In this document: positions 1 to 50,785 of the stretch, piece after piece
How the letters are laid out: the number at the start of each line of letters is the position of its first letter
Position numbering within the stretch: position 1 is the first letter of the stretch
Assembly (NCBI GenBank): GCA_050012475.1
Contig: JBEKHC010000043.1
Span: 1 to 50,785, forward strand
Length of the DNA stretch: 50,785 nucleotides
Direction of reading: 5' to 3'
DNA from: Candidatus Velthaea sp.
GTDB lineage: Bacteria; Vulcanimicrobiota; Vulcanimicrobiia; Vulcanimicrobiales; Vulcanimicrobiaceae
Made by a program: the position numbers and the translations under genes
The notes under the pieces: model-generated
Seen by the model: the letters and a program-made list of their open reading frames with translations, nothing else
Told to the model about the DNA's origin: nothing
The model's database searches: none

Positions 1-530
1 AGCGGCGGTTTCGTCAGCATTCATCGTCGCTAGCAGTGCGGCAAATGCTGGCTGAGAGAATCCGCCCATCCAAGCCCAATCCGCAAAGATCTCTCCCTCG
101 ACGACGATGCTGGTTTCGTTCAAACTTCCTATCGCTCCAGTTCTCCGGGTAGCAGATCACATGCATTCGGTCGGAAAAACTTCGAGCCGGTGAACACGAA
201 CACCTGTTCGAGCTACCCGAATAGCGGGGCACCAATTGACGGCCGAATGAAGACGGTGGTGATTGGTGCATCATCGATCGTGAGGCTCGCTTCGCGCTCG
301 AGGAACGGTCGATGGCTACCAACGGGCAGAGCGTTGATCAGCTCGTCGAGGGTGCGCGTCGACGGGTACCCCGGCCGAGTCATGACCGGACTATTCGCCG
401 CAGTCGCTCAGCCTTCTTCCGGGTCTATAATTGCAGTTATAGCTTCTCAACGTCGTCACGGTCGAAGCCCGCGGTAGCGCGTGCGTCGTGGCTCTCGCCT
501 GCCGACCGTATTCGCCGTATGATGTCACTC

Positions 531-1565
531 ATGGCAGAGTCGCACACCGTTGCGCGAACGTTTCTCAAAGGTTTCGCTGCAACTCTGGCCGCACAGCCGT
601 CCGGCCTCGTCGTCTACGAGAAGGGCGGGGACCTGGCCGCACAGATCGCCGCGCAAACTCTCACTAGCGCCGAGTACATATCGACCCACACGGATTTTTA
701 TATGTTGGTCCAAGAGGGTGGCGCCAAGGATCCGTTGCTCGAAGAGTCGCTTTCGAAGATCGAACAACACTGGCCGAGCTTCGCGAGAGCGCTCCGGACG
801 CCAGGCGTGTCACTCACGACGGGCCAGATCGGCACCTTGACAGCCATCGCCGGGCTCTGGGAAGCTCGTAGCCGACGGACCGTCAACGCGCTACAGCAGC
901 GCTTCCAAAAGAAGATTTCGCTGGAGCGATTCAAGCTCCAGAGCTCCGGACTGTTCGGAGCGGTCCTCGAAAGAGCGATCGCGGCCTTCGTACTCGAGCA
1001 CTTCGATCTGAATGTTGTTCACGATGTTGCGCCGACAGCGGAGAACTGGGCACTTGCAGCGGTGCCGGAGCTCGCGAAGAGCAATTTCGAGATTTTGCGC
1101 CGCCTGCATATAGCGGTCTTGACCGTCACCAATCCACCGGAAGGCCGACCGGTCGGGTTCTCTACGTCGGATCATCCCGTCGCCTGGGTCGATACGGTGA
1201 ACTTCGTTCGCGACGTGACGCCGTGCCCGATTAAGGTTGGGGCCAACGTCGAAGTTACTTTCCCGCTCTCAAAGACAAAGTGCTTACTCTTCAGCTATGC
1301 GCCAATTGTTCCTGAAGCGGATGTCGATGACGATACCGTTGATGTCATCAACGCGCGAAGCGCGCTTTGTGCACTCGAAGAAGTCTACGCTCCTCCGGCC
1401 GTCAGCGATGCTGACAAAGCGCGGCATTTGCGCAGCATGAATGGCGATTGCGATGCGTTTGCAAGCGTATCTGCTCGCATACGCGACCCAGACGGCCAAC
1501 CGATCGACGCCGGGGCTGTCTTGCGTAGCGTCGTCGCTGCGGTTTCGGCACCGCCGGCAGCGTAG
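531..1565 (+). CDS. DUF4238-like domain protein
   Basis: ORF 312..1565; ATG at 531 gives MAESHTVARTFLKGF, resembling the N-terminal H-x-V-x3-L-x2-F motif; internal F-x-TSDHPV and FPLS motifs resemble DUF4238. Confidence 0.55.
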   Translation: MAESHTVARTFLKGFAATLAAQPSGLVVYEKGGDLAAQIAAQTLTSAEYISTHTDFYMLVQEGGAKDPLLEESLSKIEQHWPSFARALRTPGVSLTTGQIGTLTAIAGLWEARSRRTVNALQQRFQKKISLERFKLQSSGLFGAVLERAIAAFVLEHFDLNVVHDVAPTAENWALAAVPELAKSNFEILRRLHIAVLTVTNPPEGRPVGFSTSDHPVAWVDTVNFVRDVTPCPIKVGANVEVTFPLSKTKCLLFSYAPIVPEADVDDDTVDVINARSALCALEEVYAPPAVSDADKARHLRSMNGDCDAFASVSARIRDPDGQPIDAGAVLRSVVAAVSAPPAA

Positions 1566-1680
1566 TCCATATCTGTCCGGCGCCGAAGCGCTGGATTGGT
1601 CGGACCGAGCACGTGGCCTGATTTTGCGAGAAGAAGTTGCGGTGATCACGGACGGTGAGACGTTCCCGACATGGCTTCAC

Positions 1681-2478
1681 TCAGAACTTGTCCGCGCGAG
1701 CTCTGAAGGCGACCATTTGATTCGACAGTGACTCTAGCTCGGGAATCGGCGTGCCGTTCTTATGGACGGTGAGCAAAAATTCCATGAGCAGAGTGACGAG
1801 CTTGCTAATTTCACGAATCACCGTAAAAATGCGGCTACGCAAGCGTGCATTGAAGTTGTCGTCGTCGTCGAGGTCGTCGAAGACATCGAACATGAGGACC
1901 GCCTCACCGTGGACGACTTGCGATGGAATGTCGTGCATCGTGTGATGTTCGCGCGTATTCTTCAGTTTTGGGTTGCGCCGGTCGTCGAGAATCCGCTCGG
2001 GCTTTTGTACTGCCAAGTGCATCCCGAGGAGTTTTTTATTCCCGGAGTATTCATCGCGATCCGCGTTCGCTTCGCGCCAGGTGTCAGCTGCCTCGCTCAT
2101 CTGCAACGCGACTTCGGTCTGTGGGGTTGCCTTCTCGAGCATGGAATAATTTCTGATCGGAATGGTCGTAAACTGCTTATGAGCGTCGTCATGATGCGCG
2201 GAGAAGTATTTGAGCTTTGTTGAATATTTGTAGACGCTGCGATTGAGAATAGCGATGCTGCGCGCGTAACCCTCGGCGGCGGCATCCGCCGCGGCCGACG
2301 CTACCTCGAGCATCAGAACCGAAAGATGAATTTGCCAGCGGCGCAACGATCGTGCTTGGTCTGTAAACTCAGGTGGCGGCTTCATGTGTGTCACGGCGGC
2401 ATTAAGAGCCCCGAGCATGATCTTCGCCAGCTTGACACCGTCACTTACAACCCCATCAAGAGTCTCTGAATCCGACAT
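1681..2478 (-). CDS. hypothetical helical protein, DUF5677/HEPN-like
   Basis: 265 aa ORF; AILNRSVY and C-terminal SQVVHG motifs resemble DUF5677-type proteins. Confidence 0.45.
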   Translation of the reverse strand: MSDSETLDGVVSDGVKLAKIMLGALNAAVTHMKPPPEFTDQARSLRRWQIHLSVLMLEVASAAADAAAEGYARSIAILNRSVYKYSTKLKYFSAHHDDAHKQFTTIPIRNYSMLEKATPQTEVALQMSEAADTWREANADRDEYSGNKKLLGMHLAVQKPERILDDRRNPKLKNTREHHTMHDIPSQVVHGEAVLMFDVFDDLDDDDNFNARLRSRIFTVIREISKLVTLLMEFLLTVHKNGTPIPELESLSNQMVAFRARADKF

Positions 2479-2632
2479 ATTGCTACCCCGCGAGCGCGTC
2501 GAAGAGCGATCGGTTAAACCTCGTCGACCGAACCTCTCGTGCCGCCGCGATGTAGCCGCGGCGCAGCGAGGTCGGCGTAGCGACGTAACTGACGACCAAA
2601 CCAGTGGCGTTCCGCCTCGCCGAAGCCATCCG

Positions 2633-3232
2633 CTATTTGCCGGTCGAAATCGGCGGCGCAGCCGGCGATGAGGTGTCCGTTATGAGCGCAACGGTTGACA
2701 TCAGCGCAAAAAAGCCAACCCCCACGAGCATCGCGGCGAAGCTGCGTCGCAGCCAGAGCGCTTTTTCGGCGCCGACGCTACGTTCATCGACGGCGTAATC
2801 ATTCCAGGCCTCTGTCAATTCAACGACGATCTTTGCTTCGTTGTCGGGCAAATTTGCAATCGACGGCAGATTATACGTAATCGGTGATGGCAAGTTGAAG
2901 GCTTGGCTGAAGTTCACGCGCGCTGCGCAGCCGATCGCGCCCACGAGTGCGATCGACGCCAGAATCGCTAACCACGGTTGCGCGCGATGGGCGTTTGCAA
3001 GCTGGAGCCCAAAGCCGAGCACGGCACTCGAGAGCACGATCACGCCACTTGCTTTTGTTTCGAGGCTCTTGTTTGCTTCCACCGATCGCGCGACGATTTC
3101 TTGCACGGCATCGTAGACGCGCGCGGCGGTAGCCACGGTCGCAAGCGGCGGTGTGTTGAGCAGCCGCTGCTCGGCCGCTTGGCGCTCGTCGATCGGCACA
3201 CTCTGCAACGGTTCGCGCTTCGCACCGAACAC
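2633..3232 (-). CDS. membrane protein with ~3 TM segments, Pycsar-effector (DUF5706)-like topology
   Basis: SLETKA followed by two hydrophobic segments, a soluble loop, then K-x3-LRRS and a third hydrophobic segment. Confidence 0.4.
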   Translation of the reverse strand: MFGAKREPLQSVPIDERQAAEQRLLNTPPLATVATAARVYDAVQEIVARSVEANKSLETKASGVIVLSSAVLGFGLQLANAHRAQPWLAILASIALVGAIGCAARVNFSQAFNLPSPITYNLPSIANLPDNEAKIVVELTEAWNDYAVDERSVGAEKALWLRRSFAAMLVGVGFFALMSTVALITDTSSPAAPPISTGK

Positions 3233-3760
3233 GATTGGTGCCCAAAGACGGCGAGCGTGATGAGCGTGCCCAGGACCAAGCCCAGCTCAAGGAAGGTGAT
3301 CGCGGTAGCGTTCAGGGGCGGGTCTCCTTGAGCGGCTCGGCTATGGTATACTTTGAACACCGATGGCCGAGAACCCGACTGCGCAGTCCCCCGCCCAACC
3401 GTCGTCGACACCGGCGAGCGCCATTCCGACGCCGACGCCCCGGCTCGATCGTATCGTTGAGGGCGCGGTCCTCACCGTCGCCCGGCCCAGCCGCTAGGAC
3501 TATCATGGCTGAGCAGCCCGCGAACCCGCCGCCGCAGCCGGCCAGCGCCATTCCAACGCCGACGCCGCGCTTGGACGTCGTGCAAAAGGCTGGCACGCCG
3601 CCACCACCGCCGCCGGACATCCGACCCGAAGCCGTAGCCGCTCCGGCTACCCTCGCGCCTGCTTCCTCTGCCGCATCGTGTCCGGTAAGCATTACCGGAC
3701 ACGGGAACTCTGCGGGCCGTTTTGTTTTTCCACCGACGTTTACGCCGCGACAGTCGTCGA

Positions 3761-4712
3761 TCAAAGCAAACCCAAACCAGGATGGCCGTCCCAGCGGGTT
3801 GCCCGTTGAACGTATCCGCGAAATATTGGAATACTCTTGTGGCGCGAATGCTGCATCATATCGCGCTCCGATCGGCCTTCACGCGCAGCCGTCGTAATCC
3901 AGCCGGATCGCAGCGAGTGTGCTGCAAACTGCTTAGACTCGAGCTTTACGTCGGGGTTTGCGGCCGCAAAGACATCGATCCTTTAACCAGCGTTGCTACC
4001 AGCGCAGGTTGGATCCGTCCGCGAATATTGCCGTGGCGATCGAGGGCGCGAAATAGAGCGCCTTCCGTGATGCCGGCGAGTTTGATCCACGTTGCGATCG
4101 CGCGCGCTGCGTCGAGGTCTTCGTTTCAGCAAACGGTATCAGGACCGTTTCCAGCAAGCCCTCTTGATTCGTCTTCGATCGCGTCAGCGTCACCGCAACA
4201 CCTACTTCATCATATTCCACATCGTCGACGTTAAGCGAAGCGACCTCGGAGCGCCGGAAGGCACCCGAGAAAGCGAGGAGCATGATCGCGCGATTCCGGG
4301 CGGCGGCGAGACGCTTTGCCTTCGGTTGATTATCTGCCGGCGGCGGTGGGAGCACGTCTAAAAGCAGGTCACGCTTCAACGCCTCTTTGGGTGTTTTCTT
4401 GACACCGCGCTCGCGACGCAATCCCCGCCATATCGTTTGCACGTAAACCGTCGCGACCGGATCGTCAAAGCCCGCGTCTGATGCGCTTTTGCAATCGAGA
4501 TAAGGTGCCGACCAACCGTCGACGTCGCGACACCGCGCTGCCGGCGTTTCCGTTTCACTGATTTCACGACGTCACCGGCTTTTCGTTGGTACTCTTCGTC
4601 GATTTCGGAACGCGAGCGATCGACGAGCCAGCGCAGGTAGCGCGCGACGGTACCGGCGTCGCAGGTAACGGCACAAATCCGCGCGAGAACGCCCAGCCCA
4701 TGAAACTCGCGC
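3761..4712 (-). pseudogene. tyrosine recombinase/integrase (Cre-like), multiply frameshifted and 5'-truncated
   Basis: Pieces in different frames: FMGWAFSRGFVPLP / TVARYL...STVGRHLISIAKAH / RNRAIMLLAFSGAFRRSEV...RSKTNQEG / ARAIATWIKLAGITEGALFR / FAAHSLRSGWIT...HSRHKS...GY, stop at 3761; shifts near 4665, 4475, 4125, 3980. Confidence 0.85.
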
Positions 4713-5681
4713 GACGGCCCCGACGACCTCGCTGCCCAGACCCCACAGCACGAACGTTTCACGATTCGTGATGTGATTGACCAACCAGCCGAAATTCTGG
4801 CCGAAGAAGCCGGTGATGAACGTCAACGGCAGGAAGACGGTGGCGACGATCGTGAGTTGTTTCGCGACCTCGTTTTGGCGATGGGATGCCAGCGAAATGT
4901 GCGTCTCGCGGGCGTTATTGACGGCTTCACGCGCTCCATCGAGTTGATCGACCACGCGTGAAACGTGATCCAGGACGTCGCGGTAGTACGGCAGTTCATC
5001 TGTCCCGAACAATTGCAGATCGCCGCGCAGAATCGGCGCGAGAATGTCGCGAACCGGGACGACCGCGCGCCGGAAACGGGCCAGCTCTTTTTTCATCTCG
5101 TAGATCTCGAGCAGCACGGCGCTAGTCCGCCGCGGGTCGCCGAGCAGCGCCGACTCGAGCCGTCCGACATGTTCCTCGAACGCTTCGGCGATCGCCGTGT
5201 AGCCGTCGACGACCGTGTCGAGGATGGTGTACAGCAACGCACCGCTATCGCGGCGCAGCCCCGCCGGGAGGACTTGCCAGCGGCGCTCGACTTCGTCGAG
5301 CGGGTACGGCGGCCGCCCGCGGGCCGTCACGATGAATTTCGCGCCGGCGAAAATAGAAACTTCATGAATGCGCAGCTCGTCGCCCTCGCGCGTCGCGCCC
5401 TGAACGACGACGAACCACGACTCGTCATACGCTTCGATCTTCGGCTGCTCGTGTGCTTTGAGCGCATCTTCGATGGCCAGCGGGTGCAGTCCGAATTCTT
5501 CTTGGAACAGGGTGAAATCGTGCGGCTGGGGGTCGACCACGTCGAGCCAGACGAACACGCCCGGTTCGCTGAGCACCTCGCTGATATCGGCCAGGCTCGT
5601 CAGCGGACGCGCCTGCGCCGTGTCGTCGTAGACCAAGCAGCGTGCCCCATTGGCCGGCACAGCGTCTTTCATCGCGGGCAT
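4572..5681 (-). CDS. corA: CorA-family Mg2+/Co2+ transporter, 3' end disrupted (reads into integrase remnant after ~4712)
   Basis: FGLHPLAIEDA, LTIVATVFLPLTFITGFFGQNF signature; second TM segment runs into an Arg-rich non-homologous tail. Confidence 0.85.
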   Translation of the reverse strand: MPAMKDAVPANGARCLVYDDTAQARPLTSLADISEVLSEPGVFVWLDVVDPQPHDFTLFQEEFGLHPLAIEDALKAHEQPKIEAYDESWFVVVQGATREGDELRIHEVSIFAGAKFIVTARGRPPYPLDEVERRWQVLPAGLRRDSGALLYTILDTVVDGYTAIAEAFEEHVGRLESALLGDPRRTSAVLLEIYEMKKELARFRRAVVPVRDILAPILRGDLQLFGTDELPYYRDVLDHVSRVVDQLDGAREAVNNARETHISLASHRQNEVAKQLTIVATVFLPLTFITGFFGQNFGWLVNHITNRETFVLWGLGSEVVGAVARVSWAGRSRADLCRYLRRRYRRALPALARRSLAFRNRRRVPTKSR

Positions 5682-5819
5682 GGTTAGGCACGGTTCGGAC
5701 GAACGCCGCTTGCCCGCGACAGTTTGGGACGCTGCAAGGACGGCAGCCGGTTACCATGACTCCATCATCAGTCTCGACCTCGAGCCGGCCGCGTGCGCGC
5801 GGCCAGGGAGCGCAGTCCA

Positions 5820-7106
5820 ATGAGCCTCGTCGAACGAGTCAAAAACATCACCTTTCGCCCGAATGCCGAGTGGCCGGTCATCGCCGGCGAGCCGTCGTCG
5901 CTGGGCGGCTTGTATACCGGCTACGTGGCGCCGCTTGCCGCGATCAACCCGATTGCCCTGTTCATCGGACTCTCGATCATCGGCGTGAGCATCCCGTTCA
6001 TGGGCACGTACCGGGCGCCGTTTTTCTCCGGCATCAGCCAAGCCGTCTTGTCCTTCGTCATGGTGCTCGTCGGGCTGCTGCTCATGGCCGCGATCGTCAA
6101 TGCCCTCGCCCCGACCTTCGGCGGCCGGAAAAATCTCAACGCGGCGTTCAAGCTCGTCGCGTATTCGGCGACCCCGGGCTTTGTCGCCGGCGTCCTGAGC
6201 CTCTTTCCGCCGCTGGCGATGCTCGAGCTGCTGGCCGCGCTGTGGGGGCTGTACCTCTTCTACGTCGGGATTCCGGTGGTAATGCAAACGACGCGAGACA
6301 AAGCGCTGCCGTACACCGCGCTCAGCATGGTTTGCGCATTCGTGATCGGGTTCGTGCTGAGCATCATGATCGGCACGGTGATGGGCGTCGTGGGCTTCGC
6401 GACCGGCGGTTTCGGTCATCAAGCGGTGGGCGCAGTCGTGCCGGGCGCGGATGAAGCGCAAGCCAAAGCGGTTGCGGCGACGATCATCGGCAACGCGATG
6501 GGCGGCAACGACAGCGACAAACAGCAAGCCGCCAAAATGATCGACGGCGTGGCGCAAGCCGGCAAGGCGGCCGATGCCGCAGCGGCCAGCGGCGATACCG
6601 ATGCGCAAGCCGCGGCCGGCGTCGGCGTGCTCAAGTCGCTGGTCTCCGGCGGAAAGGGCGACGTCAAAACGATCCCGCGTGAAACGCTCAAAACGCTGCT
6701 TCCCGACAGCGTCGCCGGGCTTCCGCGCTCGACGGCCCAGAGCAGCTCGGGGAGCTTCGCCGGCATCGCTGCTTCGGGCGCGTCGGCCGTCTACGGCGAC
6801 GACAAGAGCGGAACCATCGAACTCAGCGTTGGCGACATGGGCAACATGGGCGGCCTCGCGCTGATCGCCAATCTCGGCGCCAACCTCACCTCGACCGACA
6901 GCGATGAGGGGTACACCAAAACCGTCGAGATCGATGGCCGCAAAGTGCACGAGCAGTGGACCGTGGCGGGGAAGAAGAGTGAGGTCTTCGAGATCATCGA
7001 CAATCGGTATGCCGTGAGCGCGAGCGGCTCGGGCGTCGCGATGGATACCACGCTGCAGGCGCTCGGGAGCGTCGACGTCGCGCGCTTCACGCAGCTGCAA
7101 CCGTAG
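5820..7106 (+). CDS. Yip1-family membrane protein with C-terminal soluble domain
   Basis: MSLVERVKNI...P..EW..I start, five hydrophobic segments, AFKLVAYS and LYLFYVGIP motifs. Confidence 0.75.
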   Translation: MSLVERVKNITFRPNAEWPVIAGEPSSLGGLYTGYVAPLAAINPIALFIGLSIIGVSIPFMGTYRAPFFSGISQAVLSFVMVLVGLLLMAAIVNALAPTFGGRKNLNAAFKLVAYSATPGFVAGVLSLFPPLAMLELLAALWGLYLFYVGIPVVMQTTRDKALPYTALSMVCAFVIGFVLSIMIGTVMGVVGFATGGFGHQAVGAVVPGADEAQAKAVAATIIGNAMGGNDSDKQQAAKMIDGVAQAGKAADAAAASGDTDAQAAAGVGVLKSLVSGGKGDVKTIPRETLKTLLPDSVAGLPRSTAQSSSGSFAGIAASGASAVYGDDKSGTIELSVGDMGNMGGLALIANLGANLTSTDSDEGYTKTVEIDGRKVHEQWTVAGKKSEVFEIIDNRYAVSASGSGVAMDTTLQALGSVDVARFTQLQP

Positions 7107-7116
7107 CGGTCGCCAC

Positions 7117-7176
7117 GCGGCTTGCGGCGTAGCCGCAAACGCCACGGGTTCGGCGCAATGCGCCGAACCCTGCTGC
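7117..7176. repeat. REP-like palindromic repeat (family A)
   Basis: GCGGCTTGCGGCGTAGCCGCAAACGCCACGGG plus hairpin GGGTTCGGCGCA..TGCGCCGAACCC between convergent genes; related copies at 11630, 43575, 48826. Confidence 0.7.
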
Positions 7177-7571
7177 TAAGCGACTTCGTCGGGCCAGGCG
7201 GCGATGTGGCCCAAGGCGGCCGATTTGAGGACTTTGAGTCCGAGCGTGGCGCATTTCATGCGCGCGGGACTGATGCCGATCCCGACGTTTTCGATCACCG
7301 AGTCGACGGAAAGGTGCGCGACTTCTTCGAGGGTTTGGCCGCGAACGGATTCCAGCAGCATCGACGTTGCGGCGCGCGAGATCGCGCAACCCTTGCCCGA
7401 GAAACTGACGTCGTCGACGCGGCCCTCACCTGTCACGTGAATCTCGACGCGAATCGTGTCTCCGCATAACGGGTTGAGATCCTCCGCCACGGCGCTCGGT
7501 GCTTCGAGGTGGCCGAAGTTGCGCGGGTTGCGGTAGTGATCGAGAATGTACCCTTTGTAGAAATCGTCCAT
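7176..7571 (-). CDS. sufU: SufU-type Fe-S assembly sulfur-transfer protein (duplicate of 43658..44053)
   Basis: MDDFYKGYILDHYRNPRNFG...NPLCGD...GKGCAIS...RMKCA; same length as, and highly similar to, 43658..44053. Confidence 0.9.
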   Translation of the reverse strand: MDDFYKGYILDHYRNPRNFGHLEAPSAVAEDLNPLCGDTIRVEIHVTGEGRVDDVSFSGKGCAISRAATSMLLESVRGQTLEEVAHLSVDSVIENVGIGISPARMKCATLGLKVLKSAALGHIAAWPDEVA

Positions 7572-7700
7572 GGGTGCGAGCCGGGAAACCTCTGCCGCCT
7601 CTGGTTTTGCGGCGATCGGGACGCCGAAATCGGCGTCCGTATGGCATGAGTCGAAAATATTGGGAACGGTGGCGGAAGGTCGCGCGCAGTCCGGGGGCAC
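7572..7700 (-). pseudogene. sufS: decayed 3' remnant of sufS
   Basis: SATVPNIFDSCHTDADFGVPIAAKPEAAEVSRLA aligns ungapped (14/34 identical by eye) with the C-terminus SATARASFYIYNSEEDVDVLIGALEKAARVFRLA of SufS 44063..45313, in the same position relative to sufU. Confidence 0.7.
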
Positions 7701-7706
7701 GAGCTA

Positions 7707-7807
7707 GGGATGCTCTGATTTCGTCCTGGCGAGGAGCATAGCGGCGAAGTTTGCTTGAGCAAATGAGCCGCGTAGCGACGATGTCCAGGGCGAAATCAGA
7801 GCATCCC
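7707..7807. mobile_element. 101-bp MITE-like element (family B), copy 1
   Basis: Terminal inverted repeats GGGATGCTCTGATTTCG(T/C)CCTGG (22/23 match), TA on both flanks. Confidence 0.8.
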
Positions 7808-9174
7808 TAGACGCGGTCGGCCAAGCCTTCGAGCAGTTCGATGAAGTTGGTCACCTTCACCCGATCTTTGCCGCTGGCGCTGCCCAAGCTCTTCTCGTGG
7901 TCGTCGATCGCGAGCCAATCATGCCAGTAGGCGACGCGCACGCTGCGCTCAGCGAGCAGCCGATCGACCGCCGCCAAGTCGGGTTGTACGGCGCGCTCGA
8001 GTTTTGCGGCGTCCTCGAGCAGCGCGCGCGCGGTTTCCATTGCGCAGGCTTTATTCGTGCCGATGACGCCGGAGGGGCCGCGCTTGATCCAGCCGGTCGT
8101 ATACTGTCCGGCTAGCGGCTTGCCGTCGTCGGCAAGCACGCGGCCGGCCGCATTGGGGATCACGTGCGCGCGTGAATCGAACGGAACGCCGGGCAGGGCG
8201 CGGCCCCGGTAGCCGACCGCGCGCAGCACCATCTGCATCGGAATCCGCTCGAACTCACCCGTTCCGACGGCGTTGCCGCGTTCGTCGAGCCGGTTGCGCT
8301 CGATCACCAGCGCTTCGACGGCATCCTTGCCGGCGATCTCGACCGGTGAGGTGAGAAAGCGCAAATGCAGGCGCCGCGGTTTGCCCGTGAGGGGCCGCCC
8401 GGCAAAATCGCGCAAGATCTCCAGGTTGCGCTGGAGTGCCTGCTGCGCGGCGATCTCCGCGGCGCTGGCCGTGTCGAGTTCGATTTCTTTGGGGTCGACG
8501 ATGATATCGGCGTTGTCGAGTTCGCCCAGCTCGCGCAGTTCTTTGGTCGTGAATTTCGCTTGCGCGGGGCCGCGCCGGCCGAAGATGTACACGTCGCCGA
8601 TCTCGCTTTCGGCGAGTTTGTCGAGCACGGGGTGCGGAATATCGGTCGAGCGCAGTTCGTCGACGTGCTTGGCCAGGATGCGCGCCACGTCGACCGCGAC
8701 GTTGCCCACGCCGACAACGGCCGCGGCCTTCGCTCCGGCCGGAAGGTGCACGATTTCGCTATGATCGGGATGGCCGCTGTACCAGGCGACGAACTCGGTG
8801 GCCGACAAACTGCCGGCGAGATCTTCGCCCGGAATGCCCAACCGCCGGTCGTGCGGCGCTCCCACGGCATAGACGATCGCGTCGTAATAACGGCGCGCGT
8901 CGTCCACGGTGAGATCGGTCCCGAAATTGACGTTGCCCAAGAAGCGAACGCGCGGATCTTCGAGCGTCTTGTGAAACGTCGTGATGACCGATTTGATTTT
9001 CGCGTGATCGGGTGCGACGCCGTACCGCACGAGTCCGTAGGGTGTGTGCAGACGCTCGATGACGTCGATGCTGACCGTGTGGTCCTTCGCCTTGAGAAGC
9101 GCGTCGACCAGAAAAAGACCGGCTGGTCCGGCACCGACGACGGCGATACGCAGCGGCAAGGCGGGAGTGCTCAT
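7807..9174 (-). CDS. fprA: ferredoxin--NADP+ reductase, adrenodoxin-reductase/FprA type
   Basis: GAGPAG, PYGLVRYGVAPDH, GVGNVAVDVAR, RRGPAQAKFT, GWIKRGPSGVIGTN motifs. Confidence 0.85.
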   Translation of the reverse strand: MSTPALPLRIAVVGAGPAGLFLVDALLKAKDHTVSIDVIERLHTPYGLVRYGVAPDHAKIKSVITTFHKTLEDPRVRFLGNVNFGTDLTVDDARRYYDAIVYAVGAPHDRRLGIPGEDLAGSLSATEFVAWYSGHPDHSEIVHLPAGAKAAAVVGVGNVAVDVARILAKHVDELRSTDIPHPVLDKLAESEIGDVYIFGRRGPAQAKFTTKELRELGELDNADIIVDPKEIELDTASAAEIAAQQALQRNLEILRDFAGRPLTGKPRRLHLRFLTSPVEIAGKDAVEALVIERNRLDERGNAVGTGEFERIPMQMVLRAVGYRGRALPGVPFDSRAHVIPNAAGRVLADDGKPLAGQYTTGWIKRGPSGVIGTNKACAMETARALLEDAAKLERAVQPDLAAVDRLLAERSVRVAYWHDWLAIDDHEKSLGSASGKDRVKVTNFIELLEGLADRV

Positions 9175-9242
9175 AGCATATTATTCGCAGCCGAGGGCCG
9201 AGAACACTCCGCGGTTTGCCGCTCGGACATTTGTCGTACCGG

Positions 9243-9623
9243 TCAGTACTCGCTCAAGGCGTCGTCTCCGCATTCGCGCGTTCGGACGCGCATCGCCTCG
9301 AGCACGGGCAGCACGAAGATCTTGCCGTCGCCCGGGACCCCGGTTTTGTTGGTCCCGATGATGGTCCGGATGGCCGCGTCCAGATCGTCGTCCGAAACCA
9401 CGACGCTGAGCATCCGGCAGGGCAACAGCATCGGTCCCTCGCCGACTTGCACGCGGGGTGCTTCCGCGCGGCTCTCATCGCCCATGTGAACGGCACCGCC
9501 CTTGCCCAAACGGCCGCGGCCGACGATGTTGCGCGCGGTAAAGGCGGAGAAGCCCGCGTCGGCGAGCGCGATGCGGGTTCGATTGGCGCGTTGGTGCCGA
9601 ATGAAGGCGACGATTTGCTTCAT
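9243..9623 (-). CDS. nifI2: PII-family nitrogenase regulator NifI2-like
   Basis: MKQIVAFIR...T..AL..AGF.AFT...GRG..., TNKTGVPGDGKIFVLPV; long T-loop; coupled to nifI1 (ATGA overlap). Confidence 0.8.
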   Translation of the reverse strand: MKQIVAFIRHQRANRTRIALADAGFSAFTARNIVGRGRLGKGGAVHMGDESRAEAPRVQVGEGPMLLPCRMLSVVVSDDDLDAAIRTIIGTNKTGVPGDGKIFVLPVLEAMRVRTRECGDDALSEY

Positions 9624-9961
9624 GCGCGAACGGCTTCGGCGTCGCGTGTCCCGGTGCTGATCGTGTACGAGGCCGCAACGGGAAGAACGAAGATCTTGCC
9701 GTCGCCGAACGCGCCGCCGGCGTCGGTCCGGGCGGCGTGCTCGATCGTGTCGATGACGCGCTGCGCGTCGTCGTCTTCGACGACGATCATCAACATTTCT
9801 TTGGGCAGCTCGTCGTAACTGACTTCACCGATTCGAATACCGCGCTGCTTGCCGCGTCCGGCGACGTCGTATTTGGTCAAGGCCGGGAACCCGGCGTCGA
9901 GCAGTGCTTGAGCGACGGTATATGCTTTCTCGGGACGGACGATCGCTTGAACCATGACCAT
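9620..9961 (-). CDS. nifI1: PII-family nitrogenase regulator NifI1-like
   Basis: AIVRPEK...L.DAGFPALTK.DV.GRGKQRGIRIGEVSYDELPK...GAFGDGKIFV...YTISTG, characteristic of NifI1 (short T-loop); AGAGGT RBS upstream. Confidence 0.9.
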   Translation of the reverse strand: MVMVQAIVRPEKAYTVAQALLDAGFPALTKYDVAGRGKQRGIRIGEVSYDELPKEMLMIVVEDDDAQRVIDTIEHAARTDAGGAFGDGKIFVLPVAASYTISTGTRDAEAVRA

Positions 9962-10028
9962 GGCCGGTGGGGCACCTCTCGCAAACGGATTCGCGCCATC
10001 GTATCGCACGAACGATGGTATCGGTTAC

Positions 10029-10122
10029 AACATAGCGGTGCGGGAAATCGCAAACATTGTCCAAGCGGTACGCGTCCGTGCCGCTCGGCTCACCAATCGA
10101 CAAGTTGTTAGTCCGTCCTAAG
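10029..10122 (-). promoter_or_regulatory. conserved 94-bp element upstream of nifI1 (copy A)
   Basis: Aligns without gaps to 42344..42437(+), ~61/94 identical by hand, including GCGTACCGCTTGGACA; ends in -10-like TATGTT. Confidence 0.7.
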
Positions 10123-10181
10123 TAGCCTTCGGCGAACGGCCTTGGCCGCAGCCGAAGCCGGCTTCGGGGCGCAAGAACCTG

Positions 10182-10613
10182 CTAGGGGTGCTGCTCTTCG
10201 GCGTCGTGCGGGTTGCCGGGAAGGTTGCGCATCCAGTTCGCCATGTGCGCGAGCTCGGCGAGGACCTTGGAACGCGCTTCGGGATGTGCCACCGAATCTT
10301 CGAGCGCGCATCGCATGCAGTGCACCCAAGCGTCACGCTCGGCCTCGCCGATCGCGAAGCCGATATGGCGGCTGCGCAGTCGCGGAGGGCCTTTCTTCGC
10401 GGAATAGAGTTTCGGGCCGCCCAGCCACTCGCCGAGGTATTCCTTGAGCACTGCTTTGATCGTTCCGAGTTCGCGCGTGTGCATCGCCCGGATCGTCCGG
10501 GCTTCGGGAAACGTGTTCATTCGGGCGTAAAAAGCTTCCACCAATCGATCGACGCCGGCCGCTCCGCCGATGAAATCGAACAAAGAAACCTCACCCATCG
10601 TCGCTTCAATCAT
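10182..10613 (-). CDS. glbO: group II truncated (2/2) hemoglobin
   Basis: FDFIGG...RLVEAFY, WLGGPKLY, PRLRSRH..F.IG..ERDAW. Confidence 0.9.
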   Translation of the reverse strand: MIEATMGEVSLFDFIGGAAGVDRLVEAFYARMNTFPEARTIRAMHTRELGTIKAVLKEYLGEWLGGPKLYSAKKGPPRLRSRHIGFAIGEAERDAWVHCMRCALEDSVAHPEARSKVLAELAHMANWMRNLPGNPHDAEEQHP

Positions 10614-10769
10614 CTTCTCTCCCTTTGCTGCAACCTTCCATTTGGCGAACGCATGCGCGTGAATTCAGGATACCGTTCATTGACACGCAACCGAGCCGGA
10701 TGATAACGTGCCCATAGGGGGCTCGCGTTCGAATCGAGTTCCCATCCTGCATACTTTTTACCGCAGTGT

Positions 10770-10785
10770 CGGCGCGGCGTTTGCA
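10770..10785 (+). promoter_or_regulatory. sigma54-type -24/-12 promoter candidate for fdxN
   Basis: CGGCGCGGCGTTTGCA, GG-N10-GC with TTGCA, ~40 bp upstream of start. Confidence 0.5.
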
Positions 10786-10824
10786 GGTTTTCGGCGACAC
10801 GAGGCGTCCTAGGAGGGCTGCCAC

Positions 10825-11019
10825 ATGGCCTACAAGATCATTGCTTCTCAGTGCACGGTTTGCGGCGCTTGCGAATTCGATTGCCCAAATGCTGCTATTT
10901 CGCTCAAGCGCGGAATGTACACGATCAATCCCAAGCTGTGCACCGAATGCGAGGGTCATTTCGACTCGCCGCAATGTGCGACGCTCTGCCCCGTCGATAA
11001 CACCTGCGTTCCCGCCTGA
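10825..11019 (+). CDS. fdxN: 2x[4Fe-4S] ferredoxin, FdxN-like
   Basis: CxxCxxCxxxCP and CxxC-x8-CxxxCP; AGGAGG RBS. Confidence 0.9.
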
Positions 11020-11182
11020 GCGAAGCGGCCGCGCGAATCCCGCGCTGACCGATTGTTCCGTGCCGTTCGTCCGGCTTGCGAGGCAAACGACAATGAGCGC
11101 TCGTTCGTCCGACTTTGCGGACGATCTGTTCGGGCGGTTTCGCCAAAGCCGAAACGCGGCGCACGGCGCGTACGTCTGTTCA

Positions 11183-11573
11183 TTAGAGAATCCGGAGCGG
11201 GGAAAAGCCGGGGTCCCGCCCGAGCACGGTATTTACGGCCCGGCGGACCGATTCGACGGTGAGCGGTTTGGCGGCAGTCGCGGACGTCGTCCGTGCACTC
11301 GGCCACGAGCAGCACCCTCGTCTGAGGAATTTCGCGGGCGATCTCGTCGAACACACCAGCACCGTGTTCGCGCACGACCGCTGAGCCGAGCACGATGAGA
11401 TCGACTTTTCGTCCGGCGGATTTCGCGATCGCTTCGGCGACGGTAGCGATCTCATGCGTTTCATTCTCGTCATGCAGCATGAACTGGATGGCCGCGCGCG
11501 TTATCTCGTCGCTGTCGATCACGAAGATGCGTTTGTTTTCCAGGGCGCGCGAAATCTCAACTCCGATCTGCAT
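11183..11573 (-). pseudogene. nif-associated single-domain response-regulator-like protein, frameshifted by small deletion
   Basis: Receiver-like N-part (KRIFVIDSDEITR...VDLIVL...RVLLVAE) in one frame; KPLTVESVRRAVNTVLG C-terminus in another frame ending 11183; break ~11285. Confidence 0.7.
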
Positions 11574-11629
11574 ACGAAACCCTCAAGAAGCCGCTAACGC
11601 TAAAGCCATTCGGTGAGAGCAAACGCACT

Positions 11630-11707
11630 CGGCTCGCGGCCAAACCGCAAACGCCACGGCGGCTCGGCGCAGCCCAACGCAAAGGATTCGGCGCAGCCGA
11701 AATGCAC
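11630..11707. repeat. REP-like palindromic repeat (family A, degenerate tandem)
   Basis: CGGCTCGCGGCCAAACCGCAAACGCCACGG...TTCGGCGCAGCCGAA. Confidence 0.5.
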
Positions 11708-12580
11708 TTAGCCACCGGCGGCCACGGCCTGCGCGGCAACCAGGCCGCGGCTGGTCTCAAGGGCCGCCGCGAAATCCTCCAGCCGCGTATCGATCCGCTC
11801 GATGTGCTGCTCGGTCAAGAAGCGCAGTTCGTTTCTGGTCGGCTGCTCGGGAAGCACGGCCCAATGCCTGGCCGATGAGCGTTTCATGATCTGCCGCGCG
11901 AAGATCCGATCGAGCTGCGTTGCGAACCGGCAGCCGAGGAACAGGAAATGCCGTCCGGTCCGCAGCTGCTGAACTCTCTCGGGAATCGGGGTTTGGATAT
12001 CGATCTCGGTGAGCACTTCGACGAAATCGGAATCGGACACCAGAAAATTTGCGGCCGGCGAGACCGATCCGAACGGCTGGTACAGCAGCGTATCCCACGC
12101 GGCGTCATCGACCGGTCTAGCGCCGGCTTCAAAGTAGTGCACCCAGCTCCCGAAGTGCTCCGCCTGGCTGACGCCTTGCGCGCTGCCCCAGCTCGTTCGA
12201 GCGGCCAGTGCGTTCTGCGGAAGATCGTCGTACCAAGCATGAACCAGCAGCGGAAGCACCGGCAGCGCGGCCAGCAAGCGGTGCAAATCGGTTGGGGGGA
12301 CGGACGCCCGGAACGCTTCGGTCATGGCCGATTTCACGGTCCGGCGGTGTTTGAAGTTTTCGATGAACTGTGCTGCGGCGGTGAGGTTTTTACGAATCTT
12401 GTGCGGCACGGTCGCCTTTGCGGTAAGCCGCTCTACGAGCGCCAGCGGCGAAGCGGGCAGCGGGCAGTTCTCGCCCGCCAGGCTGAGAAGCCCGGGACCG
12501 AGGTAGGGCACGGCGTGCCCACGGTCGAGTGCGGCAACGATTTCGTGCATCGTTTGAGTTGGCAAGACGAGTTCAGTCAT
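11708..12580 (-). CDS. nif-associated SIR2-like (SIR2_2) protein
   Basis: VPYLGPG at N-terminus, LVSDSDF, FLFLGCRF motif. Confidence 0.8.
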   Translation of the reverse strand: MTELVLPTQTMHEIVAALDRGHAVPYLGPGLLSLAGENCPLPASPLALVERLTAKATVPHKIRKNLTAAAQFIENFKHRRTVKSAMTEAFRASVPPTDLHRLLAALPVLPLLVHAWYDDLPQNALAARTSWGSAQGVSQAEHFGSWVHYFEAGARPVDDAAWDTLLYQPFGSVSPAANFLVSDSDFVEVLTEIDIQTPIPERVQQLRTGRHFLFLGCRFATQLDRIFARQIMKRSSARHWAVLPEQPTRNELRFLTEQHIERIDTRLEDFAAALETSRGLVAAQAVAAGG

Positions 12581-12637
12581 GTTTGCTCCGGCTGCTGCGC
12601 TTTCGCAGCGGCCCTAGAGGGCTGCGCTACGTGCAGC

Positions 12638-12693
12638 CCGTCGCGTTCGGGCTTCGCCCGAGCCGCCGTCGCGTTCGGGCTTTGCCCGAGCCG
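12638..12693. repeat. 2x28-bp tandem hairpin repeat (family C)
   Basis: CCGTCGCGTTCGGGCTT(C/T)GCCCGAGCCG x2; same unit at 21106. Confidence 0.8.
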
Positions 12694-12731
12694 CCCATGG
12701 ACTTGCGGCCGATCCGTTCGCTCGCATCGCA

Positions 12732-13883
12732 TTAGTAAATCGCCGACCCGGCGCCGACGTTCGTCGACGCATCTTTCAGCGTTCCAACCACGAACGCAAT
12801 TTGGTCCTCATCGAGATGGCCATGGAACGGAAGCGCGACGGCGCGGTCGGATATTTTTTCGGCCGTGATAAAGTCGCCGCGCCGGCAGCCCATCTCGATG
12901 TAGCAGGACTGAAGGTGCAGCGGCACGCTGTACGGCGCGGCCTGGATGCCTTCGGTCTTCAGATCGTCGACGATCGCGTCGCGGCTCGAGCGCGAGAATC
13001 GCGCTCCCAGCTGAGCGAGATACAAAAACCAGTGGATCTCGTCCACGCCCGGTGCAACATACGGATCCTTGATGCCCTCGAACGACTTGACGTATTTGAA
13101 GTACAAGCGTTCGGTGCGCTTGCGGCGGGCGAGGATGCCGTCGATCCGCCGCAGCTGTTCGAGGCCCAGCGCCGCGGCCACGTCGCTCATCACCGCCGCA
13201 TAGGGCGCCGAGGCACCGGCGACCTCCGAAGACCGCTCTTTGGTGCGGTGCGTCCGCAGACCGCGCAGCTGCGAGGCGATCGTATCGTCGTCGGTTACGA
13301 TCATACCGCCCTCGCCGCACACCAGCGGCCCGGGCTGCGAGAAATCAAAGACCGCGCAATCGCCGAAGCCGCCCACGCGGCGGCCTCCGTAGACCGAGCC
13401 GATCGCCTCCGTCGAATCTTCGATCAGCACTAGGCCGCGACGCCCGGCAAGCTCGCGGAACTCATTCCACGGAGCCGGATGGCCGTTGGCGTTACCGGCA
13501 ATGATCGCGCGCGTTTTCGGCGTGATCCGGGCCTCGGCTTTCTGCGGTGAAAGCGTGCCGGCCCAGTAGTCGATATCGGCAAAGCGAGGAGTTGCGCCGG
13601 ACAGGGCGATCGCGTGCGCGGCTTCACGCCAGGAATGCGGCGAGGCGATCACTTCGTCGTCGCGCCCGATGCCGTAGGCTTTGAGCGCGAGCAGCACGCC
13701 GAGTGTCCCGCTGGAAACCGCGATCGCGTGAGCGCGGCCCGTGTACCGGGCGAACGCAGACTCGAATTCCGCGGTCGCCGGACCGCCGCCGGACAGCTGC
13801 GGTGATTGCAGGACAGCCCCGACGGCCGCCAGTTCCGCGGTCGAGATGTCGGGGTCCGAGAGCAGGATCGCGGTTTGAATCAT
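12732..13883 (-). CDS. DegT/DnrJ/EryC1/StrS-family aminotransferase-like protein
   Basis: FE..FA.Y.G..HAIAVSSGT, LIEDSTEAIGS, GEGGMIVTDD, ALPFH; usual PLP-lysine position reads SQPGPL. Confidence 0.85.
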   Translation of the reverse strand: MIQTAILLSDPDISTAELAAVGAVLQSPQLSGGGPATAEFESAFARYTGRAHAIAVSSGTLGVLLALKAYGIGRDDEVIASPHSWREAAHAIALSGATPRFADIDYWAGTLSPQKAEARITPKTRAIIAGNANGHPAPWNEFRELAGRRGLVLIEDSTEAIGSVYGGRRVGGFGDCAVFDFSQPGPLVCGEGGMIVTDDDTIASQLRGLRTHRTKERSSEVAGASAPYAAVMSDVAAALGLEQLRRIDGILARRKRTERLYFKYVKSFEGIKDPYVAPGVDEIHWFLYLAQLGARFSRSSRDAIVDDLKTEGIQAAPYSVPLHLQSCYIEMGCRRGDFITAEKISDRAVALPFHGHLDEDQIAFVVGTLKDASTNVGAGSAIY

Positions 13884-14152
13884 GGCTTCGCGGCGACCAC
13901 GACGCCGGTTGCGCGAGCCGGGTCTGCCGTGAGGCGCCAACAATGATCGCTTGCGTCAACGAGATAGAGATTAAAGCGCTCGTAGACGCGAAACGGCGGC
14001 TCGACGCCGAGATCCGACACATCGCAGCGCGTCAGCGAGAGCTCCGGAAAATCCTGACGAAAGCCGGCCAGCCAGCCGGAGCCGGCATCCGGTCCGCCCA
14101 GCGCAGCGTCGATCTTCGTCAGCGCAGCTTCGTTCAACGCCACGTCAGTCAT
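13880..14152 (-). CDS. conserved nif-associated hypothetical protein
   Basis: 90 aa ORF coupled to neighbours; LTRCD.SD...YLVD..DHCW.LT.DP..ATG.V pattern. Confidence 0.7.
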   Translation of the reverse strand: MTDVALNEAALTKIDAALGGPDAGSGWLAGFRQDFPELSLTRCDVSDLGVEPPFRVYERFNLYLVDASDHCWRLTADPARATGVVVAAKP

Positions 14153-14363
14153 CGACGACCGCGAGACGGCGCGCTTCGACGGTGATCGGCAGTGTCGTCT
14201 CCGGGCTCATGACGGGCAGTTCCAATCGCCAACCGTTTGCCAGCGTGACCAGACCGCCCCACATCTGCGGCTTTTCAATGGTCACGATCGGCTCTTCGAG
14301 GTCTTTCTTGGCAATATATGCCGATAACGCGCCCTCGGCGTTCTTGCGGATCATGACTTTCAT
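14145..14363 (-). CDS. nifT: nitrogen fixation protein NifT/FixU
   Basis: MKVMIRK...LSAYIAKKDLEEP...WGG.VTLANGW...LPITVEA. Confidence 0.9.
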   Translation of the reverse strand: MKVMIRKNAEGALSAYIAKKDLEEPIVTIEKPQMWGGLVTLANGWRLELPVMSPETTLPITVEARRLAVVDD

Positions 14364-14373
14364 GCGGTATCCT

Positions 14374-14703
14374 TCATTGCCAAAATATCCGCTCGGGGTC
14401 GTTCTTCAACGAGTCGAGCAGATCGGTAAGCCGCGCGTTCGCGGTGTGCAGTTTCCAACTCGCGCTGGCATGGTCTTTGCAGTACATCCGCCACCGTCCG
14501 GAGGGCAGCCGCTGCAGCAACGCAACGTCGACCATTCCGCCGGCTTCGTCGACGCGCCGGGAACAGCACGGGCTCTCCACGAGGATCCCGTTGGACACCA
14601 TGCGCACCGACGGGCTCACGTAACGGTAGCGCTTTCGCTTATCGATCGCGCGCTCGATCAGTCTGCGCTCGAACTCGTTGACCTCCGGCAGCTCGAGGGT
14701 CAT
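14374..14703 (-). CDS. nif-associated DUF3024-like protein
   Basis: RKRYRYVSP.V...SPCCSR.VD..GG..D.A...DPERIFWQ. Confidence 0.7.
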   Translation of the reverse strand: MTLELPEVNEFERRLIERAIDKRKRYRYVSPSVRMVSNGILVESPCCSRRVDEAGGMVDVALLQRLPSGRWRMYCKDHASASWKLHTANARLTDLLDSLKNDPERIFWQ

Positions 14704-14939
14704 GCCGGTGCGAGCTCCCCCTCGAGGCAGCCGACCACGCGATTCGCACCGAACTCGACCAGATAAACGGGCGTGTTCGATTCCGTATGCGTGCCGACTT
14801 GCACGACTTCGCCGCTGTCGCCCTCTTGCACCAGCAGTGCCTCGGGCGGGCACTCCGGGAACGAGCCGTCGTTATAGAGATCGAGAAGCGCCTGCACGCG
14901 CTGTCCCCACTGAAATTTGGGGCCGACGGGCTCCATCAT
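14700..14939 (-). CDS. nifZ: NifZ family protein
   Basis: PKFQWGQRV.A..DL.NDGSFP...G..GEVVQVG...Y.VEF...VVGC.E.EL. Confidence 0.85.
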   Translation of the reverse strand: MMEPVGPKFQWGQRVQALLDLYNDGSFPECPPEALLVQEGDSGEVVQVGTHTESNTPVYLVEFGANRVVGCLEGELAPA

Positions 14940-15250
14940 TCCGCATCCTCCTCGGTGGCGGGTTTCGCTGCACTTTCCGAAGCCCAATCGGCTTCGAGTT
15001 CTTTGCGCTTCATGCCGACGCGGTAACCCCGGGCTGGGAAGTCCACGCCGTAGATGTAGAATTGTTGCAGAAACGTCCCGATGCTGACGACGTAGCCCTC
15101 GTCGCCCTTCTTGACGAGGACGTCACCGATGTCTTTACCGGGGAACGTTCCATCGTTGCGGATCGTGCGGCGCGAGCGCACGCGCGCGCCGTAGTCGTAC
15201 ACGGGCGGCCCGTCGAGCTCGACGATGTCGCTGTCGCGCGCGATGTTCAT
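14936..15250 (-). CDS. nifZ: NifZ family protein
   Basis: IRNDGTFPG...G..LV.KG..GYV.SIGTFLQQFYIY.VDF. Confidence 0.9.
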   Translation of the reverse strand: MNIARDSDIVELDGPPVYDYGARVRSRRTIRNDGTFPGKDIGDVLVKKGDEGYVVSIGTFLQQFYIYGVDFPARGYRVGMKRKELEADWASESAAKPATEEDAE

Positions 15251-15789
15251 TCGTCTTCTCCCGCAGCCGCGGCCGCCAGGACATCGAGGAGCACGCGCGC
15301 TCCGACCTTGTCGGATGGGTCGAGTTCGAGCAGCTTGCTGACGGCTTGATGCCCCTCTTCGAGATGCCCAACCCGCATTTGCAGATACGCGTACGCCTTG
15401 AGCGTGAACAGGAAAAATCGCGGCAGCCGGGCATCGTAGCTGCTGAAGTCGGCGTCTTCCGATCGCACGTGGCGCCAGTCCGCGTGCAGACCGTTCTCGC
15501 GAGCTGCCTTGATCAAACAGATTCGCGCTATCTCCAAAGCCTCGCGCAGTCGTCCCTTGTAGAAGTAAAACCGGTATTGGGCGATCAGCACCGCTGCGTG
15601 GTCGGGCGCGAGCGCTTTGGCGTCGCGAAGATGCTGTTCGGCGATCGTGCCGTTTGCGTACGACAGCGACGCATCGTAGAGATGCCGGCGCGCCTCAAAC
15701 GGGAGATCCGCGCCCAAGAGCGCGTCGGCAAGCCGAGCACTCTCGGTCGTTCGGGGGTCCCGCAGGAGGGTCTCGCCGGCAACGGTCAC
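15247..15789 (-). CDS. nif-associated TPR-like hypothetical protein
   Basis: Helical repeat pattern, YRFYFYKGRL..AL, KLLELDPSDKVGA. Confidence 0.7.
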   Translation of the reverse strand: MTVAGETLLRDPRTTESARLADALLGADLPFEARRHLYDASLSYANGTIAEQHLRDAKALAPDHAAVLIAQYRFYFYKGRLREALEIARICLIKAARENGLHADWRHVRSEDADFSSYDARLPRFFLFTLKAYAYLQMRVGHLEEGHQAVSKLLELDPSDKVGARVLLDVLAAAAAGEDE

Positions 15790-15793
15790 CGCT

Positions 15794-16165
15794 TTATCGC
15801 TTTGCGCTCGGGAATGTCCCGAGGCTTACCAGTTCCACGGTTGGACTCGACGACGTGCCGCACGACGAACCGCTGCTCTTCGGATCGCGGAAGACGAAGC
15901 CGGACTCGGTGGGCGAGTCGGCACAGTCGATCGTCACGCCCTCCAAGAGCAGGCGGCTTTCCACCGGCAGGAAGATGTTCAAGCCGTTGTGTTTCAACAC
16001 GGCGTCGCCGGCAAGCTGTTCACTCACGGTGTCGAATTTCGCTTCGAGCCCCGAGCAGCCGCCCGGACTGACTTCCAGACGAAACCCGCCGCCGGCCGGC
16101 ACATTGGCGAACCGGATCATGCGCCGGATGAACTTCTCGGCCGCCGGCGTAATCGCAATGTTCAC
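15794..16165 (-). CDS. hesB: HesB/IscA-family Fe-S carrier
   Basis: ITPAAEKF...FRL.V.PGGCSG...GF.F.DP; start codon (GTG 16165) uncertain. Confidence 0.8.
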   Translation of the reverse strand: MNIAITPAAEKFIRRMIRFANVPAGGGFRLEVSPGGCSGLEAKFDTVSEQLAGDAVLKHNGLNIFLPVESRLLLEGVTIDCADSPTESGFVFRDPKSSGSSCGTSSSPTVELVSLGTFPSAKR

Positions 16166-16173
16166 AGCGGCAC

Positions 16174-16398
16174 TTACACCGCCGCCTGGTAACGCGGCAC
16201 CGACGTATCGATGATGCACGTGTTGTCGACCGGGCAGGCCGCCACGCATTGGGGTTCATCGAACCAGCCGATGCATTCGGTGCACTTCTTGGGGTTGATG
16301 ACGAACGTTCCGTTCTTGGGGGTGATCGCCACGTTGGGACATTCCGGCTCGCATGCGGAGCAGGCGGTGCATTGTGACGTTATGATCTTATAGGCCAT
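16174..16398 (-). CDS. fdxN: nifB-linked ferredoxin FdxN
   Basis: [12 protein letters not shown]...CTEC...QC..ACP; GGAG RBS; directly after nifB. Confidence 0.9.
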
Positions 16399-16426
16399 TG
16401 AAAAGTAACTCCTGTGTTGGTTGAAA

Positions 16427-17995
16427 TTATGCGGCGGTAAAGGCGCCCTGGCGTAGATCGGCATCGCCGCGTTCGATGTGCTCGAGTTCGCCGCGCTGCA
16501 CCTTATCGAGGTAGTGGCGGAACCACGAGATGGCCGACTGCTCGATGAACTCGAGCGCGTATTCGTCGACGGGATCGATGCCGGCCGCCTGCAGCGTGTC
16601 TTTGGGGCAGCCGCCGATCTTGGCGACGAACACGGCGTGGCAGTCGTTGATCGCGCGCACGATCGTGGCGAGACTATCTTCTTCGCCGAAGCCGCCTTGG
16701 CAGTACAGATCGACGCGCCGGTGGCCGACGAACTTCGCGCCCGCCGTACTCAGTTCGTAGACCTGAAATTCTTTGGCGTGGCCGAAGTGCTCGTTGATCC
16801 GGCCGCTGCCCTTGGTGGCGACGGCGATGAGGACCTTGATATCGCTCATCTCGCCGGCGAGCGTTTCAAGTTCGGCTTGCCGAGCCGCAACCTTCGCTTC
16901 GCGTTCGTCTTCCACTTTGAGCTGATATGCCTTGCGCGTTTGGGAGTCGTACTCGACGTCCATCGCCATGATCTTCTCGGTGCTGAATTCAGCGCTGCGA
17001 TCTTCGCCCAACAGACCCACGGCGTCCGCCCGGCATTGCCGGCAGTGACGCATCATGTTCATCTCGCCCTCGCAACTGTCTTGCAGCGCCTTGAGCTCTT
17101 GAGCCGAAGGGCCGCGTTGACCGGTCAATCCAAAGACGGTTCCGTGCTCGGGCGCCGAGATCAACGGCATGATGTTGTGAAGGAATGCGCCGCGGGATTT
17201 CACCGCTCGATTTACCTCGACCAGATGCTGGTCGTTGACGCCGGGAATCATGACCGAGTTGACTTTGCAGAGAATGCCCCGCTCCGTCAGCATCTCCAGC
17301 CCCAGCAGCTGCCGTTCGCTCAGGATCCGGGCGGCCTCCACACCCGTGTAGCGCTTGTGCTTGAAGAAGATCCAAGGGTAGATCTTGGCGCCGATCTCCG
17401 GATCGACCATGTTGATGGTGATCGTGACGTGATCGACGTTGAAGGCTTTGATCGTATCGACGTGATCGGGGAGCATTAGGCCATTTGTCGACAGGCACAG
17501 CTTGATGTCCGGCGCAGTCCTGGCAATAAGCTCGAAGGTTTTGAAGGTCTTCTCGGGATTCGCGAGCGGGTCGCCCGGACCGGCGATGCCGAGCACCGTC
17601 ATCTGCGGGATCGTGGAGGCCACGGCGAGGACTTTCTTCGCGGCCTGTTCGGGCGTCAGCTTCTCGCTCACGACACCGGGGCGTGATTCGTTGGCGCAGT
17701 CGTACTTGCGGTTACAGTAGTTACATTGAATGTTGCAGGCTGGGGCAACCGCGACGTGCATGCGGGCATAGTGATGATGCGCTTCTTCGCTGTAGCACGG
17801 GTGGTTCTTGACCTTTTCCCAAATCTCGGGAGCAAGATCGTTCGCGCCGGCGCCCGAACCGCAACTAGATTTCCCGCTGGCGCCCTTGGTGCCGCAACCT
17901 TTTTGCTCGGCGACTTTCTGCATCATTTGATCCGGCGTTGGGATCGCGTTCAGACGAACTTCTGAGAAGTTCGATAGTCCGATCAACTCTTGCAT
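16427..17995 (-). CDS. nifB: FeMo-cofactor biosynthesis radical SAM protein NifB with C-terminal NifX-like domain
   Basis: [30 protein letters not shown] motifs; GAGGAG RBS before ATG 17995. Confidence 0.97.
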
Positions 17996-18036
17996 GCTCG
18001 CTCCTCGTCTTTCATCCATACTGACATTAGCGGAAA

Positions 18037-18052
18037 TGCAAGCCACGGGCCA
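18037..18052 (-). promoter_or_regulatory. sigma54-type -24/-12 promoter candidate for nifB operon
   Basis: TGGCCCGTGGCTTGCA on minus strand, close to TGGCACG-N4-TTGCW. Confidence 0.6.
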
Positions 18053-18472
18053 TTCGGTGAATCATTTGTCCAAAGCCTCAAAACATTGTATGGGCGCTCA
18101 ATACATGTCTAATCACCTTAGGATTATTAAGCTCAATATGAACTTTATGAGGAATTGCCCCTTTTGAGCACGGGTTACGAGTGGATGGAGAAAAGTAAGT
18201 AAAATATGAATAATACGGACAATTGCACTTGTCCGACGTTGTGAATAAGCGCAGCGAGAAACCCATGGCCCGATGTCGAGTGCGCCCATGACCCATGCGC
18301 GCTATTGTATGGACATCGTACATCCCCGATCCGGCACGAGCCGAACGTTATCCGCCTTTGCGGCGGCGTTGATACGGATGCGGATGTATGGCGGCTAGAC
18401 CGCGATTTATCAGCCTCGGCCCGCTAGGGGCAGTCGAAGCCAAACCCTTCATTCCAATTTACGGAATCATAA

Positions 18473-19384
<912 letters not shown>

Positions 19385-19399
19385 CTTGCGTGCCGAGGG

Positions 19400-19439
19400 C
19401 CGTTCCGCCGCCGCCTTTTGACGGCGAACTCCGGAACGG
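19400..19439 (+). other. nifH-nifD intergenic stem-loop
   Basis: CCGTTCCG...CGGAACGG with inner stem; possible mRNA stability/processing element. Confidence 0.45.
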
Positions 19440-19473
19440 TCCGATGCGCTTCTTTTATTAGGATAGGAACGTC

Positions 19474-20976
19474 ATGAGTCTCACGACTGAGGATAGCACC
19501 GAAGACCTCAAAGCTCGCAATCAAGCCCTCATCGCTGAGGTCTTGGAAGTCTATCCGGCGGCCACGGCCAAAAGACGCGCCAAGCATCTAGGAACATTCG
19601 AAGAAGGCAAACCGGATTGCGGCGTCAAGTCGAACATCAAGTCGATCCCCGGCGTGATGACGATCCGCGGCTGTGCGTACGCCGGGTCGAAGGGCGTGGT
19701 TTGGGGCCCGATCAAGGACATGGTTCACATCAGCCACGGCCCGGTCGGCTGCGGCCAATATTCATGGGGATCGCGCCGGAACTATTATATCGGCACGACC
19801 GGCGTGGACACGTTCGTGACGATGCAGTTCACCTCCGATTTCCAGGAAAAAGACATCGTCTTCGGCGGTGACAAAAAACTCGCCAAGATCATGGATGAGA
19901 TTGAGGAGCTCTTTCCGCTCAATAAAGGCATCACCGTTCAATCCGAGTGTCCGATTGGGCTCATCGGCGACGACATCGAGGCCGTTTCCAAGGCCAAGGC
20001 CAAACAGTTCGGCAAGACGATCGTCCCGGTCCGCTGCGAGGGCTTCCGCGGCGTGTCGCAGTCGCTCGGACACCATATCGCCAATGACGCCGTTCGCGAC
20101 TGGGTATTCGATAAGCTCACCGGCAAACCGGTGCGCTTCGAGAGCACGCCCTACGACGTTGCGATCATCGGGGACTACAACATCGGCGGCGACGCCTGGT
20201 CCTCGCGCATCCTGCTCGAAGAGATGGGCTTGCGTGTGATCGCGCAGTGGTCGGGCGACGGCAGCCTAGCCGAACTCGAGGCGACGCCCAAGGCCAAGCT
20301 CAACGTGCTGCACTGCTATCGCTCGATGAACTACATTTCGCGCCACATGGAAGAGAAGTACGGCGTCCCGTGGGTCGAGTACAATTTCTTCGGCCCCACC
20401 AAGATCGAGGAATCGCTGCGCAAAATCGCCGCTCACTTCGACGACAAGATCAAGGCCGGCGCGGAAGAAGTGATCGCCAAGTACAAGGCGCTCACGGCCA
20501 AAACGATCGAGAAATATCGCCCGCGTCTGGCGGGCAAGAAGGTCATGCTCTTCGTCGGCGGTCTCCGTCCGCGGCACGTCATCGGCGCCTATGAAGATCT
20601 GGGCATGGAAGTGGTCGGTACGGGTTATGAATTCGGCCACAACGACGACTACCAGCGGACGACGCATTACGTCAAAGACGGAACGCTGATTTACGACGAT
20701 GTGACCGGCTACGAGTTCGAGAAGTTCGTCGAAAAGGTTCAGCCCGACTTGGTCGGTTCGGGCATCAAAGAGAAGTACGTCTTTCAGAAGATGGGCGTGC
20801 CGTTCCGGCAGATGCACTCTTGGGATTACTCGGGTCCGTACCACGGCTACGACGGCTTCCCGATCTTCGCCCGCGATATGGACATGGCAATCAACTCCCC
20901 CATTTGGAAGTTGGCAAAGGCGCCGTGGAAGCAGCAGCCGGCCGCGTCCACCCCTTCATCCGAGTCAGCTGCTTGA
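19474..20976 (+). CDS. nifD: nitrogenase MoFe protein alpha chain
   Basis: [37 protein letters not shown]. Confidence 0.99.
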
Positions 20977-20980
20977 TCTA

Positions 20981-21084
20981 GGGATGCTCCCAATTCACCC
21001 TGGACGTCATCGCTGCGCGGCTCATTTGCTGAAGCAAACTTCGCCGCTATACGCCTCGCCGGGACGAAATGGGAGCATCATCCC
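20981..21084. mobile_element. MITE-like element (family B), copy 2, opposite orientation
   Basis: Reverse complement of 7707..7807 core (GCGGCTCATTTGCT..AGCAAACTTCGCCGCTA), GGGATGCTC end. Confidence 0.75.
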
Positions 21085-21105
21085 TCGAGGATCGACTTCG
21101 TCGAT

Positions 21106-21185
21106 CCGTCGCGTTCGGGCTTCGCCCGAGCCGCCCGTCACGCTCTCGCCAAGCCGCCCGTCGCGTTCGGCTTCGCCCAGCCCCC
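21106..21185. repeat. tandem hairpin repeat (family C), ~3 units
   Basis: CCGTCGCGTTCGGGCTTCGCCCGAGCCG plus two degenerate units. Confidence 0.75.
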
Positions 21186-21212
21186 CGTCTTAACGTTTAG
21201 AGGAGTTCTTCA

Positions 21213-22772
21213 ATGAGCCAAGATGCCGAGCACGTCATCGATCATGTCGACTTATTCCGCGGTGCGGAATACCAGGAGATGTTCGAGAAGAAACGGGCAA
21301 ACTTCGAGAACCCGGCTGCGGACGATGAACTGGCGCGCGTTCGGGAGTGGACCAAGACCGACGAGTATCGCGAAAAGAACTTCGCCCGCACGTCGCTCAC
21401 GGTCAATCCGGCGAAAGCCTGTCAACCGCTCGGAGCAGTGTTTGCGGCCGTCGGTTTCGAGAGCACGCTTCCGTTCGTGCACGGCTCGCAAGGTTGCGTC
21501 GCCTATTATCGGAGCCATTTCTCGCGGCACTTCAAGGAACCGACGTCGTGCGTTTCGTCGTCGATGACGGAGGACGCGGCCGTTTTCGGCGGCATGAAAA
21601 ACATGATCGAAGGGCTTGCGAACTCGTACAACATGTACAAGCCCAAGATGATTTCGGTTTCGACCACCTGTATGGCGGAGGTGATCGGCGACGATCTCAG
21701 CTCGTTCATCAAGAACGCGAAGGAAAAGGGATCGGTCCCCGAAGAGTTCGACGTTCCGTTCGCCCATACGCCGGCGTTTGTCGGCAGCCACATCACCGGT
21801 TACGACAATGTGCTCAAGGGAATTCTCGAGCATTTCTGGGCCGGTAAGGCAAGAACGGTCGCGAAACTCGAGCGCGTGGCCAACGATAAGATCAATTTCA
21901 TCGGCGGCTTCGACGGGTACACCGTCGGCAATCTACGTGAAATAAAGCGCATCTTCGGTTTGATGGGCGTGGATTTCACGATCATCTCGGATAACAGCGA
22001 CGTGTGGGACACGCCGACCGACGGGCAATTCCGCATGTATGACGGTGGCACGACCCTCGAAGATACGGCCGACGCGATCCACGCCAAGGCAACGATCTCG
22101 ATGCAAGAGTTCTGTACGGAAAAGACGCTGGCATTCGTCGCCGGCCAGGGTCAGGAAGTCGTTTCGTTCAACCACCCCATGGGTCTGGCGGGCACCGACA
22201 AGTTCCTTATGGAAGTCGCGCGGATCACCGGCAAAGAGATCCCGGACGAGCTGGCCAAAGAGCGCGGCCGTCTGGCCGACGCGATCGCCGATTCGAACTC
22301 GCACTTGCACGGGAAGAAGTTTGCCATCTACGGCGATCCCGACCTGTGCCTCGGTCTGGCCGGCTTTCTCATGGAACTTGGCGCCGAGCCGGTGCACATT
22401 CTTTCGACCAATGGCGGCAATACGTGGGTGGAGCGGATGCAAGCGCTGCTCGACAGCTCGCCGTTCGGAAAGAACTGCCACATCTATCCGGGCAAGGATC
22501 TCTGGCACATGCGCTCGCTCCTGTTTACCGAACCGGTCGATTTCCTGATCGGCAATACGTACGGCAAATATTTGGAGCGCGATACCGGCACGCCGTTGAT
22601 CCGCATCGGCTTCCCGATCTTCGATCGGCATCATCACCATCGCTATCCGGTGTGGGGCTATCAAGGCGCTCTCAACGTCCTCGTACAGCTGCTCGACAAA
22701 GTCTTCGACGAGATCGATCGCAACACGAACGTCGCCTCGAAAACCGACTACAGCTTCGACATCATCCGCTGA
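21213..22772 (+). CDS. nifK: nitrogenase MoFe protein beta chain
   Basis: [28 protein letters not shown]-terminal FDIIR; long Group I N-terminus. Confidence 0.99.
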
Positions 22773-22799
22773 GGCATCAGCAGCCGCGAAGGGGTCACC

Positions 22800-24200
22800 A
22801 TGAGCACCCTGTCCAGCAAGATCCAGGAAGTCTTCAACGAGCCGGGGTGCGAGATCAACGCGGCGAAGTCCGGCAAGGCGCGCAAGAAGGGCTGTACCAA
22901 GCAACTTGCACCGGGCGCGGCGGCCGGCGGCTGCGCCTTCGACGGCGCGAAGATCGCGCTGCAGCCAATCACCGACGTCGCTCATTTGGTGCACGGGCCG
23001 ATTGCCTGCGAAGGGAATTCCTGGGATAACCGCGGGACGAAATCCTCGGGCCCGCAGCTGTACCGGACGAGCTTCACCACCGACATCAACGAGAACGACG
23101 TGGTGTTTGGGGGCGAAAAGCGGCTCTACAAAGCGATCAAAGAGATCGTCGAGAAATACGATCCGCCGGCGGTGTTCGTCTACCAAACGTGCGTGCCGGC
23201 GATGATCGGCGACGATCTGGGCGCCGTTTGTAAGGCGGCCAGCGAGAAGTTCGGCAAGCCCGTCATCCCCGTGATGTCGCCGGGCTTCGTCGGACCGAAA
23301 AACCTTGGCAATAAGCTCGCGGGCGAAGCGCTTCTCGATCACGTGATCGGAACCGAGGAGCCCGACTACACGACACCCTACGACCTCAACATCATCGGCG
23401 AATACAACCTCTCGGGCGAGTTATGGCAGGTGAAGCCGCTCCTGGATGAGATGGGCGTACGCATTCTGTCGTGCATTTCGGGCGATGCCCGCTATCACGA
23501 AGTTGCCCGCTCGCACCGCGCCCGGGCCGCGATGATGGTGTGTTCCAAGGCCATGATCAACATCGCTCGCAAGATGGAAGAGCGCTACGCGATTCCGTTT
23601 TTCGAGGGTTCGTTCTACGGGATCGGCGACACGAGTGATTCGCTGCGGCAAATCGCCAAACTGCTCGTCGGGCGCGGTGCGCCGGCAGAACTGATCGAGC
23701 GTACGGAATCGATTATCCGGCGGGAAGAAGCACGTGCCTGGCAAGAGCTCGAGCCCTACAAGGCGGCACTCGCGGGCAAACGCGTGCTGCTGATCACCGG
23801 CGGTGTGAAGTCGTGGTCCGTTGTAGCGGCGCTCCAGGCGGTTGGGCTCGAGATCGTCGGCACGAGCGTGAAGAAGTCGACCCAAGAAGATAAGGAGCGG
23901 ATCAAAGAGATCATGGGCGGCGACGCTCATATGATCGACGACATGACGCCGCGTGAAATGTATAAGATGCTCAAGGAAGCGCGTGCCGACATCATGTTGT
24001 CCGGCGGACGGTCGCAATTCGTCGCGCTCAAAGCGAAGATGCCGTGGCTGGACATCAACCAAGAGCGCCATCATGCCTACGCCGGGTATGCGGGCATGAC
24101 TGCCTTGGTCCGCGAGATCGAGAAAGCATTGCATAATCCGATCTGGGAGCACGTGCGCAAGCCGGCGCCTTGGGCGCTGCCTTTGGTTTCGGTGGCTTGA
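22800..24200 (+). CDS. nifE: FeMo-co scaffold NifE
   Basis: [27 protein letters not shown]. Confidence 0.97.
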
Positions 24201-24208
24201 CGATTCCC

Positions 24209-25582
24209 ATGGCCACGGTTGTCACCTCCCGCAAAGCCTGCACGGTCAATCCGCTCAAGATGAGCCAGCCCATCGGCGGTGCGCTCGCGTTCATGGGCAT
24301 TCGCGGCTGCATGCCGCTGCTGCACGGATCGCAGGGCTGCACGTCGTTCGGGCTCGTGCTCTTCGTGCGCCATTTCCGCGAGTCGATTCCGCTGCAAACG
24401 ACGGCGATGAGCGAAGTGGCAACGGTGCTCGGCGGATTCGACAACGTCGAAGCGGCGATCGTCAATATCGCCAAACGCACGAAACCGGAGATCATCGGGA
24501 TTTGCTCGACCGGCGTGACCGAAGTGAAGGGCGACGACGTCGACGCGTTCATCCGGGTGATCCGCGCGAATCATCCGGAGTTGGCGCACATCGGTCTCGT
24601 GTACGTCTCGACGCCGGATTTCAAGGGAGCCTTTCAGGACGGCTGGTCGCGGGCCGTCGTGCAACTGGTCGAGCAGCTCGTCGAGCCGGTGCCCGAAGGA
24701 CACCGGATGCTGCGCAACCCGCGGCAAATCAACGTGTTGCCCGGCAGCCATCTGACGCCGGGGGATCTTGAAGAGCTGCGCGAGATCATCGAGGCGTTCG
24801 GGCTCGAGCCGCTTTTCTTACCCGATCTTTCCGGTTCGCTCGACGGGCACATCCCCGAGGACTTCACGCCAACGACGTTGGGTGGTATCAGCCTCGCCCA
24901 GATTGCGCGCTTGGGTTCGTCGGCACACACGATCGCCGTCGGCGAACAGATGCGAGCCGCGGCGGTCGCGATGGAAGTGCGGACCGGCGTGCCGTTCACG
25001 CTCTTCGACCGGCTGACGGGACTTGCGCCCAACGACGATCTGATCGCCCTGTTGGCGAGCCTGGGCGGCCAATCCGTCCCGGCCAAATATCGGCGCCAGC
25101 GCAGCCAGTTGGTCGACGCCATGCTCGACGGACATTTTCACTTCGGCGGCAAGAAGATTGCGATCGGTGCCGAGCCGGATTTGTTATGGAGCATGTCGGC
25201 CTTTCTCACCGAGATGGGCAGTCAGATCACCGCCGCCGTAACGACGACGGCCTCACCTTTGCTCGCGCAGATGGAGACGGGCGAGGTGCTCATCGGAGAC
25301 CTCGAAGATCTCGAGTGCCGGTCAGCCGGCTGCGACCTGCTGATCACGCACTCTCACGGCCGGCAGGCCGCGCAGCGGCTCAACATCCCGTTGTATCGGT
25401 TGGGTTTCCCGATGTTCGATCGGCTGGGGGCGGGGCACCGGCTTTCGGTCGGCTATCGCGGCACGCGAGATTTGATCTTCGAGATCGGCAACGTCTTCGT
25501 GGCGGAGTCGCATGAGGTTACTCCCGATACCTGGCGCCGCAGCGAGGAAACCGCCGTGGAATCCGCCGTCCCGCTTTCCTAG
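24209..25582 (+). CDS. nifN: FeMo-co scaffold NifN
   Basis: NPLKMSQPIG, HGSQGC, RHFRE.IPLQTTAM, GFPMFDRLG. Confidence 0.97.
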   Translation: MATVVTSRKACTVNPLKMSQPIGGALAFMGIRGCMPLLHGSQGCTSFGLVLFVRHFRESIPLQTTAMSEVATVLGGFDNVEAAIVNIAKRTKPEIIGICSTGVTEVKGDDVDAFIRVIRANHPELAHIGLVYVSTPDFKGAFQDGWSRAVVQLVEQLVEPVPEGHRMLRNPRQINVLPGSHLTPGDLEELREIIEAFGLEPLFLPDLSGSLDGHIPEDFTPTTLGGISLAQIARLGSSAHTIAVGEQMRAAAVAMEVRTGVPFTLFDRLTGLAPNDDLIALLASLGGQSVPAKYRRQRSQLVDAMLDGHFHFGGKKIAIGAEPDLLWSMSAFLTEMGSQITAAVTTTASPLLAQMETGEVLIGDLEDLECRSAGCDLLITHSHGRQAAQRLNIPLYRLGFPMFDRLGAGHRLSVGYRGTRDLIFEIGNVFVAESHEVTPDTWRRSEETAVESAVPLS

Positions 25583-25607
25583 GACTCGTTCTGCTCACGG
25601 AGTTGAT

Positions 25608-26021
25608 ATGAAGATTGCATTCGCCACCCAAGACCACAAACACGTCGACGCCCATTTCGGCTGGGCAAAAAACATCGCGATCTACGAGGTCTCGCCGAAC
25701 GGTCATCGGTTCGTGCACGAGGTTGCCTTTGATGGCGATCTGCAAGAAGACGGGAGCGAAGATAAGCTCACCCCGAAACTCGACGCGATCAAAGACTGCG
25801 CGATCTTGTACGTTGCCGCCATCGGCGGCTCCGGCGCGGCACGCGTCGTGGCGAGCAAAATCCACCCGATCAAGGTCAACGAGCCCGAAGCGATCGACAC
25901 CATCTTGGACAAACTTCAGGTCGTCCTCGCGGGTACACCGCCGCCTTGGCTGCGCAAGGCAATGCTCAAGGACGCGCCTCGTAACGTTTCGTACGAGGAT
26001 GAAGTGGTGACGCATGCTTGA
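25608..26021 (+). CDS. nifX: NifX
   Basis: MKIAFAT.D...VDAHFG.A, AIGGS.AA, PPPWLRK. Confidence 0.95.
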
Positions 26022-26496
26022 AACGGCAGCCGCCGCCAGCACTGCGACCGCCCCGATCCCCTTGATGGAAAATGCGTTCGTGAAAGAGCTCGTCCGGCAG
26101 TGGCGCGCTCAGGACGCGCATGGGGCGTGGGAAGGCAAAACCGACCTCGACCTGCTCGAGCCGTACATCATCGACAAGGAAATGCGGCGCCAGCTGCCGA
26201 TCATCGGCGATCCGGACCCCGAGACGCTGTGGCGTTTGGAACTCTTCTATAACGCCGTCGGGCTGGTCATCGAACGCCAGACGGAAATCATGGTTTCGCC
26301 GATGATGAAGATTCATCACGAGGGATTCGGCCGGCTCGTGCTGACCGCGGGCCGCCTGATCGTCCTCAACAAACAGCTGCGCGACGTGCACCGCTTTGGC
26401 TTCGACAGCCTCGAAAAACTGGCCCGCGAAGGCGACAAGCTGGTGGCCGCGGCGGTCGAGATGATCGAGAAATTCCCCGAAGTCGCTAATTACTAG
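26014..26496 (+). CDS. NifX-associated protein (DUF269)
   Basis: [30 protein letters not shown]. Confidence 0.9.
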
Positions 26497-26512
26497 CCAC
26501 GAGAGAGAGCAG

Positions 26513-26734
26513 ATGTCCGACACCGACGCCCTGAAATTGGAGATCCGAAAGCTGTCCGCTCAGGCGATGCAGGCCAAGATGGATTTGCACGATCTCTCCG
26601 AGGAGCTGCCAATCGGCTGGCCGCAGATTCTGAGCGTCGCGCAGCGCGCTCACGACGCTTTCAAGCTGCTCGAGAGCAAGCGCGAGCTACTGAAGGCCCA
26701 GTCGGAACTCGTCTCCACTGAGTCGGGAGGCTGA
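26513..26734 (+). CDS. CCE_0567/Rop-like nif-associated protein
   Basis: KMDLHDLSEELP..W. Confidence 0.85.
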   Translation: MSDTDALKLEIRKLSAQAMQAKMDLHDLSEELPIGWPQILSVAQRAHDAFKLLESKRELLKAQSELVSTESGG

Positions 26735-26742
26735 GACCGAGC

Positions 26743-27039
26743 GTGGCAATCGTAGCAAGAGAATCCATGACGCGCGATGGGCGCGAGTGGCAGCCGCACT
26801 ATTTGGTCGCGATCGACGGCGCCGTGTGTATTGGGTGCGGCCGCTGTTACAAGGTCTGCGGGCGCGAGGTCATGACGCTCAAGGGCATCAACGAGGACGG
26901 CGACCTGGTCGAACTCGACGATGATGAAGACGACGAGATCGAGCGCAAGGTCATGGTCATGGCGGACGCCGGCGCCTGCATCGGCTGCGCCGCGTGCTCG
27001 CGCGTCTGCCCCACCGATTGCCAAACCCACGCGGCCTAG
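26743..27039 (+). CDS. fdxB: nif-specific ferredoxin III
   Basis: TRDG..W.P, CIGCGRCYKVC, acidic loop, CIGC.AC.RVCP. Confidence 0.92.
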   Translation: MAIVARESMTRDGREWQPHYLVAIDGAVCIGCGRCYKVCGREVMTLKGINEDGDLVELDDDEDDEIERKVMVMADAGACIGCAACSRVCPTDCQTHAA

Positions 27040-27047
27040 GCTGACAC

Positions 27048-27728
27048 ATGCAGGCCGGCGTCGCGTACGAGTGGCTGATGGATCGAGCGGAGAGTACCCT
27101 TTGCGACCACTTTGACGCGCACGTCCTGGCCTCGGTCTATTCGTTGGCGATCGCGGAAACGCGGACGTCCGGGATCTCACTCTCGGAAGGCACGGGAGCA
27201 AGGACCAACGGCCTGCGGAGGATGATCGGCGACGTCTTTCCGCAGGCCCTCCCGCTGCTCGATGATTTCGTTGCTTGCAACGAACTGTTCATTCCCGAAG
27301 ACGAGCGTTCTCTGCGCGAACTGCTGACTCGGTTCTCAACCCATGGCAGTCCGTTCGAGCAGCATCTCGCGGCGTTGGTTGCACGCCGAGCAATGCGGCC
27401 TAACCACCTGTGGCAAGATCTGGGCCTGCGCAACCGCGGCGAGCTAAGCGAACTCATGCACCGGCATTTTGCGTCACTGGCGAGGCGCAACGTCAACGAC
27501 ATGAAGTGGAAAAAGTTTCTCTATCGCATGATTTGCCGGGACGAGGGATTTCGCTTGTGCACGGCTCCCAGCTGCGCGGAATGCGGCGACTTCGCCGTCT
27601 GTTTCGGTGATGAATCCGGGGAAAGTCTGCTTGCCCGCAACCGGCGAAATGCCGAGCTTTCAGCGGCCGGCGTGACGGTGCAGATACTGCCGGCTCGACC
27701 GACCGAAGTGCGACAAACAACGATCTGA
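27048..27728 (+). CDS. nifQ: molybdenum donor NifQ
   Basis: NHLWQDLGL, N...MKWKKF.Y, Cx4Cx2Cx5C. Confidence 0.92.
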   Translation: MQAGVAYEWLMDRAESTLCDHFDAHVLASVYSLAIAETRTSGISLSEGTGARTNGLRRMIGDVFPQALPLLDDFVACNELFIPEDERSLRELLTRFSTHGSPFEQHLAALVARRAMRPNHLWQDLGLRNRGELSELMHRHFASLARRNVNDMKWKKFLYRMICRDEGFRLCTAPSCAECGDFAVCFGDESGESLLARNRRNAELSAAGVTVQILPARPTEVRQTTI

Positions 27729-27929
27729 CTTGCCACACAATTACCTGCGTCAACAGCTTGCCGAATGGCCCGTGAGATTTCCGTCAACACGTGTTAGCGT
27801 ATAAAAAAGAGTGCAGCTTTCATCGAGCGCATAGTAGTGCTTTTCAGCGGTTGGCCAAAGCTGATCGAAACGACGAGAGCCGATCATTGGGACACCGCGC
27901 GGTGCACATGATCGCGAAAGGAGCAACAA

Positions 27930-28250
27930 ATGATTCACCTCACGCAGAGTGCTGCCGACGCCGTTCGTTCAGCGATGGCGGGCGCCGCGGAGCCGATGGA
28001 CGGCCTGCGCATCGTCGTTGAAGCCGGCGGCTGTGCCGGGTTCAAGTATATGATGGGACTGGTGCCGCAACCGGCGCCGGGTGACGTGCAGTTGGAGGAT
28101 CGCGGTATCAAAGTCTTCATCGATCCGGCGAGCCTCCCGTCGATCGAGGGAACGACGATCGACTTCGTGATGACCCTCCAAGAGTCGGGGTTCAGCTTCA
28201 AAAATCCGCAGGCGACCGAGAGTTGCAGCTGCGGCAAATCGTTCGGATAA
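27930..28250 (+). CDS. iscA: IscA/HesB Fe-S carrier (nif-type)
   Basis: GGCAG.KY.M...GF.F.NP....CSCGKSF; AAGGAG RBS. Confidence 0.92.
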   Translation: MIHLTQSAADAVRSAMAGAAEPMDGLRIVVEAGGCAGFKYMMGLVPQPAPGDVQLEDRGIKVFIDPASLPSIEGTTIDFVMTLQESGFSFKNPQATESCSCGKSFG

Positions 28251-28256
28251 CGGCCG

Positions 28257-29702
28257 ATGAGCGGATCTGCCCAGAGCGTCGAGACCCTCGCCAACCAAGA
28301 GTACAAATGGGGTTTCGTCACGGACATCGAGGCCGACGCGATTCCGCGCGGCCTCAGCGAAGACGTGGTCCGCTTGATTTCGGCGAAGAAGGACGAACCC
28401 GGGTGGCTGCTCGAGTGGCGGCTGCGGGCGTTCCGTCTCTGGCAATCGATGAGCGAACCGGCGTGGTCGAACGTCCGCTATCCGAAGATCGACTACCAGA
28501 ACATCATCTACTACGCGGCGCCGAAGTCGAAGAGCGACGCGCCCAAGAGCCTCGACGAGGTCGATCCCGAACTTCTCGACACGTACGCGAAGCTCGGGAT
28601 CCCGCTCAAAGAGCAGGAAATGCTCGCCGGAATCGCTGTCGACGCAGTGTTCGACAGCGTTTCGGTTGCCACGACCTTTAAAGATAAGCTCAAAGCGATG
28701 GGCATCATCTTCGGCTCGTTTTCCGATGCGGTGCGCGAACATCCGGAGCTGGTGCGAAAATACCTGGGTTCGGTCGTTCCGCGCGGCGACAATTATTTCG
28801 CGGCGCTGAATTCGGCCGTTTTCAGCGACGGGTCGTTCTGCTACGTGCCCAAGGGTGTCCGCTGCCCGATGGAGCTCTCCACGTACTTCCGTATCAACGC
28901 CAAAGACACGGGACAATTCGAGCGGACGCTGCTAATCGCCGACGAGGGCGCAATCGTCAGCTATCTCGAGGGGTGCACCGCGCCCATGCGCGACACCAAT
29001 CAATTGCATGCCGCCGTCGTGGAGCTCGTTGCGTTAGAAGGTGCTCAGATCAAGTACTCGACGGTGCAGAACTGGTATCCCGGCGACAAAGAGGGCAAGG
29101 GCGGCATTTACAACTTCGTCACCAAGCGCGGCTCGTGTGCGGCGAATGCGAAAATATCGTGGACGCAAGTTGAAACCGGTTCCGCGATCACGTGGAAGTA
29201 TCCGAGCTGCCTGCTCATCGGCGATAACTCCGTCGGTGAATTCTATTCGGTGGCGCTGACGAACAACTACCAGCAGGCCGACACCGGCACGAAGATGGTC
29301 CACATCGGAAAGAATACGAAGAGCACGATCGTATCAAAGGGGATCTCGGCCGGTCATGGCCGGAACACCTATCGCGGCGCGGTGAAGATCATGCAGTCGG
29401 CGACCGGTGCGCGGAACTTCTCGCAGTGCGATTCGATGCTCCTCGGCGATCTTTGCGAAGCCCACACGTTCCCGTACATCGAGGTAAAGAACAAGTCGTC
29501 GCAGGTGGAGCACGAAGCGTCGACTTCCAAGATCGGCGAGGATCAGATCTTCTATTGCCGTCAACGCGGCATCTCCGCCGAGGACGCCGTTTCGATGATC
29601 GTCAACGGCTTCTGCAAAGAAGTGTTCCGCGAGCTGCCCATGGAGTTCGCCGTGGAAGCCCAAAAATTGCTCGGTGTGAGCTTGGAAGGCAGTGTGGGCT
29701 AA
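28257..29702 (+). CDS. sufB: Fe-S assembly scaffold SufB
   Basis: FDSVSV, YFRIN...[36 protein letters not shown]. Confidence 0.97.
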
Positions 29703-29704
29703 CG

Positions 29705-30477
<773 letters not shown>

Positions 30478-30481
<4 letters not shown>

Positions 30482-31770
30482 CCGCCCAAACCACGCCGAC
30501 GGACACCTGGCTTTCCCAGTTCATCGCTCGGAAGCGCAACGCGCCGTGGCCGGACGCGCCGTGGATCGATCTGTTGCGTCAGGCGGCTTTCGGGCGCTTC
30601 TGCGCACTCGGTTTTCCGACGGCGCGCAACGAGGATTGGCGCTACACCGACGTCGAGCCCATAGCGGCGACGCTGTTCGAGCCCGCCCCGGTGACGACCG
30701 CCGATGCGGACACGCTGGCGCCGTTCACGCGCGGCAACCGGTTGGTCTTCGTCAACGGCCGGCTTCAGCGACCCGTTCCCACGCTGCCCCGGGGCGTGAC
30801 CGCCGGGTTGCTGAGCGGTCAGAAATTGAAGAATGGGAGCGAGCTGACGAGTAACGCGTGGGAGCGCTTGGCAAAGTGCGCCTCATTCGAAGCGAACGCG
30901 TTTGTCGCATTAAATACGGCCTTCTTGGGCGAAGCGGCGTGCATTTACGTCGCGCGAGAGGCGGTTGTCGAAGAGCCGATCCATCTCGTCCACATCACGA
31001 TTCCGGACAGCGCGCCGATCGTCTCACACCCGCGCACCTTGATCGTCGTGGGCGAGTTCGCCCGCTGTACGTTCGTCGAAACATACCTTGGAACCGGTGA
31101 CTACTTCAGCAACTCCGTTACGGAGATAAGCGTAGGAGCGGGCGCGAGCGTCGATCATTACAAGATTCAGACGGAGTCCGTCCGTGCGTTTCACGTCTCG
31201 ACGCTGAGCACGGAAATCGCGCGTGACGCTCGCTACTGCACGACGTCCATCGCGCTCGGCGGCGGGTTGGTGCGGAACAATTCCGGCGCGCGCCTGGCCG
31301 AGGGCTCGAATGCAACGCTCAACGGCCTGTACCTCGTCGAGGGCTCGCAGCATGTCGATAACCAGCTGACGGTCGATCATGCCGAGCCGAACGCAGCGAG
31401 TGTGGAACTCTACAAAGGCATTCTCAACGACGCAGCCACGGCTGCGTTCAACGGGAAGATCGTGGTCCGCAAAGATGCGCAGAAAACCGATGCGAAGCAA
31501 ACAAACCAGAATCTCATGCTGTCGGACGATGCCGTGGTGAACGCGAAGCCGGAACTACAGATCTTTGCCGACGACGTGAAGTGCACGCATGGTGCAACCG
31601 TCGGTCAGTTGGATGCCGAAGCCGCGTTCTATCTGCGTTCGCGGGGAATCGGGCCGCAAGAAGCGCGCGGCATGCTCACCTACGCTTTCGCGAAAGACGT
31701 GATCGATCGGGTGAAAGTCGCACCGGTCCGGAGCATGCTCGAGCGCGCCCTTTTCGAGAAGCTCGCATGA
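30478..31770 (+). CDS. sufD: Fe-S assembly protein SufD
   Basis: FPT..NEDWRYT, KPELQIFADDVKCTHGAT, FYLRSRGI. Confidence 0.95.
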
Positions 31771-33014
31771 TCGCCGCCGGCCAGCTCGCGACCGCGAAGC
31801 TCGATGTAACGAAGATCCGCGAAGACTTTCCGGTTCTGCGGCAGACCGTTCACGGCAAACCGCTCGTCTATCTGGACAGCGCCGCGACCGCCCAAAAACC
31901 ATACGCCGTCATCGATGCCGTGCGCCGGTTCCACGAAGTCGACTGCGCCAACATCCACCGCGGCGTCCACGAGCTGAGCCAGCGTTCGACGGTCGCCTAT
32001 GAAAAGGCGCGCGCCACAGCGGTGCGCTACCTCAATGCCGCGAGCGAAAGCGAGCTAATCTTCGTCCGCGGCGCGACCGAGGCCATCAACTTGGTGGCCC
32101 ACAGCTGGGGCCGCAGAAACGTCAAGCCCGGGGATGAGATCATCATCTCCGCGCTCGAGCACCACTCGAACATCGTGCCGTGGCAAATGCTGTGCGAGGA
32201 GCAAGGAGCGTTGCTGCGCTTCATCCCGATCGACGATCGGGGCGACTTGATTCTCGAAGCATACGAGAAGCTGCTCAACCCGCGCACGCGGATGGTGGCC
32301 GTATCCCACGTCTCGAACGCGCTGGGCACGATCAACCCGGTGCGGCCGATCATCGCGATGGCGCACGCGGCCGGTGCCGTGGCGCTCATCGACGGTGCCC
32401 AGGCGATTCCGCACATGAGCGTCGACGTGCGAGCCCTCGATGCAGACTTCTACGCGTTTTCGGGTCACAAGCTGTTCGGCCCCACCGGCGTCGGCATGCT
32501 CTACGGAAAGGCGAAGCTGCTCGAGTCGATGCCGCCGTATCAAGGTGGCGGCGACATGATCAAAACGGTGACCCTCGAGAAGACCACGTACAACGATCTG
32601 CCGTACAAGTTTGAGGCCGGCACACCGAACATCGCCGGCGGCATCGGTCTGGGGGCGGCATTCGAGTACGTTTCCGACGTCGGCTTGGACGCGATCGCGG
32701 CGTACGAACACGAGCTGCTCGTCTACGGAACCGAGCTGCTCGAGCAGGTCCCCGGCCTGCGGATCATCGGGACGGCGAGAGAAAAGGCCGCGGTGCTCTC
32801 GTTCGTGATGGAGGGCATTCATCCGCACGACATCGGCACGGTGCTCGACCGGATGGGGATCGCCGTGCGCACGGGTCATCACTGCGCGCAGCCGGTGATG
32901 GACCGCTTCGGCATTCCGGCCACGACGCGCGCCTCGCTCGCGTTCTACAACACCCCGGCGGAACTCGAACGATTGGCGGCCGGGCTGCAGAAGATTGCGG
33001 AGATGTTCGCCTGA
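31767..33014 (+). CDS. sufS: cysteine desulfurase SufS
   Basis: YLDSAATAQKP, EHHSN, FSGHK, RTGHHCAQP. Confidence 0.97.
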   Translation: MIAAGQLATAKLDVTKIREDFPVLRQTVHGKPLVYLDSAATAQKPYAVIDAVRRFHEVDCANIHRGVHELSQRSTVAYEKARATAVRYLNAASESELIFVRGATEAINLVAHSWGRRNVKPGDEIIISALEHHSNIVPWQMLCEEQGALLRFIPIDDRGDLILEAYEKLLNPRTRMVAVSHVSNALGTINPVRPIIAMAHAAGAVALIDGAQAIPHMSVDVRALDADFYAFSGHKLFGPTGVGMLYGKAKLLESMPPYQGGGDMIKTVTLEKTTYNDLPYKFEAGTPNIAGGIGLGAAFEYVSDVGLDAIAAYEHELLVYGTELLEQVPGLRIIGTAREKAAVLSFVMEGIHPHDIGTVLDRMGIAVRTGHHCAQPVMDRFGIPATTRASLAFYNTPAELERLAAGLQKIAEMFA

Positions 33015-33490
33015 TGCTCGACGATCTCTACCAGGAAGTCATCATCGACCACAGCAAGCGCCCGCGCAATTGCCGGCCGATGGCCGATGCGAACCACCGC
33101 GCCGACGGACACAATCAACTGTGCGGCGACAAGCTGCGGCTGTACTTGAAGCTCGAAGACGATCGGGTCACGGACGCCAGCTTCGAGGGCTCCGGCTGCG
33201 CCATCTCGACCGCCGCGGCATCCCTGATGACCGAGTCGCTGAAGGGTAAGACGAAAGCAGAGTCGCTGACTTTGCTCGACGTCTTTCACGAGCAGCTGAC
33301 GACGGATACGCCCGTGCGCCGCGATCTCGGCAAGCTCGTCGTTTTTTGCGGAGTGCGCGACTACCCCGCGCGCGTCAAGTGCGCGACGCTCGCGTGGCAC
33401 ACCCTCAAGTCGGCTCTGGTAACGGAAACGGTGACGACGGACCTCGTCACGACCGAGCTCGTGCCGACGGAACTGGTGACGACGGAATGA
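33014..33490 (+). CDS. sufU: SufU sulfur-transfer protein with repetitive C-tail
   Basis: LYQEVIIDH, N.LCGD, GCAIS, RVKCATLAWH. Confidence 0.92.
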   Translation: MLDDLYQEVIIDHSKRPRNCRPMADANHRADGHNQLCGDKLRLYLKLEDDRVTDASFEGSGCAISTAAASLMTESLKGKTKAESLTLLDVFHEQLTTDTPVRRDLGKLVVFCGVRDYPARVKCATLAWHTLKSALVTETVTTDLVTTELVPTELVTTE

Positions 33491-33822
33491 GCCTGCGAGA
33501 TCACGTCATCGCCGCTCTGCGAACCGTTCGCGATCCGGAATTGCCGGTCAGCGTCTACGATCTCGGCCTGATATACACGATCGAGGCCGACGCCGACGGC
33601 GCGGTTGCGATCCTGATGACCTTGACCGCGCCGAACTGCCCCACGGCCGGCTCGCTTCCGGGCGAGGTGGAGCGCGCAGTGCGAGCGGTTCCCGGCGTGA
33701 CCGGCGTGCACGTGGAGTTGACGTTCGAGCCGCCGTGGACGAAAGAGCGCATGTCCCCCGCGGTCCGATTGTTTCTGGGAACCGAAGACGCGCCGAGGCC
33801 GCTCGTGAGGTTGAGTCTATGA
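33487..33822 (+). CDS. sufT: DUF59/SufT Fe-S maturation protein
   Basis: V.DPELPVS.YDLGLIY, MTLTAPNCP, EPPW...M. Confidence 0.88.
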   Translation: MSLRDHVIAALRTVRDPELPVSVYDLGLIYTIEADADGAVAILMTLTAPNCPTAGSLPGEVERAVRAVPGVTGVHVELTFEPPWTKERMSPAVRLFLGTEDAPRPLVRLSL

Positions 33823-35054
33823 GCGAGTCGCAGCGCGAAGCGCGGCCGGCCTCGATGCCACGCGTGTATCTCGACAACAATGCCACGACCAGAGTCGATC
33901 CCCACGTGCTCGAAGCGATGCTGCCGTTCTTCACCGAGCACTTCGGGAACGCATCGTCCAAGCACGATTTCGGTGAAACGGCGAGCGCTGCGTTGCGCGC
34001 GGCGCGTGCGCGAGTCCAGGAGCTCATCGGCGCGGCGAGCGATACGGAGATCGTCTTCACCGCGAGCGGGACGGAAGCTGGCAACACGGCGATTCTTTCG
34101 GCACTCGAAACGCAGGCCGGCCGAAACGAGATCATCACGTCGCAGGTCGAGCATCCGGCGATCCTTGCCGTTTGCGAGCATCTCGAAACCACTGGCCGCG
34201 CGACGATCCATCGCCTCCCCGTCGACACCGAGGGCCGGCTCGACGTCGAAGCGTATCGCAGCGCGCTGGGTCCGAACACGGCGTGCGTTTCGCTCATGTG
34301 GGCGAATAATGAGACCGGAGTTGTCTTTCCGGTCGAGCGGTTTGCGGCGCTGGCGCACGAAGCCGGGGCGCTGTTTCATTCGGACGCCGTCCAGGCAGTG
34401 GGCAAGATCCCGATCGACATCCGGAACACACCGGTCGATCTGCTCTCGTTCTCTGCGCACAAGCTGCACGGACCGAAAGGCATCGGCGCGCTTTACGTGC
34501 GCAAGGGCGTGCCGCTCCAGCCGCTGATCCGCGGCGGACGCCAGGAGCGCGGCCGGCGCGCGGGGACGGAAAACGTTCCGGCAATCGTGGGCTTCGGGAA
34601 GGCCGCCGAAGCCGCCGGTCGATCGTTGCGAAACGATATGCCGCGGGTGAAGAGCCTGCGCGACACGCTGGAGCGGCGTCTCCTCACGTCGATCGGCGAG
34701 GCTTCGGTCATCGGCGACCGAGCGAATCGCGTCCCGACGACGTTGAACATCGCCTTCGCGTACCTGGAAAGCGATCCGATTTTGGTGCTGCTGAACAAGC
34801 GCGGCATCGCGGCTTCGTCCGGTTCGGCGTGCGCAGCGGGCTCGATGGAGCCATCCCACGTTTTGCGAGCGATGAAGGTGCCGTACACGAGCGCCCACGG
34901 CGCGGTGCGGTTCTCGCTCTCTCGTGAAACCACTGCCGCGGACATCGACCGCGTGATGGACGTCATGCCGGGGATCATCGCCAAACTTCGCAGACCGGCG
35001 CGCATGCCGGATTCGGCCATGAGCCCGACGGCTCTCCAGGAGAGCTACGTATGA
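33819..35054 (+). CDS. nifS: cysteine desulfurase NifS
   Basis: YLDNNATT, MWANNETG, SAHKLHGPKG, SSGSACAAGS.EPSHVL. Confidence 0.93.
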   Translation: MSESQREARPASMPRVYLDNNATTRVDPHVLEAMLPFFTEHFGNASSKHDFGETASAALRAARARVQELIGAASDTEIVFTASGTEAGNTAILSALETQAGRNEIITSQVEHPAILAVCEHLETTGRATIHRLPVDTEGRLDVEAYRSALGPNTACVSLMWANNETGVVFPVERFAALAHEAGALFHSDAVQAVGKIPIDIRNTPVDLLSFSAHKLHGPKGIGALYVRKGVPLQPLIRGGRQERGRRAGTENVPAIVGFGKAAEAAGRSLRNDMPRVKSLRDTLERRLLTSIGEASVIGDRANRVPTTLNIAFAYLESDPILVLLNKRGIAASSGSACAAGSMEPSHVLRAMKVPYTSAHGAVRFSLSRETTAADIDRVMDVMPGIIAKLRRPARMPDSAMSPTALQESYV

Positions 35055-36196
35055 ACGAACAGCTGCCGCGCGTCATCATCAACGACTCGACGTTACGCGA
35101 CGGCGAGCAGGCGCCGTCGGTGGCCTTTACCGCTGAGGAGAAAATTCGCATCGCGCTGGCCTTGGAGCAAGCCGGTGTCGACGAAATCGAAGCCGGCATT
35201 CCGGCGATGGGTGACGCCGAGATCGACGTGATCCGTGCGACGGGCCAATCACTGCGGCGCGCCAAGGTGATCGCGTGGGGCCGAATGACGCGAGCGGACG
35301 TCGACGCTGCCGCCCGGACCGGCGTCAAACGAGTCAACCTTTCGGTTCCGCTGTCGGACGTTCAGATTGCGGTCAAGTTCGGCAGCGACCGCGAAGACGT
35401 GCTGCGGCGCATTCGCGACGTGATTCCGTATGCGCGCGAGCGCGGCTTCGAGGTGTCGCTGGGCGGCGAAGATGCCAGCCGCGCCGACCTGGATTTCGTT
35501 CGGGCCGCGCTGCTCTGCGCGCAAGGCGCGGGCGCGGTAAAGTTCCGCTTTGCCGACACGCTCGGGATCCTGGACCCGTTCAAGACCGGCGCCGTCTTTC
35601 GTCGCTTGCGCATGTTCACGGACATGGACTTGGAATTTCATGGTCACAACGATTTTGGTCTGGCAACGGCCAACACGCTGGCCGCCATCGCGGCCGGAGC
35701 GTCGCACGCCAGTGTCTGCGTGTTAGGCTTGGGAGAACGCGCGGGGAACGCCTCGCTCGAAGAAGTGGTCGCCGGACTGATGCTGATCTACGCGCGGAAG
35801 ACAGCCGTCGATCTCGCGCGTCTCCCGGCGTTGGCCGAACTCGTCGCGGCGGCGGCGAAACGGCCGATTCCGGCCGCGCAGCCGATCGTCGGCAGTTCCG
35901 CCTTCACGCACGAATCGGGGATGCACGTCAGTGCGTTGCTCAAAAATCCGCAAGCCTACGAAGCGGTGGACCCGGGGCGGTTCGGACGCATTCGCAACTT
36001 CGTCCTGGGCAAACATTCGGGCCGAGCGTCGGTCGTGAACGCCCTCGAGGCGCTGGACCTGACCGCGGATCACGAGAGCGCCGGTCTCATCCTGGGACAG
36101 GTCCGCGCGCACGCCATACGGACCAAAGAAGCCGTCGGTCCGCTCGAACTTCGTCAATTTCACGCCAACGTCAATATCTCGGGAGCGCGTCCATGA
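35051..36196 (+). CDS. nifV: homocitrate synthase
   Basis: DSTLRDGEQ, ADTLG, HGHNDFG.ATAN, GERAGNA, HESG.H, GKHSG. Confidence 0.93.
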   Translation: MNEQLPRVIINDSTLRDGEQAPSVAFTAEEKIRIALALEQAGVDEIEAGIPAMGDAEIDVIRATGQSLRRAKVIAWGRMTRADVDAAARTGVKRVNLSVPLSDVQIAVKFGSDREDVLRRIRDVIPYARERGFEVSLGGEDASRADLDFVRAALLCAQGAGAVKFRFADTLGILDPFKTGAVFRRLRMFTDMDLEFHGHNDFGLATANTLAAIAAGASHASVCVLGLGERAGNASLEEVVAGLMLIYARKTAVDLARLPALAELVAAAAKRPIPAAQPIVGSSAFTHESGMHVSALLKNPQAYEAVDPGRFGRIRNFVLGKHSGRASVVNALEALDLTADHESAGLILGQVRAHAIRTKEAVGPLELRQFHANVNISGARP

Positions 36197-36525
36197 ACGT
36201 ACTCGATCAACTCGCAACGCTGTCGAGCGCTGAGGATTTCTTCACCTTCCTGGACCTCGGGTACGATCCGGCAGTGCTGGATGTCGTGCGGCTGCACATC
36301 CTCAAGCGGATGGGCGAATATCTGCGCAAGAACAAAGCCGCGTTGGCGTTAGCCGACGAGCAAGCCGCGCGTGCTCTGTGCCGAGCGCATCTCGAGCGCG
36401 CGTACAGCGACTTCATCGAGTCGACTCCGCTCGAACAACGCGTATTCAAAGTGCTCAAAGACGCGGTGACGCCGTCTGCGGCGCCGTTGGTACAGCTCTC
36501 CGTCGCGCCCAACGGGCAAGGATGA
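36193..36525 (+). CDS. nifW: NifW
   Basis: LSSAEDFF, V.RLHILKR, AY.DF..STP...RVFKV. Confidence 0.92.
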   Translation: MNVLDQLATLSSAEDFFTFLDLGYDPAVLDVVRLHILKRMGEYLRKNKAALALADEQAARALCRAHLERAYSDFIESTPLEQRVFKVLKDAVTPSAAPLVQLSVAPNGQG

Positions 36526-36526
36526 C

Positions 36527-37396
36527 ATGGACAAGAAGCTGCATATCGTCGTCTGTCTCAAGCAAGTTCCGGACAGCGCGCAGATCCGCGTGCATCCCGT
36601 GACGAACACCATCATGCGCCAGGGCGTGCCGTCGGTCATCAATCCCTACGATCTCTTCGCGCTCGAGGAAGCGTTGCGGCTGCGGGATAAAGTCGGCGCC
36701 GCCGACGTAACCGTGCTCACGATGGGGCCGCCGATGGCGGAGGACAGTCTGCGCAAGGCGCTCGCCTACGGTGCCGATCGCGCGGTTTTGCTGACGGATC
36801 GTCAGTTTGCCGGCTCGGACACGTTGGCCACGACCTATGCGCTCTCGAGTGCGATCAGGAAGATCGGTGAGACCTGGGGTGCACCGCACGTCGTGTTCAC
36901 CGGGAAGCAAACGATCGACGGCGACACCGCGCAGGTCGGCCCGGGCATTGCGAAGCGGCTCAACTACAATGCGCTGACGTACGTTTCGCGCATTGCGTCT
37001 TTCGAGGCCGAAGCCGGAACGATCATGGTCGAACGCCGCGCCGAGGGCGGCGTCCAAGTCCTCACGACTCGCCTTCCGGTGCTCATGACGATGCTCGAAG
37101 ACACCAATGAGATGCGGCGTGGCACGATGGACGACGCGCTGCGGGCGGCCCAGGCCGAGATCGTCATGTGGAGCGCGGTCGACGCGGGCATCCCGGAACT
37201 TACCAAGTGCGGTCTGCGCGGCTCGCCGACGGTCGTGAAGAAAGTGTTCGCGCCGGCCGCGCGCGCCGAAAAGGCAGAGCAAGTTCCGGTCACCGGCCGG
37301 ACCTGGTCGGAGATGGCCGACGACATGATCAACACTATTTTCACGCGTCGCCCGGGTCTCGAGACCGAGCTTCTCGCGCGAACGGAGAACTTCTGA
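36527..37396 (+). CDS. fixA: electron transfer flavoprotein beta subunit FixA
   Basis: [35 protein letters not shown]. Confidence 0.95.
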
Positions 37397-38517
37397 TGAA
37401 CAATGCACCAGGGCCGACACCGCCACGGCCGGCCGGCGGCCGCGCGTCCAAGAAAGCGGAGCTGCCCGAACACCTCAAAGCGTACCGGCACGTCTGGGTG
37501 TTCATCGAGTACGAGCGCGGCGCAATCCACCCCGTTTCCTTGGAACTCTTGGGGGAAGGCCGCAAACTCGCCGACAAGCTCGGGGTGGAACTCGCGGGCG
37601 TGCTGATGGGTTCGTCGCATGCCGATCTGCTGCTCGCGGCGACCGACTGTTTCGAGTTCGGCGCCGACGTGGTGTATTTGGTTACCGACCCTGTCCTGGC
37701 CGATTATCGCAACGAGCCGTTCACCAAAGCGATGACGGACCTCGTGAACACCTATCAGCCGGAGATTCTGCTGCTTGGCGCGACGACGCTGGGCCGCGAT
37801 CTCGCCGGCTCGGTGGCGACCACGCTGCTCACCGGCCTCACCGCCGACACGACGGCGCTGGCGATCGATGAGGAACGGTCGCTTGCCGCGACGCGGCCGA
37901 CCTTCGGCGGGTCGCTGCTTTGCACGATCTACACGCTGAATTTCCGGCCGCAGATGGCGACCGTCCGGCCACGCGTCATGCCGATGCCGGAGCGCCAGCC
38001 GGGCCGCGTCGGACGCATCGTCGAGCAGCCGCTCAATCTGGCCGAGGACGACATCATCACCAAAGTGCTGGCGTTCCTCCCCGATCGCGATTCGGACAAG
38101 GCGCAGCTCGCGTTTGCCGACATCGTCGTGGCCGGCGGACTGGGCCTCAAATCGATGGAGAACTTTCAGCACGTCAAACACTTGGCGCAGGTCCTCGGCG
38201 GTGAATACGGGGGTTCGCGCCCCGTGGCCCACAAGGGTTGGATTCCCGCCGATCGGCAGATCGGGCAAACCGGCAAAACGATTCGGCCGAAACTCTACAT
38301 CGCTGCCGGCATCTCCGGCGCGATTCAACATCGCGTCGGCGTCGACGGCGCCGACTTGATCGTCGCGATCAACTCGGATCCCAACGCGCCGATCTTCGAC
38401 TTCGCTCACGTCGGCATCGTTGCGGACGCAGTGGAGTTCTTGCCGGTGTTCACGGATGCGCTCCGTGCACGCCTGTCACTTCACTACGTTCCGGAAACCT
38501 TTCTGGTAGCGAAATAG
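37396..38517 (+). CDS. fixB: electron transfer flavoprotein alpha subunit FixB
   Basis: [34 protein letters not shown]. Confidence 0.95.
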
Positions 38518-38525
38518 GAGCTGCG

Positions 38526-39742
38526 ATGAAAAAGAAATTCGACGCGATCGTCGTGGGAGCCGGTCCCGCGGGCAACGCGGCCGCCTATACGATGGCCAAA
38601 AGTGGACTCAACGTTCTGCAGCTCGAACGCGGCGAGTATCCGGGATCGAAGAACGTCCAAGGCGCGATTCTGTACTCCGACGCGCTCGAGAGGATCATCC
38701 CGGACTTTCGCAAGAGTTCAATGAGGAACGGCCCAACCGCTACACCATCATTCGGGCGGAGTTCGACAAGTGGTTCAGCCGCCGCGTGCGCGAAGCGGGC
38801 GCTGTCGTCTTGTGCGAAACGACGGTAACTGGCCTGATCAAAGATAAGCACGGCAAAGTGGTCGGCGTGCATACCGACCGCGCCGACGGCGATCTCTTGG
38901 CGGACGTCGTGGTTTTGGGTGAGGGCGTCAACGGTTTGGTCGGGCAATCGGCCGGACTGCGTCCGGAGCTCAAACCCAAAGAAGTCGCCCTGGCGGTCAA
39001 AGAGATGCACTTCATGCCCCAGGACGTGCTCGAGAATCGCTTCAACCTCAAGGGCGACGAGGGCGTGGTCATCGAGGCGATGGGCACGGTAAGCCCGGGT
39101 CTCTCCGGAATGGGTTTCATCTACACCAACAAAGAGTCGATCTCGGTTGGCATTGGCACCCTCGTCTCGGATTTCACCGAGTCGGGCGCGACACCGTACA
39201 GCATGATCGAGGCGTTCAAGAACCATCCCAGCATCAAGCCGCTGCTGGCCGGCTCCGAGGCGAAGGAATACTCGGCGCACCTGATTCCCGAGGGCGGGTT
39301 CAAAGCGATCCCGGATGTGTACGGCGACGGGTGGGTCATCGTCGGCGATGCCGGCCAGTTCGTGAACTCGGTGCATCGTGAAGGTTCGAACATGGCGATG
39401 ACCACCGGACTGCTCGCCGGCGAAACGATCGCGCACTTGCATCACAAACGCCAGAAGTGCAGCAAGGCCAACCTTACGATGTACAAGATGGCGTTGGATC
39501 AATCGTATGTCATGAAGGATCTCAAGAAATATAAGGACATTCCGAACTATCTCCATCAAAACAATAAGACACTGCTCGGGGTGTATCCGCGCCTGCTCGG
39601 CCAGGCCGCGCAGAATTGGTTTCGCGTCGACGGCACGGACAAACAAACGAAGGAAAACGAAATACTGGCGTCTTTCCGTAAGAGCCGATCGCTTCCAGGA
39701 TTGATCGGCGATGCATTGAAGTTTGCGAGGGCTTGGCGATGA
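38526..39742 (+). pseudogene. fixC: FixC flavoprotein, frameshifted by internal deletion at ~38711
   Basis: [13 protein letters not shown]...IIPDFR in one frame joins directly to [14 protein letters not shown]...FARAWR in another; the ~30-residue segment normally between them is absent. Confidence 0.88.
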
Positions 39743-40065
39743 ATCCGGTCGAAATACTTACTGCGCTACCAGAAAGCAGAATCGTGGTGAACGTTGAGGA
39801 CAAACTGTACACGAACCGCTATCAAGTCGATGCCGGGCGTCCGCACATAACCGTCAAGCCGCACGACAAGCCGTCGAAGGCGCTGTTGTCTTTGACGACG
39901 ACGTGTCCCGCAGGCTGCTACAGCCTCAACGATAAGGGTCACGTGGAGATTGCCGTCGACGGATGCTTGGAATGCGGCACGTGCCGCGTCGTTTGTGCCG
40001 CGACGAAGGACATCGAGTGGAGCTATCCGCGCGGCGGCTTCGGCGTTCTTTTCAAGTTCGGCTAA
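39739..40065 (+). CDS. fixX: ferredoxin-like FixX
   Basis: [41 protein letters not shown]. Confidence 0.95.
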
Positions 40066-40172
40066 GCGCGGTGCGTCAAGCCGGCGGCAGCGGAGCGTCG
40101 TAGCGTACATTTCTTCAACGGTACTTTGATTCGCGTTGTGTTCCGCTGGGGCGTCGCTTCTCAAGCGCTTCA

Positions 40173-40273
40173 GGGATGCTCCGGTTTAACCCTGGCCGAG
40201 GAGCATAGCGGCGAAGTTTGTTTAGCAAAAAAGCCGCGTAGCGACGACGTCTAAGGCTAAATCAGAGCATCCC
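40173..40273. mobile_element. MITE-like element (family B), copy 3
   Basis: GGGATGCTC...GAGGAGCATAGCGGCGAAGTTTG...AAATCAGAGCATCCC, 101 bp. Confidence 0.78.
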
Positions 40274-40557
40274 TTGATGAGAACAAGCAGTGGACAAGTG
40301 TCGATTGTCAGTTTCAACGAGCCATGCTCTGAAGTGAGGGCCGGCCTTGAAGCGTAGGCGATCGCCAAGCCGAATTACCACAATAGCTGTTGCGCTCGGT
40401 GAACCTGACCAATGTGCTGCAATTGCCATAGCCGGGACATGCAAAAAGCGCAAGAATAGCTCATCGACTTCAGCCTCAGTGCATGAAAACATGATAGTAA
40501 GTTGTGTCGGCCCGCTGGAGCCAGCCGGCATGAACTTATGCGAACAGGAGTAGACAA

Positions 40558-41463
40558 GTGGGTAACGTGACATTTTCTTCCCCCGTTTTAGCGCGGGACA
40601 TCACCGTCTATGCCGTGGCCGGCGATCGCGGCACCATTCTGGCAGTGGCGAAGGAACACAAGATTCCGATTCCGTTCGATTGTCAGGACGGCGAATGCGG
40701 TTCGTGTCTGGTCGAGGTCAAACACCTCTCGGACACCAAGTGTGCCATCGCGCTTACCGAGAAGGAAAAAGAGATGCTCCGCCAGCTCGGGAAGATCACG
40801 CGCAAAGAAATAGAGAATGCGGAAGTCAACGACATGCCGCCGCGTTACCGCTTGGCTTGTCAGTGTTTCGTGCGCAACGAAGATATCATGGTCAACTTCG
40901 TGGGCGACGAAACGCTGCCCGCCCAGAAGCCGCATCTCACGCCCGCGGCAAAGATCTTCAAAGGCGGCCTCAAGCCCACGTCGATCGACGATTTCCTCGG
41001 CTACGCCGTGAAGGTTGAAGAAGACGCGGCGCTCCATTTCGAGAAAATGTCTGCGGCGATGGAGGAATGCGGAAACCACGAGGTCGCCAAGCTCTTTGCT
41101 CAGCTGGGCAGCTTTTCGCGCTTGCACTTGGCCGAGGCGCAGCGACGCGCGGGCGCGATCGACGCCGCGGTGACCGTTCCGCCCGACTACGTTTGGCCGG
41201 AGCACGCGACTCCCGAGCGCACGTCTTTCTTGGCCGGTGATCCGCACCTGTCGCGCCTGGACGCCCTGCGCGCGGCGCTCGTCGGTGAAGAGCGCGGCTA
41301 CGAGTTTTACTACGCAGTTGCGGGCACGACGAGCAATACCGATATCCGCGACCTTGCACTCGAATTCGTCAAAGAGGAAGCCGAACACGTCGCGGTGCTC
41401 AAAGCCTGGATCACCCGCGAGGAATGGGCCTTGAAGACCGCGCAAGTGACACAACTTGTTTAG
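40558..41463 (+). CDS. FeSII (Shethna protein II)-like [2Fe-2S] domain fused to rubrerythrin/ferritin-like domain
   Basis: FSSP...AVAG.R.T.L..A....IPF.CQDG.CGSCLV...LT.KE...GK...PP.YRLACQ matches the recalled Azotobacter FeSII pattern; C-terminal helical bundle with E-rich motifs and EEAEH. Confidence 0.8.
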   Translation: MGNVTFSSPVLARDITVYAVAGDRGTILAVAKEHKIPIPFDCQDGECGSCLVEVKHLSDTKCAIALTEKEKEMLRQLGKITRKEIENAEVNDMPPRYRLACQCFVRNEDIMVNFVGDETLPAQKPHLTPAAKIFKGGLKPTSIDDFLGYAVKVEEDAALHFEKMSAAMEECGNHEVAKLFAQLGSFSRLHLAEAQRRAGAIDAAVTVPPDYVWPEHATPERTSFLAGDPHLSRLDALRAALVGEERGYEFYYAVAGTTSNTDIRDLALEFVKEEAEHVAVLKAWITREEWALKTAQVTQLV

Positions 41464-41501
41464 CGCAGCATCAACGTTCGGCCGCCCCGCGAGGCAACCG
41501 T

Positions 41502-41996
41502 ATGCAATCGATTGAGGAATTTCTCGCCTATGCGATCCATCTCGAACGCGAGGCAATGGACCGTTTCGGCGAACTCGCCGACTCGATGGCCACCTATGGC
41601 AACGCCGAAGTGGGAAAGCTGTTTCGGCGTCTGTCGGAATATTCGCGGCTTCATCTTGCGGAGGCCCAAGCGCGCGCCGGATATCGCGAAATTCCGGAAC
41701 TGCGGCCCGACGAATTCAATTGGCCCGATTTGGAAAGCCCGGAGGCGGCGGCCATCTGGGCCGCGGATCCCTTCATCGGCCGGGAGCAGGCATTGCACAT
41801 TGCCCTGGCGGCTGAGGCGGCCGGTCTTGCGTACTACCAGAGCGTTTTCGACACGGCGACCGATCCGGAGATCAAGGTGCTGGCAAAGGAATTCGTCGAG
41901 GAGGAAAGCGCTCACGTCGCCGAGCTGGAACGATGGATCGCCCACCACAAGGCCGGCAAAAAGCTGCCCGTCGACGGAAAGCTGCTCGCGCGCTAA
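41502..41996 (+). CDS. rubrerythrin/ferritin-like protein
   Basis: Homologous to C-domain of preceding gene (FLAYA...E...SRLHLAEAQ...WP...PE...EFVEEESAH). Confidence 0.85.
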   Translation: MQSIEEFLAYAIHLEREAMDRFGELADSMATYGNAEVGKLFRRLSEYSRLHLAEAQARAGYREIPELRPDEFNWPDLESPEAAAIWAADPFIGREQALHIALAAEAAGLAYYQSVFDTATDPEIKVLAKEFVEEESAHVAELERWIAHHKAGKKLPVDGKLLAR

Positions 41997-42343
41997 CAGA
42001 AAGAGCGCACGTCGATCGGTGATTGAACGTCACCGCTTGAAAACGCCGATCGAACTTGCGACGCGGCGGTCGCTCGGCGTACTTGCAGACCGCTTCATTC
42101 CGAACGGGTCGAAGCGAGAGACTCCGGTCAGCGCCTGCCGGCTTACCGTTTGACGGGACCGAACGCGTTTGCGGCGTCGCTTCGATCGTTCTCCCGTGTA
42201 TTGGCACGGTTCTCGACCAGCGACCGCTCCGATTGGCTAAATCGAAATGCGATCCATTGTGCGAAGTGATTACTTCGTTGTATCCGCGGGCGAACGCTGC
42301 GTAGAAGTACCGCGTCCTCAACAGAAAACCGGCGCCGCATGAG

Positions 42344-42437
42344 CTTAGGACGACCTAACCGTTTGTCCATTGGTGGAGTCAGTCATTGATGTGCGTACCG
42401 CTTGGACAGTGAGTGAGATGTTGCGCCGCGTTATACT
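42344..42437 (+). promoter_or_regulatory. conserved 94-bp element upstream of sufR copy (copy B)
   Basis: Ungapped match to 10029..10122(-); ends in -10-like TATACT. Confidence 0.7.
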
Positions 42438-42564
42438 TTTCATCACCGAATACTTTTGATTACCGAGACATTCGCACACAACGATCGCGACGGCGACGAC
42501 CATTGCGGAGGAGCCCATCGCTTACGTTCTTTCCCTCTTTGCGCGCGATGATAGGTGCACAGAC

Positions 42565-43233
42565 ATGCACGGCGATTGGTTTTTCGATACAGCGCGCGGA
42601 AAAATCGTGGCCGCTTTGCGCGGCCGCCGCGGAGCTTCGGCATTCGATCTAGCTCGTGAATTTGGCCTGTCGACCAACGCTGTAAGACAGCAGTTCATCT
42701 TGCTCGAGCGCGACGGGTTGGTGACGGCGTCGAGCGTGCGGCGCGGTAAAACCAAGCCGACCGTCGAATACCGGCTGACGCCTGCGGCGGAGAAGTACTT
42801 TCCGCAGCATTACGACCGGATGCTCAATGCGGTCTTGCGCGAAGTGCGCGCGAACGGTGGTGACGATGCGGTAGCGGCGATCTTCCAGTCGATGAGCCGT
42901 CGCCAGGCCGACCGGCTCAACGCCGACGTCGAAGAACGGCCGGTAGCCGAACGCGTCGCTGCGCTCACCGATCTGCTGCGCGAGTCTGGCGTCGAAGCCA
43001 AAGCGGAAGAAACGGCGGCCGGATTCACGATTCACGAGCAGAACTGTCCCTACGCCGAGACCGTCGGCGAACATCCCGAGATCTGCGGTTTGATCCGTTC
43101 GGTGATCCAGGACGTCGTCGCGCCGGGAGTCGTCCAGACGGATTCGCTCGCGACGGGCGGAACGGAATGTCGATTCGAAATCACGACCGGCAACAAGGCG
43201 GCGCGGGAGGATCCGGCAACCGGCGAGAGCTAA
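42565..43233 (+). CDS. sufR: SufR-like HTH regulator (island-side paralog)
   Basis: wHTH N-terminus, NCPY...EIC...ECRF Cys motif; near-identical to 47617..48324. Confidence 0.85.
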   Translation: MHGDWFFDTARGKIVAALRGRRGASAFDLAREFGLSTNAVRQQFILLERDGLVTASSVRRGKTKPTVEYRLTPAAEKYFPQHYDRMLNAVLREVRANGGDDAVAAIFQSMSRRQADRLNADVEERPVAERVAALTDLLRESGVEAKAEETAAGFTIHEQNCPYAETVGEHPEICGLIRSVIQDVVAPGVVQTDSLATGGTECRFEITTGNKAAREDPATGES

Positions 43234-43556
43234 CGCCGTCGAAAGCGGAGAACGGGCCCGACGAGTTGCTCGATCGCCAGCGCCATGACGAGCGCCCAAC
43301 ATTCGATGACGGAGAGATCGCCGCTCCGCGAAGCGGCCGGCGCGCTGACCGCGACGGCCGCCCCCATCGCCAACGACCCGGCGATCGCGCGCAGCACGCC
43401 GCGAACGATCGAGCGGCGCTCGCGCAGACCGGCGCGCACGTCGGCGAGCAGGCGCACGGGCGAGCGAGTTCCGATGTCCCAGATCACGAGCGCCGTCGTA
43501 TTGAGCAGAATAGCCAACGCGATTCGAACCGCATCGACCGCGAACCCGCTACTCAC
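43230..43556 (-). CDS. small hypothetical membrane protein
   Basis: Part of ORF 43230..43634 with three hydrophobic stretches; GTG start at 43556 is a guess. Confidence 0.4.
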   Translation of the reverse strand: MSSGFAVDAVRIALAILLNTTALVIWDIGTRSPVRLLADVRAGLRERRSIVRGVLRAIAGSLAMGAAVAVSAPAASRSGDLSVIECWALVMALAIEQLVGPVLRFRRR

Positions 43557-43574
43557 CCCAGCCCAACCGGCGAA

Positions 43575-43657
43575 GCGGCTTGGCGCGTAGCGCCAAACGC
43601 GACGGGCGGCTTGCGGCGCAGCCGCAAACGCCAAAGGTTCGAGGCAGTCGAACCCGG
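43575..43657. repeat. REP-like palindromic repeat (family A, two units)
   Basis: GCGGCTTGGCGCGTAGCGCCAAACGC and GCGGCTTGCGGCGCAGCCGCAAACGCC..GGTTCGA..TCGAACC. Confidence 0.7.
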
Positions 43658-44053
43658 TTAGGCGACTTCGTCAGGCCACGTAGCAATCTGGCCGAGCGCC
43701 GCGGATTTGAGCACCTTGAGCCCGAGCGTCGCGCATTTCATGCGGGTCGGACTGATGCCGATCCCGACGTTCTCGAGCACCGTTTCTTTCGATAAGCGCG
43801 CGACGTCCTCGAGTTTTTGTCCGCGGACGGAATCGAGCAGCATCGACATCGAGGCTTGTGAGATCGCGCAGCCCTTGCCCGAGAAGCGGACATCGTCGAC
43901 GCGTCCGTCGTCATCGACGTGCAGTTCGACCCGAATCGTGTCGCCGCAGAGCGGATTGAAATCCTCGGCAACGGCCGTCGGCGCATCCATGTGGCCGAAG
44001 TTGCGCGGGTTGCGGTAGTGGTCGAGAATATATTCTTTGTAGAAATCGTCCAT
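43658..44053 (-). CDS. sufU: SufU
   Basis: YILDHYRNPRN, NPLCGD, GCAISQAS, RMKCA; follows sufS. Confidence 0.92.
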   Translation of the reverse strand: MDDFYKEYILDHYRNPRNFGHMDAPTAVAEDFNPLCGDTIRVELHVDDDGRVDDVRFSGKGCAISQASMSMLLDSVRGQKLEDVARLSKETVLENVGIGISPTRMKCATLGLKVLKSAALGQIATWPDEVA

Positions 44054-44062
44054 TGATCGGTC

Positions 44063-45313
44063 TCAGGCCAGCCGGAAGACGCGGGCAGCCTTTTCGAGTG
44101 CGCCGATGAGCACGTCGACGTCTTCCTCGCTGTTGTAGATGTAAAAGGATGCACGTGCGGTGGCGCTCCAGCCCATCTTGTCCATGAGCGGCATCGTGCA
44201 GTGATGTCCGGCTCGCACGCAGACGCCCTCGGTGTCCAAGAGCGAGGCCAAGTCGTGGGCGTGGATGTCGCCGAGATTGAAACTGATGACGCCGGCTCGA
44301 TCCTCAGCCCGCGGCGGCCCGTAGATCGCGAGGCCCCGTCCGGCCAACGTTTGCAGCCGCGCGAGTGCGTAGCGCGTGAGCTCGATCTCGTGCGCGCGCA
44401 CCCACTCCATGCCGATGCCCGTGAGGTAATCGACGGCCGCACCCAGCGCGATGGCATCGGCGATGTTGCTGGTTCCGGCCTCGAACTTCCAGGGCAGTTC
44501 GTTGAACGTCGACTCGGTATACTGAACCCGGCGAATCATGTCGCCGCCGGTTAGAAACGGCGGCATCGCGTCGAGCAGCTCGCGCCGGCCGTACAAGAAG
44601 CCAATGCCCGTGGGGCCGCACATTTTGTGCCCCGACGCGGCGAAGAAGTCGACCTCGAGATCTTGCACGTCGATCTTCATGTGCGGCACCGATTGTGCAC
44701 CGTCGACGAGCACGACCGCCCCCGCGGCGTGCGCGAGCGGCACGATCTCCTCGAGCGGCACGATCGAGCCCATCGTGTTGCTCACATGCGTGAGCGCGAC
44801 GAGCTTGACGCCGCTGAGCTTTTCCTCGAGATCGTCGAGCAGCAAGTTGCCGTCCGCGCCGGCGCTGATGAACCGCAGCTCGGTACCGGTTTTCGCAGCC
44901 AGTAGCTGCCAGGGCACGAGGTTCGAGTGATGTTCGAGTTCGGTGGTGAGGATCGCGTCGCCCGGCTTGAGGTTGGTCAAACCCCACGAGAAGCTGACGA
45001 GGTTGATCGCTTCGGTTGTGTTGCGCGTCCAGATGATCTCGGCCGCTTCGCGCGCGCTGATGAAGCGGGCTACTTTCTCACGCGCGCCCTCGAACGCCGC
45101 CGTCGCGCGTTCGGCCAGTTCGTACACGCCGCGGTGGATGTTGGCGTTGTACGACGTGTAGTAGTCGACGAGCGAATCGATGACGGCTTGCGGCTTCTGA
45201 GAGCTGGCAGCCGAATCGAGATAGACCAGCCGTTTTCCGCGCGACGTCGGCTTGGCGAGGATCGGGAAGTCGGCGATGATCCGGGCGAGCTTCGGATCGG
45301 CTGCGGCGAGCAT
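44063..45313 (-). CDS. sufS: cysteine desulfurase SufS (host)
   Basis: YLDSAASSQKP, EHHSN, SGHKM, RAGHHC. Confidence 0.95.
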   Translation of the reverse strand: MLAAADPKLARIIADFPILAKPTSRGKRLVYLDSAASSQKPQAVIDSLVDYYTSYNANIHRGVYELAERATAAFEGAREKVARFISAREAAEIIWTRNTTEAINLVSFSWGLTNLKPGDAILTTELEHHSNLVPWQLLAAKTGTELRFISAGADGNLLLDDLEEKLSGVKLVALTHVSNTMGSIVPLEEIVPLAHAAGAVVLVDGAQSVPHMKIDVQDLEVDFFAASGHKMCGPTGIGFLYGRRELLDAMPPFLTGGDMIRRVQYTESTFNELPWKFEAGTSNIADAIALGAAVDYLTGIGMEWVRAHEIELTRYALARLQTLAGRGLAIYGPPRAEDRAGVISFNLGDIHAHDLASLLDTEGVCVRAGHHCTMPLMDKMGWSATARASFYIYNSEEDVDVLIGALEKAARVFRLA

Positions 45314-45315
45314 GG

Positions 45316-46692
45316 CTAATCGATCTCCGTCGCGGCGTCGATCTTGGCGTCGAGTGCGGTGCGAATCTCGTCGCGCAACCGCTCGCCGGGGAAGCGCGAG
45401 ACGACCGGCTCGAAGAAGCCCAGCGCGATCATCCGCAGTGCGTCGGGCCGCGTGATGCCGCGGCTGCGCGCGTAGAACAGCTGCTCGTCGTCGACCGAGC
45501 CGACCGTCGCGCCATGGAAGGCTTTGACGTCGTTGGCGGCGATTTCGAGCGCCGGAACCGAGTCGATGTGCGCGGTCTTGGACAGCAGCAGCGCGTCGTC
45601 ACGCAGCGACGCGTCGCTCCCGTGGGCTTGTTTGCGAATGGCGATGTTGCCGAAGAATCGGCCCTGCCCGCGATCGGTCGCGGCGCTGCGCACGACGGTG
45701 TTGGACGTCGTCTGACCGACGCGATGATCGGTGTGCACCGTGAGATCGACGTGCTGGGTGGCGCCGGTAAAAAACAAGGCGGACGCCTCGCCCGCGGCGC
45801 CTTCGCCGGTGAGCGCGGTGGTGACGACGCTGCGCGCCAAGCCGCCGCCCAACTCCGCGAGCTGCCAACGCATCGTGGCGTCGCGCTCGCAGCGCGCACC
45901 GCGGCTGGCGAAGATGCGCGCTTCCGGATCGGCCTGCTGAATGCTGACCACGTCGAGCGACGCGCCCGCTCCGACGTGCGCTTCCACGATCCCGCAAACG
46001 AAGGCGTCGCCTTCGCCGGCGTGCCGTTCGATCACCGTCGCGCGGGCGCCGGCCCCGAGCACGATCGCCACGTGCGGAAAGACCGCCGCAGCTTGCGCTT
46101 CGCCGTTGACGAACAGCAGTTGAATGGGAGCTTCGACGGCGACGCCGTCAGGCACGTACACGAACGCGCCGCAGTTCTGGAACGCCGTCGTCAACGCGGC
46201 AAACCGGTCGGCATGCGGATCGACGATCTGGTGCAGCACCGGGGTCAGCAGATCGGCGTGGTCGCGCAGCGCGTCGGCCAGCGACGTTACGATCACGCGC
46301 GGATCCGCCGAGGTCGGGCCCGGGCCTTCGAGCAGCGTTGCACCGAGATGCACCAAACCGCCGGCGTTCTCCGTTGCAAGCGCGGGACGGTCGGCATCGA
46401 GATCGCCGGCGGCGGTCGCGGCAAGCGGCATGGTCGGCACGCTGCGCCGGCCCGAGTCCCACTGCAGCGCCTCGAACGGCAGTTTGGCGTAATCGTAGCG
46501 CCACGAGCGGCCGGGAAATCCGCCCGGAACCGGCAGCACGCCGTACGCGGCGAAGGCGGCCCGGCGGTCCGCGGCGGCGACGGCGCTGCCGGAACCGGTA
46601 CCGGCCCGTTCGAGAAAAGCGAGTGCCGCCTCGAGCGTCCCGGGCGTCGGGAGAAACGCGATCGCGGCAGGCGGCGCGGTGATGCTAGGCAA
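45316..46692 (-). CDS. sufD: SufD (host)
   Basis: WRY, PALEI.ANDVKAFHGAT, LFYARSRGI; TTG start overlapping sufC stop. Confidence 0.85.
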   Translation of the reverse strand: MPSITAPPAAIAFLPTPGTLEAALAFLERAGTGSGSAVAAADRRAAFAAYGVLPVPGGFPGRSWRYDYAKLPFEALQWDSGRRSVPTMPLAATAAGDLDADRPALATENAGGLVHLGATLLEGPGPTSADPRVIVTSLADALRDHADLLTPVLHQIVDPHADRFAALTTAFQNCGAFVYVPDGVAVEAPIQLLFVNGEAQAAAVFPHVAIVLGAGARATVIERHAGEGDAFVCGIVEAHVGAGASLDVVSIQQADPEARIFASRGARCERDATMRWQLAELGGGLARSVVTTALTGEGAAGEASALFFTGATQHVDLTVHTDHRVGQTTSNTVVRSAATDRGQGRFFGNIAIRKQAHGSDASLRDDALLLSKTAHIDSVPALEIAANDVKAFHGATVGSVDDEQLFYARSRGITRPDALRMIALGFFEPVVSRFPGERLRDEIRTALDAKIDAATEID

Positions 46693-47449
46693 CGCTGCTC
46701 GCCACCTCGTCGCGAATCTTGTCGTAGCCTTCGCGTTCGATCAGGTTCGCGAGTTCGGGGCCGCCGGTCTTCACGATCCGCCCGTCCATCATGATGTGCA
46801 CGACGTCGGCGGGGATGTAGTTGAGAATGCGCGGGTAGTGCGTGATGATGAGAAACGCGCCGCTTGCACCGGCTTCCGTCGCGCGCAGCGCGTTGATCGA
46901 CCGGCCGACCGACTGCAGCGCATCGACGTCCAGGCCAGAATCGGTTTCGTCCAAGACCGCGTACTTGGGCTGCAGCATCGCCAGCTGCAGCATTTCGAGG
47001 CGCTTTTTCTCGCCGCCCGAAAAACCGTCGTTGACGTAGCGCGACAGAAACGCGGGATCCATGTCGAGCACGTCGAGCTGGTCGAAGATCATCTTGCGGA
47101 ACTTCGCGGGCGGGAGATCGTCGGGCCGGACGGCCATGCGCGCCGTGCGAATGAAGTTGGCGACCGAGACGCCTGGGATGGCGGCCGGGTACTGGAACGA
47201 CAGAAACAAGCCGGCCTTGGCCCGCTTGTCGGGCGCCAGGCCGATGAGTTCCTCGCCGTCGAGCCGCACCGAGCCCTCGAGCACCTTGTAATTCGGGTGG
47301 CCGCTCATCGCAAACGCGAGCGTCGACTTGCCGCTGCCGTTGGGTCCCATGAGCGCGTGCACTTTTCCCGGCTCGACGTCGAGATCGATCCCTTTGAGGA
47401 TCTCTTTCTCTTCGACGGCGACCCGCAGGCCGCTGATTACTAGACTCAT
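46685..47449 (-). CDS. sufC: SufC (host)
   Basis: GPNGSGKST, FQYP, GFSGGEKKR, LDETDSGLD, ITHY; AGGAG RBS. Confidence 0.95.
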   Translation of the reverse strand: MSLVISGLRVAVEEKEILKGIDLDVEPGKVHALMGPNGSGKSTLAFAMSGHPNYKVLEGSVRLDGEELIGLAPDKRAKAGLFLSFQYPAAIPGVSVANFIRTARMAVRPDDLPPAKFRKMIFDQLDVLDMDPAFLSRYVNDGFSGGEKKRLEMLQLAMLQPKYAVLDETDSGLDVDALQSVGRSINALRATEAGASGAFLIITHYPRILNYIPADVVHIMMDGRIVKTGGPELANLIEREGYDKIRDEVASSVA

Positions 47450-47560
47450 TGAACTCCTGACGGACGCATGCGGCTCTCGCCTAAAATGTTGCTGGCGCAC
47501 CGACCGAACGCACGCCATACGCGCGCACCGGTACCGAGCACGATGGTAGCTTTGCGCGTC

Positions 47561-47590
47561 AAGAAAGTCAAGGAAAGTCTGGACTTTCTT
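47561..47590. promoter_or_regulatory. inverted repeat, candidate SufR operator in divergent sufC/sufR promoter
   Basis: AAGAAAGTC-N12-GACTTTCTT, followed by -10-like TACGAT. Confidence 0.55.
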
Positions 47591-47616
47591 CTCGTACGAT
47601 GGTAGGCTGCTGGGGT

Positions 47617-48324
47617 ATGCACGGCGACTGGTTTTTCGACACAGCGCGCGGCAAGATCGTAGCTGCCTTGCGCGGCCGCCACGGTGCGTCGGCAGTCGAT
47701 TTGGCGCGAGAATTCGGCCTTTCGACGAATGCGATCCGTCAGCAGTTCGTGCTGCTCGAACGTGACGGGCTGGTCACGGGGTCGAGCGTGCGGCGCGGCA
47801 AGACCAAGCCGACGGTCGAATACCGGCTCACGCCGGCGGCTGAAAAGTACTTCCCGCAGCATTACGACCGGATGCTCAACGCCGTGCTGCGCGAGGTGCG
47901 CGAGACCGGCGGCGACGATGCCGTGCAGGCGATCTTCAACGCGATGAGCCGCCGCCAAGCCGGACGACTCAAAGCGCGGCTCGAGGAACGGCCGGTCGCC
48001 GAACGCGTCGCCGCGCTGACGGATCTGTTGCGCGGCTCGGGCGTCGAGGCCGAAGCCGAACAAACCGCGGGCGGCTTCACCATCCGCGAACACAATTGCC
48101 CGTACGCCGAGACCGTCGGCGAACATCCGGAGATTTGCGGTTTGATCCATTCCGTGATCCGGGACGTCGTGGCCCCGCGGGTCATTCAGACCGATTCGCT
48201 CGCAACCGGCGGCACCGAGTGCCGGTTCGAGATTTCGACAAGCAGCGCCGCCGCACCGGATGCACCGGACGGGCAAGTTGGGGAGCAGCCGAGTGGATTT
48301 CGCGAAGTTTCAGCAGCTCGTTGA
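47617..48324 (+). CDS. sufR: SufR-like HTH regulator (host)
   Basis: Divergent from sufC; wHTH plus NCPY...C...C motif. Confidence 0.88.
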   Translation: MHGDWFFDTARGKIVAALRGRHGASAVDLAREFGLSTNAIRQQFVLLERDGLVTGSSVRRGKTKPTVEYRLTPAAEKYFPQHYDRMLNAVLREVRETGGDDAVQAIFNAMSRRQAGRLKARLEERPVAERVAALTDLLRGSGVEAEAEQTAGGFTIREHNCPYAETVGEHPEICGLIHSVIRDVVAPRVIQTDSLATGGTECRFEISTSSAAAPDAPDGQVGEQPSGFREVSAAR

Positions 48325-48826
48325 GAAGCGGTCGGGGTTCCGCACGATGGACGATGCGATGGCCAGCGGCGAGTATTTCAGCGATTCGTGCGGCGACATG
48401 TACACGTACTATCTCAAGGTCGGGCCGGACGAACGCATCGAGGACATCTCGTACTTCACGACCGGCTGCGGCTTCGGCACCGCGACCTGTTCCTTGTTGG
48501 TCGAACTCGCGCACGGCAAGACGCTCGACGAAGCGCTGGCAGTGACCGATCAGGACATCATGGACGCCCTGGGCGGCTATCCCGAGAAGAAAAAGGATTA
48601 TCCGGAACGCTCGCGCGCGGCGTTGCGCGCCGCGATCGAGGATTACCGCGCGAAGCGCGCGGCCGGCAAGATCACCGACGACATGCTCGAAAAAGCGCGT
48701 GCCGTCGCGGCCGCCGCGGCTCTTGCCGAGTTGCCCGGCACCGGCAAGACCTCGCAGGATGAGGCCCAAGCGGCAGGTCCCAAAGTCGTCGACGACGCCG
48801 GCCTCGTCACGATCAAACTGCATTAG
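48293..48826 (+). CDS. IscU/NifU-N-like scaffold protein, atypical Cys pattern
   Basis: SCGD.Y..YL.V....IEDISY...GCG...A.CS.L.ELA.GKTLDEAL...LGG.P.KK. Confidence 0.75.
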   Translation: MDFAKFQQLVEKRSGFRTMDDAMASGEYFSDSCGDMYTYYLKVGPDERIEDISYFTTGCGFGTATCSLLVELAHGKTLDEALAVTDQDIMDALGGYPEKKKDYPERSRAALRAAIEDYRAKRAAGKITDDMLEKARAVAAAAALAELPGTGKTSQDEAQAAGPKVVDDAGLVTIKLH

Positions 48827-48881
48827 CAGCAGGGCTCAGCTTCGCTGAGTCCGTGGCGTTTATGGCTGCGCCGCAAGCCGC
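48826..48881. repeat. REP-like palindromic repeat (family A, reverse)
   Basis: Reverse complement GCGGCTTGCGGCGCAGCCATAAACGCCACGG..hairpin..CCCTGCTGC matches 7117..7176. Confidence 0.7.
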
Positions 48882-48962
48882 GGCAGCTCTGAGCGCCGAG
48901 CGGCGCCGCGCCTGACGTTGGTCGCGGCGCGTCGGCCGGTTCGAGAGATCGCGGATGTGCCG

Positions 48963-49832
48963 TTAGCGGGCGGCGCCGGCAGTCGAGCGCGAGGCCGAGG
49001 CCGAGCGGACGGGACCTCCGAGGAACGCGAGCAGGTCGTTGTTGACCCGGTCTTTGAGGGTCGAACACAGGCCGTGCGGAGCGCCTTCGTAGACTTTGAG
49101 TTCGGCGTTCTCGATCAGCTTGGCCGACAGCGGGGCCGAATCGGCAAACGGGACGATCTGATCGACGTCGCCGTGGATGATGAGCGTCGGAACGTCGAAC
49201 TTCTTGAGATCCTCGGTGAAGTCGGTTTCGGAAAACGCTTTGATGCAGTCGAACAGTCCCTTGAGACCGCCCTGCATGCCCTGCAGCCAGAACGAATCGC
49301 GCAATCCTTGCGAGACGGTTGCGCCGCTTCGGTTCGCGCCGTAAAACGGCACGGAGAGGTCCTTGAAAAACTGCGAGCGGTCCGACTGCACGCCGGCGCG
49401 AATTTGGTCGAATGCTTCTATCGGCAGGCCGCCGGGGTTGGCGTCGGTCTTGAGCATGATCGGCGGTACGGCGCCGATGAGGACGGCTTTCGCGACCCGT
49501 TTGGTCCCGTGCCGGCCGATGTAGCGCGCGACCTCGCCGCCGCCCGTCGAGTGCCCGACGTGAACCGCGTTCTCGAGATTCAGTGCTTCCGTGAGAGCGG
49601 CGAGATCGTCGGCGTAGGTGTCCATGTCGTTGCCGGTCCAGGGTTGGCTCGAGCGCCCGTGGCCGCGCCGGTCGTGCGCGATCGTGCGATAACCGTTGGA
49701 GGCCAGAAATACCATCTGGTCTTCGAAAGCGTCCGCCGTCAACGGCCAACCGTGACTGAAAACGACCGGCTGGCCGTTGCCCCAATCCTTGTAATAGATC
49801 TGAGTTCCATCGTCGGTGGTGATCGTGCTCAT
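48963..49832 (-). CDS. non-heme chloroperoxidase/perhydrolase-type alpha/beta hydrolase
   Basis: [42 protein letters not shown]. Confidence 0.9.
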
Positions 49833-50042
49833 GAGCGTCTCTTCTCGTGCAGGGACGTCGCTCGCTGGTATTCGCGCGAAGGAGCGCGCGACGTTCCGAG
49901 GGTGGATGATGCCGCGCCCCGACCGCGCGAGCGGCCCGGGAGGCGCGGGTAAAGCCGTCGTACCCGCGGGCATCCGCATTCAATAGTGCGCGGCGTCAGA
50001 CGCGCGCGACTAGCCCGATCGGATGGGCGCCCGCTCAACTTG

Positions 50043-50687
50043 CTATCGAGCAGCCAAGTAGGGGTTGTGCCGGCGCTCGGTGCCGATGGTGGTTGCTGGG
50101 CCGTGACCGGGAATCACGACCGTGGTGTCGGCGTAACCCAGCAGCTTCTCGTTGATCGATGTGACGATGTCCTCGAGCGACGTTCCGCCCAAATCCCAAC
50201 GTCCGACGGAGCCGCGAAAGAGGGTATCGCCGGTCAGCAGCATCGGCGTGGCGCCGGCATGCTCGACCGCGAACGAGGTGCTGCCCGGCGTATGGCCGGG
50301 CGTGTGCAAACAGCGCAGCCGAACGGCACCGGCGTCGAGGGCATCCCCGTCGCTCAGGTCGGCATCGATGCGCACGATCGGCGGCGCGTGCCGCAAGCCG
50401 ATCCAATGTGCCTGCGCCGCGAGCGTTGCATACAGCGGGCCGTCGGCCGGATGCAGCAGCGCGCTTCCGCCGCAGGTGTCGCGCAATTCACCCAGCGCGC
50501 CGATGTGATCGATATGGGCGTGCGTGTGCACCAGATACTTGGCCCGCAAACCCAGGGCCCGCAAGCGTTCGGCGATCAGCGGGATGTCGTCGCCAGCGTC
50601 GACGACGATCGCTTCGCCGGTGGCGCGGTCGCCCAAAATCGTGCACGTGCATTCCAGGACCCCGACGGCGTGCTGTTCGACGATCAT
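50043..50687 (-). CDS. MBL-fold metallo-hydrolase (glyoxalase II-like)
   Basis: THAHIDH, HTPGHTPG, GDTLF, PGHG..TTIG.ER. Confidence 0.9.
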   Translation of the reverse strand: MIVEQHAVGVLECTCTILGDRATGEAIVVDAGDDIPLIAERLRALGLRAKYLVHTHAHIDHIGALGELRDTCGGSALLHPADGPLYATLAAQAHWIGLRHAPPIVRIDADLSDGDALDAGAVRLRCLHTPGHTPGSTSFAVEHAGATPMLLTGDTLFRGSVGRWDLGGTSLEDIVTSINEKLLGYADTTVVIPGHGPATTIGTERRHNPYLAAR

Positions 50688-50785
50688 CGCTCACCAAAAT
50701 TCCGATAGTGCCGATCGTAGTACCCCAGCGGCGCCCCCTCGCGTTCGCCGGATTCGATGACGTTACCCAGGAAGATCGTGTGCGT
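50684..50785 (-). CDS. partial CDS (3' end), flavin reductase-like
   Basis: THTIFLGNV...LGYYDRHYR*; stop overlaps next ATG; truncated by window edge. Confidence 0.55.
   Translation of the reverse strand, partial: THTIFLGNVIESGEREGAPLGYYDRHYRNFGER

Follow-up and report, generated by a model that had tools for sequence, protein, structure and literature searches.

Blocks of nif genes are known to move horizontally, for example on integrative and conjugative elements (ICEs) and symbiosis islands such as the tRNA-targeting ICEs of rhizobia. The 49-kb chromosomal nif island of Pseudomonas stutzeri A1501 is not known to carry an integrase. Familiar from bacterial genomes, too, are segmental or tandem duplications, after which the spare copy diverges, and REP-associated rearrangements. 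For the Eremiobacterota, the only nif-bearing member that we found in print is Ca. Lamibacter sapmiensis (PMC11180709), a Baltobacteraceae MAG with Cluster III and IV nifH and nifI1/I2, presented as the first link of the phylum to N2 fixation.

The window studied here (the whole stretch of DNA analysed, 50,785 nt) resembles each of these systems in part. Its nif genes form a foreign cassette that takes up the middle of an additional, incomplete suf locus of host-lineage origin. As in P. stutzeri A1501, a large nif block of proteobacterial Group I is found in an otherwise nif-less lineage, between conserved chromosomal genes and with neither integrase nor tRNA at its edges. Unlike in A1501, the recipient belongs to the Eremiobacterota. 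The island lies in an incomplete second version of an essential host operon, carries a complete sufABCDSU-T set, and is edged by paralogues of host origin that selection has kept. Horizontal transfer of nif as one block is shared with ICEs and symbiosis islands, yet searches of the block showed no integrase, transposase, relaxase, type IV secretion genes, tRNA or tRNA target, and no att-like short repeats. The spread without a dedicated integrase that the initial annotation had suggested fits this picture, which is an absence and not a mechanism. As in segmental duplications, there are collinear paralogues, one novel joint (sufR'/orfY) and an end of homology at a REP boundary; one copy would have been free for disruption, and the retained genes evolved faster. 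However, the spare copy did not diverge gene by gene; 35 kb of foreign DNA took the place of its interior. With Ca. L. sapmiensis, the window shares the phylum and the presence of nif on contigs with an Eremiobacterota signal, and it differs in its Group I, aerobe-type cluster with nifQ, nifW, nifZ and fixABCX.

The intact suf locus and its relatives

The host genome is a Velthaea-like Eremiobacterota. Its suf operon is intact (Table 1), and the operon genes have the same order and 80-94% amino acid identity in the two closest relatives, L001 and L002. The SufR-like regulator is similar to cyanobacterial SufR (TIGR02702) in being an HTH protein with C-terminal cysteines, encoded divergently from the suf operon, with a conserved palindrome in the common intergenic region. 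It differs in score, with 58-66 bits (65.9 for host sufR) against an equivalog cutoff of 178.8, and in the make-up of the operon, sufC-sufD-sufS-sufU-orfY, which has one SufB/D-family gene only. The operator-like palindrome occurs in all the intergenic regions listed, from six relatives and the host (51 extracted), and has no other exact match in the window.

For comparison, 80 related loci were fetched, all relatives being MAGs, and 69 of the 80 reach at least 2 kb beyond sufU. Each has one suf locus, with the full sufR/sufC..sufS-sufU order in 61, and a second sufU was found in none of the 80. The same holds for nif, fix or other island genes, for which the 80 loci gave only SufS/SufU cross-matches to resident genes. 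An orfY match is present in 57 loci, in 48 of them at most 1.5 kb downstream of sufU and on the same strand. After sufU, L001 continues with orfY-X-corA and L002 with orfY-corA. The corA of the window shows 71-74% amino acid identity to the gene after the suf locus in both, and gene X, the true start of which is probably near 7109, 52.8% to L001 10802-12091, a gene between orfY and corA. Judged by these gene orders, the ancestral locus is corA-X-orfY-sufU-sufS-sufD-sufC, with sufR and the nifU-like gene read divergently. Because L001 and L002 show this order, the window equals the ancestral arrangement with 36.1 kb (7117-43229) inserted between X and orfY.

Table 1. Positions of the suf copies, the nif island and neighbouring features in the window.
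Feature	Position	Strand	Evidence or remark
corA, ancestral left flank	4572..5681	-	TIGR00383, E 4.5e-52
gene X, ancestral left flank	5751..7145	-	no NCBIfam/Pfam match
REP-like repeat downstream of sufU'	7117..7157	.	88% identical to 43606-43646
sufU', 131 aa, intact paralogue of host sufU	7176..7571	-	TIGR01994, 98.3 bits (cutoff 92.5)
decayed sufS 3' end, pseudogene remnant	7575..7673	-	nucleotide comparison
105-nt palindromic element, copy 1, left island junction	7704..7811	.	
nif island genes	7807..42545	both strands	NCBIfam and Pfam
77-nt regulatory module, copy 1	10046..10122	-	upstream of P-II/P-II/gltD-like operon reading towards sufU'
77-nt regulatory module, copy 2	42343..42419	+	upstream of sufR'
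sufR', 222 aa, intact paralogue of host sufR	42565..43233	+	
orfY, small conserved gene, part of intact locus	43230..43562	-	55% aa identity to L001 10412-10744
pair of overlapping REP-like repeats separating orfY from host sufU	43575..43646	.	repeat family D3
intact host operon sufC-sufD-sufS-sufU	43658..47518	-	NCBIfam
host sufU	43658-44053	-	
host sufS	44063-45313	-	
host sufD-like	45316-46692	-	
host sufC	46685-47518	-	
operator-like palindrome GAAAGTC-N2-GACTTTC	47573..47588	.	sufC/sufR intergenic region
host sufR, SufR-like ArsR-family regulator	47599..48324	+	HTH_20, MetOD1; syntenic in relatives
nifU-like gene (NifU_N domain), ancestral right flank	48260..48826	+	89-92% aa identity in L001, L002

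The island and its two edges

The nif/fix/suf island covers 34.8 kb (about 7704-42545), between sufU' and the sufS remnant on the left and sufR' on the right. The proposal of the initial annotation that it lies inside a second suf copy is borne out by window self-BLAST, which pairs 7117-7571 with 43606-44053 (79.8% over 455 nt, sufU plus REP-like repeat) and 42546-43187 with 47597-48239 (81.7% over 644 nt, sufR). Both pairs are direct and collinear with the intact locus next door, including the orientation claimed for sufR at the right boundary. Protein identity is 81.7% over 131 aa for SufU'/SufU and 85% over 220 aa for SufR'/SufR.

On the minus strand, the island encodes a gltD-like gene, two P-II genes, a globin, response-regulator-like, SIR2_2, DegT and DUF3024 genes, nifZ, hesB and nifB. 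The plus strand carries nifHDKENX, fdx, nifQ, sufA-sufBCDSU-sufT and nifS, and further nifV, nifW, fixAB(C)X and a Fer2-rubrerythrin gene; nifS is present without nifU. The fixC gene appears broken, possibly through an assembly or consensus error. NifH, NifD, NifK and NifE are 87.7%, 87.5%, 78.8% and 83% identical to those of a Methylococcus plasmid. NifD, which passes TIGR01282, is 82-84% identical to Bradyrhizobium and Paraburkholderia, and identities for the other nif core genes are 72-88%. The island SufB is 75-78% identical to Burkholderiaceae and Azospirillum, and the named matches of the Fer2-rubrerythrin protein are Alphaproteobacteria (72-76%). By these matches, the nif core is of proteobacterial type (Group I, aerobe-type). 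No compositional break marks the island, with GC3 of 0.67-0.85 inside (FixB left out) and 0.64-0.85 outside.

At the left edge, the duplicated homology starts with the REP-like repeat that the initial annotation had rightly matched to the one behind host sufU, followed by a hairpin at about 7148-7170. Repeat and hairpin 3' of sufU are common to both copies and, in the alignment, absent from L001 and L002. Further copies of the repeat lie at 43575-43615, at 48843-48882 after the nifU-like gene, and at 11629-11669, the last being one of the host-type REPs within the island (with 12620-12695 and 21106-21135). No copy of orfY is found beside sufU'. The sufS 3' end claimed for this boundary is real but short, about 100 nt. 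With the register anchored at the sufU start, nucleotide identity over 99 nt (7575-7673) is 54.5%, higher than in any of 20,000 random windows (maximum 47.5%) or of 4,882 codon-registered coding windows (maximum 51.5%). At the protein level, the similarity is not significant (BLAST 14/34 identical, E 0.19; E about 0.5-0.7 against a profile of 68 SufS sequences). A similar sufS remnant is read as an N-terminal extension in the sufU' homologue P0241. Positions 7704-7811 are not sufS; they form the 105-nt palindromic element, of which further copies lie at 20977-21079 and 40172-40277 (hairpin dG -46 to -66 kcal/mol, z -4.3 to -9.8) and has no match in the 80 related loci or in Rfam. For sufD, sufC and the sufC/sufR promoter, no remnant was found in the second copy.

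At the right edge, sufR' lacks its native promoter/operator and about the last 12-15 codons, and its homology to the host ends about 20 nt upstream of its start. Its stop codon overlaps that of orfY (CTAA), which is a novel junction. Several homologues of sufR' (among them P0003, P0006 and P0009) have longer, native-like C-terminal tails, so the sufR'/orfY junction may be a secondary one rather than the joint left by the duplication. Towards the island, the left junction consists of the palindromic element and the gltD-like gene, and the right one of non-coding DNA and an island-type promoter module.

Lineage, selection and age of the copies

The initial annotation had called for trees and for synteny with nif-minus relatives. 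In the sufR DNA tree, sufR' is the sister of host sufR (100/99) within a 100/100 clade with L001 and L002. In the sufU DNA tree, the two copies, L001 and L002 form a 100/98 clade, in which the pairing of sufU with sufU' is weak (87/30). With metagenome homologues included, the SufR' protein clade has 10 entries (99/93) within a 100/100 clade with seven host-type entries, and the SufU' protein clade three (P0241 and P0242 included; 100/99) within a 96/89 clade with three host-type entries. Competing branching orders in the sufR/sufR' clade have AU p values of 0.12 and 0.315. By these trees, both extra copies are inside the host's own narrow lineage. The two-copy arrangement in nif-minus relatives, named beforehand as the counter-case, was not found among the 80 loci.

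The copies are diverged at synonymous sites, as had been noticed, with a third-position identity of 59% and dN/dS (NG86) of 0.117/0.767 for sufU/sufU' and 0.098/0.902 for sufR/sufR'. Both sufU' and sufR' are intact and under purifying selection (ratios 0.11-0.15) and have orthologues elsewhere, so the description of the copy as decayed fits the sufS remnant but not the genes flanking the island. The event is an old one by its dS of 0.8-0.9, a value near saturation, so that dating is rough; orthologue dS to L001 and L002 is 0.70-1.26. The sufS remnant differs at 45.5% of sites, versus about 20% in the kept genes, which by a rough estimate is close to the level expected from neutral decay since the duplication. 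Faster evolution of the retained copies is indicated by the SufU' stem of 0.35 in the protein tree and by the longer branches of sufR' and sufU' in the DNA trees.

Orthologues of both types also come from other metagenomes. The SufR' cluster comprises three contigs, the longest of 480,680 bp. P0006 (sufR'-type) and P0136, a partial island protein, both list a longest contig of 2952 bp, which would fit a single contig spanning the right junction. By these sequences, the two gene types are not unique to this assembly.

Proposed origin of the arrangement and probable recruitment of the edge genes

Our preferred explanation, which we think is probably right, is that a segmental duplication of the suf locus offered a redundant landing site for the nif island. 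The segment from the REP and sufU through sufR would have been doubled, in the simplest form by tandem duplication of orfY..sufR, after which the first orfY would have been lost between REP repeats. A nif/fix island of proteobacterial type (Group I) with its own sufABCDSU-T would then have filled the interior of the redundant copy, where sufD, sufC and the promoter/operator would have disappeared completely and sufS for the most part. Disruption of an otherwise essential operon would have been cost-free, because the adjacent copy was intact. We infer this order of events, and a duplication in situ rather than an arrival from a very close relative. A plain tandem duplication would have left an orfY next to X; none is present, which calls for one more deletion.

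No such deletion is needed if the 36-kb unit (REP-sufU'-sufS remnant-nif-sufR') was built in a closely related species, where the island would have replaced sufSDC, its own sufBCDSU covering the loss, and later reached this lineage to be inserted by illegitimate recombination at the X/orfY spacer, beside the resident suf locus. The block lies exactly between X and orfY, its left end is the REP boundary, and a complete island suf system could offset the lost genes. Furthermore, dS between the copies is about the same as between species of the group, and the SufR' clade is more diverse (10 clusters) than the seven co-clustered host-type entries, with an AU-ambiguous branching order. We nevertheless regard such an import as unlikely: sufR' is sister to the resident sufR among genome representatives, the lineage-specific REP and hairpin in both copies mean that any donor was a very close relative, two illegitimate joints would be needed in a spacer of about 55 nt (L001), and a donor-type genome, its single suf locus interrupted by nif, is represented in 0/80 loci. 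The same zero count stands against the integration or spread guided by suf homology that the initial annotation had suggested, in which suf sequences would serve as arms for homologous recombination without an integrase. The suf paralogues do flank the island in native order, the block lacks integrase, transposase and tRNA, and the island sufBCDSU could make up for sufSDC. This idea is not supported, however, because neither island-side junction has suf similarity, and we consider it very improbable. A double crossover via sufU and sufR would have replaced the resident locus, which remains intact, and a single crossover would have left orfY beside X. The arms match the resident genes at only about 80% identity, and the island sufBCDSU is inverted relative to the host locus, at least 20 kb from either junction and only 67-74% identical in nucleotides to parts of host sufS and sufC. 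The integration of the island is best read as unguided by suf homology and possibly illegitimate.

That an assembler joined the suf loci of two strains to a foreign nif contig is hardly credible, even though the source is evidently a metagenome-type assembly and the broken-looking fixC could be an assembly or consensus error. At about 80% identity, with longest shared exact strings of about 14 nt at the REPs, the copies are too dissimilar to mislead an assembler; a sufS remnant before sufU' and a sufR' without promoter and tail do not look like strain variants. The distinct SufR' and SufU' clades found in further data sets (in one case together with this remnant), the 480,680-bp contig and the host-type REPs inside the island also argue for a real arrangement. 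Almost no weight is given to separate recruitments, with sufU and sufR copied singly into an island already between X and orfY. Both genes would serve a nitrogenase cluster, and selection acts on each of them, but sufU' retains the adjoining sufS 3' end and the downstream REP and hairpin, the order and orientation of the two genes mirror the native locus, and dS is similar in both pairs.

Besides being kept by purifying selection, sufU' and sufR' would, under the preferred duplication scenario, also have come under the control of the island. The two copies of the 77-nt regulatory module align with a local score of 47, against null maxima of 25 and 30 (reached in 0/1000 and 0/2958), and both module motifs occur only twice in the window. 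The presence of the module at both sufR' and the operon reading into sufU' suggests co-option, for which the loss of the native operator at sufR' is a further point; against the preferred reading stands that the canonical operator was not found near any island gene. Since sufU' and sufR' lie downstream of the two copies, the island has probably drawn them into an expression programme of its own. For sufU', a role in sulfur transfer or as a scaffold, like that of NifU/IscU, may be proposed, and sufR' may be an Fe-S-sensing regulator.

Suf gene copies at the edges of the nif island

The nif island is bordered by two extra suf genes, sufU' on the left and sufR' on the right, next to the intact host locus with sufU and sufR. 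Self-BLAST of the window returned exactly two duplicated pairs, 7117-7571 with 43606-44053 (79.8% identity) and 42546-43187 with 47597-48239 (81.7%). The order and orientation sufU'(-)...sufR'(+) are those of sufU(-)...sufR(+), and protein identities reach 81.7% for SufU'/SufU (131 aa) and 85% for SufR'/SufR (220 aa). A REP-like repeat (REP) is common to the 3' side of both sufU copies (88% over 41 nt). These boundaries, including the common repeat, are as the initial annotation had described them.

Main features of the window, from the ORF listing and family scans, with sequence elements and relevant single genes
Feature	Position	Strand
Sub-threshold tyrosine-recombinase fragment	3999-4442	
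corA	4572-5681	-
Gene X, without family match	5751-7145	-
REP-like repeat	7117-7157	none
sufU'	7176-7571	-
105-nt palindromic element, copy past gltD-like gene	7704-7811	none
gltD-like, two P-II genes, globin, response-regulator-like, SIR2_2, DegT, DUF3024, nifZ, hesB, nifB	about 7807-18046	-
gltD-like FAD/NAD oxidoreductase	7807-9174	-
Two P-II genes	9243-10009	-
77-nt module, copy two	10046-10122	-
SIR2_2 protein	11708-12580	-
DegT-type aminotransferase	12732-13943	-
DUF3024 protein	14374-14853	-
nifHDKENX, ferredoxin, nifQ, sufA-sufBCDSU-sufT, nifS, nifV, nifW, fixAB(C)X, Fer2-rubrerythrin	about 18485-41993	+
105-nt element, copy past nifD	20977-21079	
fixC, split	38527-39742	+
105-nt element, copy past fixX	40172-40277	
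77-nt module, upstream of sufR'	42343-42419	+
sufR'	42565-43233	+
orfY	43230-43562	-
Two REPs	43575-43646	none
Intact host operon sufU, sufS, sufD-like, sufC	43658-47518	-
Operator-like palindrome	47573-47588	
Host sufR, divergent from sufC	47599-48324	+
nifU-like gene, then another REP	48260-48826	+

A decayed 3' end of sufS had also been proposed at the left boundary, and the anchored alignment bears this out. With the register fixed by the sufU start, the remnant is 54.5% identical to the end of host sufS over 99 nt, a value not reached in 20,000 random windows or in 4,882 codon-registered coding windows. As a protein the remnant was not significant (BLAST E 0.19; profile E 0.5-0.7), and aligning the nucleotides with end gaps left free gave no information; the anchored-register test settled the question. 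Remnant and downstream REP are both contiguous with sufU', and the leftmost 105-nt palindrome is a separate element. No remnants of sufD, sufC or the nifU-like gene were found at either island junction. Upstream of the sufR' start, host-locus homology ends after about 20 nt, and no trace of the promoter is left.

In TIGR01994, sufU' and sufU score 98.3 and 103 bits against a cutoff of 92.5, aligning only to profile positions 2-89 of 137. The cyanobacterial SufR equivalog TIGR02702 was not passed (58 and 65.9 bits against a cutoff of 178.8), and the name "SufR-like" is based on position, the HTH domain, cysteines and a conserved palindrome.

The copies have diverged at synonymous sites, as the initial annotation stated, with dN/dS of 0.117/0.767 for sufU/sufU' and 0.098/0.902 for sufR/sufR' (NG86; YN00 was defeated by saturation in most pairs). 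For the suf genes of the window against their orthologues in L001 and L002, the loci of the two closest relatives, dS is 0.70-1.26. The split of the copies is old, comparable to between-species divergence, with dS close to saturation. Three-point branch estimates by our own arithmetic give an omega of about 0.17 for sufU' and 0.10 for sufR'. The extra copies are under purifying selection, and the description of the second copy as decayed does not hold for these two genes. Between the sufS remnant and host sufS, 45.5% of sites differ, which is about the neutral decay of one branch since the duplication. As a rough estimate, this suggests an early disruption of sufS', not long after the copy was formed.

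We scanned species-representative genomes with host SufU and fetched 80 loci, centred on sufU and nearly all labelled as Eremiobacterota/Vulcanimicrobiota MAGs (best match 89% identical). The common order is MBL ... nifU-like, sufR | sufC, sufD, sufS, sufU, complete from sufR to sufU in 61 of the 80, and the host suf genes flanking the island are 80-94% identical to those of Velthaea-like MAGs. The synteny of these relatives favours a duplicated locus: none of the 80 loci carries a second sufU, and none carries nif, fix or other island genes within the stretch fetched, save for island SufS and SufU cross-matching the resident genes. At least 5 kb past sufU is covered in 58 of them.

A small conserved gene 3' of sufU, orfY, borders the extra block. 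It was matched in 57 of the 80 loci, in 48 at most 1.5 kb downstream of sufU and on the same strand. Its product of about 110 aa is hydrophobic and membrane-like, without a Pfam family, and orfY may be an unrecognised member of the suf operon. The order is sufU-orfY-X-corA in L001 (orfY at 10415-10744) and sufU-orfY-corA in L002, another Ca. Velthaea sp. (10416-10787). Seen against this order, the window is the ancestral arrangement plus one block of 36.1 kb (7117-43229) between X and orfY, and this block begins and ends as a suf locus does. On the right, the stop codons of sufR' and orfY overlap (CTAA) and the orfY C-terminus is complete. On the left, homology ends at the REP edge with X starting a few bases beyond, and orfY is absent from this copy.

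Some of the fetched loci have peculiarities of their own. Six (L003, L006, L035, L046, L067, L077) combine Eremiobacterota-typical suf synteny and tree positions with titles naming Janthinobacterium, Rhodospirillales, Limnocylindria/Limnocylindrales, Binatia or Alphaproteobacteria, and are probably binning or labelling errors. L014 and L045 are two contigs of one MAG, each with a complete suf locus and nearly identical sufU, for which strain redundancy in the bin is more likely than duplication. Split sufR matches in L014 and L062 reflect frameshifts or errors. In the window itself, positions 1-4500, left of corA, had no matches among the 80 loci, L002 included; this stretch encodes a DUF4238 protein and the recombinase fragment, and is possibly what remains of another mobile element.

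Content of the island

By their affinities, the genes of the island come from outside the host lineage. For NifD, identity is 87.5% with a Methylococcus plasmid gene and 82-84% with Bradyrhizobium and Paraburkholderia; NifH, NifD and NifE are 83-88%, and NifH, NifK, NifE, NifN and NifX 72-88% identical to Methylococcus, which likewise has a pair of response-regulator and truncated-globin genes upstream of nifH. Island SufB is 75-78% identical to Burkholderiaceae and Azospirillum, and the named relatives of the Fer2-rubrerythrin are Alphaproteobacteria (72-76%). All six genes of the Group I Mo-nitrogenase test, nifHDKENB, pass the TIGR cutoffs, and nifX, Q, S, V, W and Z are also present. Neither nifA nor nifU proper was found in the family scans of the island.

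Composition does not set the island apart. There is no GC step across the window, and GC3 is 0.67-0.85 in the island and 0.64-0.85 in the flanks (with the FixB row left out). Host-type REPs also occur inside the island, and both properties fit a long residence.

Several genes and elements deserve separate mention. In fixC, a change of frame separates the N-terminal part (ATG 38527) from the C-terminal part, and a gap of about 50 residues corresponds to positions 67-119 of the family profile; the cause is either an assembly error or an out-of-frame deletion within the gene, which would make it a pseudogene. At the edge of the Group I nif cluster, two divergent P-II genes adjoin the gltD-like gene. 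The pair resembles NifI1/NifI2, an arrangement tied to Cluster III systems (PMC11180709). The SIR2_2, DegT and DUF3024 genes are embedded between the regulator-like genes and nifZ. A perfect-hairpin element of 105 nt is present in three copies, each just past a gene end. As read from the folded sequences, where the copies differ in one arm, the other arm carries the matching change, a hint of selection for the hairpin. Rfam returned no match to the element, and neither the 80 related loci nor the Methylococcus region contained a copy.

Origin of the extra copies and entry of the block

The DNA tree of the genome loci places sufR' as sister to sufR (100/99) within a 100/100 clade that includes L001 and L002. 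The genes sufU and sufU' form a 100/98 clade with L001 and L002, in which their pairing is weak (87/30). Both extra copies are thus nested in host-lineage clades. The REP and a hairpin lie directly 3' of sufU in both window copies, and L001 and L002 have neither.

In a large protein collection, SufU' and SufR' have each their own orthologue group. The R'-type clade of ten rows (99/93) is nested with seven host-type rows in a 100/100 clade, and the U'-type clade of three rows (100/99), on a long stem, is nested with three host-type rows (96/89). For SufR, the careful tree covered 27 of the 69 rows, the clade of interest and its neighbours, and a quick tree covered all 69. In AU tests, neither a single clade of the seven host-type rows (p 0.12) nor a grouping of window sufR with R' (p 0.315) was rejected. 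Together, trees, common REP and hairpin, and orthologue groups show that the copies arose inside a narrow host lineage, whether in this very genome or in that of a very close relative, and that they persisted through later diversification.

Could the arrangement be an assembly chimera? Its anatomy argues otherwise, with a decayed remnant, a lost promoter and a truncated tail, and so do the REPs of host type within the island. Other data sets moreover contain the R' and U' clades, where the U'-type protein P0241 has the same remnant as an N-terminal extension, and the SufR' cluster is found on three contigs, the longest of 480,680 bp. The R'-type protein P0006 and a partial island Fer2-rubrerythrin, P0136, both list a longest contig of 2952 bp, which may speak against a chimera as well, if the match is not by chance. 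As a separate observation, P0054 (SufR-like, 70% identical to SufR') and the Fer2-rubrerythrin homologues P0126, P0127 and P0130 (85%) are listed with longest contigs of equal length, about 385,96x bp, which hints at another Eremiobacterota lineage with the island.

The initial annotation proposed that a suf locus was duplicated and its middle replaced by nif, and collinearity, trees, the foreign nif genes and the single locus of relatives all support this. Its further suggestion, spread guided by suf homology without a dedicated integrase, fits the findings in its second half only. No integrase, transposase or relaxase family was found among ORFs of at least 100 aa in 7176-43233, and no tRNA gene in the block; the sole integrase-like fragment is below threshold and lies outside. 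Homology-guided integration, on the other hand, was rejected as unsupported, since the island-side junctions (7704-7900 and 42000-42545) show no suf similarity, and island sufS and sufC, 67-74% identical to those of the host over parts only, lie in inverted orientation at a distance from the junctions. In a double crossover through sufU and sufR, the incoming copy would have taken the place of the resident locus, and a single crossover would have left orfY adjoining X; neither is seen.

The simplest history would begin with a tandem duplication of orfY to sufR, followed by loss of the first orfY between REPs. The island would then have entered the redundant copy by illegitimate insertion, with loss of sufS-sufD-sufC. 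A joint is present where the sufR' and orfY stops meet, yet the left orfY is missing and some R' homologues elsewhere have longer, native-like C-terminal tails, so the present joint may be secondary. Alternatively, the whole block would have been imported from a very close relative and inserted into the spacer between X and orfY, which needs no deletion of orfY. Under the simplest history, as well as in our overall assessment, an essential operon was duplicated as a segment, an integrase-free nif island landed in the spare copy, and the edge genes were apparently recruited.

Edge genes and their possible regulation

The sufR/sufC intergenic region of the host contains the palindrome GAAAGTC-N2-GACTTTC, followed by TTGACTTTC. 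It is present in the host and in the five relatives inspected (L001, L005, L010, L013, L066) among 51 regions extracted, and is likely a SufR operator overlapping the sufC promoter in Eremiobacterota. The native site is the one occurrence in the window, and sufR' has no such palindrome; a second match elsewhere in the window has 3 mismatches, at chance level.

Upstream of sufR' lies instead a 77-nt module, with a TTAGG-N-CCTAA palindrome and a 16-nt exact block, and its second copy precedes the P-II/P-II/gltD-like operon. The two score 47 in similarity against null maxima of 25 and 30 (0/1000 and 0/2958), and the module motifs occur in the window at these two sites only. No match was found in the 80 related loci or the Methylococcus region. 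Reading along the P-II/P-II/gltD-like operon leads across the palindromic element and what is left of sufS to sufU'. From this layout, sufU' and sufR' may be driven by the same island regulator. Moreover, with nifS in the island and nifU proper lacking, a NifU_N-type SufU' would have a plausible task. A sigma-54 consensus scan was uninformative (19 matches, 18.2 expected), and a sigma-70 and terminator scan of 7000-10300 gave nothing useful.

A more far-reaching reading takes the suf-flanked block as a self-sufficient, integrase-free nif cassette with a complete SUF set, able to overwrite or adjoin the essential suf operon of a recipient. Here, sufU' and sufR' would serve as homology arms that travel with the block and let it spread among related Eremiobacterota, and would form a rewired Fe-S supply and sensing circuit under a duplicated island promoter module. 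We consider this reading quite improbable. If true, its own SUF machinery would let the nif block replace, or sit beside, an essential suf operon.

Nitrogen fixation was first linked to this phylum with Ca. Lamibacter sapmiensis, as presented by its authors, on Cluster III/IV nif genes in one MAG (PMC11180709), and a moss study cites this paper for nif homologues in the phylum (PMC11437008). In the literature searched, this was the sole nif report found for the phylum, and a Group I nif island in Eremiobacterota was not found. A search combining nif, genomic island, suf and tandem duplication returned nothing relevant.

As a matter of method, the presence of paralogues on both sides of an island does not by itself count as evidence that integration was guided by homology. 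Bogs, tundra and mosses are habitats rich in Eremiobacterota, and the presence in this phylum of a Group I molybdenum nitrogenase cluster of the aerobe type bears on the question of who fixes nitrogen in such nitrogen-poor ecosystems. For genome evolution, the window is a clear example of how a duplicated essential operon can offer a harmless landing site for a large foreign island. Its edge genes were kept and apparently rewired, not lost, which suggests a route by which acquired pathways may gain host-adapted accessory genes.

Follow-up and report, generated by a model that had tools for sequence, protein, structure and literature searches.

How does a pair of PII-type genes of the kind that regulates anaerobe-type nitrogenases come to lie beside a proteobacterial-type Group I nitrogenase, and does it still act on this enzyme? 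Published accounts treat NifI1/NifI2 as a brake of anaerobe-type nitrogenases that was lost as nitrogen fixation entered aerobes. The stretch of DNA analysed here (50,785 nt, hereafter the window) belongs to a soil bacterium, an Eremiobacterota MAG outside the proteobacteria (204 contigs, 93.8% complete, 5.3% contamination). An earlier note had described two coupled PII genes with NifI1 and NifI2 signatures at the left edge of a nif island. It proposed a chimera in which NifI from another source controls a Group I enzyme or acts on a partner such as the adjacent FprA. The features of the ~36 kb block and its flanks are as follows.

4572..7106, corA (minus strand) and yip1 (plus strand): left flank of the block, ~74% identical in the nif-less congener G076, where they adjoin sufU
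7176..7700, minus strand: additional copy resembling sufU/NifU_N, left end of the block (homologous part about 7176-7571)
7807..9174, minus strand: NADPH-ferredoxin reductase of the fprA type, 68 nt downstream of nifI2 (1lqt FprA, 376 bits, residues 7-449)
9243..9623, minus strand: nifI2, 126 aa, ATG start, 4-nt overlap with the nifI1 stop (ATGA), NifI2 clade
9441..9512, minus strand: coding stretch of the T-loop extension of NifI2 (residues 38-61), a hypervariable part within this lineage
9620..9961, minus strand: nifI1, 113 aa when started at the ATG at 9961, in a reading frame that extends without a stop to a GTG at 10009, NifI1 clade
10182..10613, minus strand: group II truncated haemoglobin (Pfam Bac_globin, 114 bits), with which the Group I-type neighbourhood begins
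10825..11019, plus strand: YfhL-type 2x[4Fe-4S] ferredoxin, 87.5% identical in the genome G094
10956..11573, minus strand: orphan response-regulator receiver, under the Pfam threshold (Response_reg, 24.4 bits versus 30.2); the listed ORF overlaps the ferredoxin gene
16427..18046, minus strand: nifB (TIGR01290, 688.7 bits)
18485..22772, plus strand: nifH, nifD and nifK, Group I, proteobacterial type by sequence comparison
22800..27728, plus strand: nifE, nifN, nifX, NifX-associated gene and nifQ
27930..36196, plus strand: iscA, sufB, sufC, sufD, sufS and sufU (island copies), nifS and nifV
36527..40065, plus strand: fixABCX
40558..43233, plus strand: Fer2-rubrerythrin and rubrerythrin-like ORFs followed by a second sufR copy, right end of the block, as in G094
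43658..47518, minus strand: native sufC-sufD-sufS-sufU operon, right flank of the block, collinear with G076

The ORFs listed at the pair were 9243..9623 (minus strand, 126 aa, ATG) and 9620..10009 (minus strand, GTG). An internal ATG at 9961, preceded by a Shine-Dalgarno-like stretch (GAGAGG), yields the 113-aa protein and agrees with the end coordinate given in the earlier note. The two genes are adjacent and co-oriented, the shorter NifI1 (113 aa) preceding the longer NifI2 (126 aa), and the ATGA stop/start overlap at 9620-9623 couples them translationally, as the note had claimed. This 4-nt coupling was common to 11 of the 17 pairs examined, and these 11 make up the whole Eremiobacterota-type clade. 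The usual (though not universal) position between nifH and nifD is not the one occupied here: the pair lies ~8.5 kb from nifH. The order nifI1, nifI2, fprA, all on one strand, forms the left end of the block, with fprA (7807-9174) on one side of the pair and the truncated-globin gene (10182-10613) of the Group I neighbourhood on the other, which bears out its placement at the edge of the island.

Both proteins matched Pfam P-II (PF00543, cut-off 25) far beyond chance, at 86.4 and 62.3 bits (E = 1.8e-24 and 5.9e-17). We considered whether they might be generic GlnB/GlnK-type proteins sited near nif by chance. The only named matches were indeed the NCBIfam GlnB/GlnK models; at 39-56 bits these fell far under the equivalog cut-offs of 181 and 202. 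A structural model of NifI2 (mean pLDDT 78; core above 90; below 50 for residues 40-62) retrieved PII structures by Foldseek (E = 1e-11) with generic GlnK/PII ranked first, so the fold is unable to single out NifI. The best sequence matches among solved structures, in contrast, were the NifI chains of the Methanosarcina acetivorans NifDK-NifI1,2 supercomplex (9P1X): 9p1x_H (105 aa) for the 113-aa protein (92.9 bits; runner-up 75.5) and 9p1x_G (125 aa) for the 126-aa protein (73.9 bits; runner-up 65.1). Residues 1-124 of the latter align end to end with 1-121 of 9p1x_G, with the length of the extended T-loop kept, and both window proteins carry the B-loop GDGK motif. In phylogenetic trees that included methanogen pairs, the 113-aa protein fell inside the NifI1 clade and the 126-aa protein inside the NifI2 clade (support for the I1/I2 split 100/98), nested (100/99) among pairs sited between nifH and nifD. 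The family's other PII-like proteins were separate (100/100); these PF00543 matches turned out to be a different PII-like group rather than true GlnB/GlnK, so the comparison with GlnB/GlnK proper is that of the bit scores. Neither amtB nor glnA was found among the neighbouring genes. A chance neighbour of generic PII type is thus highly improbable, and that reading is already largely refuted. The structure matches, the trees and the gene context of relatives all identify the pair as genuine nifI1 and nifI2, and the NifI assignment of the earlier note holds.

The nitrogenase itself has a different affiliation. NifD was 82-87.5% identical to proteobacterial homologues in the plasmid records searched (Methylococcus 87.5%, Bradyrhizobium 84%, Paraburkholderia 83%, with Cupriavidus within the range). 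Against proteobacterial Group I sets such as that of the Methylococcus sp. EFPC2 plasmid, identities were 88% for NifH, 87.5% for NifD, 79% for NifK and 83% for NifE. The truncated-globin gene also has a homologue upstream of nifH on the Methylococcus plasmid, and the window response regulator is 41% identical to the one beside nifH there. Both structural subunits exceeded their equivalog cut-offs (NifD 874 bits versus 653.55; NifK 862 versus 427.3), and among PDB chains NifD ranked a Group I NifD first (885 bits) over methanogen (484) and Clostridium (398) chains. In alignment, the window NifD lacks the alpha-loop insertion and NifK has an N-terminal extension, the Group I features listed in the M. 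acetivorans structure work. The NifD identities, the PDB ranking and the missing alpha-loop class the enzyme as Group I of the proteobacterial type, as first proposed.

The closest genome loci to the NifI pair told another story. All eight (L011-L018) have the order nifH-nifI1-nifI2-nifD, with NifD proteins only 37-39% identical to that of the window. Three of these (L011, L012 and L013) are MAGs of the window's own family. Across the Eremiobacterota clusters compared (Ca. Lamibacter sapmiensis and L011-L013), NifI1 and NifI2 are 63-75% and 49-63% identical to those of the window; fprA lies near the canonical nif cluster, on the opposite strand, in L012 and L013. We take this to mean that the pair derives from nifH-nifI1-nifI2-nifDK clusters of the anaerobe type within the host's own Eremiobacterota family. 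Since the NifI pair and FprA resemble those of same-family genomes with canonical clusters, the nitrogenase is the import and NifI the native part, and these different evolutionary origins make the system chimeric. The mixed origin suggested in the earlier note therefore stands and its direction is reversed: NifI and FprA are native and the Group I nitrogenase is imported. A second, anaerobe-type nifDK to which the pair might belong, a possibility that the earlier note had wanted checked, was not found in the 93.8%-complete assembly. Synonymous divergence was discarded as a clock for the age of the mosaic; values between the window and G094 were 0.5-1.4 for all genes, near saturation, and no breakpoint was readable.

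A mosaic would also arise if assembly or binning had joined a proteobacterial nif contig to DNA of Eremiobacterota, and the fragmented and slightly contaminated source MAG and the proteobacterial-like nif genes could be read that way. Such an artefact is extremely improbable, because the same junction recurs elsewhere. G094, a genome of another genus with 97% completeness, has the same detached layout, a 92% identical NifD and the same right end of the block, and the metagenome contig L066 joins the Group I nifB side to nifI1-nifI2-fprA. A single contig of G076 is collinear with the block's flanks on both sides, a 3438-nt contig from a DNA run that may be the source sample bridges fprA to the response-regulator gene, and GC content is even (57-67%).

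The detached layout was thus met again in a second genus and in independent metagenome contigs. NifI2 occurred in 5 of 100 other family genomes, G094 among them, and NifD in the same 5. Eighteen of the 23 metagenome loci examined were canonical, four had nifI1-nifI2-fprA and one had neither. Every detached copy (window, L065, L066/L067 and G094) carries the nifI1-nifI2-fprA string. In the nif-less congener G076, an uninterrupted corA-yip1-sufU-sufS locus represents the empty site; NifI, fprA and nif thus occur together or are missing together, as a single block. Direct repeats mark both sides, 7117-7571 versus 43606-44053 repeating the native sufU (79.8% identical) and 42546-43187 versus 47597-48239 (81.7% identical). 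Several histories were dropped. The empty site places the pair inside the indel block, which removes simple in-situ replacement with the pair as a remnant, and, together with the inversion needed relative to L012/L013, it also removes a simple deletion scenario. On the NifI tree, the AU test spoke against a single origin of the detached layout (p = 0.005, rejected), for a group that was formed after the identity tables had been seen.

Neither nifA, nifL, draT nor draG was present among the annotated window genes, consistent with the earlier note. The genome-wide check that it proposed gave the same picture: across the 93.8%-complete assembly, the NifA model reached 57.6 bits at best (cut-off 528.85) and rpoN had no match. 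DraG reached 65.7 bits at best across the assembly (cut-off 337), and the DraT search had no match in the assembly and none in control genomes either. Matches to -24/-12 promoters were no commoner than chance (4 versus 3.4 expected). The host is not a proteobacterium, and none of 100 family genomes had an rpoN match over the cut-off. The host family is thus largely without sigma-54, making the missing NifA a lineage trait. PII proteins are also scarce, occurring in 12 of 100 family genomes, and the one other PF00543 match in this genome is not GlnB-like. A scan of 7000-11200 returned no sigma-70-like sites and seven terminator-like sites (4.6 expected), none of them between nifI2 and fprA. The nifI1 upstream regions of the window, L065 and L066 did not align with one another, and the conserved blocks between nifB and nifH of the window and G094 did not recur upstream of nifI1 in these three.

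RNA-library contigs (three libraries, one study) covered fprA, nifI2 and nifI1. One spanned the I1/I2 overlap (238 nt) and another the I2-fprA gap (601 nt), both with no differences from the window; RNA libraries may contain DNA, and a two-gene contig is compatible with more than one transcript. Intervals such as 13112-14764 and 15316-17519 had no RNA-library contig and were covered by the DNA run, which is evidence neither of silence nor of true transcription.

Selection acts unevenly across the pair. Within the lineage, omega was 0.08-0.14 for NifI1 and 0.18-0.28 for the NifI2 body, approximate values given dS of 0.6-1.0, near saturation; both are under purifying selection. Across the three detached copies of lineage A, the NifI1 T-loop was 96.7% identical. 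By contrast, the NifI2 T-loop gave pN 0.61 and pS 0.72 between the window and L065, compared with pN of 0.04-0.21 in canonical pairs. Among lineage-A-type NifI2 sequences (n = 10; gene context known for 2), mean pairwise identity was 34% in the T-loop and 82% in the body, a pattern reversed in NifI2 with the canonical motif (n = 12; 78% versus 71%). The T-loop sequence conserved in related canonical clusters is therefore not kept in the window lineage, and the ten lineage-A-type sequences held no new conserved loop motif. L066 and L067 have an in-frame deletion of 19 T-loop residues, and the G094 pair retains a T-loop close to the canonical one; reading frames are intact in every NifI copy seen. 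The NifI2 T-loop of the window lineage has thus lost its constraint and evolves almost neutrally. According to the structural reports, this loop makes most of the NifDK contact in M. infernus and touches the NifD alpha-loop in M. acetivorans. The alpha-loop that it meets in Methanosarcina is missing from the Group I NifD of the window. A T-loop that evolves in this near-neutral way speaks against retention of the ancestral binding mode.

What the pair does now has to be judged from these patterns. Most likely it is a still-functional sensor of 2-oxoglutarate and ATP whose ancestral clamp mode has lapsed. As to its target, it is quite possible, if somewhat short of probable, that a native NifI pair beside the imported Group I set still damps NifDK, as a heterotrimer, without the NifI2 clamp. 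NifI1 and NifI2 would still form a 2:1 PII heterotrimer sensing ATP/ADP and 2-oxoglutarate and, under ample fixed nitrogen, would damp nitrogenase by occupying the conserved face of NifDK on which the Fe protein docks, using the trimer body together with the invariant T-loops of NifI1 rather than the NifI2 clamp. The structural literature describes one shared NifDK binding site for NifI1,2 and NifH, with highly conserved recognition. The outcome would be a post-translational brake on an imported enzyme, in a host that appears to lack NifA/sigma-54 and GlnB/GlnK and gave no DraT match (controls being also silent). A more tentative proposal, and on balance a doubtful one, is that the anaerobe-type pair has been re-coupled to the Group I nitrogenase and works, without the clamp loop, on the enzyme or on an FprA-dependent electron supply.

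Alternatively, the heterotrimer may have left NifDK and control another partner, such as FprA and electron supply or an unknown regulator, via the NifI1 T-loops. The nifI1-nifI2-fprA string in all detached copies, the RNA-library contig spanning nifI2 and fprA, a NifI2 T-loop freed of constraint while NifI1 is still conserved, and the new NifD without its alpha-loop are all compatible with retargeting. Yet fprA already lay beside canonical nif clusters in L012/L013, on the opposite strand, and six family genomes that have neither nif nor NifI carry fprA orthologues (>=64% identity); one of the six is unpublished, and no conclusion depends on it. No new loop motif has become fixed in NifI2, and we regard retargeting as unlikely. 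A predicted complex of two NifI1, one NifI2 and FprA scored 0.23 against a mark of 0.32 in a run without controls, which is evidence neither way. NifI was confined to the nif-bearing genomes of the family sample, an observation that runs against retargeting and in favour of continued damping of NifDK; against the latter, adaptation to a new interface should have brought renewed conservation, which the NifI2 T-loop does not show. The pair could instead be a decaying remnant of a replaced anaerobe-type cluster, heading for loss, its transcription owed solely to its position upstream of fprA. The literature reports that nifI1I2 was lost as nitrogen fixation became aerobic, and the near-neutral T-loop with its 19-residue deletion in L066/L067 would suit decay, but the intact frames, the low omega outside the T-loop (0.08-0.28), the retained ATGA coupling and the near-identical NifI1 T-loop would not. 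Two NifI lineages, both with the Group I block, have moreover retained the pair, making a remnant distinctly unlikely.

The locus is a natural swap experiment, asking whether the off-switch of the anaerobe enzyme works on the Group I type. In two genera at least, a brake and an aerobe-type enzyme of separate ancestry form a single travelling block, adding a second nitrogenase type to Eremiobacterota and a case of a proteobacterial nif set in a phylum without NifA/sigma-54. With the 2025 structures the molecular signature is readable: the alpha-loop of the enzyme is gone, and the matching NifI2 T-loop is freed from selection. The two structural preprints each bring up NifI as a handle for engineering, and NifI inhibition of a Group I MoFe protein becomes a testable practical question. 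Should the switch prove to be re-coupled and still to work, PII-based sequestration would be portable between nitrogenase groups and the clamp dispensable once the NifD alpha-loop is gone.

Switch-off through GlnB/GlnK and DraT/DraG is likewise a PII-based post-translational control of nitrogenase that responds to 2-oxoglutarate. The window differs from it in that its PII proteins are of NifI rather than GlnB/K type and DraG is below the cut-off. Methanogen NifI (Methanococcus maripaludis; M. acetivorans 9P1X; the M. infernus crystal structure) is closer, sharing adjacent nifI1 then nifI2, the PII fold, a longer NifI2 with an extended T-loop and GDGK in both B-loops, with 9P1X as best sequence match. 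Unlike in methanogens, the window pair lies outside the nifH-nifD gap, its NifDK partner is Group I without the alpha-loop, the NifI2 T-loop sequence of its lineage is not conserved, and the host is a bacterium with fixABCX and truncated-globin genes. The Methylococcus sp. EFPC2 plasmid has response-regulator and truncated-globin genes upstream of nifH in the same order; compared with proteobacterial Group I regulons in general (Methylococcus sp. EFPC2; Bradyrhizobium/Paraburkholderia symbiosis plasmids), the window has a NifI pair and no nifA or rpoN. NifI pairs outside the nifH-nifD gap are already in print, also for microaerobic Aquificales: Hydrogenobacter, Thermocrinis and Pampinifervens, which are microaerobic hosts, have nifI1I2 at the cluster edge, and Thermodesulfovibrio and Desulfuromonas have the order nifHDKENXI1I2B (PMC11773926, PMC12780486). 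In these accounts the pair belongs to a single cluster, with no separate origin suggested, and the Aquificales clusters carry nifA; the window lacks nifA, its NifDK is 82-87% identical to alpha-, beta- and gammaproteobacterial enzymes, and its NifI pair is of separate ancestry. The nearest counterparts are the Eremiobacterota nifH-nifI1-nifI2-nifDK clusters (Ca. Lamibacter sapmiensis, PMC11180709; L011-L013), which come from the host's phylum and, in the case of L011-L013, from its family, and which share the ATGA coupling and, in L012/L013, a nearby fprA. These canonical clusters code for NifHDK of the Cluster III/anaerobe type, alpha-loop included, and for a NifI2 whose T-loop motif is conserved; in the window their structural genes are replaced by those of the proteobacterial type.

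The window's nifI1-nifI2 pair is real, of NifI type, maintained by selection and linked to nif genes within the host family. The two genes are as follows:

nifI1: ORF 9620-10009, minus strand, internal ATG at 9961 giving 113 aa (ORF calling)
nifI2: 9243-9623, minus strand, 126 aa; start overlaps the nifI1 stop by 4 nt (ATGA)

In profile searches, both proteins matched Pfam P-II (NifI1 86.4 bits, NifI2 62.3 bits; cut-off 25) and reached only 39-56 bits with the NCBIfam GlnB/GlnK models, far under the cut-offs of 181-202. The top solved-structure match was chain H of 9P1X for NifI1 (92.9 bits; runner-up 75.5) and chain G of the same entry for NifI2 (73.9 bits; runner-up 65.1). That entry is the NifDK-NifI1,2 supercomplex of M. 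acetivorans, and its 12 copies of a 105-aa chain and six of a 125-aa chain are consistent with the 2:1 NifI1:NifI2 heterotrimer that a structural preprint reports. In a tree of 16 gene pairs, the NifI1/NifI2 split separated the window's two proteins (support 100/98), and the other PII-like proteins of the family grouped apart from both (100/100). The earlier note's assignment to the NifI type is thus borne out by the 9P1X matches and the trees, and it is very improbable that these are generic PII proteins. The predicted NifI2 structure had a confident PII core, with pLDDT <50 at residues 40-62.

The adjoining nitrogenase block has the following content:

minus strand, nifB; then nifHDKENX, a NifX-associated gene, nifQ, iscA, sufBCDSU, nifS, nifV and fixABCX

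Window NifD scored 874 bits with the nifD equivalog model and, among solved structures, 799-885 bits with Group I (proteobacterial-type) chains, against 484 with the methanogen enzyme and 398 with that of Clostridium. Among plasmid records, its identity was 87.5% to Methylococcus, 84% to Bradyrhizobium and ~83% to Paraburkholderia. The alpha-loop insertion (~50 residues), present in the relatives' canonical NifD, was missing, and window NifK carried an N-terminal extension. Between nifI1 and nifB lie a truncated-globin and a receiver gene, whose homologues occur in this order upstream of nifH on the plasmid of Methylococcus; the Group I-type neighbourhood thus starts directly after nifI1. The stretch 40558-41996 encodes a fusion of a 2Fe-2S ferredoxin domain with a rubrerythrin-like part, and a second rubrerythrin-like ORF comes after it; the ferredoxin part is 57% identical to a small 2Fe-2S protein encoded after nifK on the Methylococcus plasmid, and these ORFs may have a role in oxygen protection.

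The host MAG comprises 5.36 Mb in 204 contigs (93.8% complete, 5.3% contaminated), the window being one entire contig. The lack of nifA reported earlier for the window extended to the whole assembly in profile searches, in which the best NifA match reached 57.6 bits (cut-off 528.85); rpoN had no match there. DraG matches in the assembly stayed under the cut-off; DraT had none, control genomes being equally silent. The sigma-54 promoter pattern was no commoner than chance (4 matches, 3.4 expected). In the nifB-nifH intergenic region (18047-18484), several blocks of 16-25 nt are identical or nearly so between the window and G094, a genome of another genus, and may form an operator or leader element replacing NifA/sigma-54 control. 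A second anaerobe-type nifDK, to which the pair might have belonged, was not found in the assembly: NifD occurred once, and tblastn matches to the anaerobe-type Nif proteins of L013, a locus from the same family, were confined to the window contig, except for two NifV-like and two distant NifH-like genes. The latter, at C88:9810-10457 and C54:27570-28355 of the host genome, are 42% and 36% identical to canonical NifH; they may be BchL/BchX-type subunits, which would fit a phototrophic member of the Eremiobacterota. The genome held one further PF00543 match, not GlnB-like. Among 100 other family genomes, rpoN was above cut-off in none (sub-cut-off matches in four) and PF00543 was present in 12, the non-NifI members forming a small PII-like group of their own that lacks the GDGK B-loop. 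This rarity across the family indicates that the missing NifA/sigma-54 and GlnB/K are lineage traits.

The nearest NifI2 relatives in named genomes were Eremiobacterota MAGs, three of them sharing the window genome's family by genome grouping, and one MAG labelled Alphaproteobacteria. NifI2 occurred in 5/100 other family genomes, with NifD in those same five; NifD occurred in 5/400 other phylum genomes and in 0/3 of the genus. All eight closest genome loci (L011-L018) had the canonical order nifH-nifI1-nifI2-nifD, and their NifD, with the alpha-loop present, was 37-39% identical to window NifD. Among 23 metagenome loci (L064-L086), 18 were canonical, four had the detached order nifI1-nifI2-fprA (one identical to the window, plus L065, L066 and L067) and one had neither. 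In L011 and L012 the full order is nifK-nifE-nifN-nifB-(nifV)-nifH-nifI1-nifI2-nifD, with nifD apart from nifK; L013 has the usual H-I1-I2-D-K-E-N-B-V order.

G094 (97% complete) carries the window's string in unrelated flanks: fprA, nifI2, nifI1, ferredoxin, receiver and a SIR2-like gene, followed by nifB, nifHDKENX, suf, nifSV, fixABCX, rubrerythrin-like genes and sufR, with NifH 97% and NifD 92% identical to the window's. On metagenome contig L066, too, nifI1-nifI2-fprA is joined to the Group I nifB side. In one study, three RNA libraries gave contigs covering fprA, nifI2, nifI1 and parts of nifH, nifD and nifK, although such libraries can hold DNA. Without differences, a 601-nt contig crosses the nifI2-fprA gap and a 238-nt contig the nifI1/nifI2 overlap, neither of which proves a single transcript. 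That the arrangement is an artefact is extremely improbable. In L066 (4797-9271), nifI1 is immediately preceded, in the same orientation, by two bacteriophytochrome genes (PAS_2-GAF-PHY and PAS_2-GAF-PHY-GGDEF-EAL), which take the place of most of the truncated-globin gene. The frame listed at 14182-14766 (plus strand) of the window had no family match and gave omega 0.6-1.0, with low dS, in comparisons with G094 and L066; it is probably not the real gene.

In a nif-less congener (G076, contig C46), corA-yip1-sufU-sufS-sufD-sufC runs uninterrupted; the window has an insert of ~36 kb between yip1 and the native suf operon. This insert begins with an extra sufU copy, continues through fprA, nifI2, nifI1 and all nif/suf/fix genes and ends with an extra sufR copy. 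It is flanked by direct repeats that have diverged:

sufU: 7117-7571 and 43606-44053, 79.8% nucleotide identity
sufR region: 42546-43187 and 47597-48239, 81.7% nucleotide identity

The pair thus belongs to an indel block, and the same comparison rules it out as the leftover of a local deletion; the repeats and the uninterrupted G076 locus suggest integration or loss of the block via homology with suf genes. In a NifI tree with T-loop columns removed, the window, L065 and L066 were sister to canonical L011 and L012 (100/99), and G094 paired with canonical L013 (86/89). The AU test rejected (P = 0.005) placing the four detached copies in one clade, a group defined after seeing the identity tables. 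By RpoB identity, leaving out G080 (row from the wrong ORF), the window genome paired with G059 (91%), which carries L011, and G014, which carries L012, with G094 (89%). Window FprA was 83% identical to that of G059, 82% to that of G014 and only 65% to that of G094. Together, these patterns indicate that the left-end module follows local ancestry and that the Group I part is common to the genera; the mosaic may stem from repeated capture or from recombination between blocks.

Within the window's NifI lineage, omega was 0.08-0.14 for NifI1 and 0.18-0.28 for NifI2 outside the T-loop. For the T-loop (NifI2 residues 38-61), pN was 0.61 and pS 0.72 between the window and L065, against a pN of 0.04-0.21 in canonical pairs; L066 and L067 have lost 19 of its residues in frame, and G094 retains a near-canonical loop. 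NifI2 proteins of the window's type (n = 10, gene context known for two) averaged 34% identity in the loop and 82% elsewhere, against 78% and 71% in those with the canonical motif (n = 12). The NifI1 T-loop was 96.7% identical across the three detached copies of this lineage. Slow decay of the pair is an unlikely alternative reading. According to two structural preprints, the NifI2 T-loop makes most NifDK contact (M. infernus) and binds the NifD alpha-loop insertion (M. acetivorans); the imported enzyme lacks this insertion, which offers a reason for the decay of the loop here.

The simplest function, which we favour tentatively, is a 2-oxoglutarate/ATP-gated nitrogenase brake, here without the NifI2 clamp. 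Such a brake would act at the conserved Fe-protein docking face of NifDK, described as conserved in a structural preprint, and in the window's lineage would work unclamped. A shift of the pair to another partner, such as FprA, is possible but unlikely. Window fprA encodes a reductase of the M. tuberculosis FprA type (376 bits), and fprA also adjoins the canonical clusters of L012 (82% identical) and L013 (67%).

Full-text literature searches, subscription-only papers and supplements aside, yielded no description of NifI next to a Group I nitrogenase of proteobacterial type in Eremiobacterota, nor of NifI2 T-loop decay. Eremiobacterota NifI has been reported with Cluster III nifH (PMC11180709), and NifI pairs at cluster edges are described in Aquificales, Thermodesulfovibrio, Desulfuromonas and Heliobacterium (PMC11773926, PMC12780486). 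PMC12903952 reports a negative correlation between nifI1/I2 and the nif genes associated with aerobes, with nifI1/I2 disappearing under an aerobic lifestyle.

Follow-up and report, generated by a model that had tools for sequence, protein, structure and literature searches.

Two copies of a 94-bp element, lying in inverted orientation in a 50,785-nucleotide window (the whole stretch of DNA analysed) from Candidatus Velthaea sp., a bacterium of the Vulcanimicrobiota (Eremiobacterota), very probably act as sigma70-type promoters that depend on a putative nitrogen activator of the host. Judging from the sequence, the element fits a sigma70 promoter best, with a -10 hexamer, a poor -35 hexamer, a proximal operator near -43 and a distal operator further upstream. 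It is most likely that a host nitrogen regulon, and not a nif-specific one, drives three nitrogenase types, because the operator is common to amtB and gltB and the genomes searched yielded no sigma54, NifA, NrpR or actinobacterial GlnR. The original prediction of a multi-site promoter for a nitrogen regulator replacing NifA-type control is supported by comparative evidence, with the correction that the operator appears to be that of a host-wide regulon and not of nif alone.

Copy A (positions 10122 to 10029, minus strand) and copy B (42344 to 42437, plus strand) are identical at 61 of 94 positions in an ungapped alignment, which upholds the count and the conserved blocks first described. When the 61 shared columns were scored on both strands of the 5.36-Mb genome (about 10.7 million positions), the copies reached 61 and all other positions 36 or less; only two copies of the element were found, where many would have pointed to a generic repeat. 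A search of the genome with nhmmer returned no third copy (next match E = 1.7), and blastn of copy A against copy B gives E = 0.008. The perfect 16-mer occurs twice in the genome and is distinctive for this pair only, because other promoters retain just part of it. The 100 nt flanking the copies on either side are identical at background level (23/100 and 27/100). Both copies are intergenic and point at start codons, copy A ending 68 nt from the ATG of nifI1 (9961) and copy B 128 nt from that of a sufR paralog (42565). The complementary blocks TGTCCA and TGGACA in copy B could belong to a structured cis-acting RNA, a reading to which hardly any probability is given, as the element lies upstream of its own -10, folds no better than shuffles (z = -0.69 and -0.03), yields 0 consensus pairs in 12 sequences and has 0 matches in an Rfam search.

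The ideal operator is TTCGAC-N4-GTCGAA, followed by TG, 20–21 bp and TAnnnT, the right half of this consensus being set by the search patterns. It also reads TTCGA-N6-TCGAA, and the reverse-complement score peaks at a single shift (-1.4 versus about -30). The predicted operator centre is at about -42.5/-43.5, counted from the inferred start site, and its distance to the -10 is fixed. The distal operator sits 32 or 39 bp upstream of the proximal one, and the two predicted operators span about -92 to -33; this resembles the layout of PucR-type activator sites, an inverted repeat directly upstream of the -35 that is often paired.

Copy A is the predicted two-operator promoter of nifI1, nifI2 and an oxidoreductase gene, with ungapped orthologs upstream of nifI1 in loci L069 and L071. 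Its proximal operator (10055–10073, minus strand), centred near -43, reaches into the -35 position and scores 4.0 with a matrix built on 33 non-nif promoters taken from other genomes; together with the -10 it ranks 112 of 10.7 million. The distal operator (10087–10112, minus strand) can be placed in a 39-bp register (10112–10094, score 10.3) or a 32-bp register (10105–10087). The -10 hexamer TATGTT (10029–10034, minus strand) corresponds to a TAnnnT that the aligned promoters have at this position (±1) and would set the start site near 10022. Copy B, the predicted two-operator promoter of the sufR paralog, is kept with a 1-nt insertion before the same gene in G231. Its proximal operator (42393–42411, plus strand) is weak alone, with a score of -1.3, and ranks 241 of 10.7 million together with the -10. 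The distal operator (42354–42379, plus strand) scores 15.4 in the 39-bp register (42354–42372) and is identical to the proximal one at 12 of 19 positions. The sequence and the alignment with related promoters point to TATACT (42432–42437, plus strand) as the -10, with a start site probably near 42444.

Single proximal operators are predicted at three further places in the window, upstream of nifH with the -10 TATTGT (18264–18308, plus strand; ranked 16 of 10.7 million by the non-nif matrix), upstream of nifB with a weak -10, CAGTAT (18018–18062, minus strand; score 4.4), and upstream of the nif-linked iscA-sufBCDSU operon with the -10 TAGCGT (27756–27800, plus strand). All three are conserved in G231, the nifB box as judged by eye. 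In the host genome, the non-nif matrix places an arginine dihydrolase-like gene and amtB at ranks 1 and 2. Once a distal-site term is added, copies B and A rank 4 and 7 of 10.7 million, with distal spacings that were taken from the copies themselves. With a matrix made from seven nif promoters the copies come first and second, a ranking inflated by the choice of training sites. Since copy A reaches as much as 35.9 with matrices from the best-matching control regions, more than the 32.7 obtained with the real nif promoters, its rank is not beyond selection bias; the score of copy B (46.9) is. Other high-scoring positions in genome G000 (on C6, C23, C36, C60, C136 and others) are background-like and mostly within coding sequence. 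At the level of transcripts, contigs from four metatranscriptome runs of a single study contain near-identical pieces over oxidoreductase-nifI2-nifI1, up to 9962; among the pieces listed none covers copy A, and these contigs come without start or strand and possibly include DNA.

In relatives, this architecture precedes anfH as well as the nifH and nifK genes of a Clostridium-type nitrogenase. For 11 nif-type genes from G007, G017, G152 and G155, the upstream 500 nt were searched automatically and without gaps, and seven nifH, nifK and anfH regions matched 33, 27, 39, 29, 33, 30 and 32 of 62 columns in register with the -10, compared with a mean of 25.9 (sd 1.35, maximum 30) for 300 control upstream regions; the remaining 4 of the 11 were at background. 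The distal register is 39 bp in copies A and B, G155 nifK and anfH, and 32 bp in L069, L071, G007 and G152. Among 80 metagenome nifI1 loci, most of the others from distant organisms, only L069 and L071 have the element at nifI1, and copy A is absent from G231, L070 and L072, where nifI1 is present. Aligned by eye, the nif and anf promoters have an additional upstream inverted repeat, TTAG-N6-CTAA (copy B, 42345–42358, plus strand; copy A, 10121–10108), which is absent from the amtB promoters. This block, the ambiguity between the 39- and 32-bp registers and a perfect 9-bp inverted repeat at the same block in G017 nifK would fit a tentative alternative, in which the host nitrogen factor occupies the proximal box and another factor, specific to nif or sensing oxygen, occupies the distal block (TTAG-N6-CTAA plus CTAAC...ATTG). 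Against a second factor, the distal blocks of both copies outscore the proximal ones with the housekeeping matrix, a second site 32 bp upstream is also present in 2 of the 33 housekeeping promoters, and no regulator common to the nif clusters compared was found.

The operator and its -10 are found before amtB, gltB and the arginine dihydrolase-like gene across the class. Among genes picked by function, the proximal box stands at a fixed distance from a -10 in 6 of 8 amt loci, in 6 of 7 amt loci of full length from two further families, and at gltB, where it is strong in 3 and moderate in 2 of 6 loci. A pattern search of 57 genomes gave 23 matches, versus 2 for a reversed control, 16 of them before amt (9), arginine dihydrolase-like (5) and gltB (2) genes. 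In 149 genomes there were 27 matches versus 5 in the control, with 19 before genes of these three kinds and another 5 upstream of outer-membrane uptake genes; as the genomes are related, the promoter counts are not independent. None of the glutamine synthetase genes that were examined has the box upstream, and in a third clade it is absent before 12 of 12 amt genes. The box overlaps the -35 position and the ideal palindrome resembles winged-helix repressor sites, which would suit an operator from which a repressor is released when nitrogen is short. Such a repressor seems improbable, given that the -35 hexamers are poor and that the 20–21 bp to the -10 are constant across genes and families, a constancy needed by activators and not by repressors.

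The nitrogenase in the window is an Azotobacter/Gluconacetobacter-type enzyme, and comparison with congeners places the nif island at about 7.2–43.6 kb, between duplicated sufU genes. The left duplicate (7176–7700, minus strand), at the left island end, is 79% identical to 43659–43958, and congeners have one sufU here; the right sufU (43658–44053, minus strand) begins the housekeeping suf locus and marks the right end by annotation and congener comparison. The inverted orientation of the copies near both ends of the nif genes had raised the alternative that they are eroded terminal inverted repeats bracketing a mobile cassette. This is rejected with near certainty because the island extends past the copies, which lie 2.3 and 1.2 kb inside its ends and not at them; in addition, the synteny with G231 runs on past both, no target duplication of 2–13 nt was found, and in unrelated nif loci this architecture is present singly. 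Downstream of copy A, nifI1, nifI2 and the oxidoreductase gene (7807–9961, minus strand) are 75–82% identical to genes of the G017 Clostridium-type nif cluster. Of the gene names first given, nifI1 and nifI2 stand as two P-II-family proteins, the gene called fprA encodes a Pyr_redox_2 FAD/NAD(P) oxidoreductase, and the sufR-like match is below the family cut-off. The sufR paralog (42565–43233, plus strand) shares 85% identity with the housekeeping sufR, and in the paralog copy B has taken the place of the native operator. One copy thus faces a sufR gene, and SufR had been considered as a binder of the element. This is very improbable, as a different palindrome, AGTCnAG-N6-CTnGACT, is conserved before the housekeeping sufR in the relatives compared and occurs once in the window, at 47566 (housekeeping sufR), and the box stands at amtB and gltB and not at the housekeeping suf genes.

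With regard to established regulators, sigma54 (PF04552) was found in 0 of 5 genomes that are 94–97% complete (controls positive in 4 of 14), NifA (TIGR01817) above the cut-off in 0 of 6, with short domain matches only, and NrpR (NRD domain, PF01995) in 0 of 5. The actinobacterial OmpR-type GlnR (PF21695) was absent from 3 of 3 host-family genomes, with weak matches in 2 of 2 from other families, and a type III glutamine synthetase was found in 0 of 5. The protein that binds the box may be of the PucR type or, equally, of the Crp/Fnr type, each a tentative candidate, and some other protein has a slightly better chance than either. A PucR gene is present in 49 of 57 genomes; G005, the sole informative genome that lacks it, also lacks the box at amt. 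In G000 the PucR-type gene is single-copy (C5:41520-42755), and the gene preceding a GSI-alpha-like gene is PucR-type. In every copy examined, an altered glutamine synthetase homolog is without the catalytic residues Glu304 and Arg316, and complex predictions of this homolog with the PucR-type protein gave 0.00, 0.49 and 0.00 in the individual runs. The box is absent upstream of 12 of 12 PucR-type genes, with no sign there of autoregulation. A global nitrogen switch of the Vulcanimicrobiota composed of a PucR-type activator and a glutamine-sensing altered glutamine synthetase homolog, which took over the promoters of three nitrogenases acquired independently of one another (Azotobacter-type Mo, Clostridium-type Mo and Fe-only) and of the duplicated sufR, is a speculative proposal, and somewhat doubtful as a whole. 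Crp-type helix-turn-helix matches number 18 in G000, and the ideal site fits the operator frame of the Crp/Fnr family, a 5-6-5 palindrome at the class II position. One of these matches carries an apparent NtcA-like recognition helix. The gene of this match is split over two contig ends, beside apparent bacteriochlorophyll genes as judged by eye. A DUF2249-type Crp gene adjoining one amt gene of G007 was rejected, its G000 ortholog having no neighbouring nitrogen gene, as were LexA, PafBC and cyanobacterial SufR sites, which resemble the box and misfit in spacing or target genes.

Several known systems share parts of this arrangement. NtcA-activated class II promoters of cyanobacteria have GTAN8TAC centred at about -41.5 (PMC3898017). 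The promoters described here are similar in having a global-nitrogen-factor-type site at a fixed distance just before a sigma70 -10 and amt and assimilation genes as targets; they differ in the site itself (TTCGAC-N4-GTCGAA by column counts of 33 sites, centred near -43) and in the second site of the nif promoters. Paenibacillus polymyxa is described as controlling a horizontally acquired nif operon through GlnR without NifA, from a sigma70 promoter with two TGTNA-N7-TNACA sites that flank it 118 bp apart, and with glutamine synthetase as the sensor (PMC6191146). The imported nif cluster without NifA, a sigma70 promoter (predicted here), the two sites and a putative host nitrogen regulator are common to both, and the sensor role is relevant to the PucR lead, whereas here both sites lie upstream, 32–39 bp apart, with another consensus. 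The CnfR-dependent nifB and nifP promoters of cyanobacteria are nif-specific multi-motif promoters with TGAGTACA repeats (10.1101/2025.04.01.646610). They too are multi-motif sigma70 promoters common to several nif operons; the box here is, in contrast, common to amtB and gltB, and TGAGTACA motifs are absent from the aligned elements. The PucR-type activator GabR of Corynebacterium glutamicum binds two inverted repeats at -87 to -23, directly upstream of the -35 and better together, and controls one catabolic operon (PMC7652997). The likeness to the pair at about -92 to -33 is one of layout only, and a PucR-type protein as a global nitrogen regulator is a hypothesis. Within the Eremiobacterota, Ca. 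Lamibacter sapmiensis has nifH, nifI1 and nifI2 and genes of clusters III and IV, unlike the enzyme type in the window, in a paper that mentions neither a promoter nor a transcription regulator (PMC11180709).

In the preferred model of a host nitrogen activator, a dimeric protein would bind the degenerate palindrome, which is centred some 43 bp ahead of the start site and overlaps the poor -35, and recruit RNA polymerase to the -10 hexamer 20–21 bp downstream. The amtB, gltB and arginine dihydrolase-like genes would have one strong site each, and the nif promoters a weak proximal site aided by the distal one, which lies 32 or 39 bp further up, so that they would turn on only at deeper nitrogen shortage. 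Copy A would then drive the NifI switch-off proteins and the oxidoreductase, and copy B the duplicate of sufR, which no longer has an operator of its own. We infer where transcription starts, that the protein activates and does not repress, that nitrogen is what it responds to, and that the two sites cooperate. The comparison suggests that borrowed nif genes have been wired into the nitrogen switch of the host.

To our knowledge, nitrogenase control without NifA and sigma54 has been worked out for few groups (cyanobacteria, Paenibacillus and methanogens), and nitrogen fixation in the Vulcanimicrobiota has so far been predicted from genes only. For a phylum that is widespread in acid soil and peat, the analysis yields a specific operator together with its list of targets and candidate binding proteins, and cultured Vulcanimicrobium could serve for testing via amtB and gltB, if the box is present there. 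The window would represent a natural case of a transferred nif cluster rewired in a new host, and the retuning of promoters to a host operator in three nitrogenase types argues for selection on the regulated use of these clusters.

Two stretches in inverted orientation, copy A (10029..10122, minus strand), which faces nifI1-nifI2-oxidoreductase, and copy B (42344..42437, plus strand), which faces the sufR paralog, were described in the original prediction as an ungapped pair, and on realignment 61/94 positions are indeed identical, with flanks at background identity (23/100 and 27/100). When the shared columns were scored genome-wide (~10.7 million positions), nothing outside the two copies exceeded 36; their common 16-mer occurs twice and nhmmer found no third copy in the genome. 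Comparison of sequences gives good support to the view that the two stretches are a real promoter element, in which a new operator would serve a known kind of control.

The alternative reading of the copies as eroded terminal inverted repeats of a mobile cassette did not hold. In the congeners G002 and G003, corA (in G003 also yip1) directly adjoins sufU-sufS-sufD-sufC-sufR, and in the window two sufU duplicates with 79% identity are ~36 kb apart, which places the nif island at ~7.2-43.6 kb, with the copies inside. Synteny with the nif-bearing relative G231 runs on beyond both copies and no target duplication was found at them. With regard to an RNA, neither folding nor Rfam gave a signal. The sufU copies at the island ends (7176-7700 and 43658-44053) lie within the housekeeping suf locus. 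REP-like repeats occur there (7117 and 43575-43646), and no integrase was found at either end. A short phage-integrase-like fragment (3996-4442) is located left of corA, outside the island, and a ~100-bp palindromic, MITE- or REP-like repeat occupies three intergenic places of the island (7704-7811, 20976-21079, 40197-40278).

A complete Mo-nitrogenase cluster (nifBHDKEN, nifQ, nifV, nifS, suf, fixABCX) lies in the window, and its NifD is closest to solved enzymes that we take to be those of Gluconacetobacter and Azotobacter (E ~1e-265 to 1e-252). Relatives of the SufR paralog come nearly all from records titled Vulcanimicrobiota or Eremiobacterota. A metallo-beta-lactamase-fold protein (50043-50687), under every named family cut-off, is also present in the congeners. 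Within the family, nifH is present in 6/348 genomes: the same cluster is present in G231, with 87% NifK identity, and in G007, G017, G152 and G155 NifK is only 39-42% identical to that of the window. For NifD of G017 the nearest entries are presumably from Clostridium pasteurianum, and G152 has an additional Fe-only cluster (AnfG, AnfO). This cluster (G152:C2:145001-165000; anfH, D, G, K, O), in a Vulcanimicrobiota genome, lacks anfA and shows the same promoter architecture. The clusters of G017 and G155 are of a rearranged Clostridium type (nifK-E-N-B-(V)-orf-nifH-I1-I2-D), with a two-site promoter ahead of nifK and of nifH. Searches for sigma54 and NrpR (0/5 genomes each) and for NifA above cut-off (0/6) were negative.

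Copy B is kept in G231 with a one-base insertion, and copy A is missing there. Among metagenome loci whose nifI1 is closely related, L069 and L071 keep a diverged but ungapped copy A, and L070 and L072 lack it. A profile built from both copies matches upstream of nifK (G155, G017) and anfH (G152), with E values of 4e-4 to 0.01. In an automatic test of 11 upstream regions, seven, of nifH, nifK or anfH, matched 27-39 of 62 columns. The highest value among the controls, 300 of 1419 regions, was 30: four of the seven lie above it, one equals it and two fall below, and the remaining four of the 11 are at background. In all seven, the position of a TAnnnT hexamer agrees to within one base. The first nif-matrix ranking was partly a product of choosing sites by likeness, as a control shows for copy A, not for copy B.

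The box also occurs at non-nif genes, and on this basis the operator would belong to a nitrogen regulon of the host. Its proximal form lies 21 bp before the -10 in 6/8 amt loci, retrieved by family, and, at -117 to -119, in 6/7 full-length amt loci from two further families; in a third amt clade it was found in 0/12, and the glutamine synthetase genes examined lack it. The best untrained match in the host genome is upstream of an arginine-dihydrolase-like gene, itself below family cut-offs. With a strict pattern, 57 genomes yielded 23 matches (2 in controls); 16 of the 23 precede amt, gltB or the dihydrolase-like gene, and the other seven look like chance. A second pattern, whose matches overlap in part with these, gave 27 in 149 genomes against 5 (12 amt, 5 gltB, 2 dihydrolase-like, 3 porin, 2 TonB receptor, 3 other). 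At gltB, fetched by protein, three genomes scored 25.8-27.3, two (host included) 9-10 and one -5; four genomes flagged unpublished were excluded from the amt, gltB and pattern counts. At the beta-barrel porin and TonB-receptor genes with the box (L263-L265, L272, L273), the porin promoters have a second site 32 bp upstream.

The 33 non-nif sites give the box TT-N3-C-N4-GTCGAA-TG, a degenerate palindrome (ideal TTCGAC-N4-GTCGAA) whose right half is fixed, and left half partly so, by the search patterns. Given a start inferred 7 nt after the -10, the box would be centred near -43 with its last bases in the -35 position, where hexamers are poor. Across 11 nif elements, the non-nif matrix has its highest mean at the proximal site (0.8), followed by the positions 39 bp (-5.0) and 32 bp (-5.9) upstream, against -28.8 +/- 7.6. 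In the host genome its top two positions are at the dihydrolase-like gene and amtB, and nifH comes 16th. From the proximal site alone copy A is 112th and copy B 241st; inclusion of the distal site lifts them to 7th and 4th. A pattern relaxed once the nifB site had been seen has four matches in the window against 0.27 expected, all at island promoters (nifI1, nifB, iscA-suf, sufR paralog). With the rank of nifH, this makes five island promoters with the box, among which copies A and B have the full distal block. The AT-rich 440-bp nifB-nifH intergenic region (including 18046-18330) contains the palindrome GGACA-N8-TGTCC (near 18219-18236), which G231 lacks, and an 81-aa ORF without family match. 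Upstream of copy A (10182-11573), a truncated globin, absent from G231, a small ferredoxin-like gene and a receiver-domain protein form a possible oxygen-related module.

Two kinds of regulator are candidates. A PucR-type gene is single-copy in 49/57 genomes, directly before a GSI-alpha-like gene, which it overlaps in the host (G000:C5:40226-42755). In all 16 neighbouring rows aligned, some being the same gene fetched twice, Glu304 is replaced by Asp and Arg316 by Ala, residues termed catalytic in PMC9249791; the two genes possibly encode a sensor pair that includes a pseudo-enzyme and is conserved throughout the class. The layout of the element is much like that described for the PucR-type GabR, whose target is a pair of inverted repeats within -87 to -23 (PMC7652997). 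Co-occurrence of the PucR gene and the box has one informative genome. The second lead comprises 18 Crp/Fnr-type matches in the host genome, none tied to nitrogen genes. Crp/Fnr factors bind palindromes in a 5-6-5 frame, and the ideal site fits this frame and their position, making them candidate binders. The position match is based on the NtcA site (PMC3898017). The closest precedent is Paenibacillus, where the host GlnR drives an imported nif operon (PMC6191146); the CnfR motifs (10.1101/2025.04.01.646610) are unlike the box. The main text of an Eremiobacterota nif paper (PMC11180709) does not describe any promoter, and a search of literature open without subscription yielded no account of an operator or nitrogen regulon from this phylum.

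Copy A probably arrived with nifI1-nifI2-oxidoreductase from the Clostridium-type cluster of the host lineage, since these genes have 75-82% identity to G017; we infer that its duplicate then took the place of the native operator at the duplicated sufR. A palindrome between sufC and the leaderless sufR (47566-47585; AGTCAAG-N6-CTGGACT), conserved in the relatives aligned, is likely the SufR operator of the phylum, and no SufR-type palindrome was found before the nif-linked suf operon. The second SufR (42565-43233), under a nitrogen-type promoter, may have the housekeeping suf locus as its target while nitrogen is fixed. A host nitrogen factor would exert class II activation, through single sites that are strong at genes for scavenging and assimilation, and through weak paired sites at nitrogenase genes.

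Follow-up and report, generated by a model that had tools for sequence, protein, structure and literature searches.

An Alphaproteobacteria-type Mo-nitrogenase island resident in a Vulcanimicrobiaceae genome: a composite locus probably acquired by inter-phylum transfer

Gene content of the locus

The window, that is, the whole stretch of DNA analysed here, is a complete contig of 50.8 kb from G000, a metagenome-assembled genome (MAG) of 5.4 Mb in 204 contigs (94% complete, 5.3% contamination, without 16S). It holds a nif island of about 36 kb (~7.1-43.2 kb), with a core of 31.8 kb (10185-41993), between two host-type flanks. The features are given below with the basis of each assignment in brackets.

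4575-5681, minus strand: corA, left host flank (Pfam)
5793-7103, plus strand: yip1-domain gene, left host flank (Pfam)
7117-7700, minus strand: sufU_L (ORF 7179-7700) and downstream repB, left end of the insert (similarity to resident sufU)
7704-7811, no strand: repA hairpin repeat of 106-108 nt, with other copies at 20976-21079 and 40172-40278
7810-9174, minus strand: GltD-like pyridine-nucleotide oxidoreductase, native-type module (Pfam, NCBIfam)
9246-9623, minus strand: PII_a, nifI2-like, native-type module (Pfam P-II domain, NCBIfam)
9623-10009, minus strand: PII_b, nifI1-like, native-type module (Pfam P-II domain, NCBIfam)
10185-18046, minus strand: proteobacterial-type module 1, inverted, with glbO, orf205, SIR2, DegT, nifT, DUF3024, two nifZ, orf180, hesB, fdx and nifB (Pfam)
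10185-10613, minus strand: Bac_globin, glbO (Pfam)
11711-12580, minus strand: SIR2_2 (Pfam)
12735-13943, minus strand: DegT (Pfam)
14148-14363, minus strand: NifT (Pfam)
14703-14987 and 14939-15250, minus strand: two NifZ (Pfam)
16430-18046, minus strand: NifB (Pfam)
18047-18484, no strand: nifB-nifH divergent intergenic region, no sigma-54 -24/-12 element
18485-27725, plus strand: nifH, nifD, nifK, nifE, nifN, nifX, DUF269, Rop-like, fdxB, nifQ (Pfam, NCBIfam)
18485-19381, plus strand: NifH (Pfam, NCBIfam)
19474-20973, plus strand: NifD (Pfam, NCBIfam)
21213-22769, plus strand: NifK (Pfam, NCBIfam)
26743-27036, plus strand: FdxB (Pfam)
27048-27725, plus strand: NifQ (Pfam)
27930-36522, plus strand: iscA, sufB, sufC, sufD, sufS, sufU, sufT-like, nifS, nifV, nifW (Pfam; NifW by NCBIfam)
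36527-40062, plus strand: fixA, fixB, fixC (ATG at 38526), fixX (Pfam)
40558-41993, plus strand: 2Fe-2S ferredoxin-rubrerythrin fusion and a second rubrerythrin-like gene, right end of the core (Pfam)
42546-43230, plus strand: sufR_dup, an extra host-type SufR-like regulator, right end of the insert (similarity to resident sufR)
within 43233-50687, minus strand: orf134, sufU, sufS, sufD, sufC, first part of the right host flank (Pfam)
within 43233-50687, plus strand: sufR and a NifU_N gene, second part of the right host flank (Pfam)
within 43233-50687, minus strand: alpha/beta hydrolase and MBL-fold gene, last part of the right host flank (Pfam)

Every gene named in the first-pass annotation was found at 10185-41993 by Pfam and NCBIfam, and the SufR, SufS-SufU and CorA that it had placed in the flanks were located as well (CorA, two SufR-like genes and SufS-SufU). 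Neither nifA nor a full-length nifU was found in the window. An 88-nt gap at 38711/38712 breaks fixC into two reading frames, as seen by alignment to G231, a 97% complete genome of the same family but another genus, in which fixC is one uninterrupted frame. Since two public runs from separate studies, X1 and X4, have contigs with 88 additional letters at precisely this position and the G231 gene is intact, we take the break for a fault of the assembly or else a rare variant, and not for a dead gene.

Nitrogenase type

The minimal set for a Mo-nitrogenase (nifH, nifD, nifK, nifE, nifN and nifB; proposed by Dos Santos et al. 2012 and quoted in PMC11180709) is present in full, six of six by Pfam. 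The NCBIfam equivalog scores exceed their cut-offs for NifH (456 against 394), Mo-type NifD (874 against 654) and NifK (862 against 427), and the scores for the V- and Fe-only nitrogenase models lie far below theirs. The best PDB match of NifD is the 5koh group (885 bits). In the alignment to the chain of this group the motifs around CAYAG, GPVGCG, SECPIG, HCYRS and MHSWDY are kept, which we take to be the P-cluster cysteines and the Cys/His ligands of FeMo-co. NifH carries [13 protein letters not shown] and VCGGFAMP, presumably the P-loop and the two cluster cysteines, and the four NifH motifs quoted earlier were located at residues 22, 113, 121 and 140. Thus, as far as sequence can tell, the core is confirmed as a complete Group/Cluster I Mo-nitrogenase regulon.

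Residence in the host genome

The host had been proposed to belong possibly to Eremiobacterota while carrying a proteobacterial-like cluster, and the flanks agree with this. Four of the five named relatives of the flank CorA among the matches listed are Vulcanimicrobiaceae or Ca. Velthaea, not Proteobacteria; NCBI taxonomy places them in Vulcanimicrobiota (= Eremiobacterota), kingdom Bacillati. Moreover, the flanks are syntenic with all three congeners (G001, G002 and G003) at 73-81% nucleotide identity, and none of the three has the island or any NifD match. Over corA, the left flank matches G001 and G002 at 72.7-72.9% identity; against G003 the value is 74% (corA and yip1). The right flank (78-81%) is colinear with contigs C24 of G002 and C46 of G003, where it comes directly after corA(-yip1), and corA(-yip1-orf134)-sufU-sufS is contiguous in the three congeners, as expected for an empty site. 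Both the naming of CorA and this synteny support assignment of the host to Vulcanimicrobiaceae (Eremiobacterota).

The island also bears the repeats of its host, as had been noticed at first pass. The repA hairpin has 54-69 matches on 38-43 contigs of G000 and occurs in G003 and G002; inside the island it lies in the nifD-nifK spacer and after fixX, with fold z-scores of its copies of -12.6, -5.0 and -5.5. It was matched neither in the G231 contig nor in the 80 named nif loci nor in those of two other family members, G007 and G017. Taken together, repA, repB and repC are on 13-43 other G000 contigs and inside the island, and none of them is in the 80 foreign loci.

A misplaced contig would be one alternative: a proteobacterial nif contig, or a chimera formed at conserved suf genes, binned by error in an Eremiobacterota MAG. 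The fragmentation and contamination of this MAG, the fact that the window is a whole contig, the presence of suf genes in both island and flank, the composition of the nifHDKENX chunk (17.7-27.7 kb), the only tetranucleotide outlier (98.6th percentile), and the known fault in fixC could all be read in this way. Nevertheless, besides the congener synteny and the genus-specific repeats in nif spacers, G231 has a colinear island with about 80% nucleotide identity in another neighbourhood (97% for NifH, 92% for NifD, 87% for NifK, 89% for NifE and 80-84% for the rubrerythrin genes), and the metagenome contig L165 is a third variant, with L156 as an identical junction piece; in both G231 and L165 the island is the same mosaic, with nifI and sufR ends of Eremiobacterota type. 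The right junction is crossed by a 3434-nt X1 contig (40009 to 43442), pieces from X3 and X5 extend the cover as far as 44732, and overall contigs of these independent runs tile 40009-44929. Across most of the island and the flank alike the depth in X1 is 7-10 (range 3.2-18.2), and the break in coverage or linkage that an artefact would leave at the island edge does not appear at the right junction. In addition, the island and flank suf genes share only 67-68% nucleotide identity, too low to mislead an assembler. An artefact is therefore largely refuted, and we give it almost no credence.

On this evidence the residence of the island in a Vulcanimicrobiaceae genome is real. Two observations do not speak for acquisition by transfer. 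As a whole the tetranucleotide distance of the island is at the 73rd percentile of 10-kb chunks of G000, and most of it has a host-like composition. No integrase, tRNA or att-like site was found at the island ends, which are diverged gene copies (sufU_L and sufR_dup) and not short att repeats; the one ORF resembling an integrase, at 3999-4442, is fragmentary and lies 2.7 kb away from the island.

Relationship to proteobacterial nif loci

The NifH and the gene set had been described as alpha/betaproteobacterial, and this view is borne out by identity, gene order and trees. The regulon proteins have 83-92% identity to those of Pseudomonadota, with shared gene order. Among 588 confirmed relatives in named genomes, the best 80, whose loci were compared, are 79 Pseudomonadota records and one Acidobacteriota-labelled MAG (83-90% identity in NifD). 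Identity to the best named locus is 92% for NifH, 90% for NifD, 84% for NifK and 86% for NifE, and NifB has 85% identity to the nearest alphaproteobacterial regulons. NifD reaches 90% to Pseudolabrys or Telmatospirillum and 71-75% to Serratia, Sinorhizobium and Dechloromonas. When gene taxonomy was checked against the 80 loci, the genes from glbO through nifS matched, and the oxidoreductase, the PII pair and the tested flank genes gave no match except weak ones for suf and NifU_N. Island SufB has 72% identity to a Parvibaculum nif-locus SufB and 44% to the other SufB of G000 (contig C96); the rubrerythrin genes have 58-66% identity to L101, L073 and L109.

The nearest regulons are those of a Pseudolabrys MAG (L036), uncultured Alphaproteobacteria (L038, L040), Rhodomicrobium (L043) and Telmatospirillum siberiense (L088), the solved enzyme being that of the 5koh group. 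They share with the island the orders nifB-fdx-hesB-orf-nifZ-nifZ-nifT-DegT-SIR2 and nifHDKENX-DUF269-Rop-fdxB-nifQ-iscA-nifS, and module 1 has the order of L036, L040, L038 and L041 with 52-85% identity. Unlike them, the island is in another host phylum, has its first module inverted, lacks the sigma-54 promoter, rpoN, nifA and full-length nifU, contains a sufBCDSU-sufT block with a Terrabacteria-style SufU, and has a nifI1-nifI2 pair and a sufR at its ends. Two records labelled as other phyla fall in the same NifD clade, the 'uncultured Terracidiphilus' MAG L037 (an Acidobacteriota-labelled bin, 89%) and a Nitrospirae-labelled MAG protein (P0179, 84%); L037, unlike the window, retains a sigma-54 element at -176 of nifH.

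Three trees were built, for NifD (86 rows), NifHDK (42 rows) and NifD with deeper proteobacterial lineages (52 rows). The window and G231 pair with 99-100% SH-aLRT inside clades dominated by Alphaproteobacteria, and in the NifHDK tree the pair lies inside a 23-row clade at 99%.

A mosaic of native-type and proteobacterial-type modules

A different nitrogenase exists in the family. Diazotrophy had been called rare in this lineage, and indeed NifD is found in six of 401 genomes of the phylum, G000 included, with the present type in two of them. The other four (G007, G152, G017 and G155) are family members with a nifI-type NifD of 42-43% identity to that of the window, the range over all comparisons with NifD of this type being 37-43%; NifH has 65-66% identity to the NifH of this type. 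The one paper found to connect Eremiobacterota with nif describes genes of Clusters III and IV only, Ca. Lamibacter sapmiensis, also of this family, having a Cluster III nifH with nifI1/nifI2 (Pessi et al. 2024, PMC11180709).

The oxidoreductase, PII_a and PII_b of the island have 67-82%, 48-63% and 69-71% amino acid identity, respectively, to nif-locus genes of G007 and G017, and this module is also in G231 and L165. In the nifI-type loci the arrangement is nifH-PII-PII-nifD, whereas in the window 8.5 kb separate the PII pair from nifH, and the pair stands beyond the imported core, adjoining glbO. No match to fixABCX, nifQ, nifW, nifZ, nifT, nifX or glbO was found in 20-kb stretches of the nifI-type loci. 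The outer ends are host-like too: sufU_L resembles the sufU region of the resident suf locus (43606-44053; 79.8% nucleotide identity), the searched congeners having a single matching copy, at this locus, and sufR_dup has 81.7% to the resident sufR (47597-48239), its best NCBIfam family being SufR_cyano with a score under the cut-off. The G231 island likewise terminates in a sufR. Judging by these similarities, the island is a mosaic, with a left end from the family's native nifI-type loci and a host-type sufR as right end. Because the island ends carry sufU and sufR copies that share about 80% identity with those resident in the genome, the immediate donor of the G000 copy was probably another Eremiobacterota.

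A related system is that of Thermodesulfovibrio, for which Hisano et al. (2025, PMC12501866) give nifHDKENXIIB with nifA. There, as here, NifI coexists with a nifHDKENX-type operon. However, it is an anaerobic Nitrospirota with nifI inside the operon and NifA present, whereas in the window nifI is a leftover next to an imported cluster of aerobe type, and the lineage has no sigma-54.

Regulation and expected activity

Sigma54_DBD was matched in none of 41 relatives, G000 included, nor in five further records (three new genomes), whereas four of 14 control genomes were matched. Sigma54_activat gave only 25-40-bit matches of the kind found in 14 of 14 controls. The absence of rpoN is likely, short of proof since G000 is 94% complete. 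The motif TGGCAC-N5-TTGCW was absent from the 400 bp upstream of nifH in both Eremiobacterota copies and present in 38 of 59 named loci; window-wide, 19 sigma-54 motifs were found against 18.2 expected, that is, chance. Thus the lineage likely lacks sigma-54, and the sigma-54 nifH promoter of its proteobacterial relatives is missing. Donor-type NifA/sigma-54 promoters would then be unable to work, and transcription would have to run from host-type promoters. The nifB-nifH spacer shares with G231 the sequence TGAATAA twice and a 19-nt block, which suggests retained control sites.

It might be argued that an island cut off from sigma-54/NifA control, with no convincing NifA, no -24/-12 element and a broken fixC in this assembly, is resident but silent or decaying and no longer supports N2 fixation. 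We think this unlikely, because all other island genes align to G231 over most or full length, the comparison of window and G231 gives a dN/dS of 0.02-0.24 at dS 0.58-1.04 (purifying selection), contigs of two other runs have an intact fixC and the spacer blocks are conserved. In NifI-regulated loci of the Cluster II/III type, NifI binding to NifDK blocks the enzyme in response to 2-oxoglutarate and ATP. The retained NifI pair probably supplies ammonium switch-off here, provided that NifI can act on the imported enzyme type.

Proposed history and implications

In our opinion, the island is quite probably a resident composite acquired by inter-phylum transfer. Such a transfer had been suggested at first pass and is supported by a NifD much closer to Pseudomonadota than to that of the family. 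We infer its direction from distribution and context, because outgroup rooting leaves AU p at 0.64-0.69. In trees rooted on distant nifI-type sequences, a constraint that groups window and G231 with this outgroup was not rejected (p-AU 0.687 and 0.638), and under it the log-likelihood was 6.2 and 5.3 units higher than in the quick free trees. Therefore, the trees alone allow the Eremiobacterota pair as sister to all proteobacterial sequences.

This leaves room for the opposite history, in which Eremiobacterota possessed this Group I cluster ancestrally and lost it on a massive scale during vertical descent, and the clusters of Proteobacteria trace back to such a lineage. A mostly host-like composition and a dS of 0.6-1.0 between two genera, which means a long stay in the family, fit it as well. 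Yet two carriers in 401 phylum genomes stand against 588 confirmed relatives in named genomes, almost all Pseudomonadota among the best 80; the nifI-type nitrogenase of four other family members is a different one, and homologues of its nifI and oxidoreductase genes adjoin the island; NifD of the window is nearer to that of Pseudolabrys or Telmatospirillum than to that of Serratia, Sinorhizobium or Dechloromonas; and the island occupies different sites in G000 and G231. Moreover, minimum-variance rooting puts the root between a Beta group and the rest, the Eremiobacterota stem being 38th of 78 positions. We consider this history very improbable.

Under inter-phylum transfer, an Alphaproteobacteria-type core would have been joined, in an ancestor within the family, to the nifI1-nifI2-oxidoreductase remnant of its own nifI-type (Cluster III-like) locus and to a host-type sufR. 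At least three lineages (G000, G231 and L165) would then have received or retained this mosaic. In G000 it settled within the suf locus, with yip1 on one side and orf134-sufU on the other, and genus-specific hairpin repeats would have colonised it later. NifHDK is predicted to reduce N2, with FeMo-co assembly by NifB, NifEN, NifX, NifQ and NifV, Fe-S cluster supply by NifS, IscA and the SUF system, low-potential electron delivery by FixABCX and ferredoxins, and oxygen protection by GlbO and rubrerythrins.

A bolder version, which we put forward tentatively and would not bet on, is xenologous replacement in situ. An anaerobe-type nifI nitrogenase would have been displaced by an oxygen-adapted alphaproteobacterial regulon in aerobic, bacteriochlorophyll-gene-bearing Eremiobacterota, the old NifI1/NifI2 switch being kept to control an enzyme with which it did not evolve, and the promoters being rebuilt for a host without sigma-54. 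If true, this would mean a peatland diazotroph that is widespread yet unrecognised, its nifH reads being booked at present as Alphaproteobacteria. In any case, because the nif set is of alphaproteobacterial kind, nifH gene surveys would credit N2 fixation by these Eremiobacterota to the wrong group.

The habitat of the island-bearing Vulcanimicrobiaceae population is peat or soil, and the window sequence is present in 20 public runs from 15 studies. The exact NifD sequence is also on record within a contig of 480,680 bp.

Host genome and insertion site

The host genome, Candidatus Velthaea sp. (G000), is a MAG of 5.36 Mb in 204 contigs, with 93.8% completeness and 5.3% contamination, and the window is the whole of its contig C43, with a GC content of 62.1% against a mean over contigs of 63.8% (sd 1.9). 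A genome-wide search for a 16S rRNA gene found none, and tRNA and Rfam scans of the window gave no matches. The first-pass annotation had proposed a non-proteobacterial host, possibly of Eremiobacterota, and the CorA protein of the flank bears this out. At E<=1e-40 it matches 2180 relatives; of the 120 listed, five are named to an organism, namely three Vulcanimicrobiaceae, one Ca. Velthaea and one Chloroflexi (52%). NCBI taxonomy places Vulcanimicrobiaceae and Ca. Velthaea in Vulcanimicrobiota (= Eremiobacterota), kingdom Bacillati.

The flanks align at 73–81% nucleotide identity with all three same-genus genomes, and in each of these corA stands directly before sufU-sufS-sufD-sufC, with nif genes absent between. 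The comparison is limited in G001, whose contig stops within sufS, and G003 additionally has yip1 and orf134 after corA. Window positions 1–4500 hold a DUF4238 gene, unnamed ORFs and a phage-integrase fragment (3999–4442); since they have no match in the three congeners, they make up a second variable region beside corA. A second locus of the congener G002 (G002:C15:70351-74349) resembles the sufS-sufD-sufC-sufR flank of the window at 76% identity, and thus duplicated suf loci occur in the genus.

Bacteriochlorophyll-type (bch) genes lie on other contigs of the genome:

G000:C54:27552-28406 (L002 1474-2328) and G000:C88 (L003 29-2505): together carry bchL, bchX-like and bchC-like genes

BchL scores 352 bits with NCBIfam, above its cut-off of 345, and the BchX-like (300 bits) and BchC-like (249 bits) proteins are under theirs. 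These genes fit the expectation for phototrophs of Vulcanimicrobiaceae, and, as judged from its genes, the host probably is or descends from an anoxygenic phototroph.

Gene content of the island

Gene calls are based on Pfam scans of all plausible ORFs in the window.

Gene content of the nif island (10185–41993)
Minus strand (Pfam): glbO, unnamed ORF, SIR2, DegT, nifT, DUF3024, two nifZ, unnamed ORF, hesB, ferredoxin, nifB
Plus strand, first part (Pfam): nifH, nifD, nifK, nifE, nifN, nifX, DUF269, Rop-like, fdxB, nifQ
Plus strand, middle (order in the island): iscA, sufB, sufC, sufD, sufS, sufU, SufT-like, nifS, nifV, nifW
Plus strand, right (order in the island): fixA, fixB, fixC, fixX, two rubrerythrin genes

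The complete Mo-nitrogenase cluster claimed from the sequence alone is confirmed by this gene set and by the NCBIfam equivalog scores: NifH, Mo-type NifD and NifK exceed their cut-offs, and the models for V and Fe-only nitrogenases stay far under theirs. All four NifH motifs quoted earlier were found in NifH. The best solved-structure alignment of NifD is with the 5koh-group MoFe protein (885 bits), and the motifs with the residues that we take to be cluster ligands are kept. Neither nifA nor a full-length nifU was found by the Pfam ORF scans of the window.

Compared with G231, the second genome found to carry the island, fixC lacks 88 nt and is broken across two frames. In the public runs X1 and X4, which belong to two studies, contigs have 88 extra letters exactly at 38711/38712, and on this ground the reading of fixC as a pseudogene was rejected. 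Because these contigs and G231 have the 88 nt, the break is either an assembly fault or a rare or minority deletion variant.

Probable proteobacterial origin of the core

The description of the cluster as proteobacterial-like holds gene by gene. From glbO to nifS, all genes match the 80 named nif loci used for comparison (NifH 92%, NifE 86%, NifB 85%, NifK 84%, DegT 67%, SIR2 65%, GlbO 55%). A NifD scan of one genome per species gave 588 relatives; of the best 80 (83–90%), 79 are from Pseudomonadota and the other is a MAG labelled Terracidiphilus. Both modules share their gene order with L036 (Pseudolabrys), L038, L040 and L041, the nifB...glbO module being inverted in the window. The island SufB is 72% identical to that of a Parvibaculum nif locus versus 44% to the other SufB of G000, and the family's own NifD, from four other genomes, reaches 42–43% to the window NifD and has an insertion.

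The window and G231 were paired at 99–100% support within Alphaproteobacteria-rich clades in three trees: NifD with 86 rows; NifHDK with 42 rows, chosen from 60 loci with all three proteins; and NifD with 52 rows, to which Sinorhizobium, Serratia and Dechloromonas-type sequences had been added. Rooting relied on very distant, non-Group-I outgroups, on branches about 5 substitutions per site long. A plasmid-collection search for Group I NifD outgroups returned only proteobacterial sequences (Nostoc matches, at <60% identity, were dropped at E 1e-140), and in a 50%-identity representative library a single full-length protein, that of Dechloromonas, stands for Group I.

As regards the proposed inter-phylum transfer, the presence of a proteobacterial-type core in an Eremiobacterota host stands; the direction of transfer would follow from distribution and context and not from the trees. 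AU tests did not reject placing the outgroup on the Eremiobacterota stem (p 0.687 and 0.638), and the stem-constrained trees beat quick free trees by 6.2 and 5.3 log-likelihood units. Minimum-variance ingroup rooting splits a Beta group from the rest and ranks the Eremiobacterota-stem root 38th of 78. The proposed direction, from Pseudomonadota to Eremiobacterota, rests on the distribution of this NifD type (2 of 401 phylum genomes versus hundreds of relatives elsewhere), on its identity of 90% to Alphaproteobacteria versus 71–75% to deeper proteobacterial lineages, on the family's own different nitrogenase and on the mosaic context. Horizontal spread of nif clusters is a known phenomenon; here a proteobacterial-type island is resident and, to go by its genes, apparently functional in Eremiobacterota.

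Residence in the genome

Five lines of evidence (repeats, composition, other carriers, public runs and selection) argue that the island is truly resident. Three short repeat families occur inside the island and on 13–43 other G000 contigs, in agreement with the earlier observation of flank-type repeats within it.

Repeat copies in the window
7704–7811: repA, 104-108-nt near-perfect hairpin, fold z-score -12.6
20976–21079: repA, nifD-nifK spacer, fold z-score -5.0
40172–40278: repA, after fixX, fold z-score -5.5
12630–12700 and 21100–21150: repC, inside the island

The repA family is MITE/REP-like, with a long hairpin fold and 54–69 copies on 38–43 contigs of G000; repA and repB also match the congeners G003 and G002. 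The G231 contig, the native loci of the family genomes G007 and G017 and the 80 named nif loci gave no match to any of the three families. The nifD-nifK spacer, repA copy included, is 236 nt in the window versus roughly 50 nt in G231. In tetranucleotide composition the whole island is ordinary for the genome (73rd percentile), the sole outlier being the nifHDKENX chunk (98.6th percentile).

A search of 400 further genomes of the phylum turned up G231, which is from a different genus of the family and 97% complete, with a NifD 92% identical to that of the window. The island recurs on a 70-kb contig of G231, where the stretch between the oxidoreductase and sufR, both included, is colinear at about 80% nucleotide identity and glbO and DegT are missing. 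The flanks in G231 match scattered G000 contigs at roughly 57–79% amino-acid identity, so that the island has a different neighbourhood in the two genomes. The metagenome contig L165 holds a third variant (NifT 98%, NifZ 90–92%, SIR2 87%, oxidoreductase 91%), and another, L156, is an identical piece linking glbO to the PII pair.

Near-identical sequence over 36–46 kb was found in 20 runs from 15 studies of soil and peat, and at least half of the sampled words were present in 7 of the 20. The right junction is tiled by contigs of X1 (40009–43442 and 43610–44929), X3 (43075–43669) and X5 (43602–44732); stretches with no bridging contig listed, such as 43442–43610 in X1, a repeat region, are uninformative. 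Depth in X1 is about 7–10 over most of island and flank alike (range 3.2–18.2). X1 may be the source sample; X3, X4 and X5 come from other studies. Between the window and G231, 13 island-core genes have dN/dS of 0.02–0.24 at dS 0.58–1.04, and therefore the island genes have been under selection within the family over a long time; the oxidoreductase has a dN/dS of 0.33.

Mosaic ends and possible route of arrival

At its left end the shared segment has:

GltD-like oxidoreductase and two PII genes

None of the three matches any of the 80 named nif loci. Homologues of the oxidoreductase and the two PII genes lie, at 67–82%, 48–63% and 69–71% identity respectively, in nifH-PII-PII-nifD-nifK-nifE-nifN-nifB-nifV loci of G007 and G017, and these loci are of the same type as the Cluster III nif with nifI reported for Vulcanimicrobiaceae by Pessi et al. 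2024 (PMC11180709). The oxidoreductase alone is no marker of a nif locus, since 77 of 80 metagenome loci with its relatives lack a nif or PII neighbour at the 50%-coverage filter. In the metagenome contigs L136-L140, relatives at 80–82% lie in stretches of 2.9–21 kb without a nif or PII gene.

The insert ends in G000 with an extra sufU on the left (79.8% nucleotide identity to the resident sufU) and an extra SufR-like gene on the right (81.7% to the resident sufR). These values equal the divergence between the flanks and the congeners, and we think that G000 would have acquired the finished mosaic from related Eremiobacterota through recombination at the suf locus. Direct transfer from a proteobacterium was judged less likely given these copies of about 80% identity at the island ends. 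It is also possible that the suf locus underwent an old tandem duplication that left the end copies.

Regulation

Searches for the sigma-54 DNA-binding domain gave no match in 41 relatives, G000 included, or in five further handles, of which three are new genomes and one is G231; as a control, the domain matched in 4 of 14 known genomes. Matches to sigma-54 activators were weak and generic. Of 59 named loci, 38 have the motif TGGCAC-N5-TTGCW at 104–193 bp before nifH, and neither of the two Eremiobacterota copies does; the window-wide count of the motif is at chance level. A one-mismatch motif at 18037–18052 overlaps the nifB start and was discounted as a promoter. The island is joined to what remains of the lineage's native nif locus, and it has lost sigma-54 control.

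The nifB-nifH spacers of the window (18047–18484) and G231 (G231:C50 40577-41022) share conserved blocks: one of 19 nt, GGCCCGATGTCGAGTGCGC, and two copies of TGAATAA spaced by about 33 nt. The blocks may be new control sites, candidate operator or promoter elements for a host regulator. The pairing with NifI is less novel, because Thermodesulfovibrio is known to combine NifI with NifA and a nifHDKENX operon (PMC12501866).

Significance

For peatland and tundra, nifH sequences are the usual basis for apportioning nitrogen input. As had been anticipated, such surveys would misassign this island, because its NifH, 92% identical to that of Rhodomicrobium and 91% to that of Xanthobacter, would be booked as Alphaproteobacteria. 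The finding has ecological weight in peatlands. Full-text literature searching turned up no description of a Cluster I or proteobacterial-type nitrogenase from Eremiobacterota, and passages of PMC11437008, PMC13274591, PMC13594681 and PMC9938248 hold nothing on one. The Cluster III/IV MAG of Pessi et al. was called the first link of the phylum to nif, and the island adds an aerobe-type nitrogenase to a phylum known in print for only these two clusters (PMC11180709). Moreover, it offers a natural experiment and a clear test case, a sigma-54/NifA-dependent regulon re-wired in a host without sigma-54, and it bears on whether a Group I enzyme is open to control by NifI; the two questions are relevant to efforts to engineer nitrogen fixation in new hosts.

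Further related records

P0122, from the search for NifD relatives, is an 816-aa gene call that fuses NifH and NifD domains, 91% identical to the window NifD, on a 3.69-Mb contig (NCBI, ENA). A related island in a closed genome may lie behind it, or else an artefact of read-through or gene calling. NifD of the window's 90% cluster is also present on contigs of 480,680 bp and 385,969 bp. L037 (CAZMHC010000050.1), from an 'uncultured Terracidiphilus sp.' MAG labelled Acidobacteriota, has a NifD 89% identical and clusters near the Eremiobacterota pair; a further transfer between phyla, or a mis-binned contig, may explain this. It retains a sigma-54 element at -176 of nifH.
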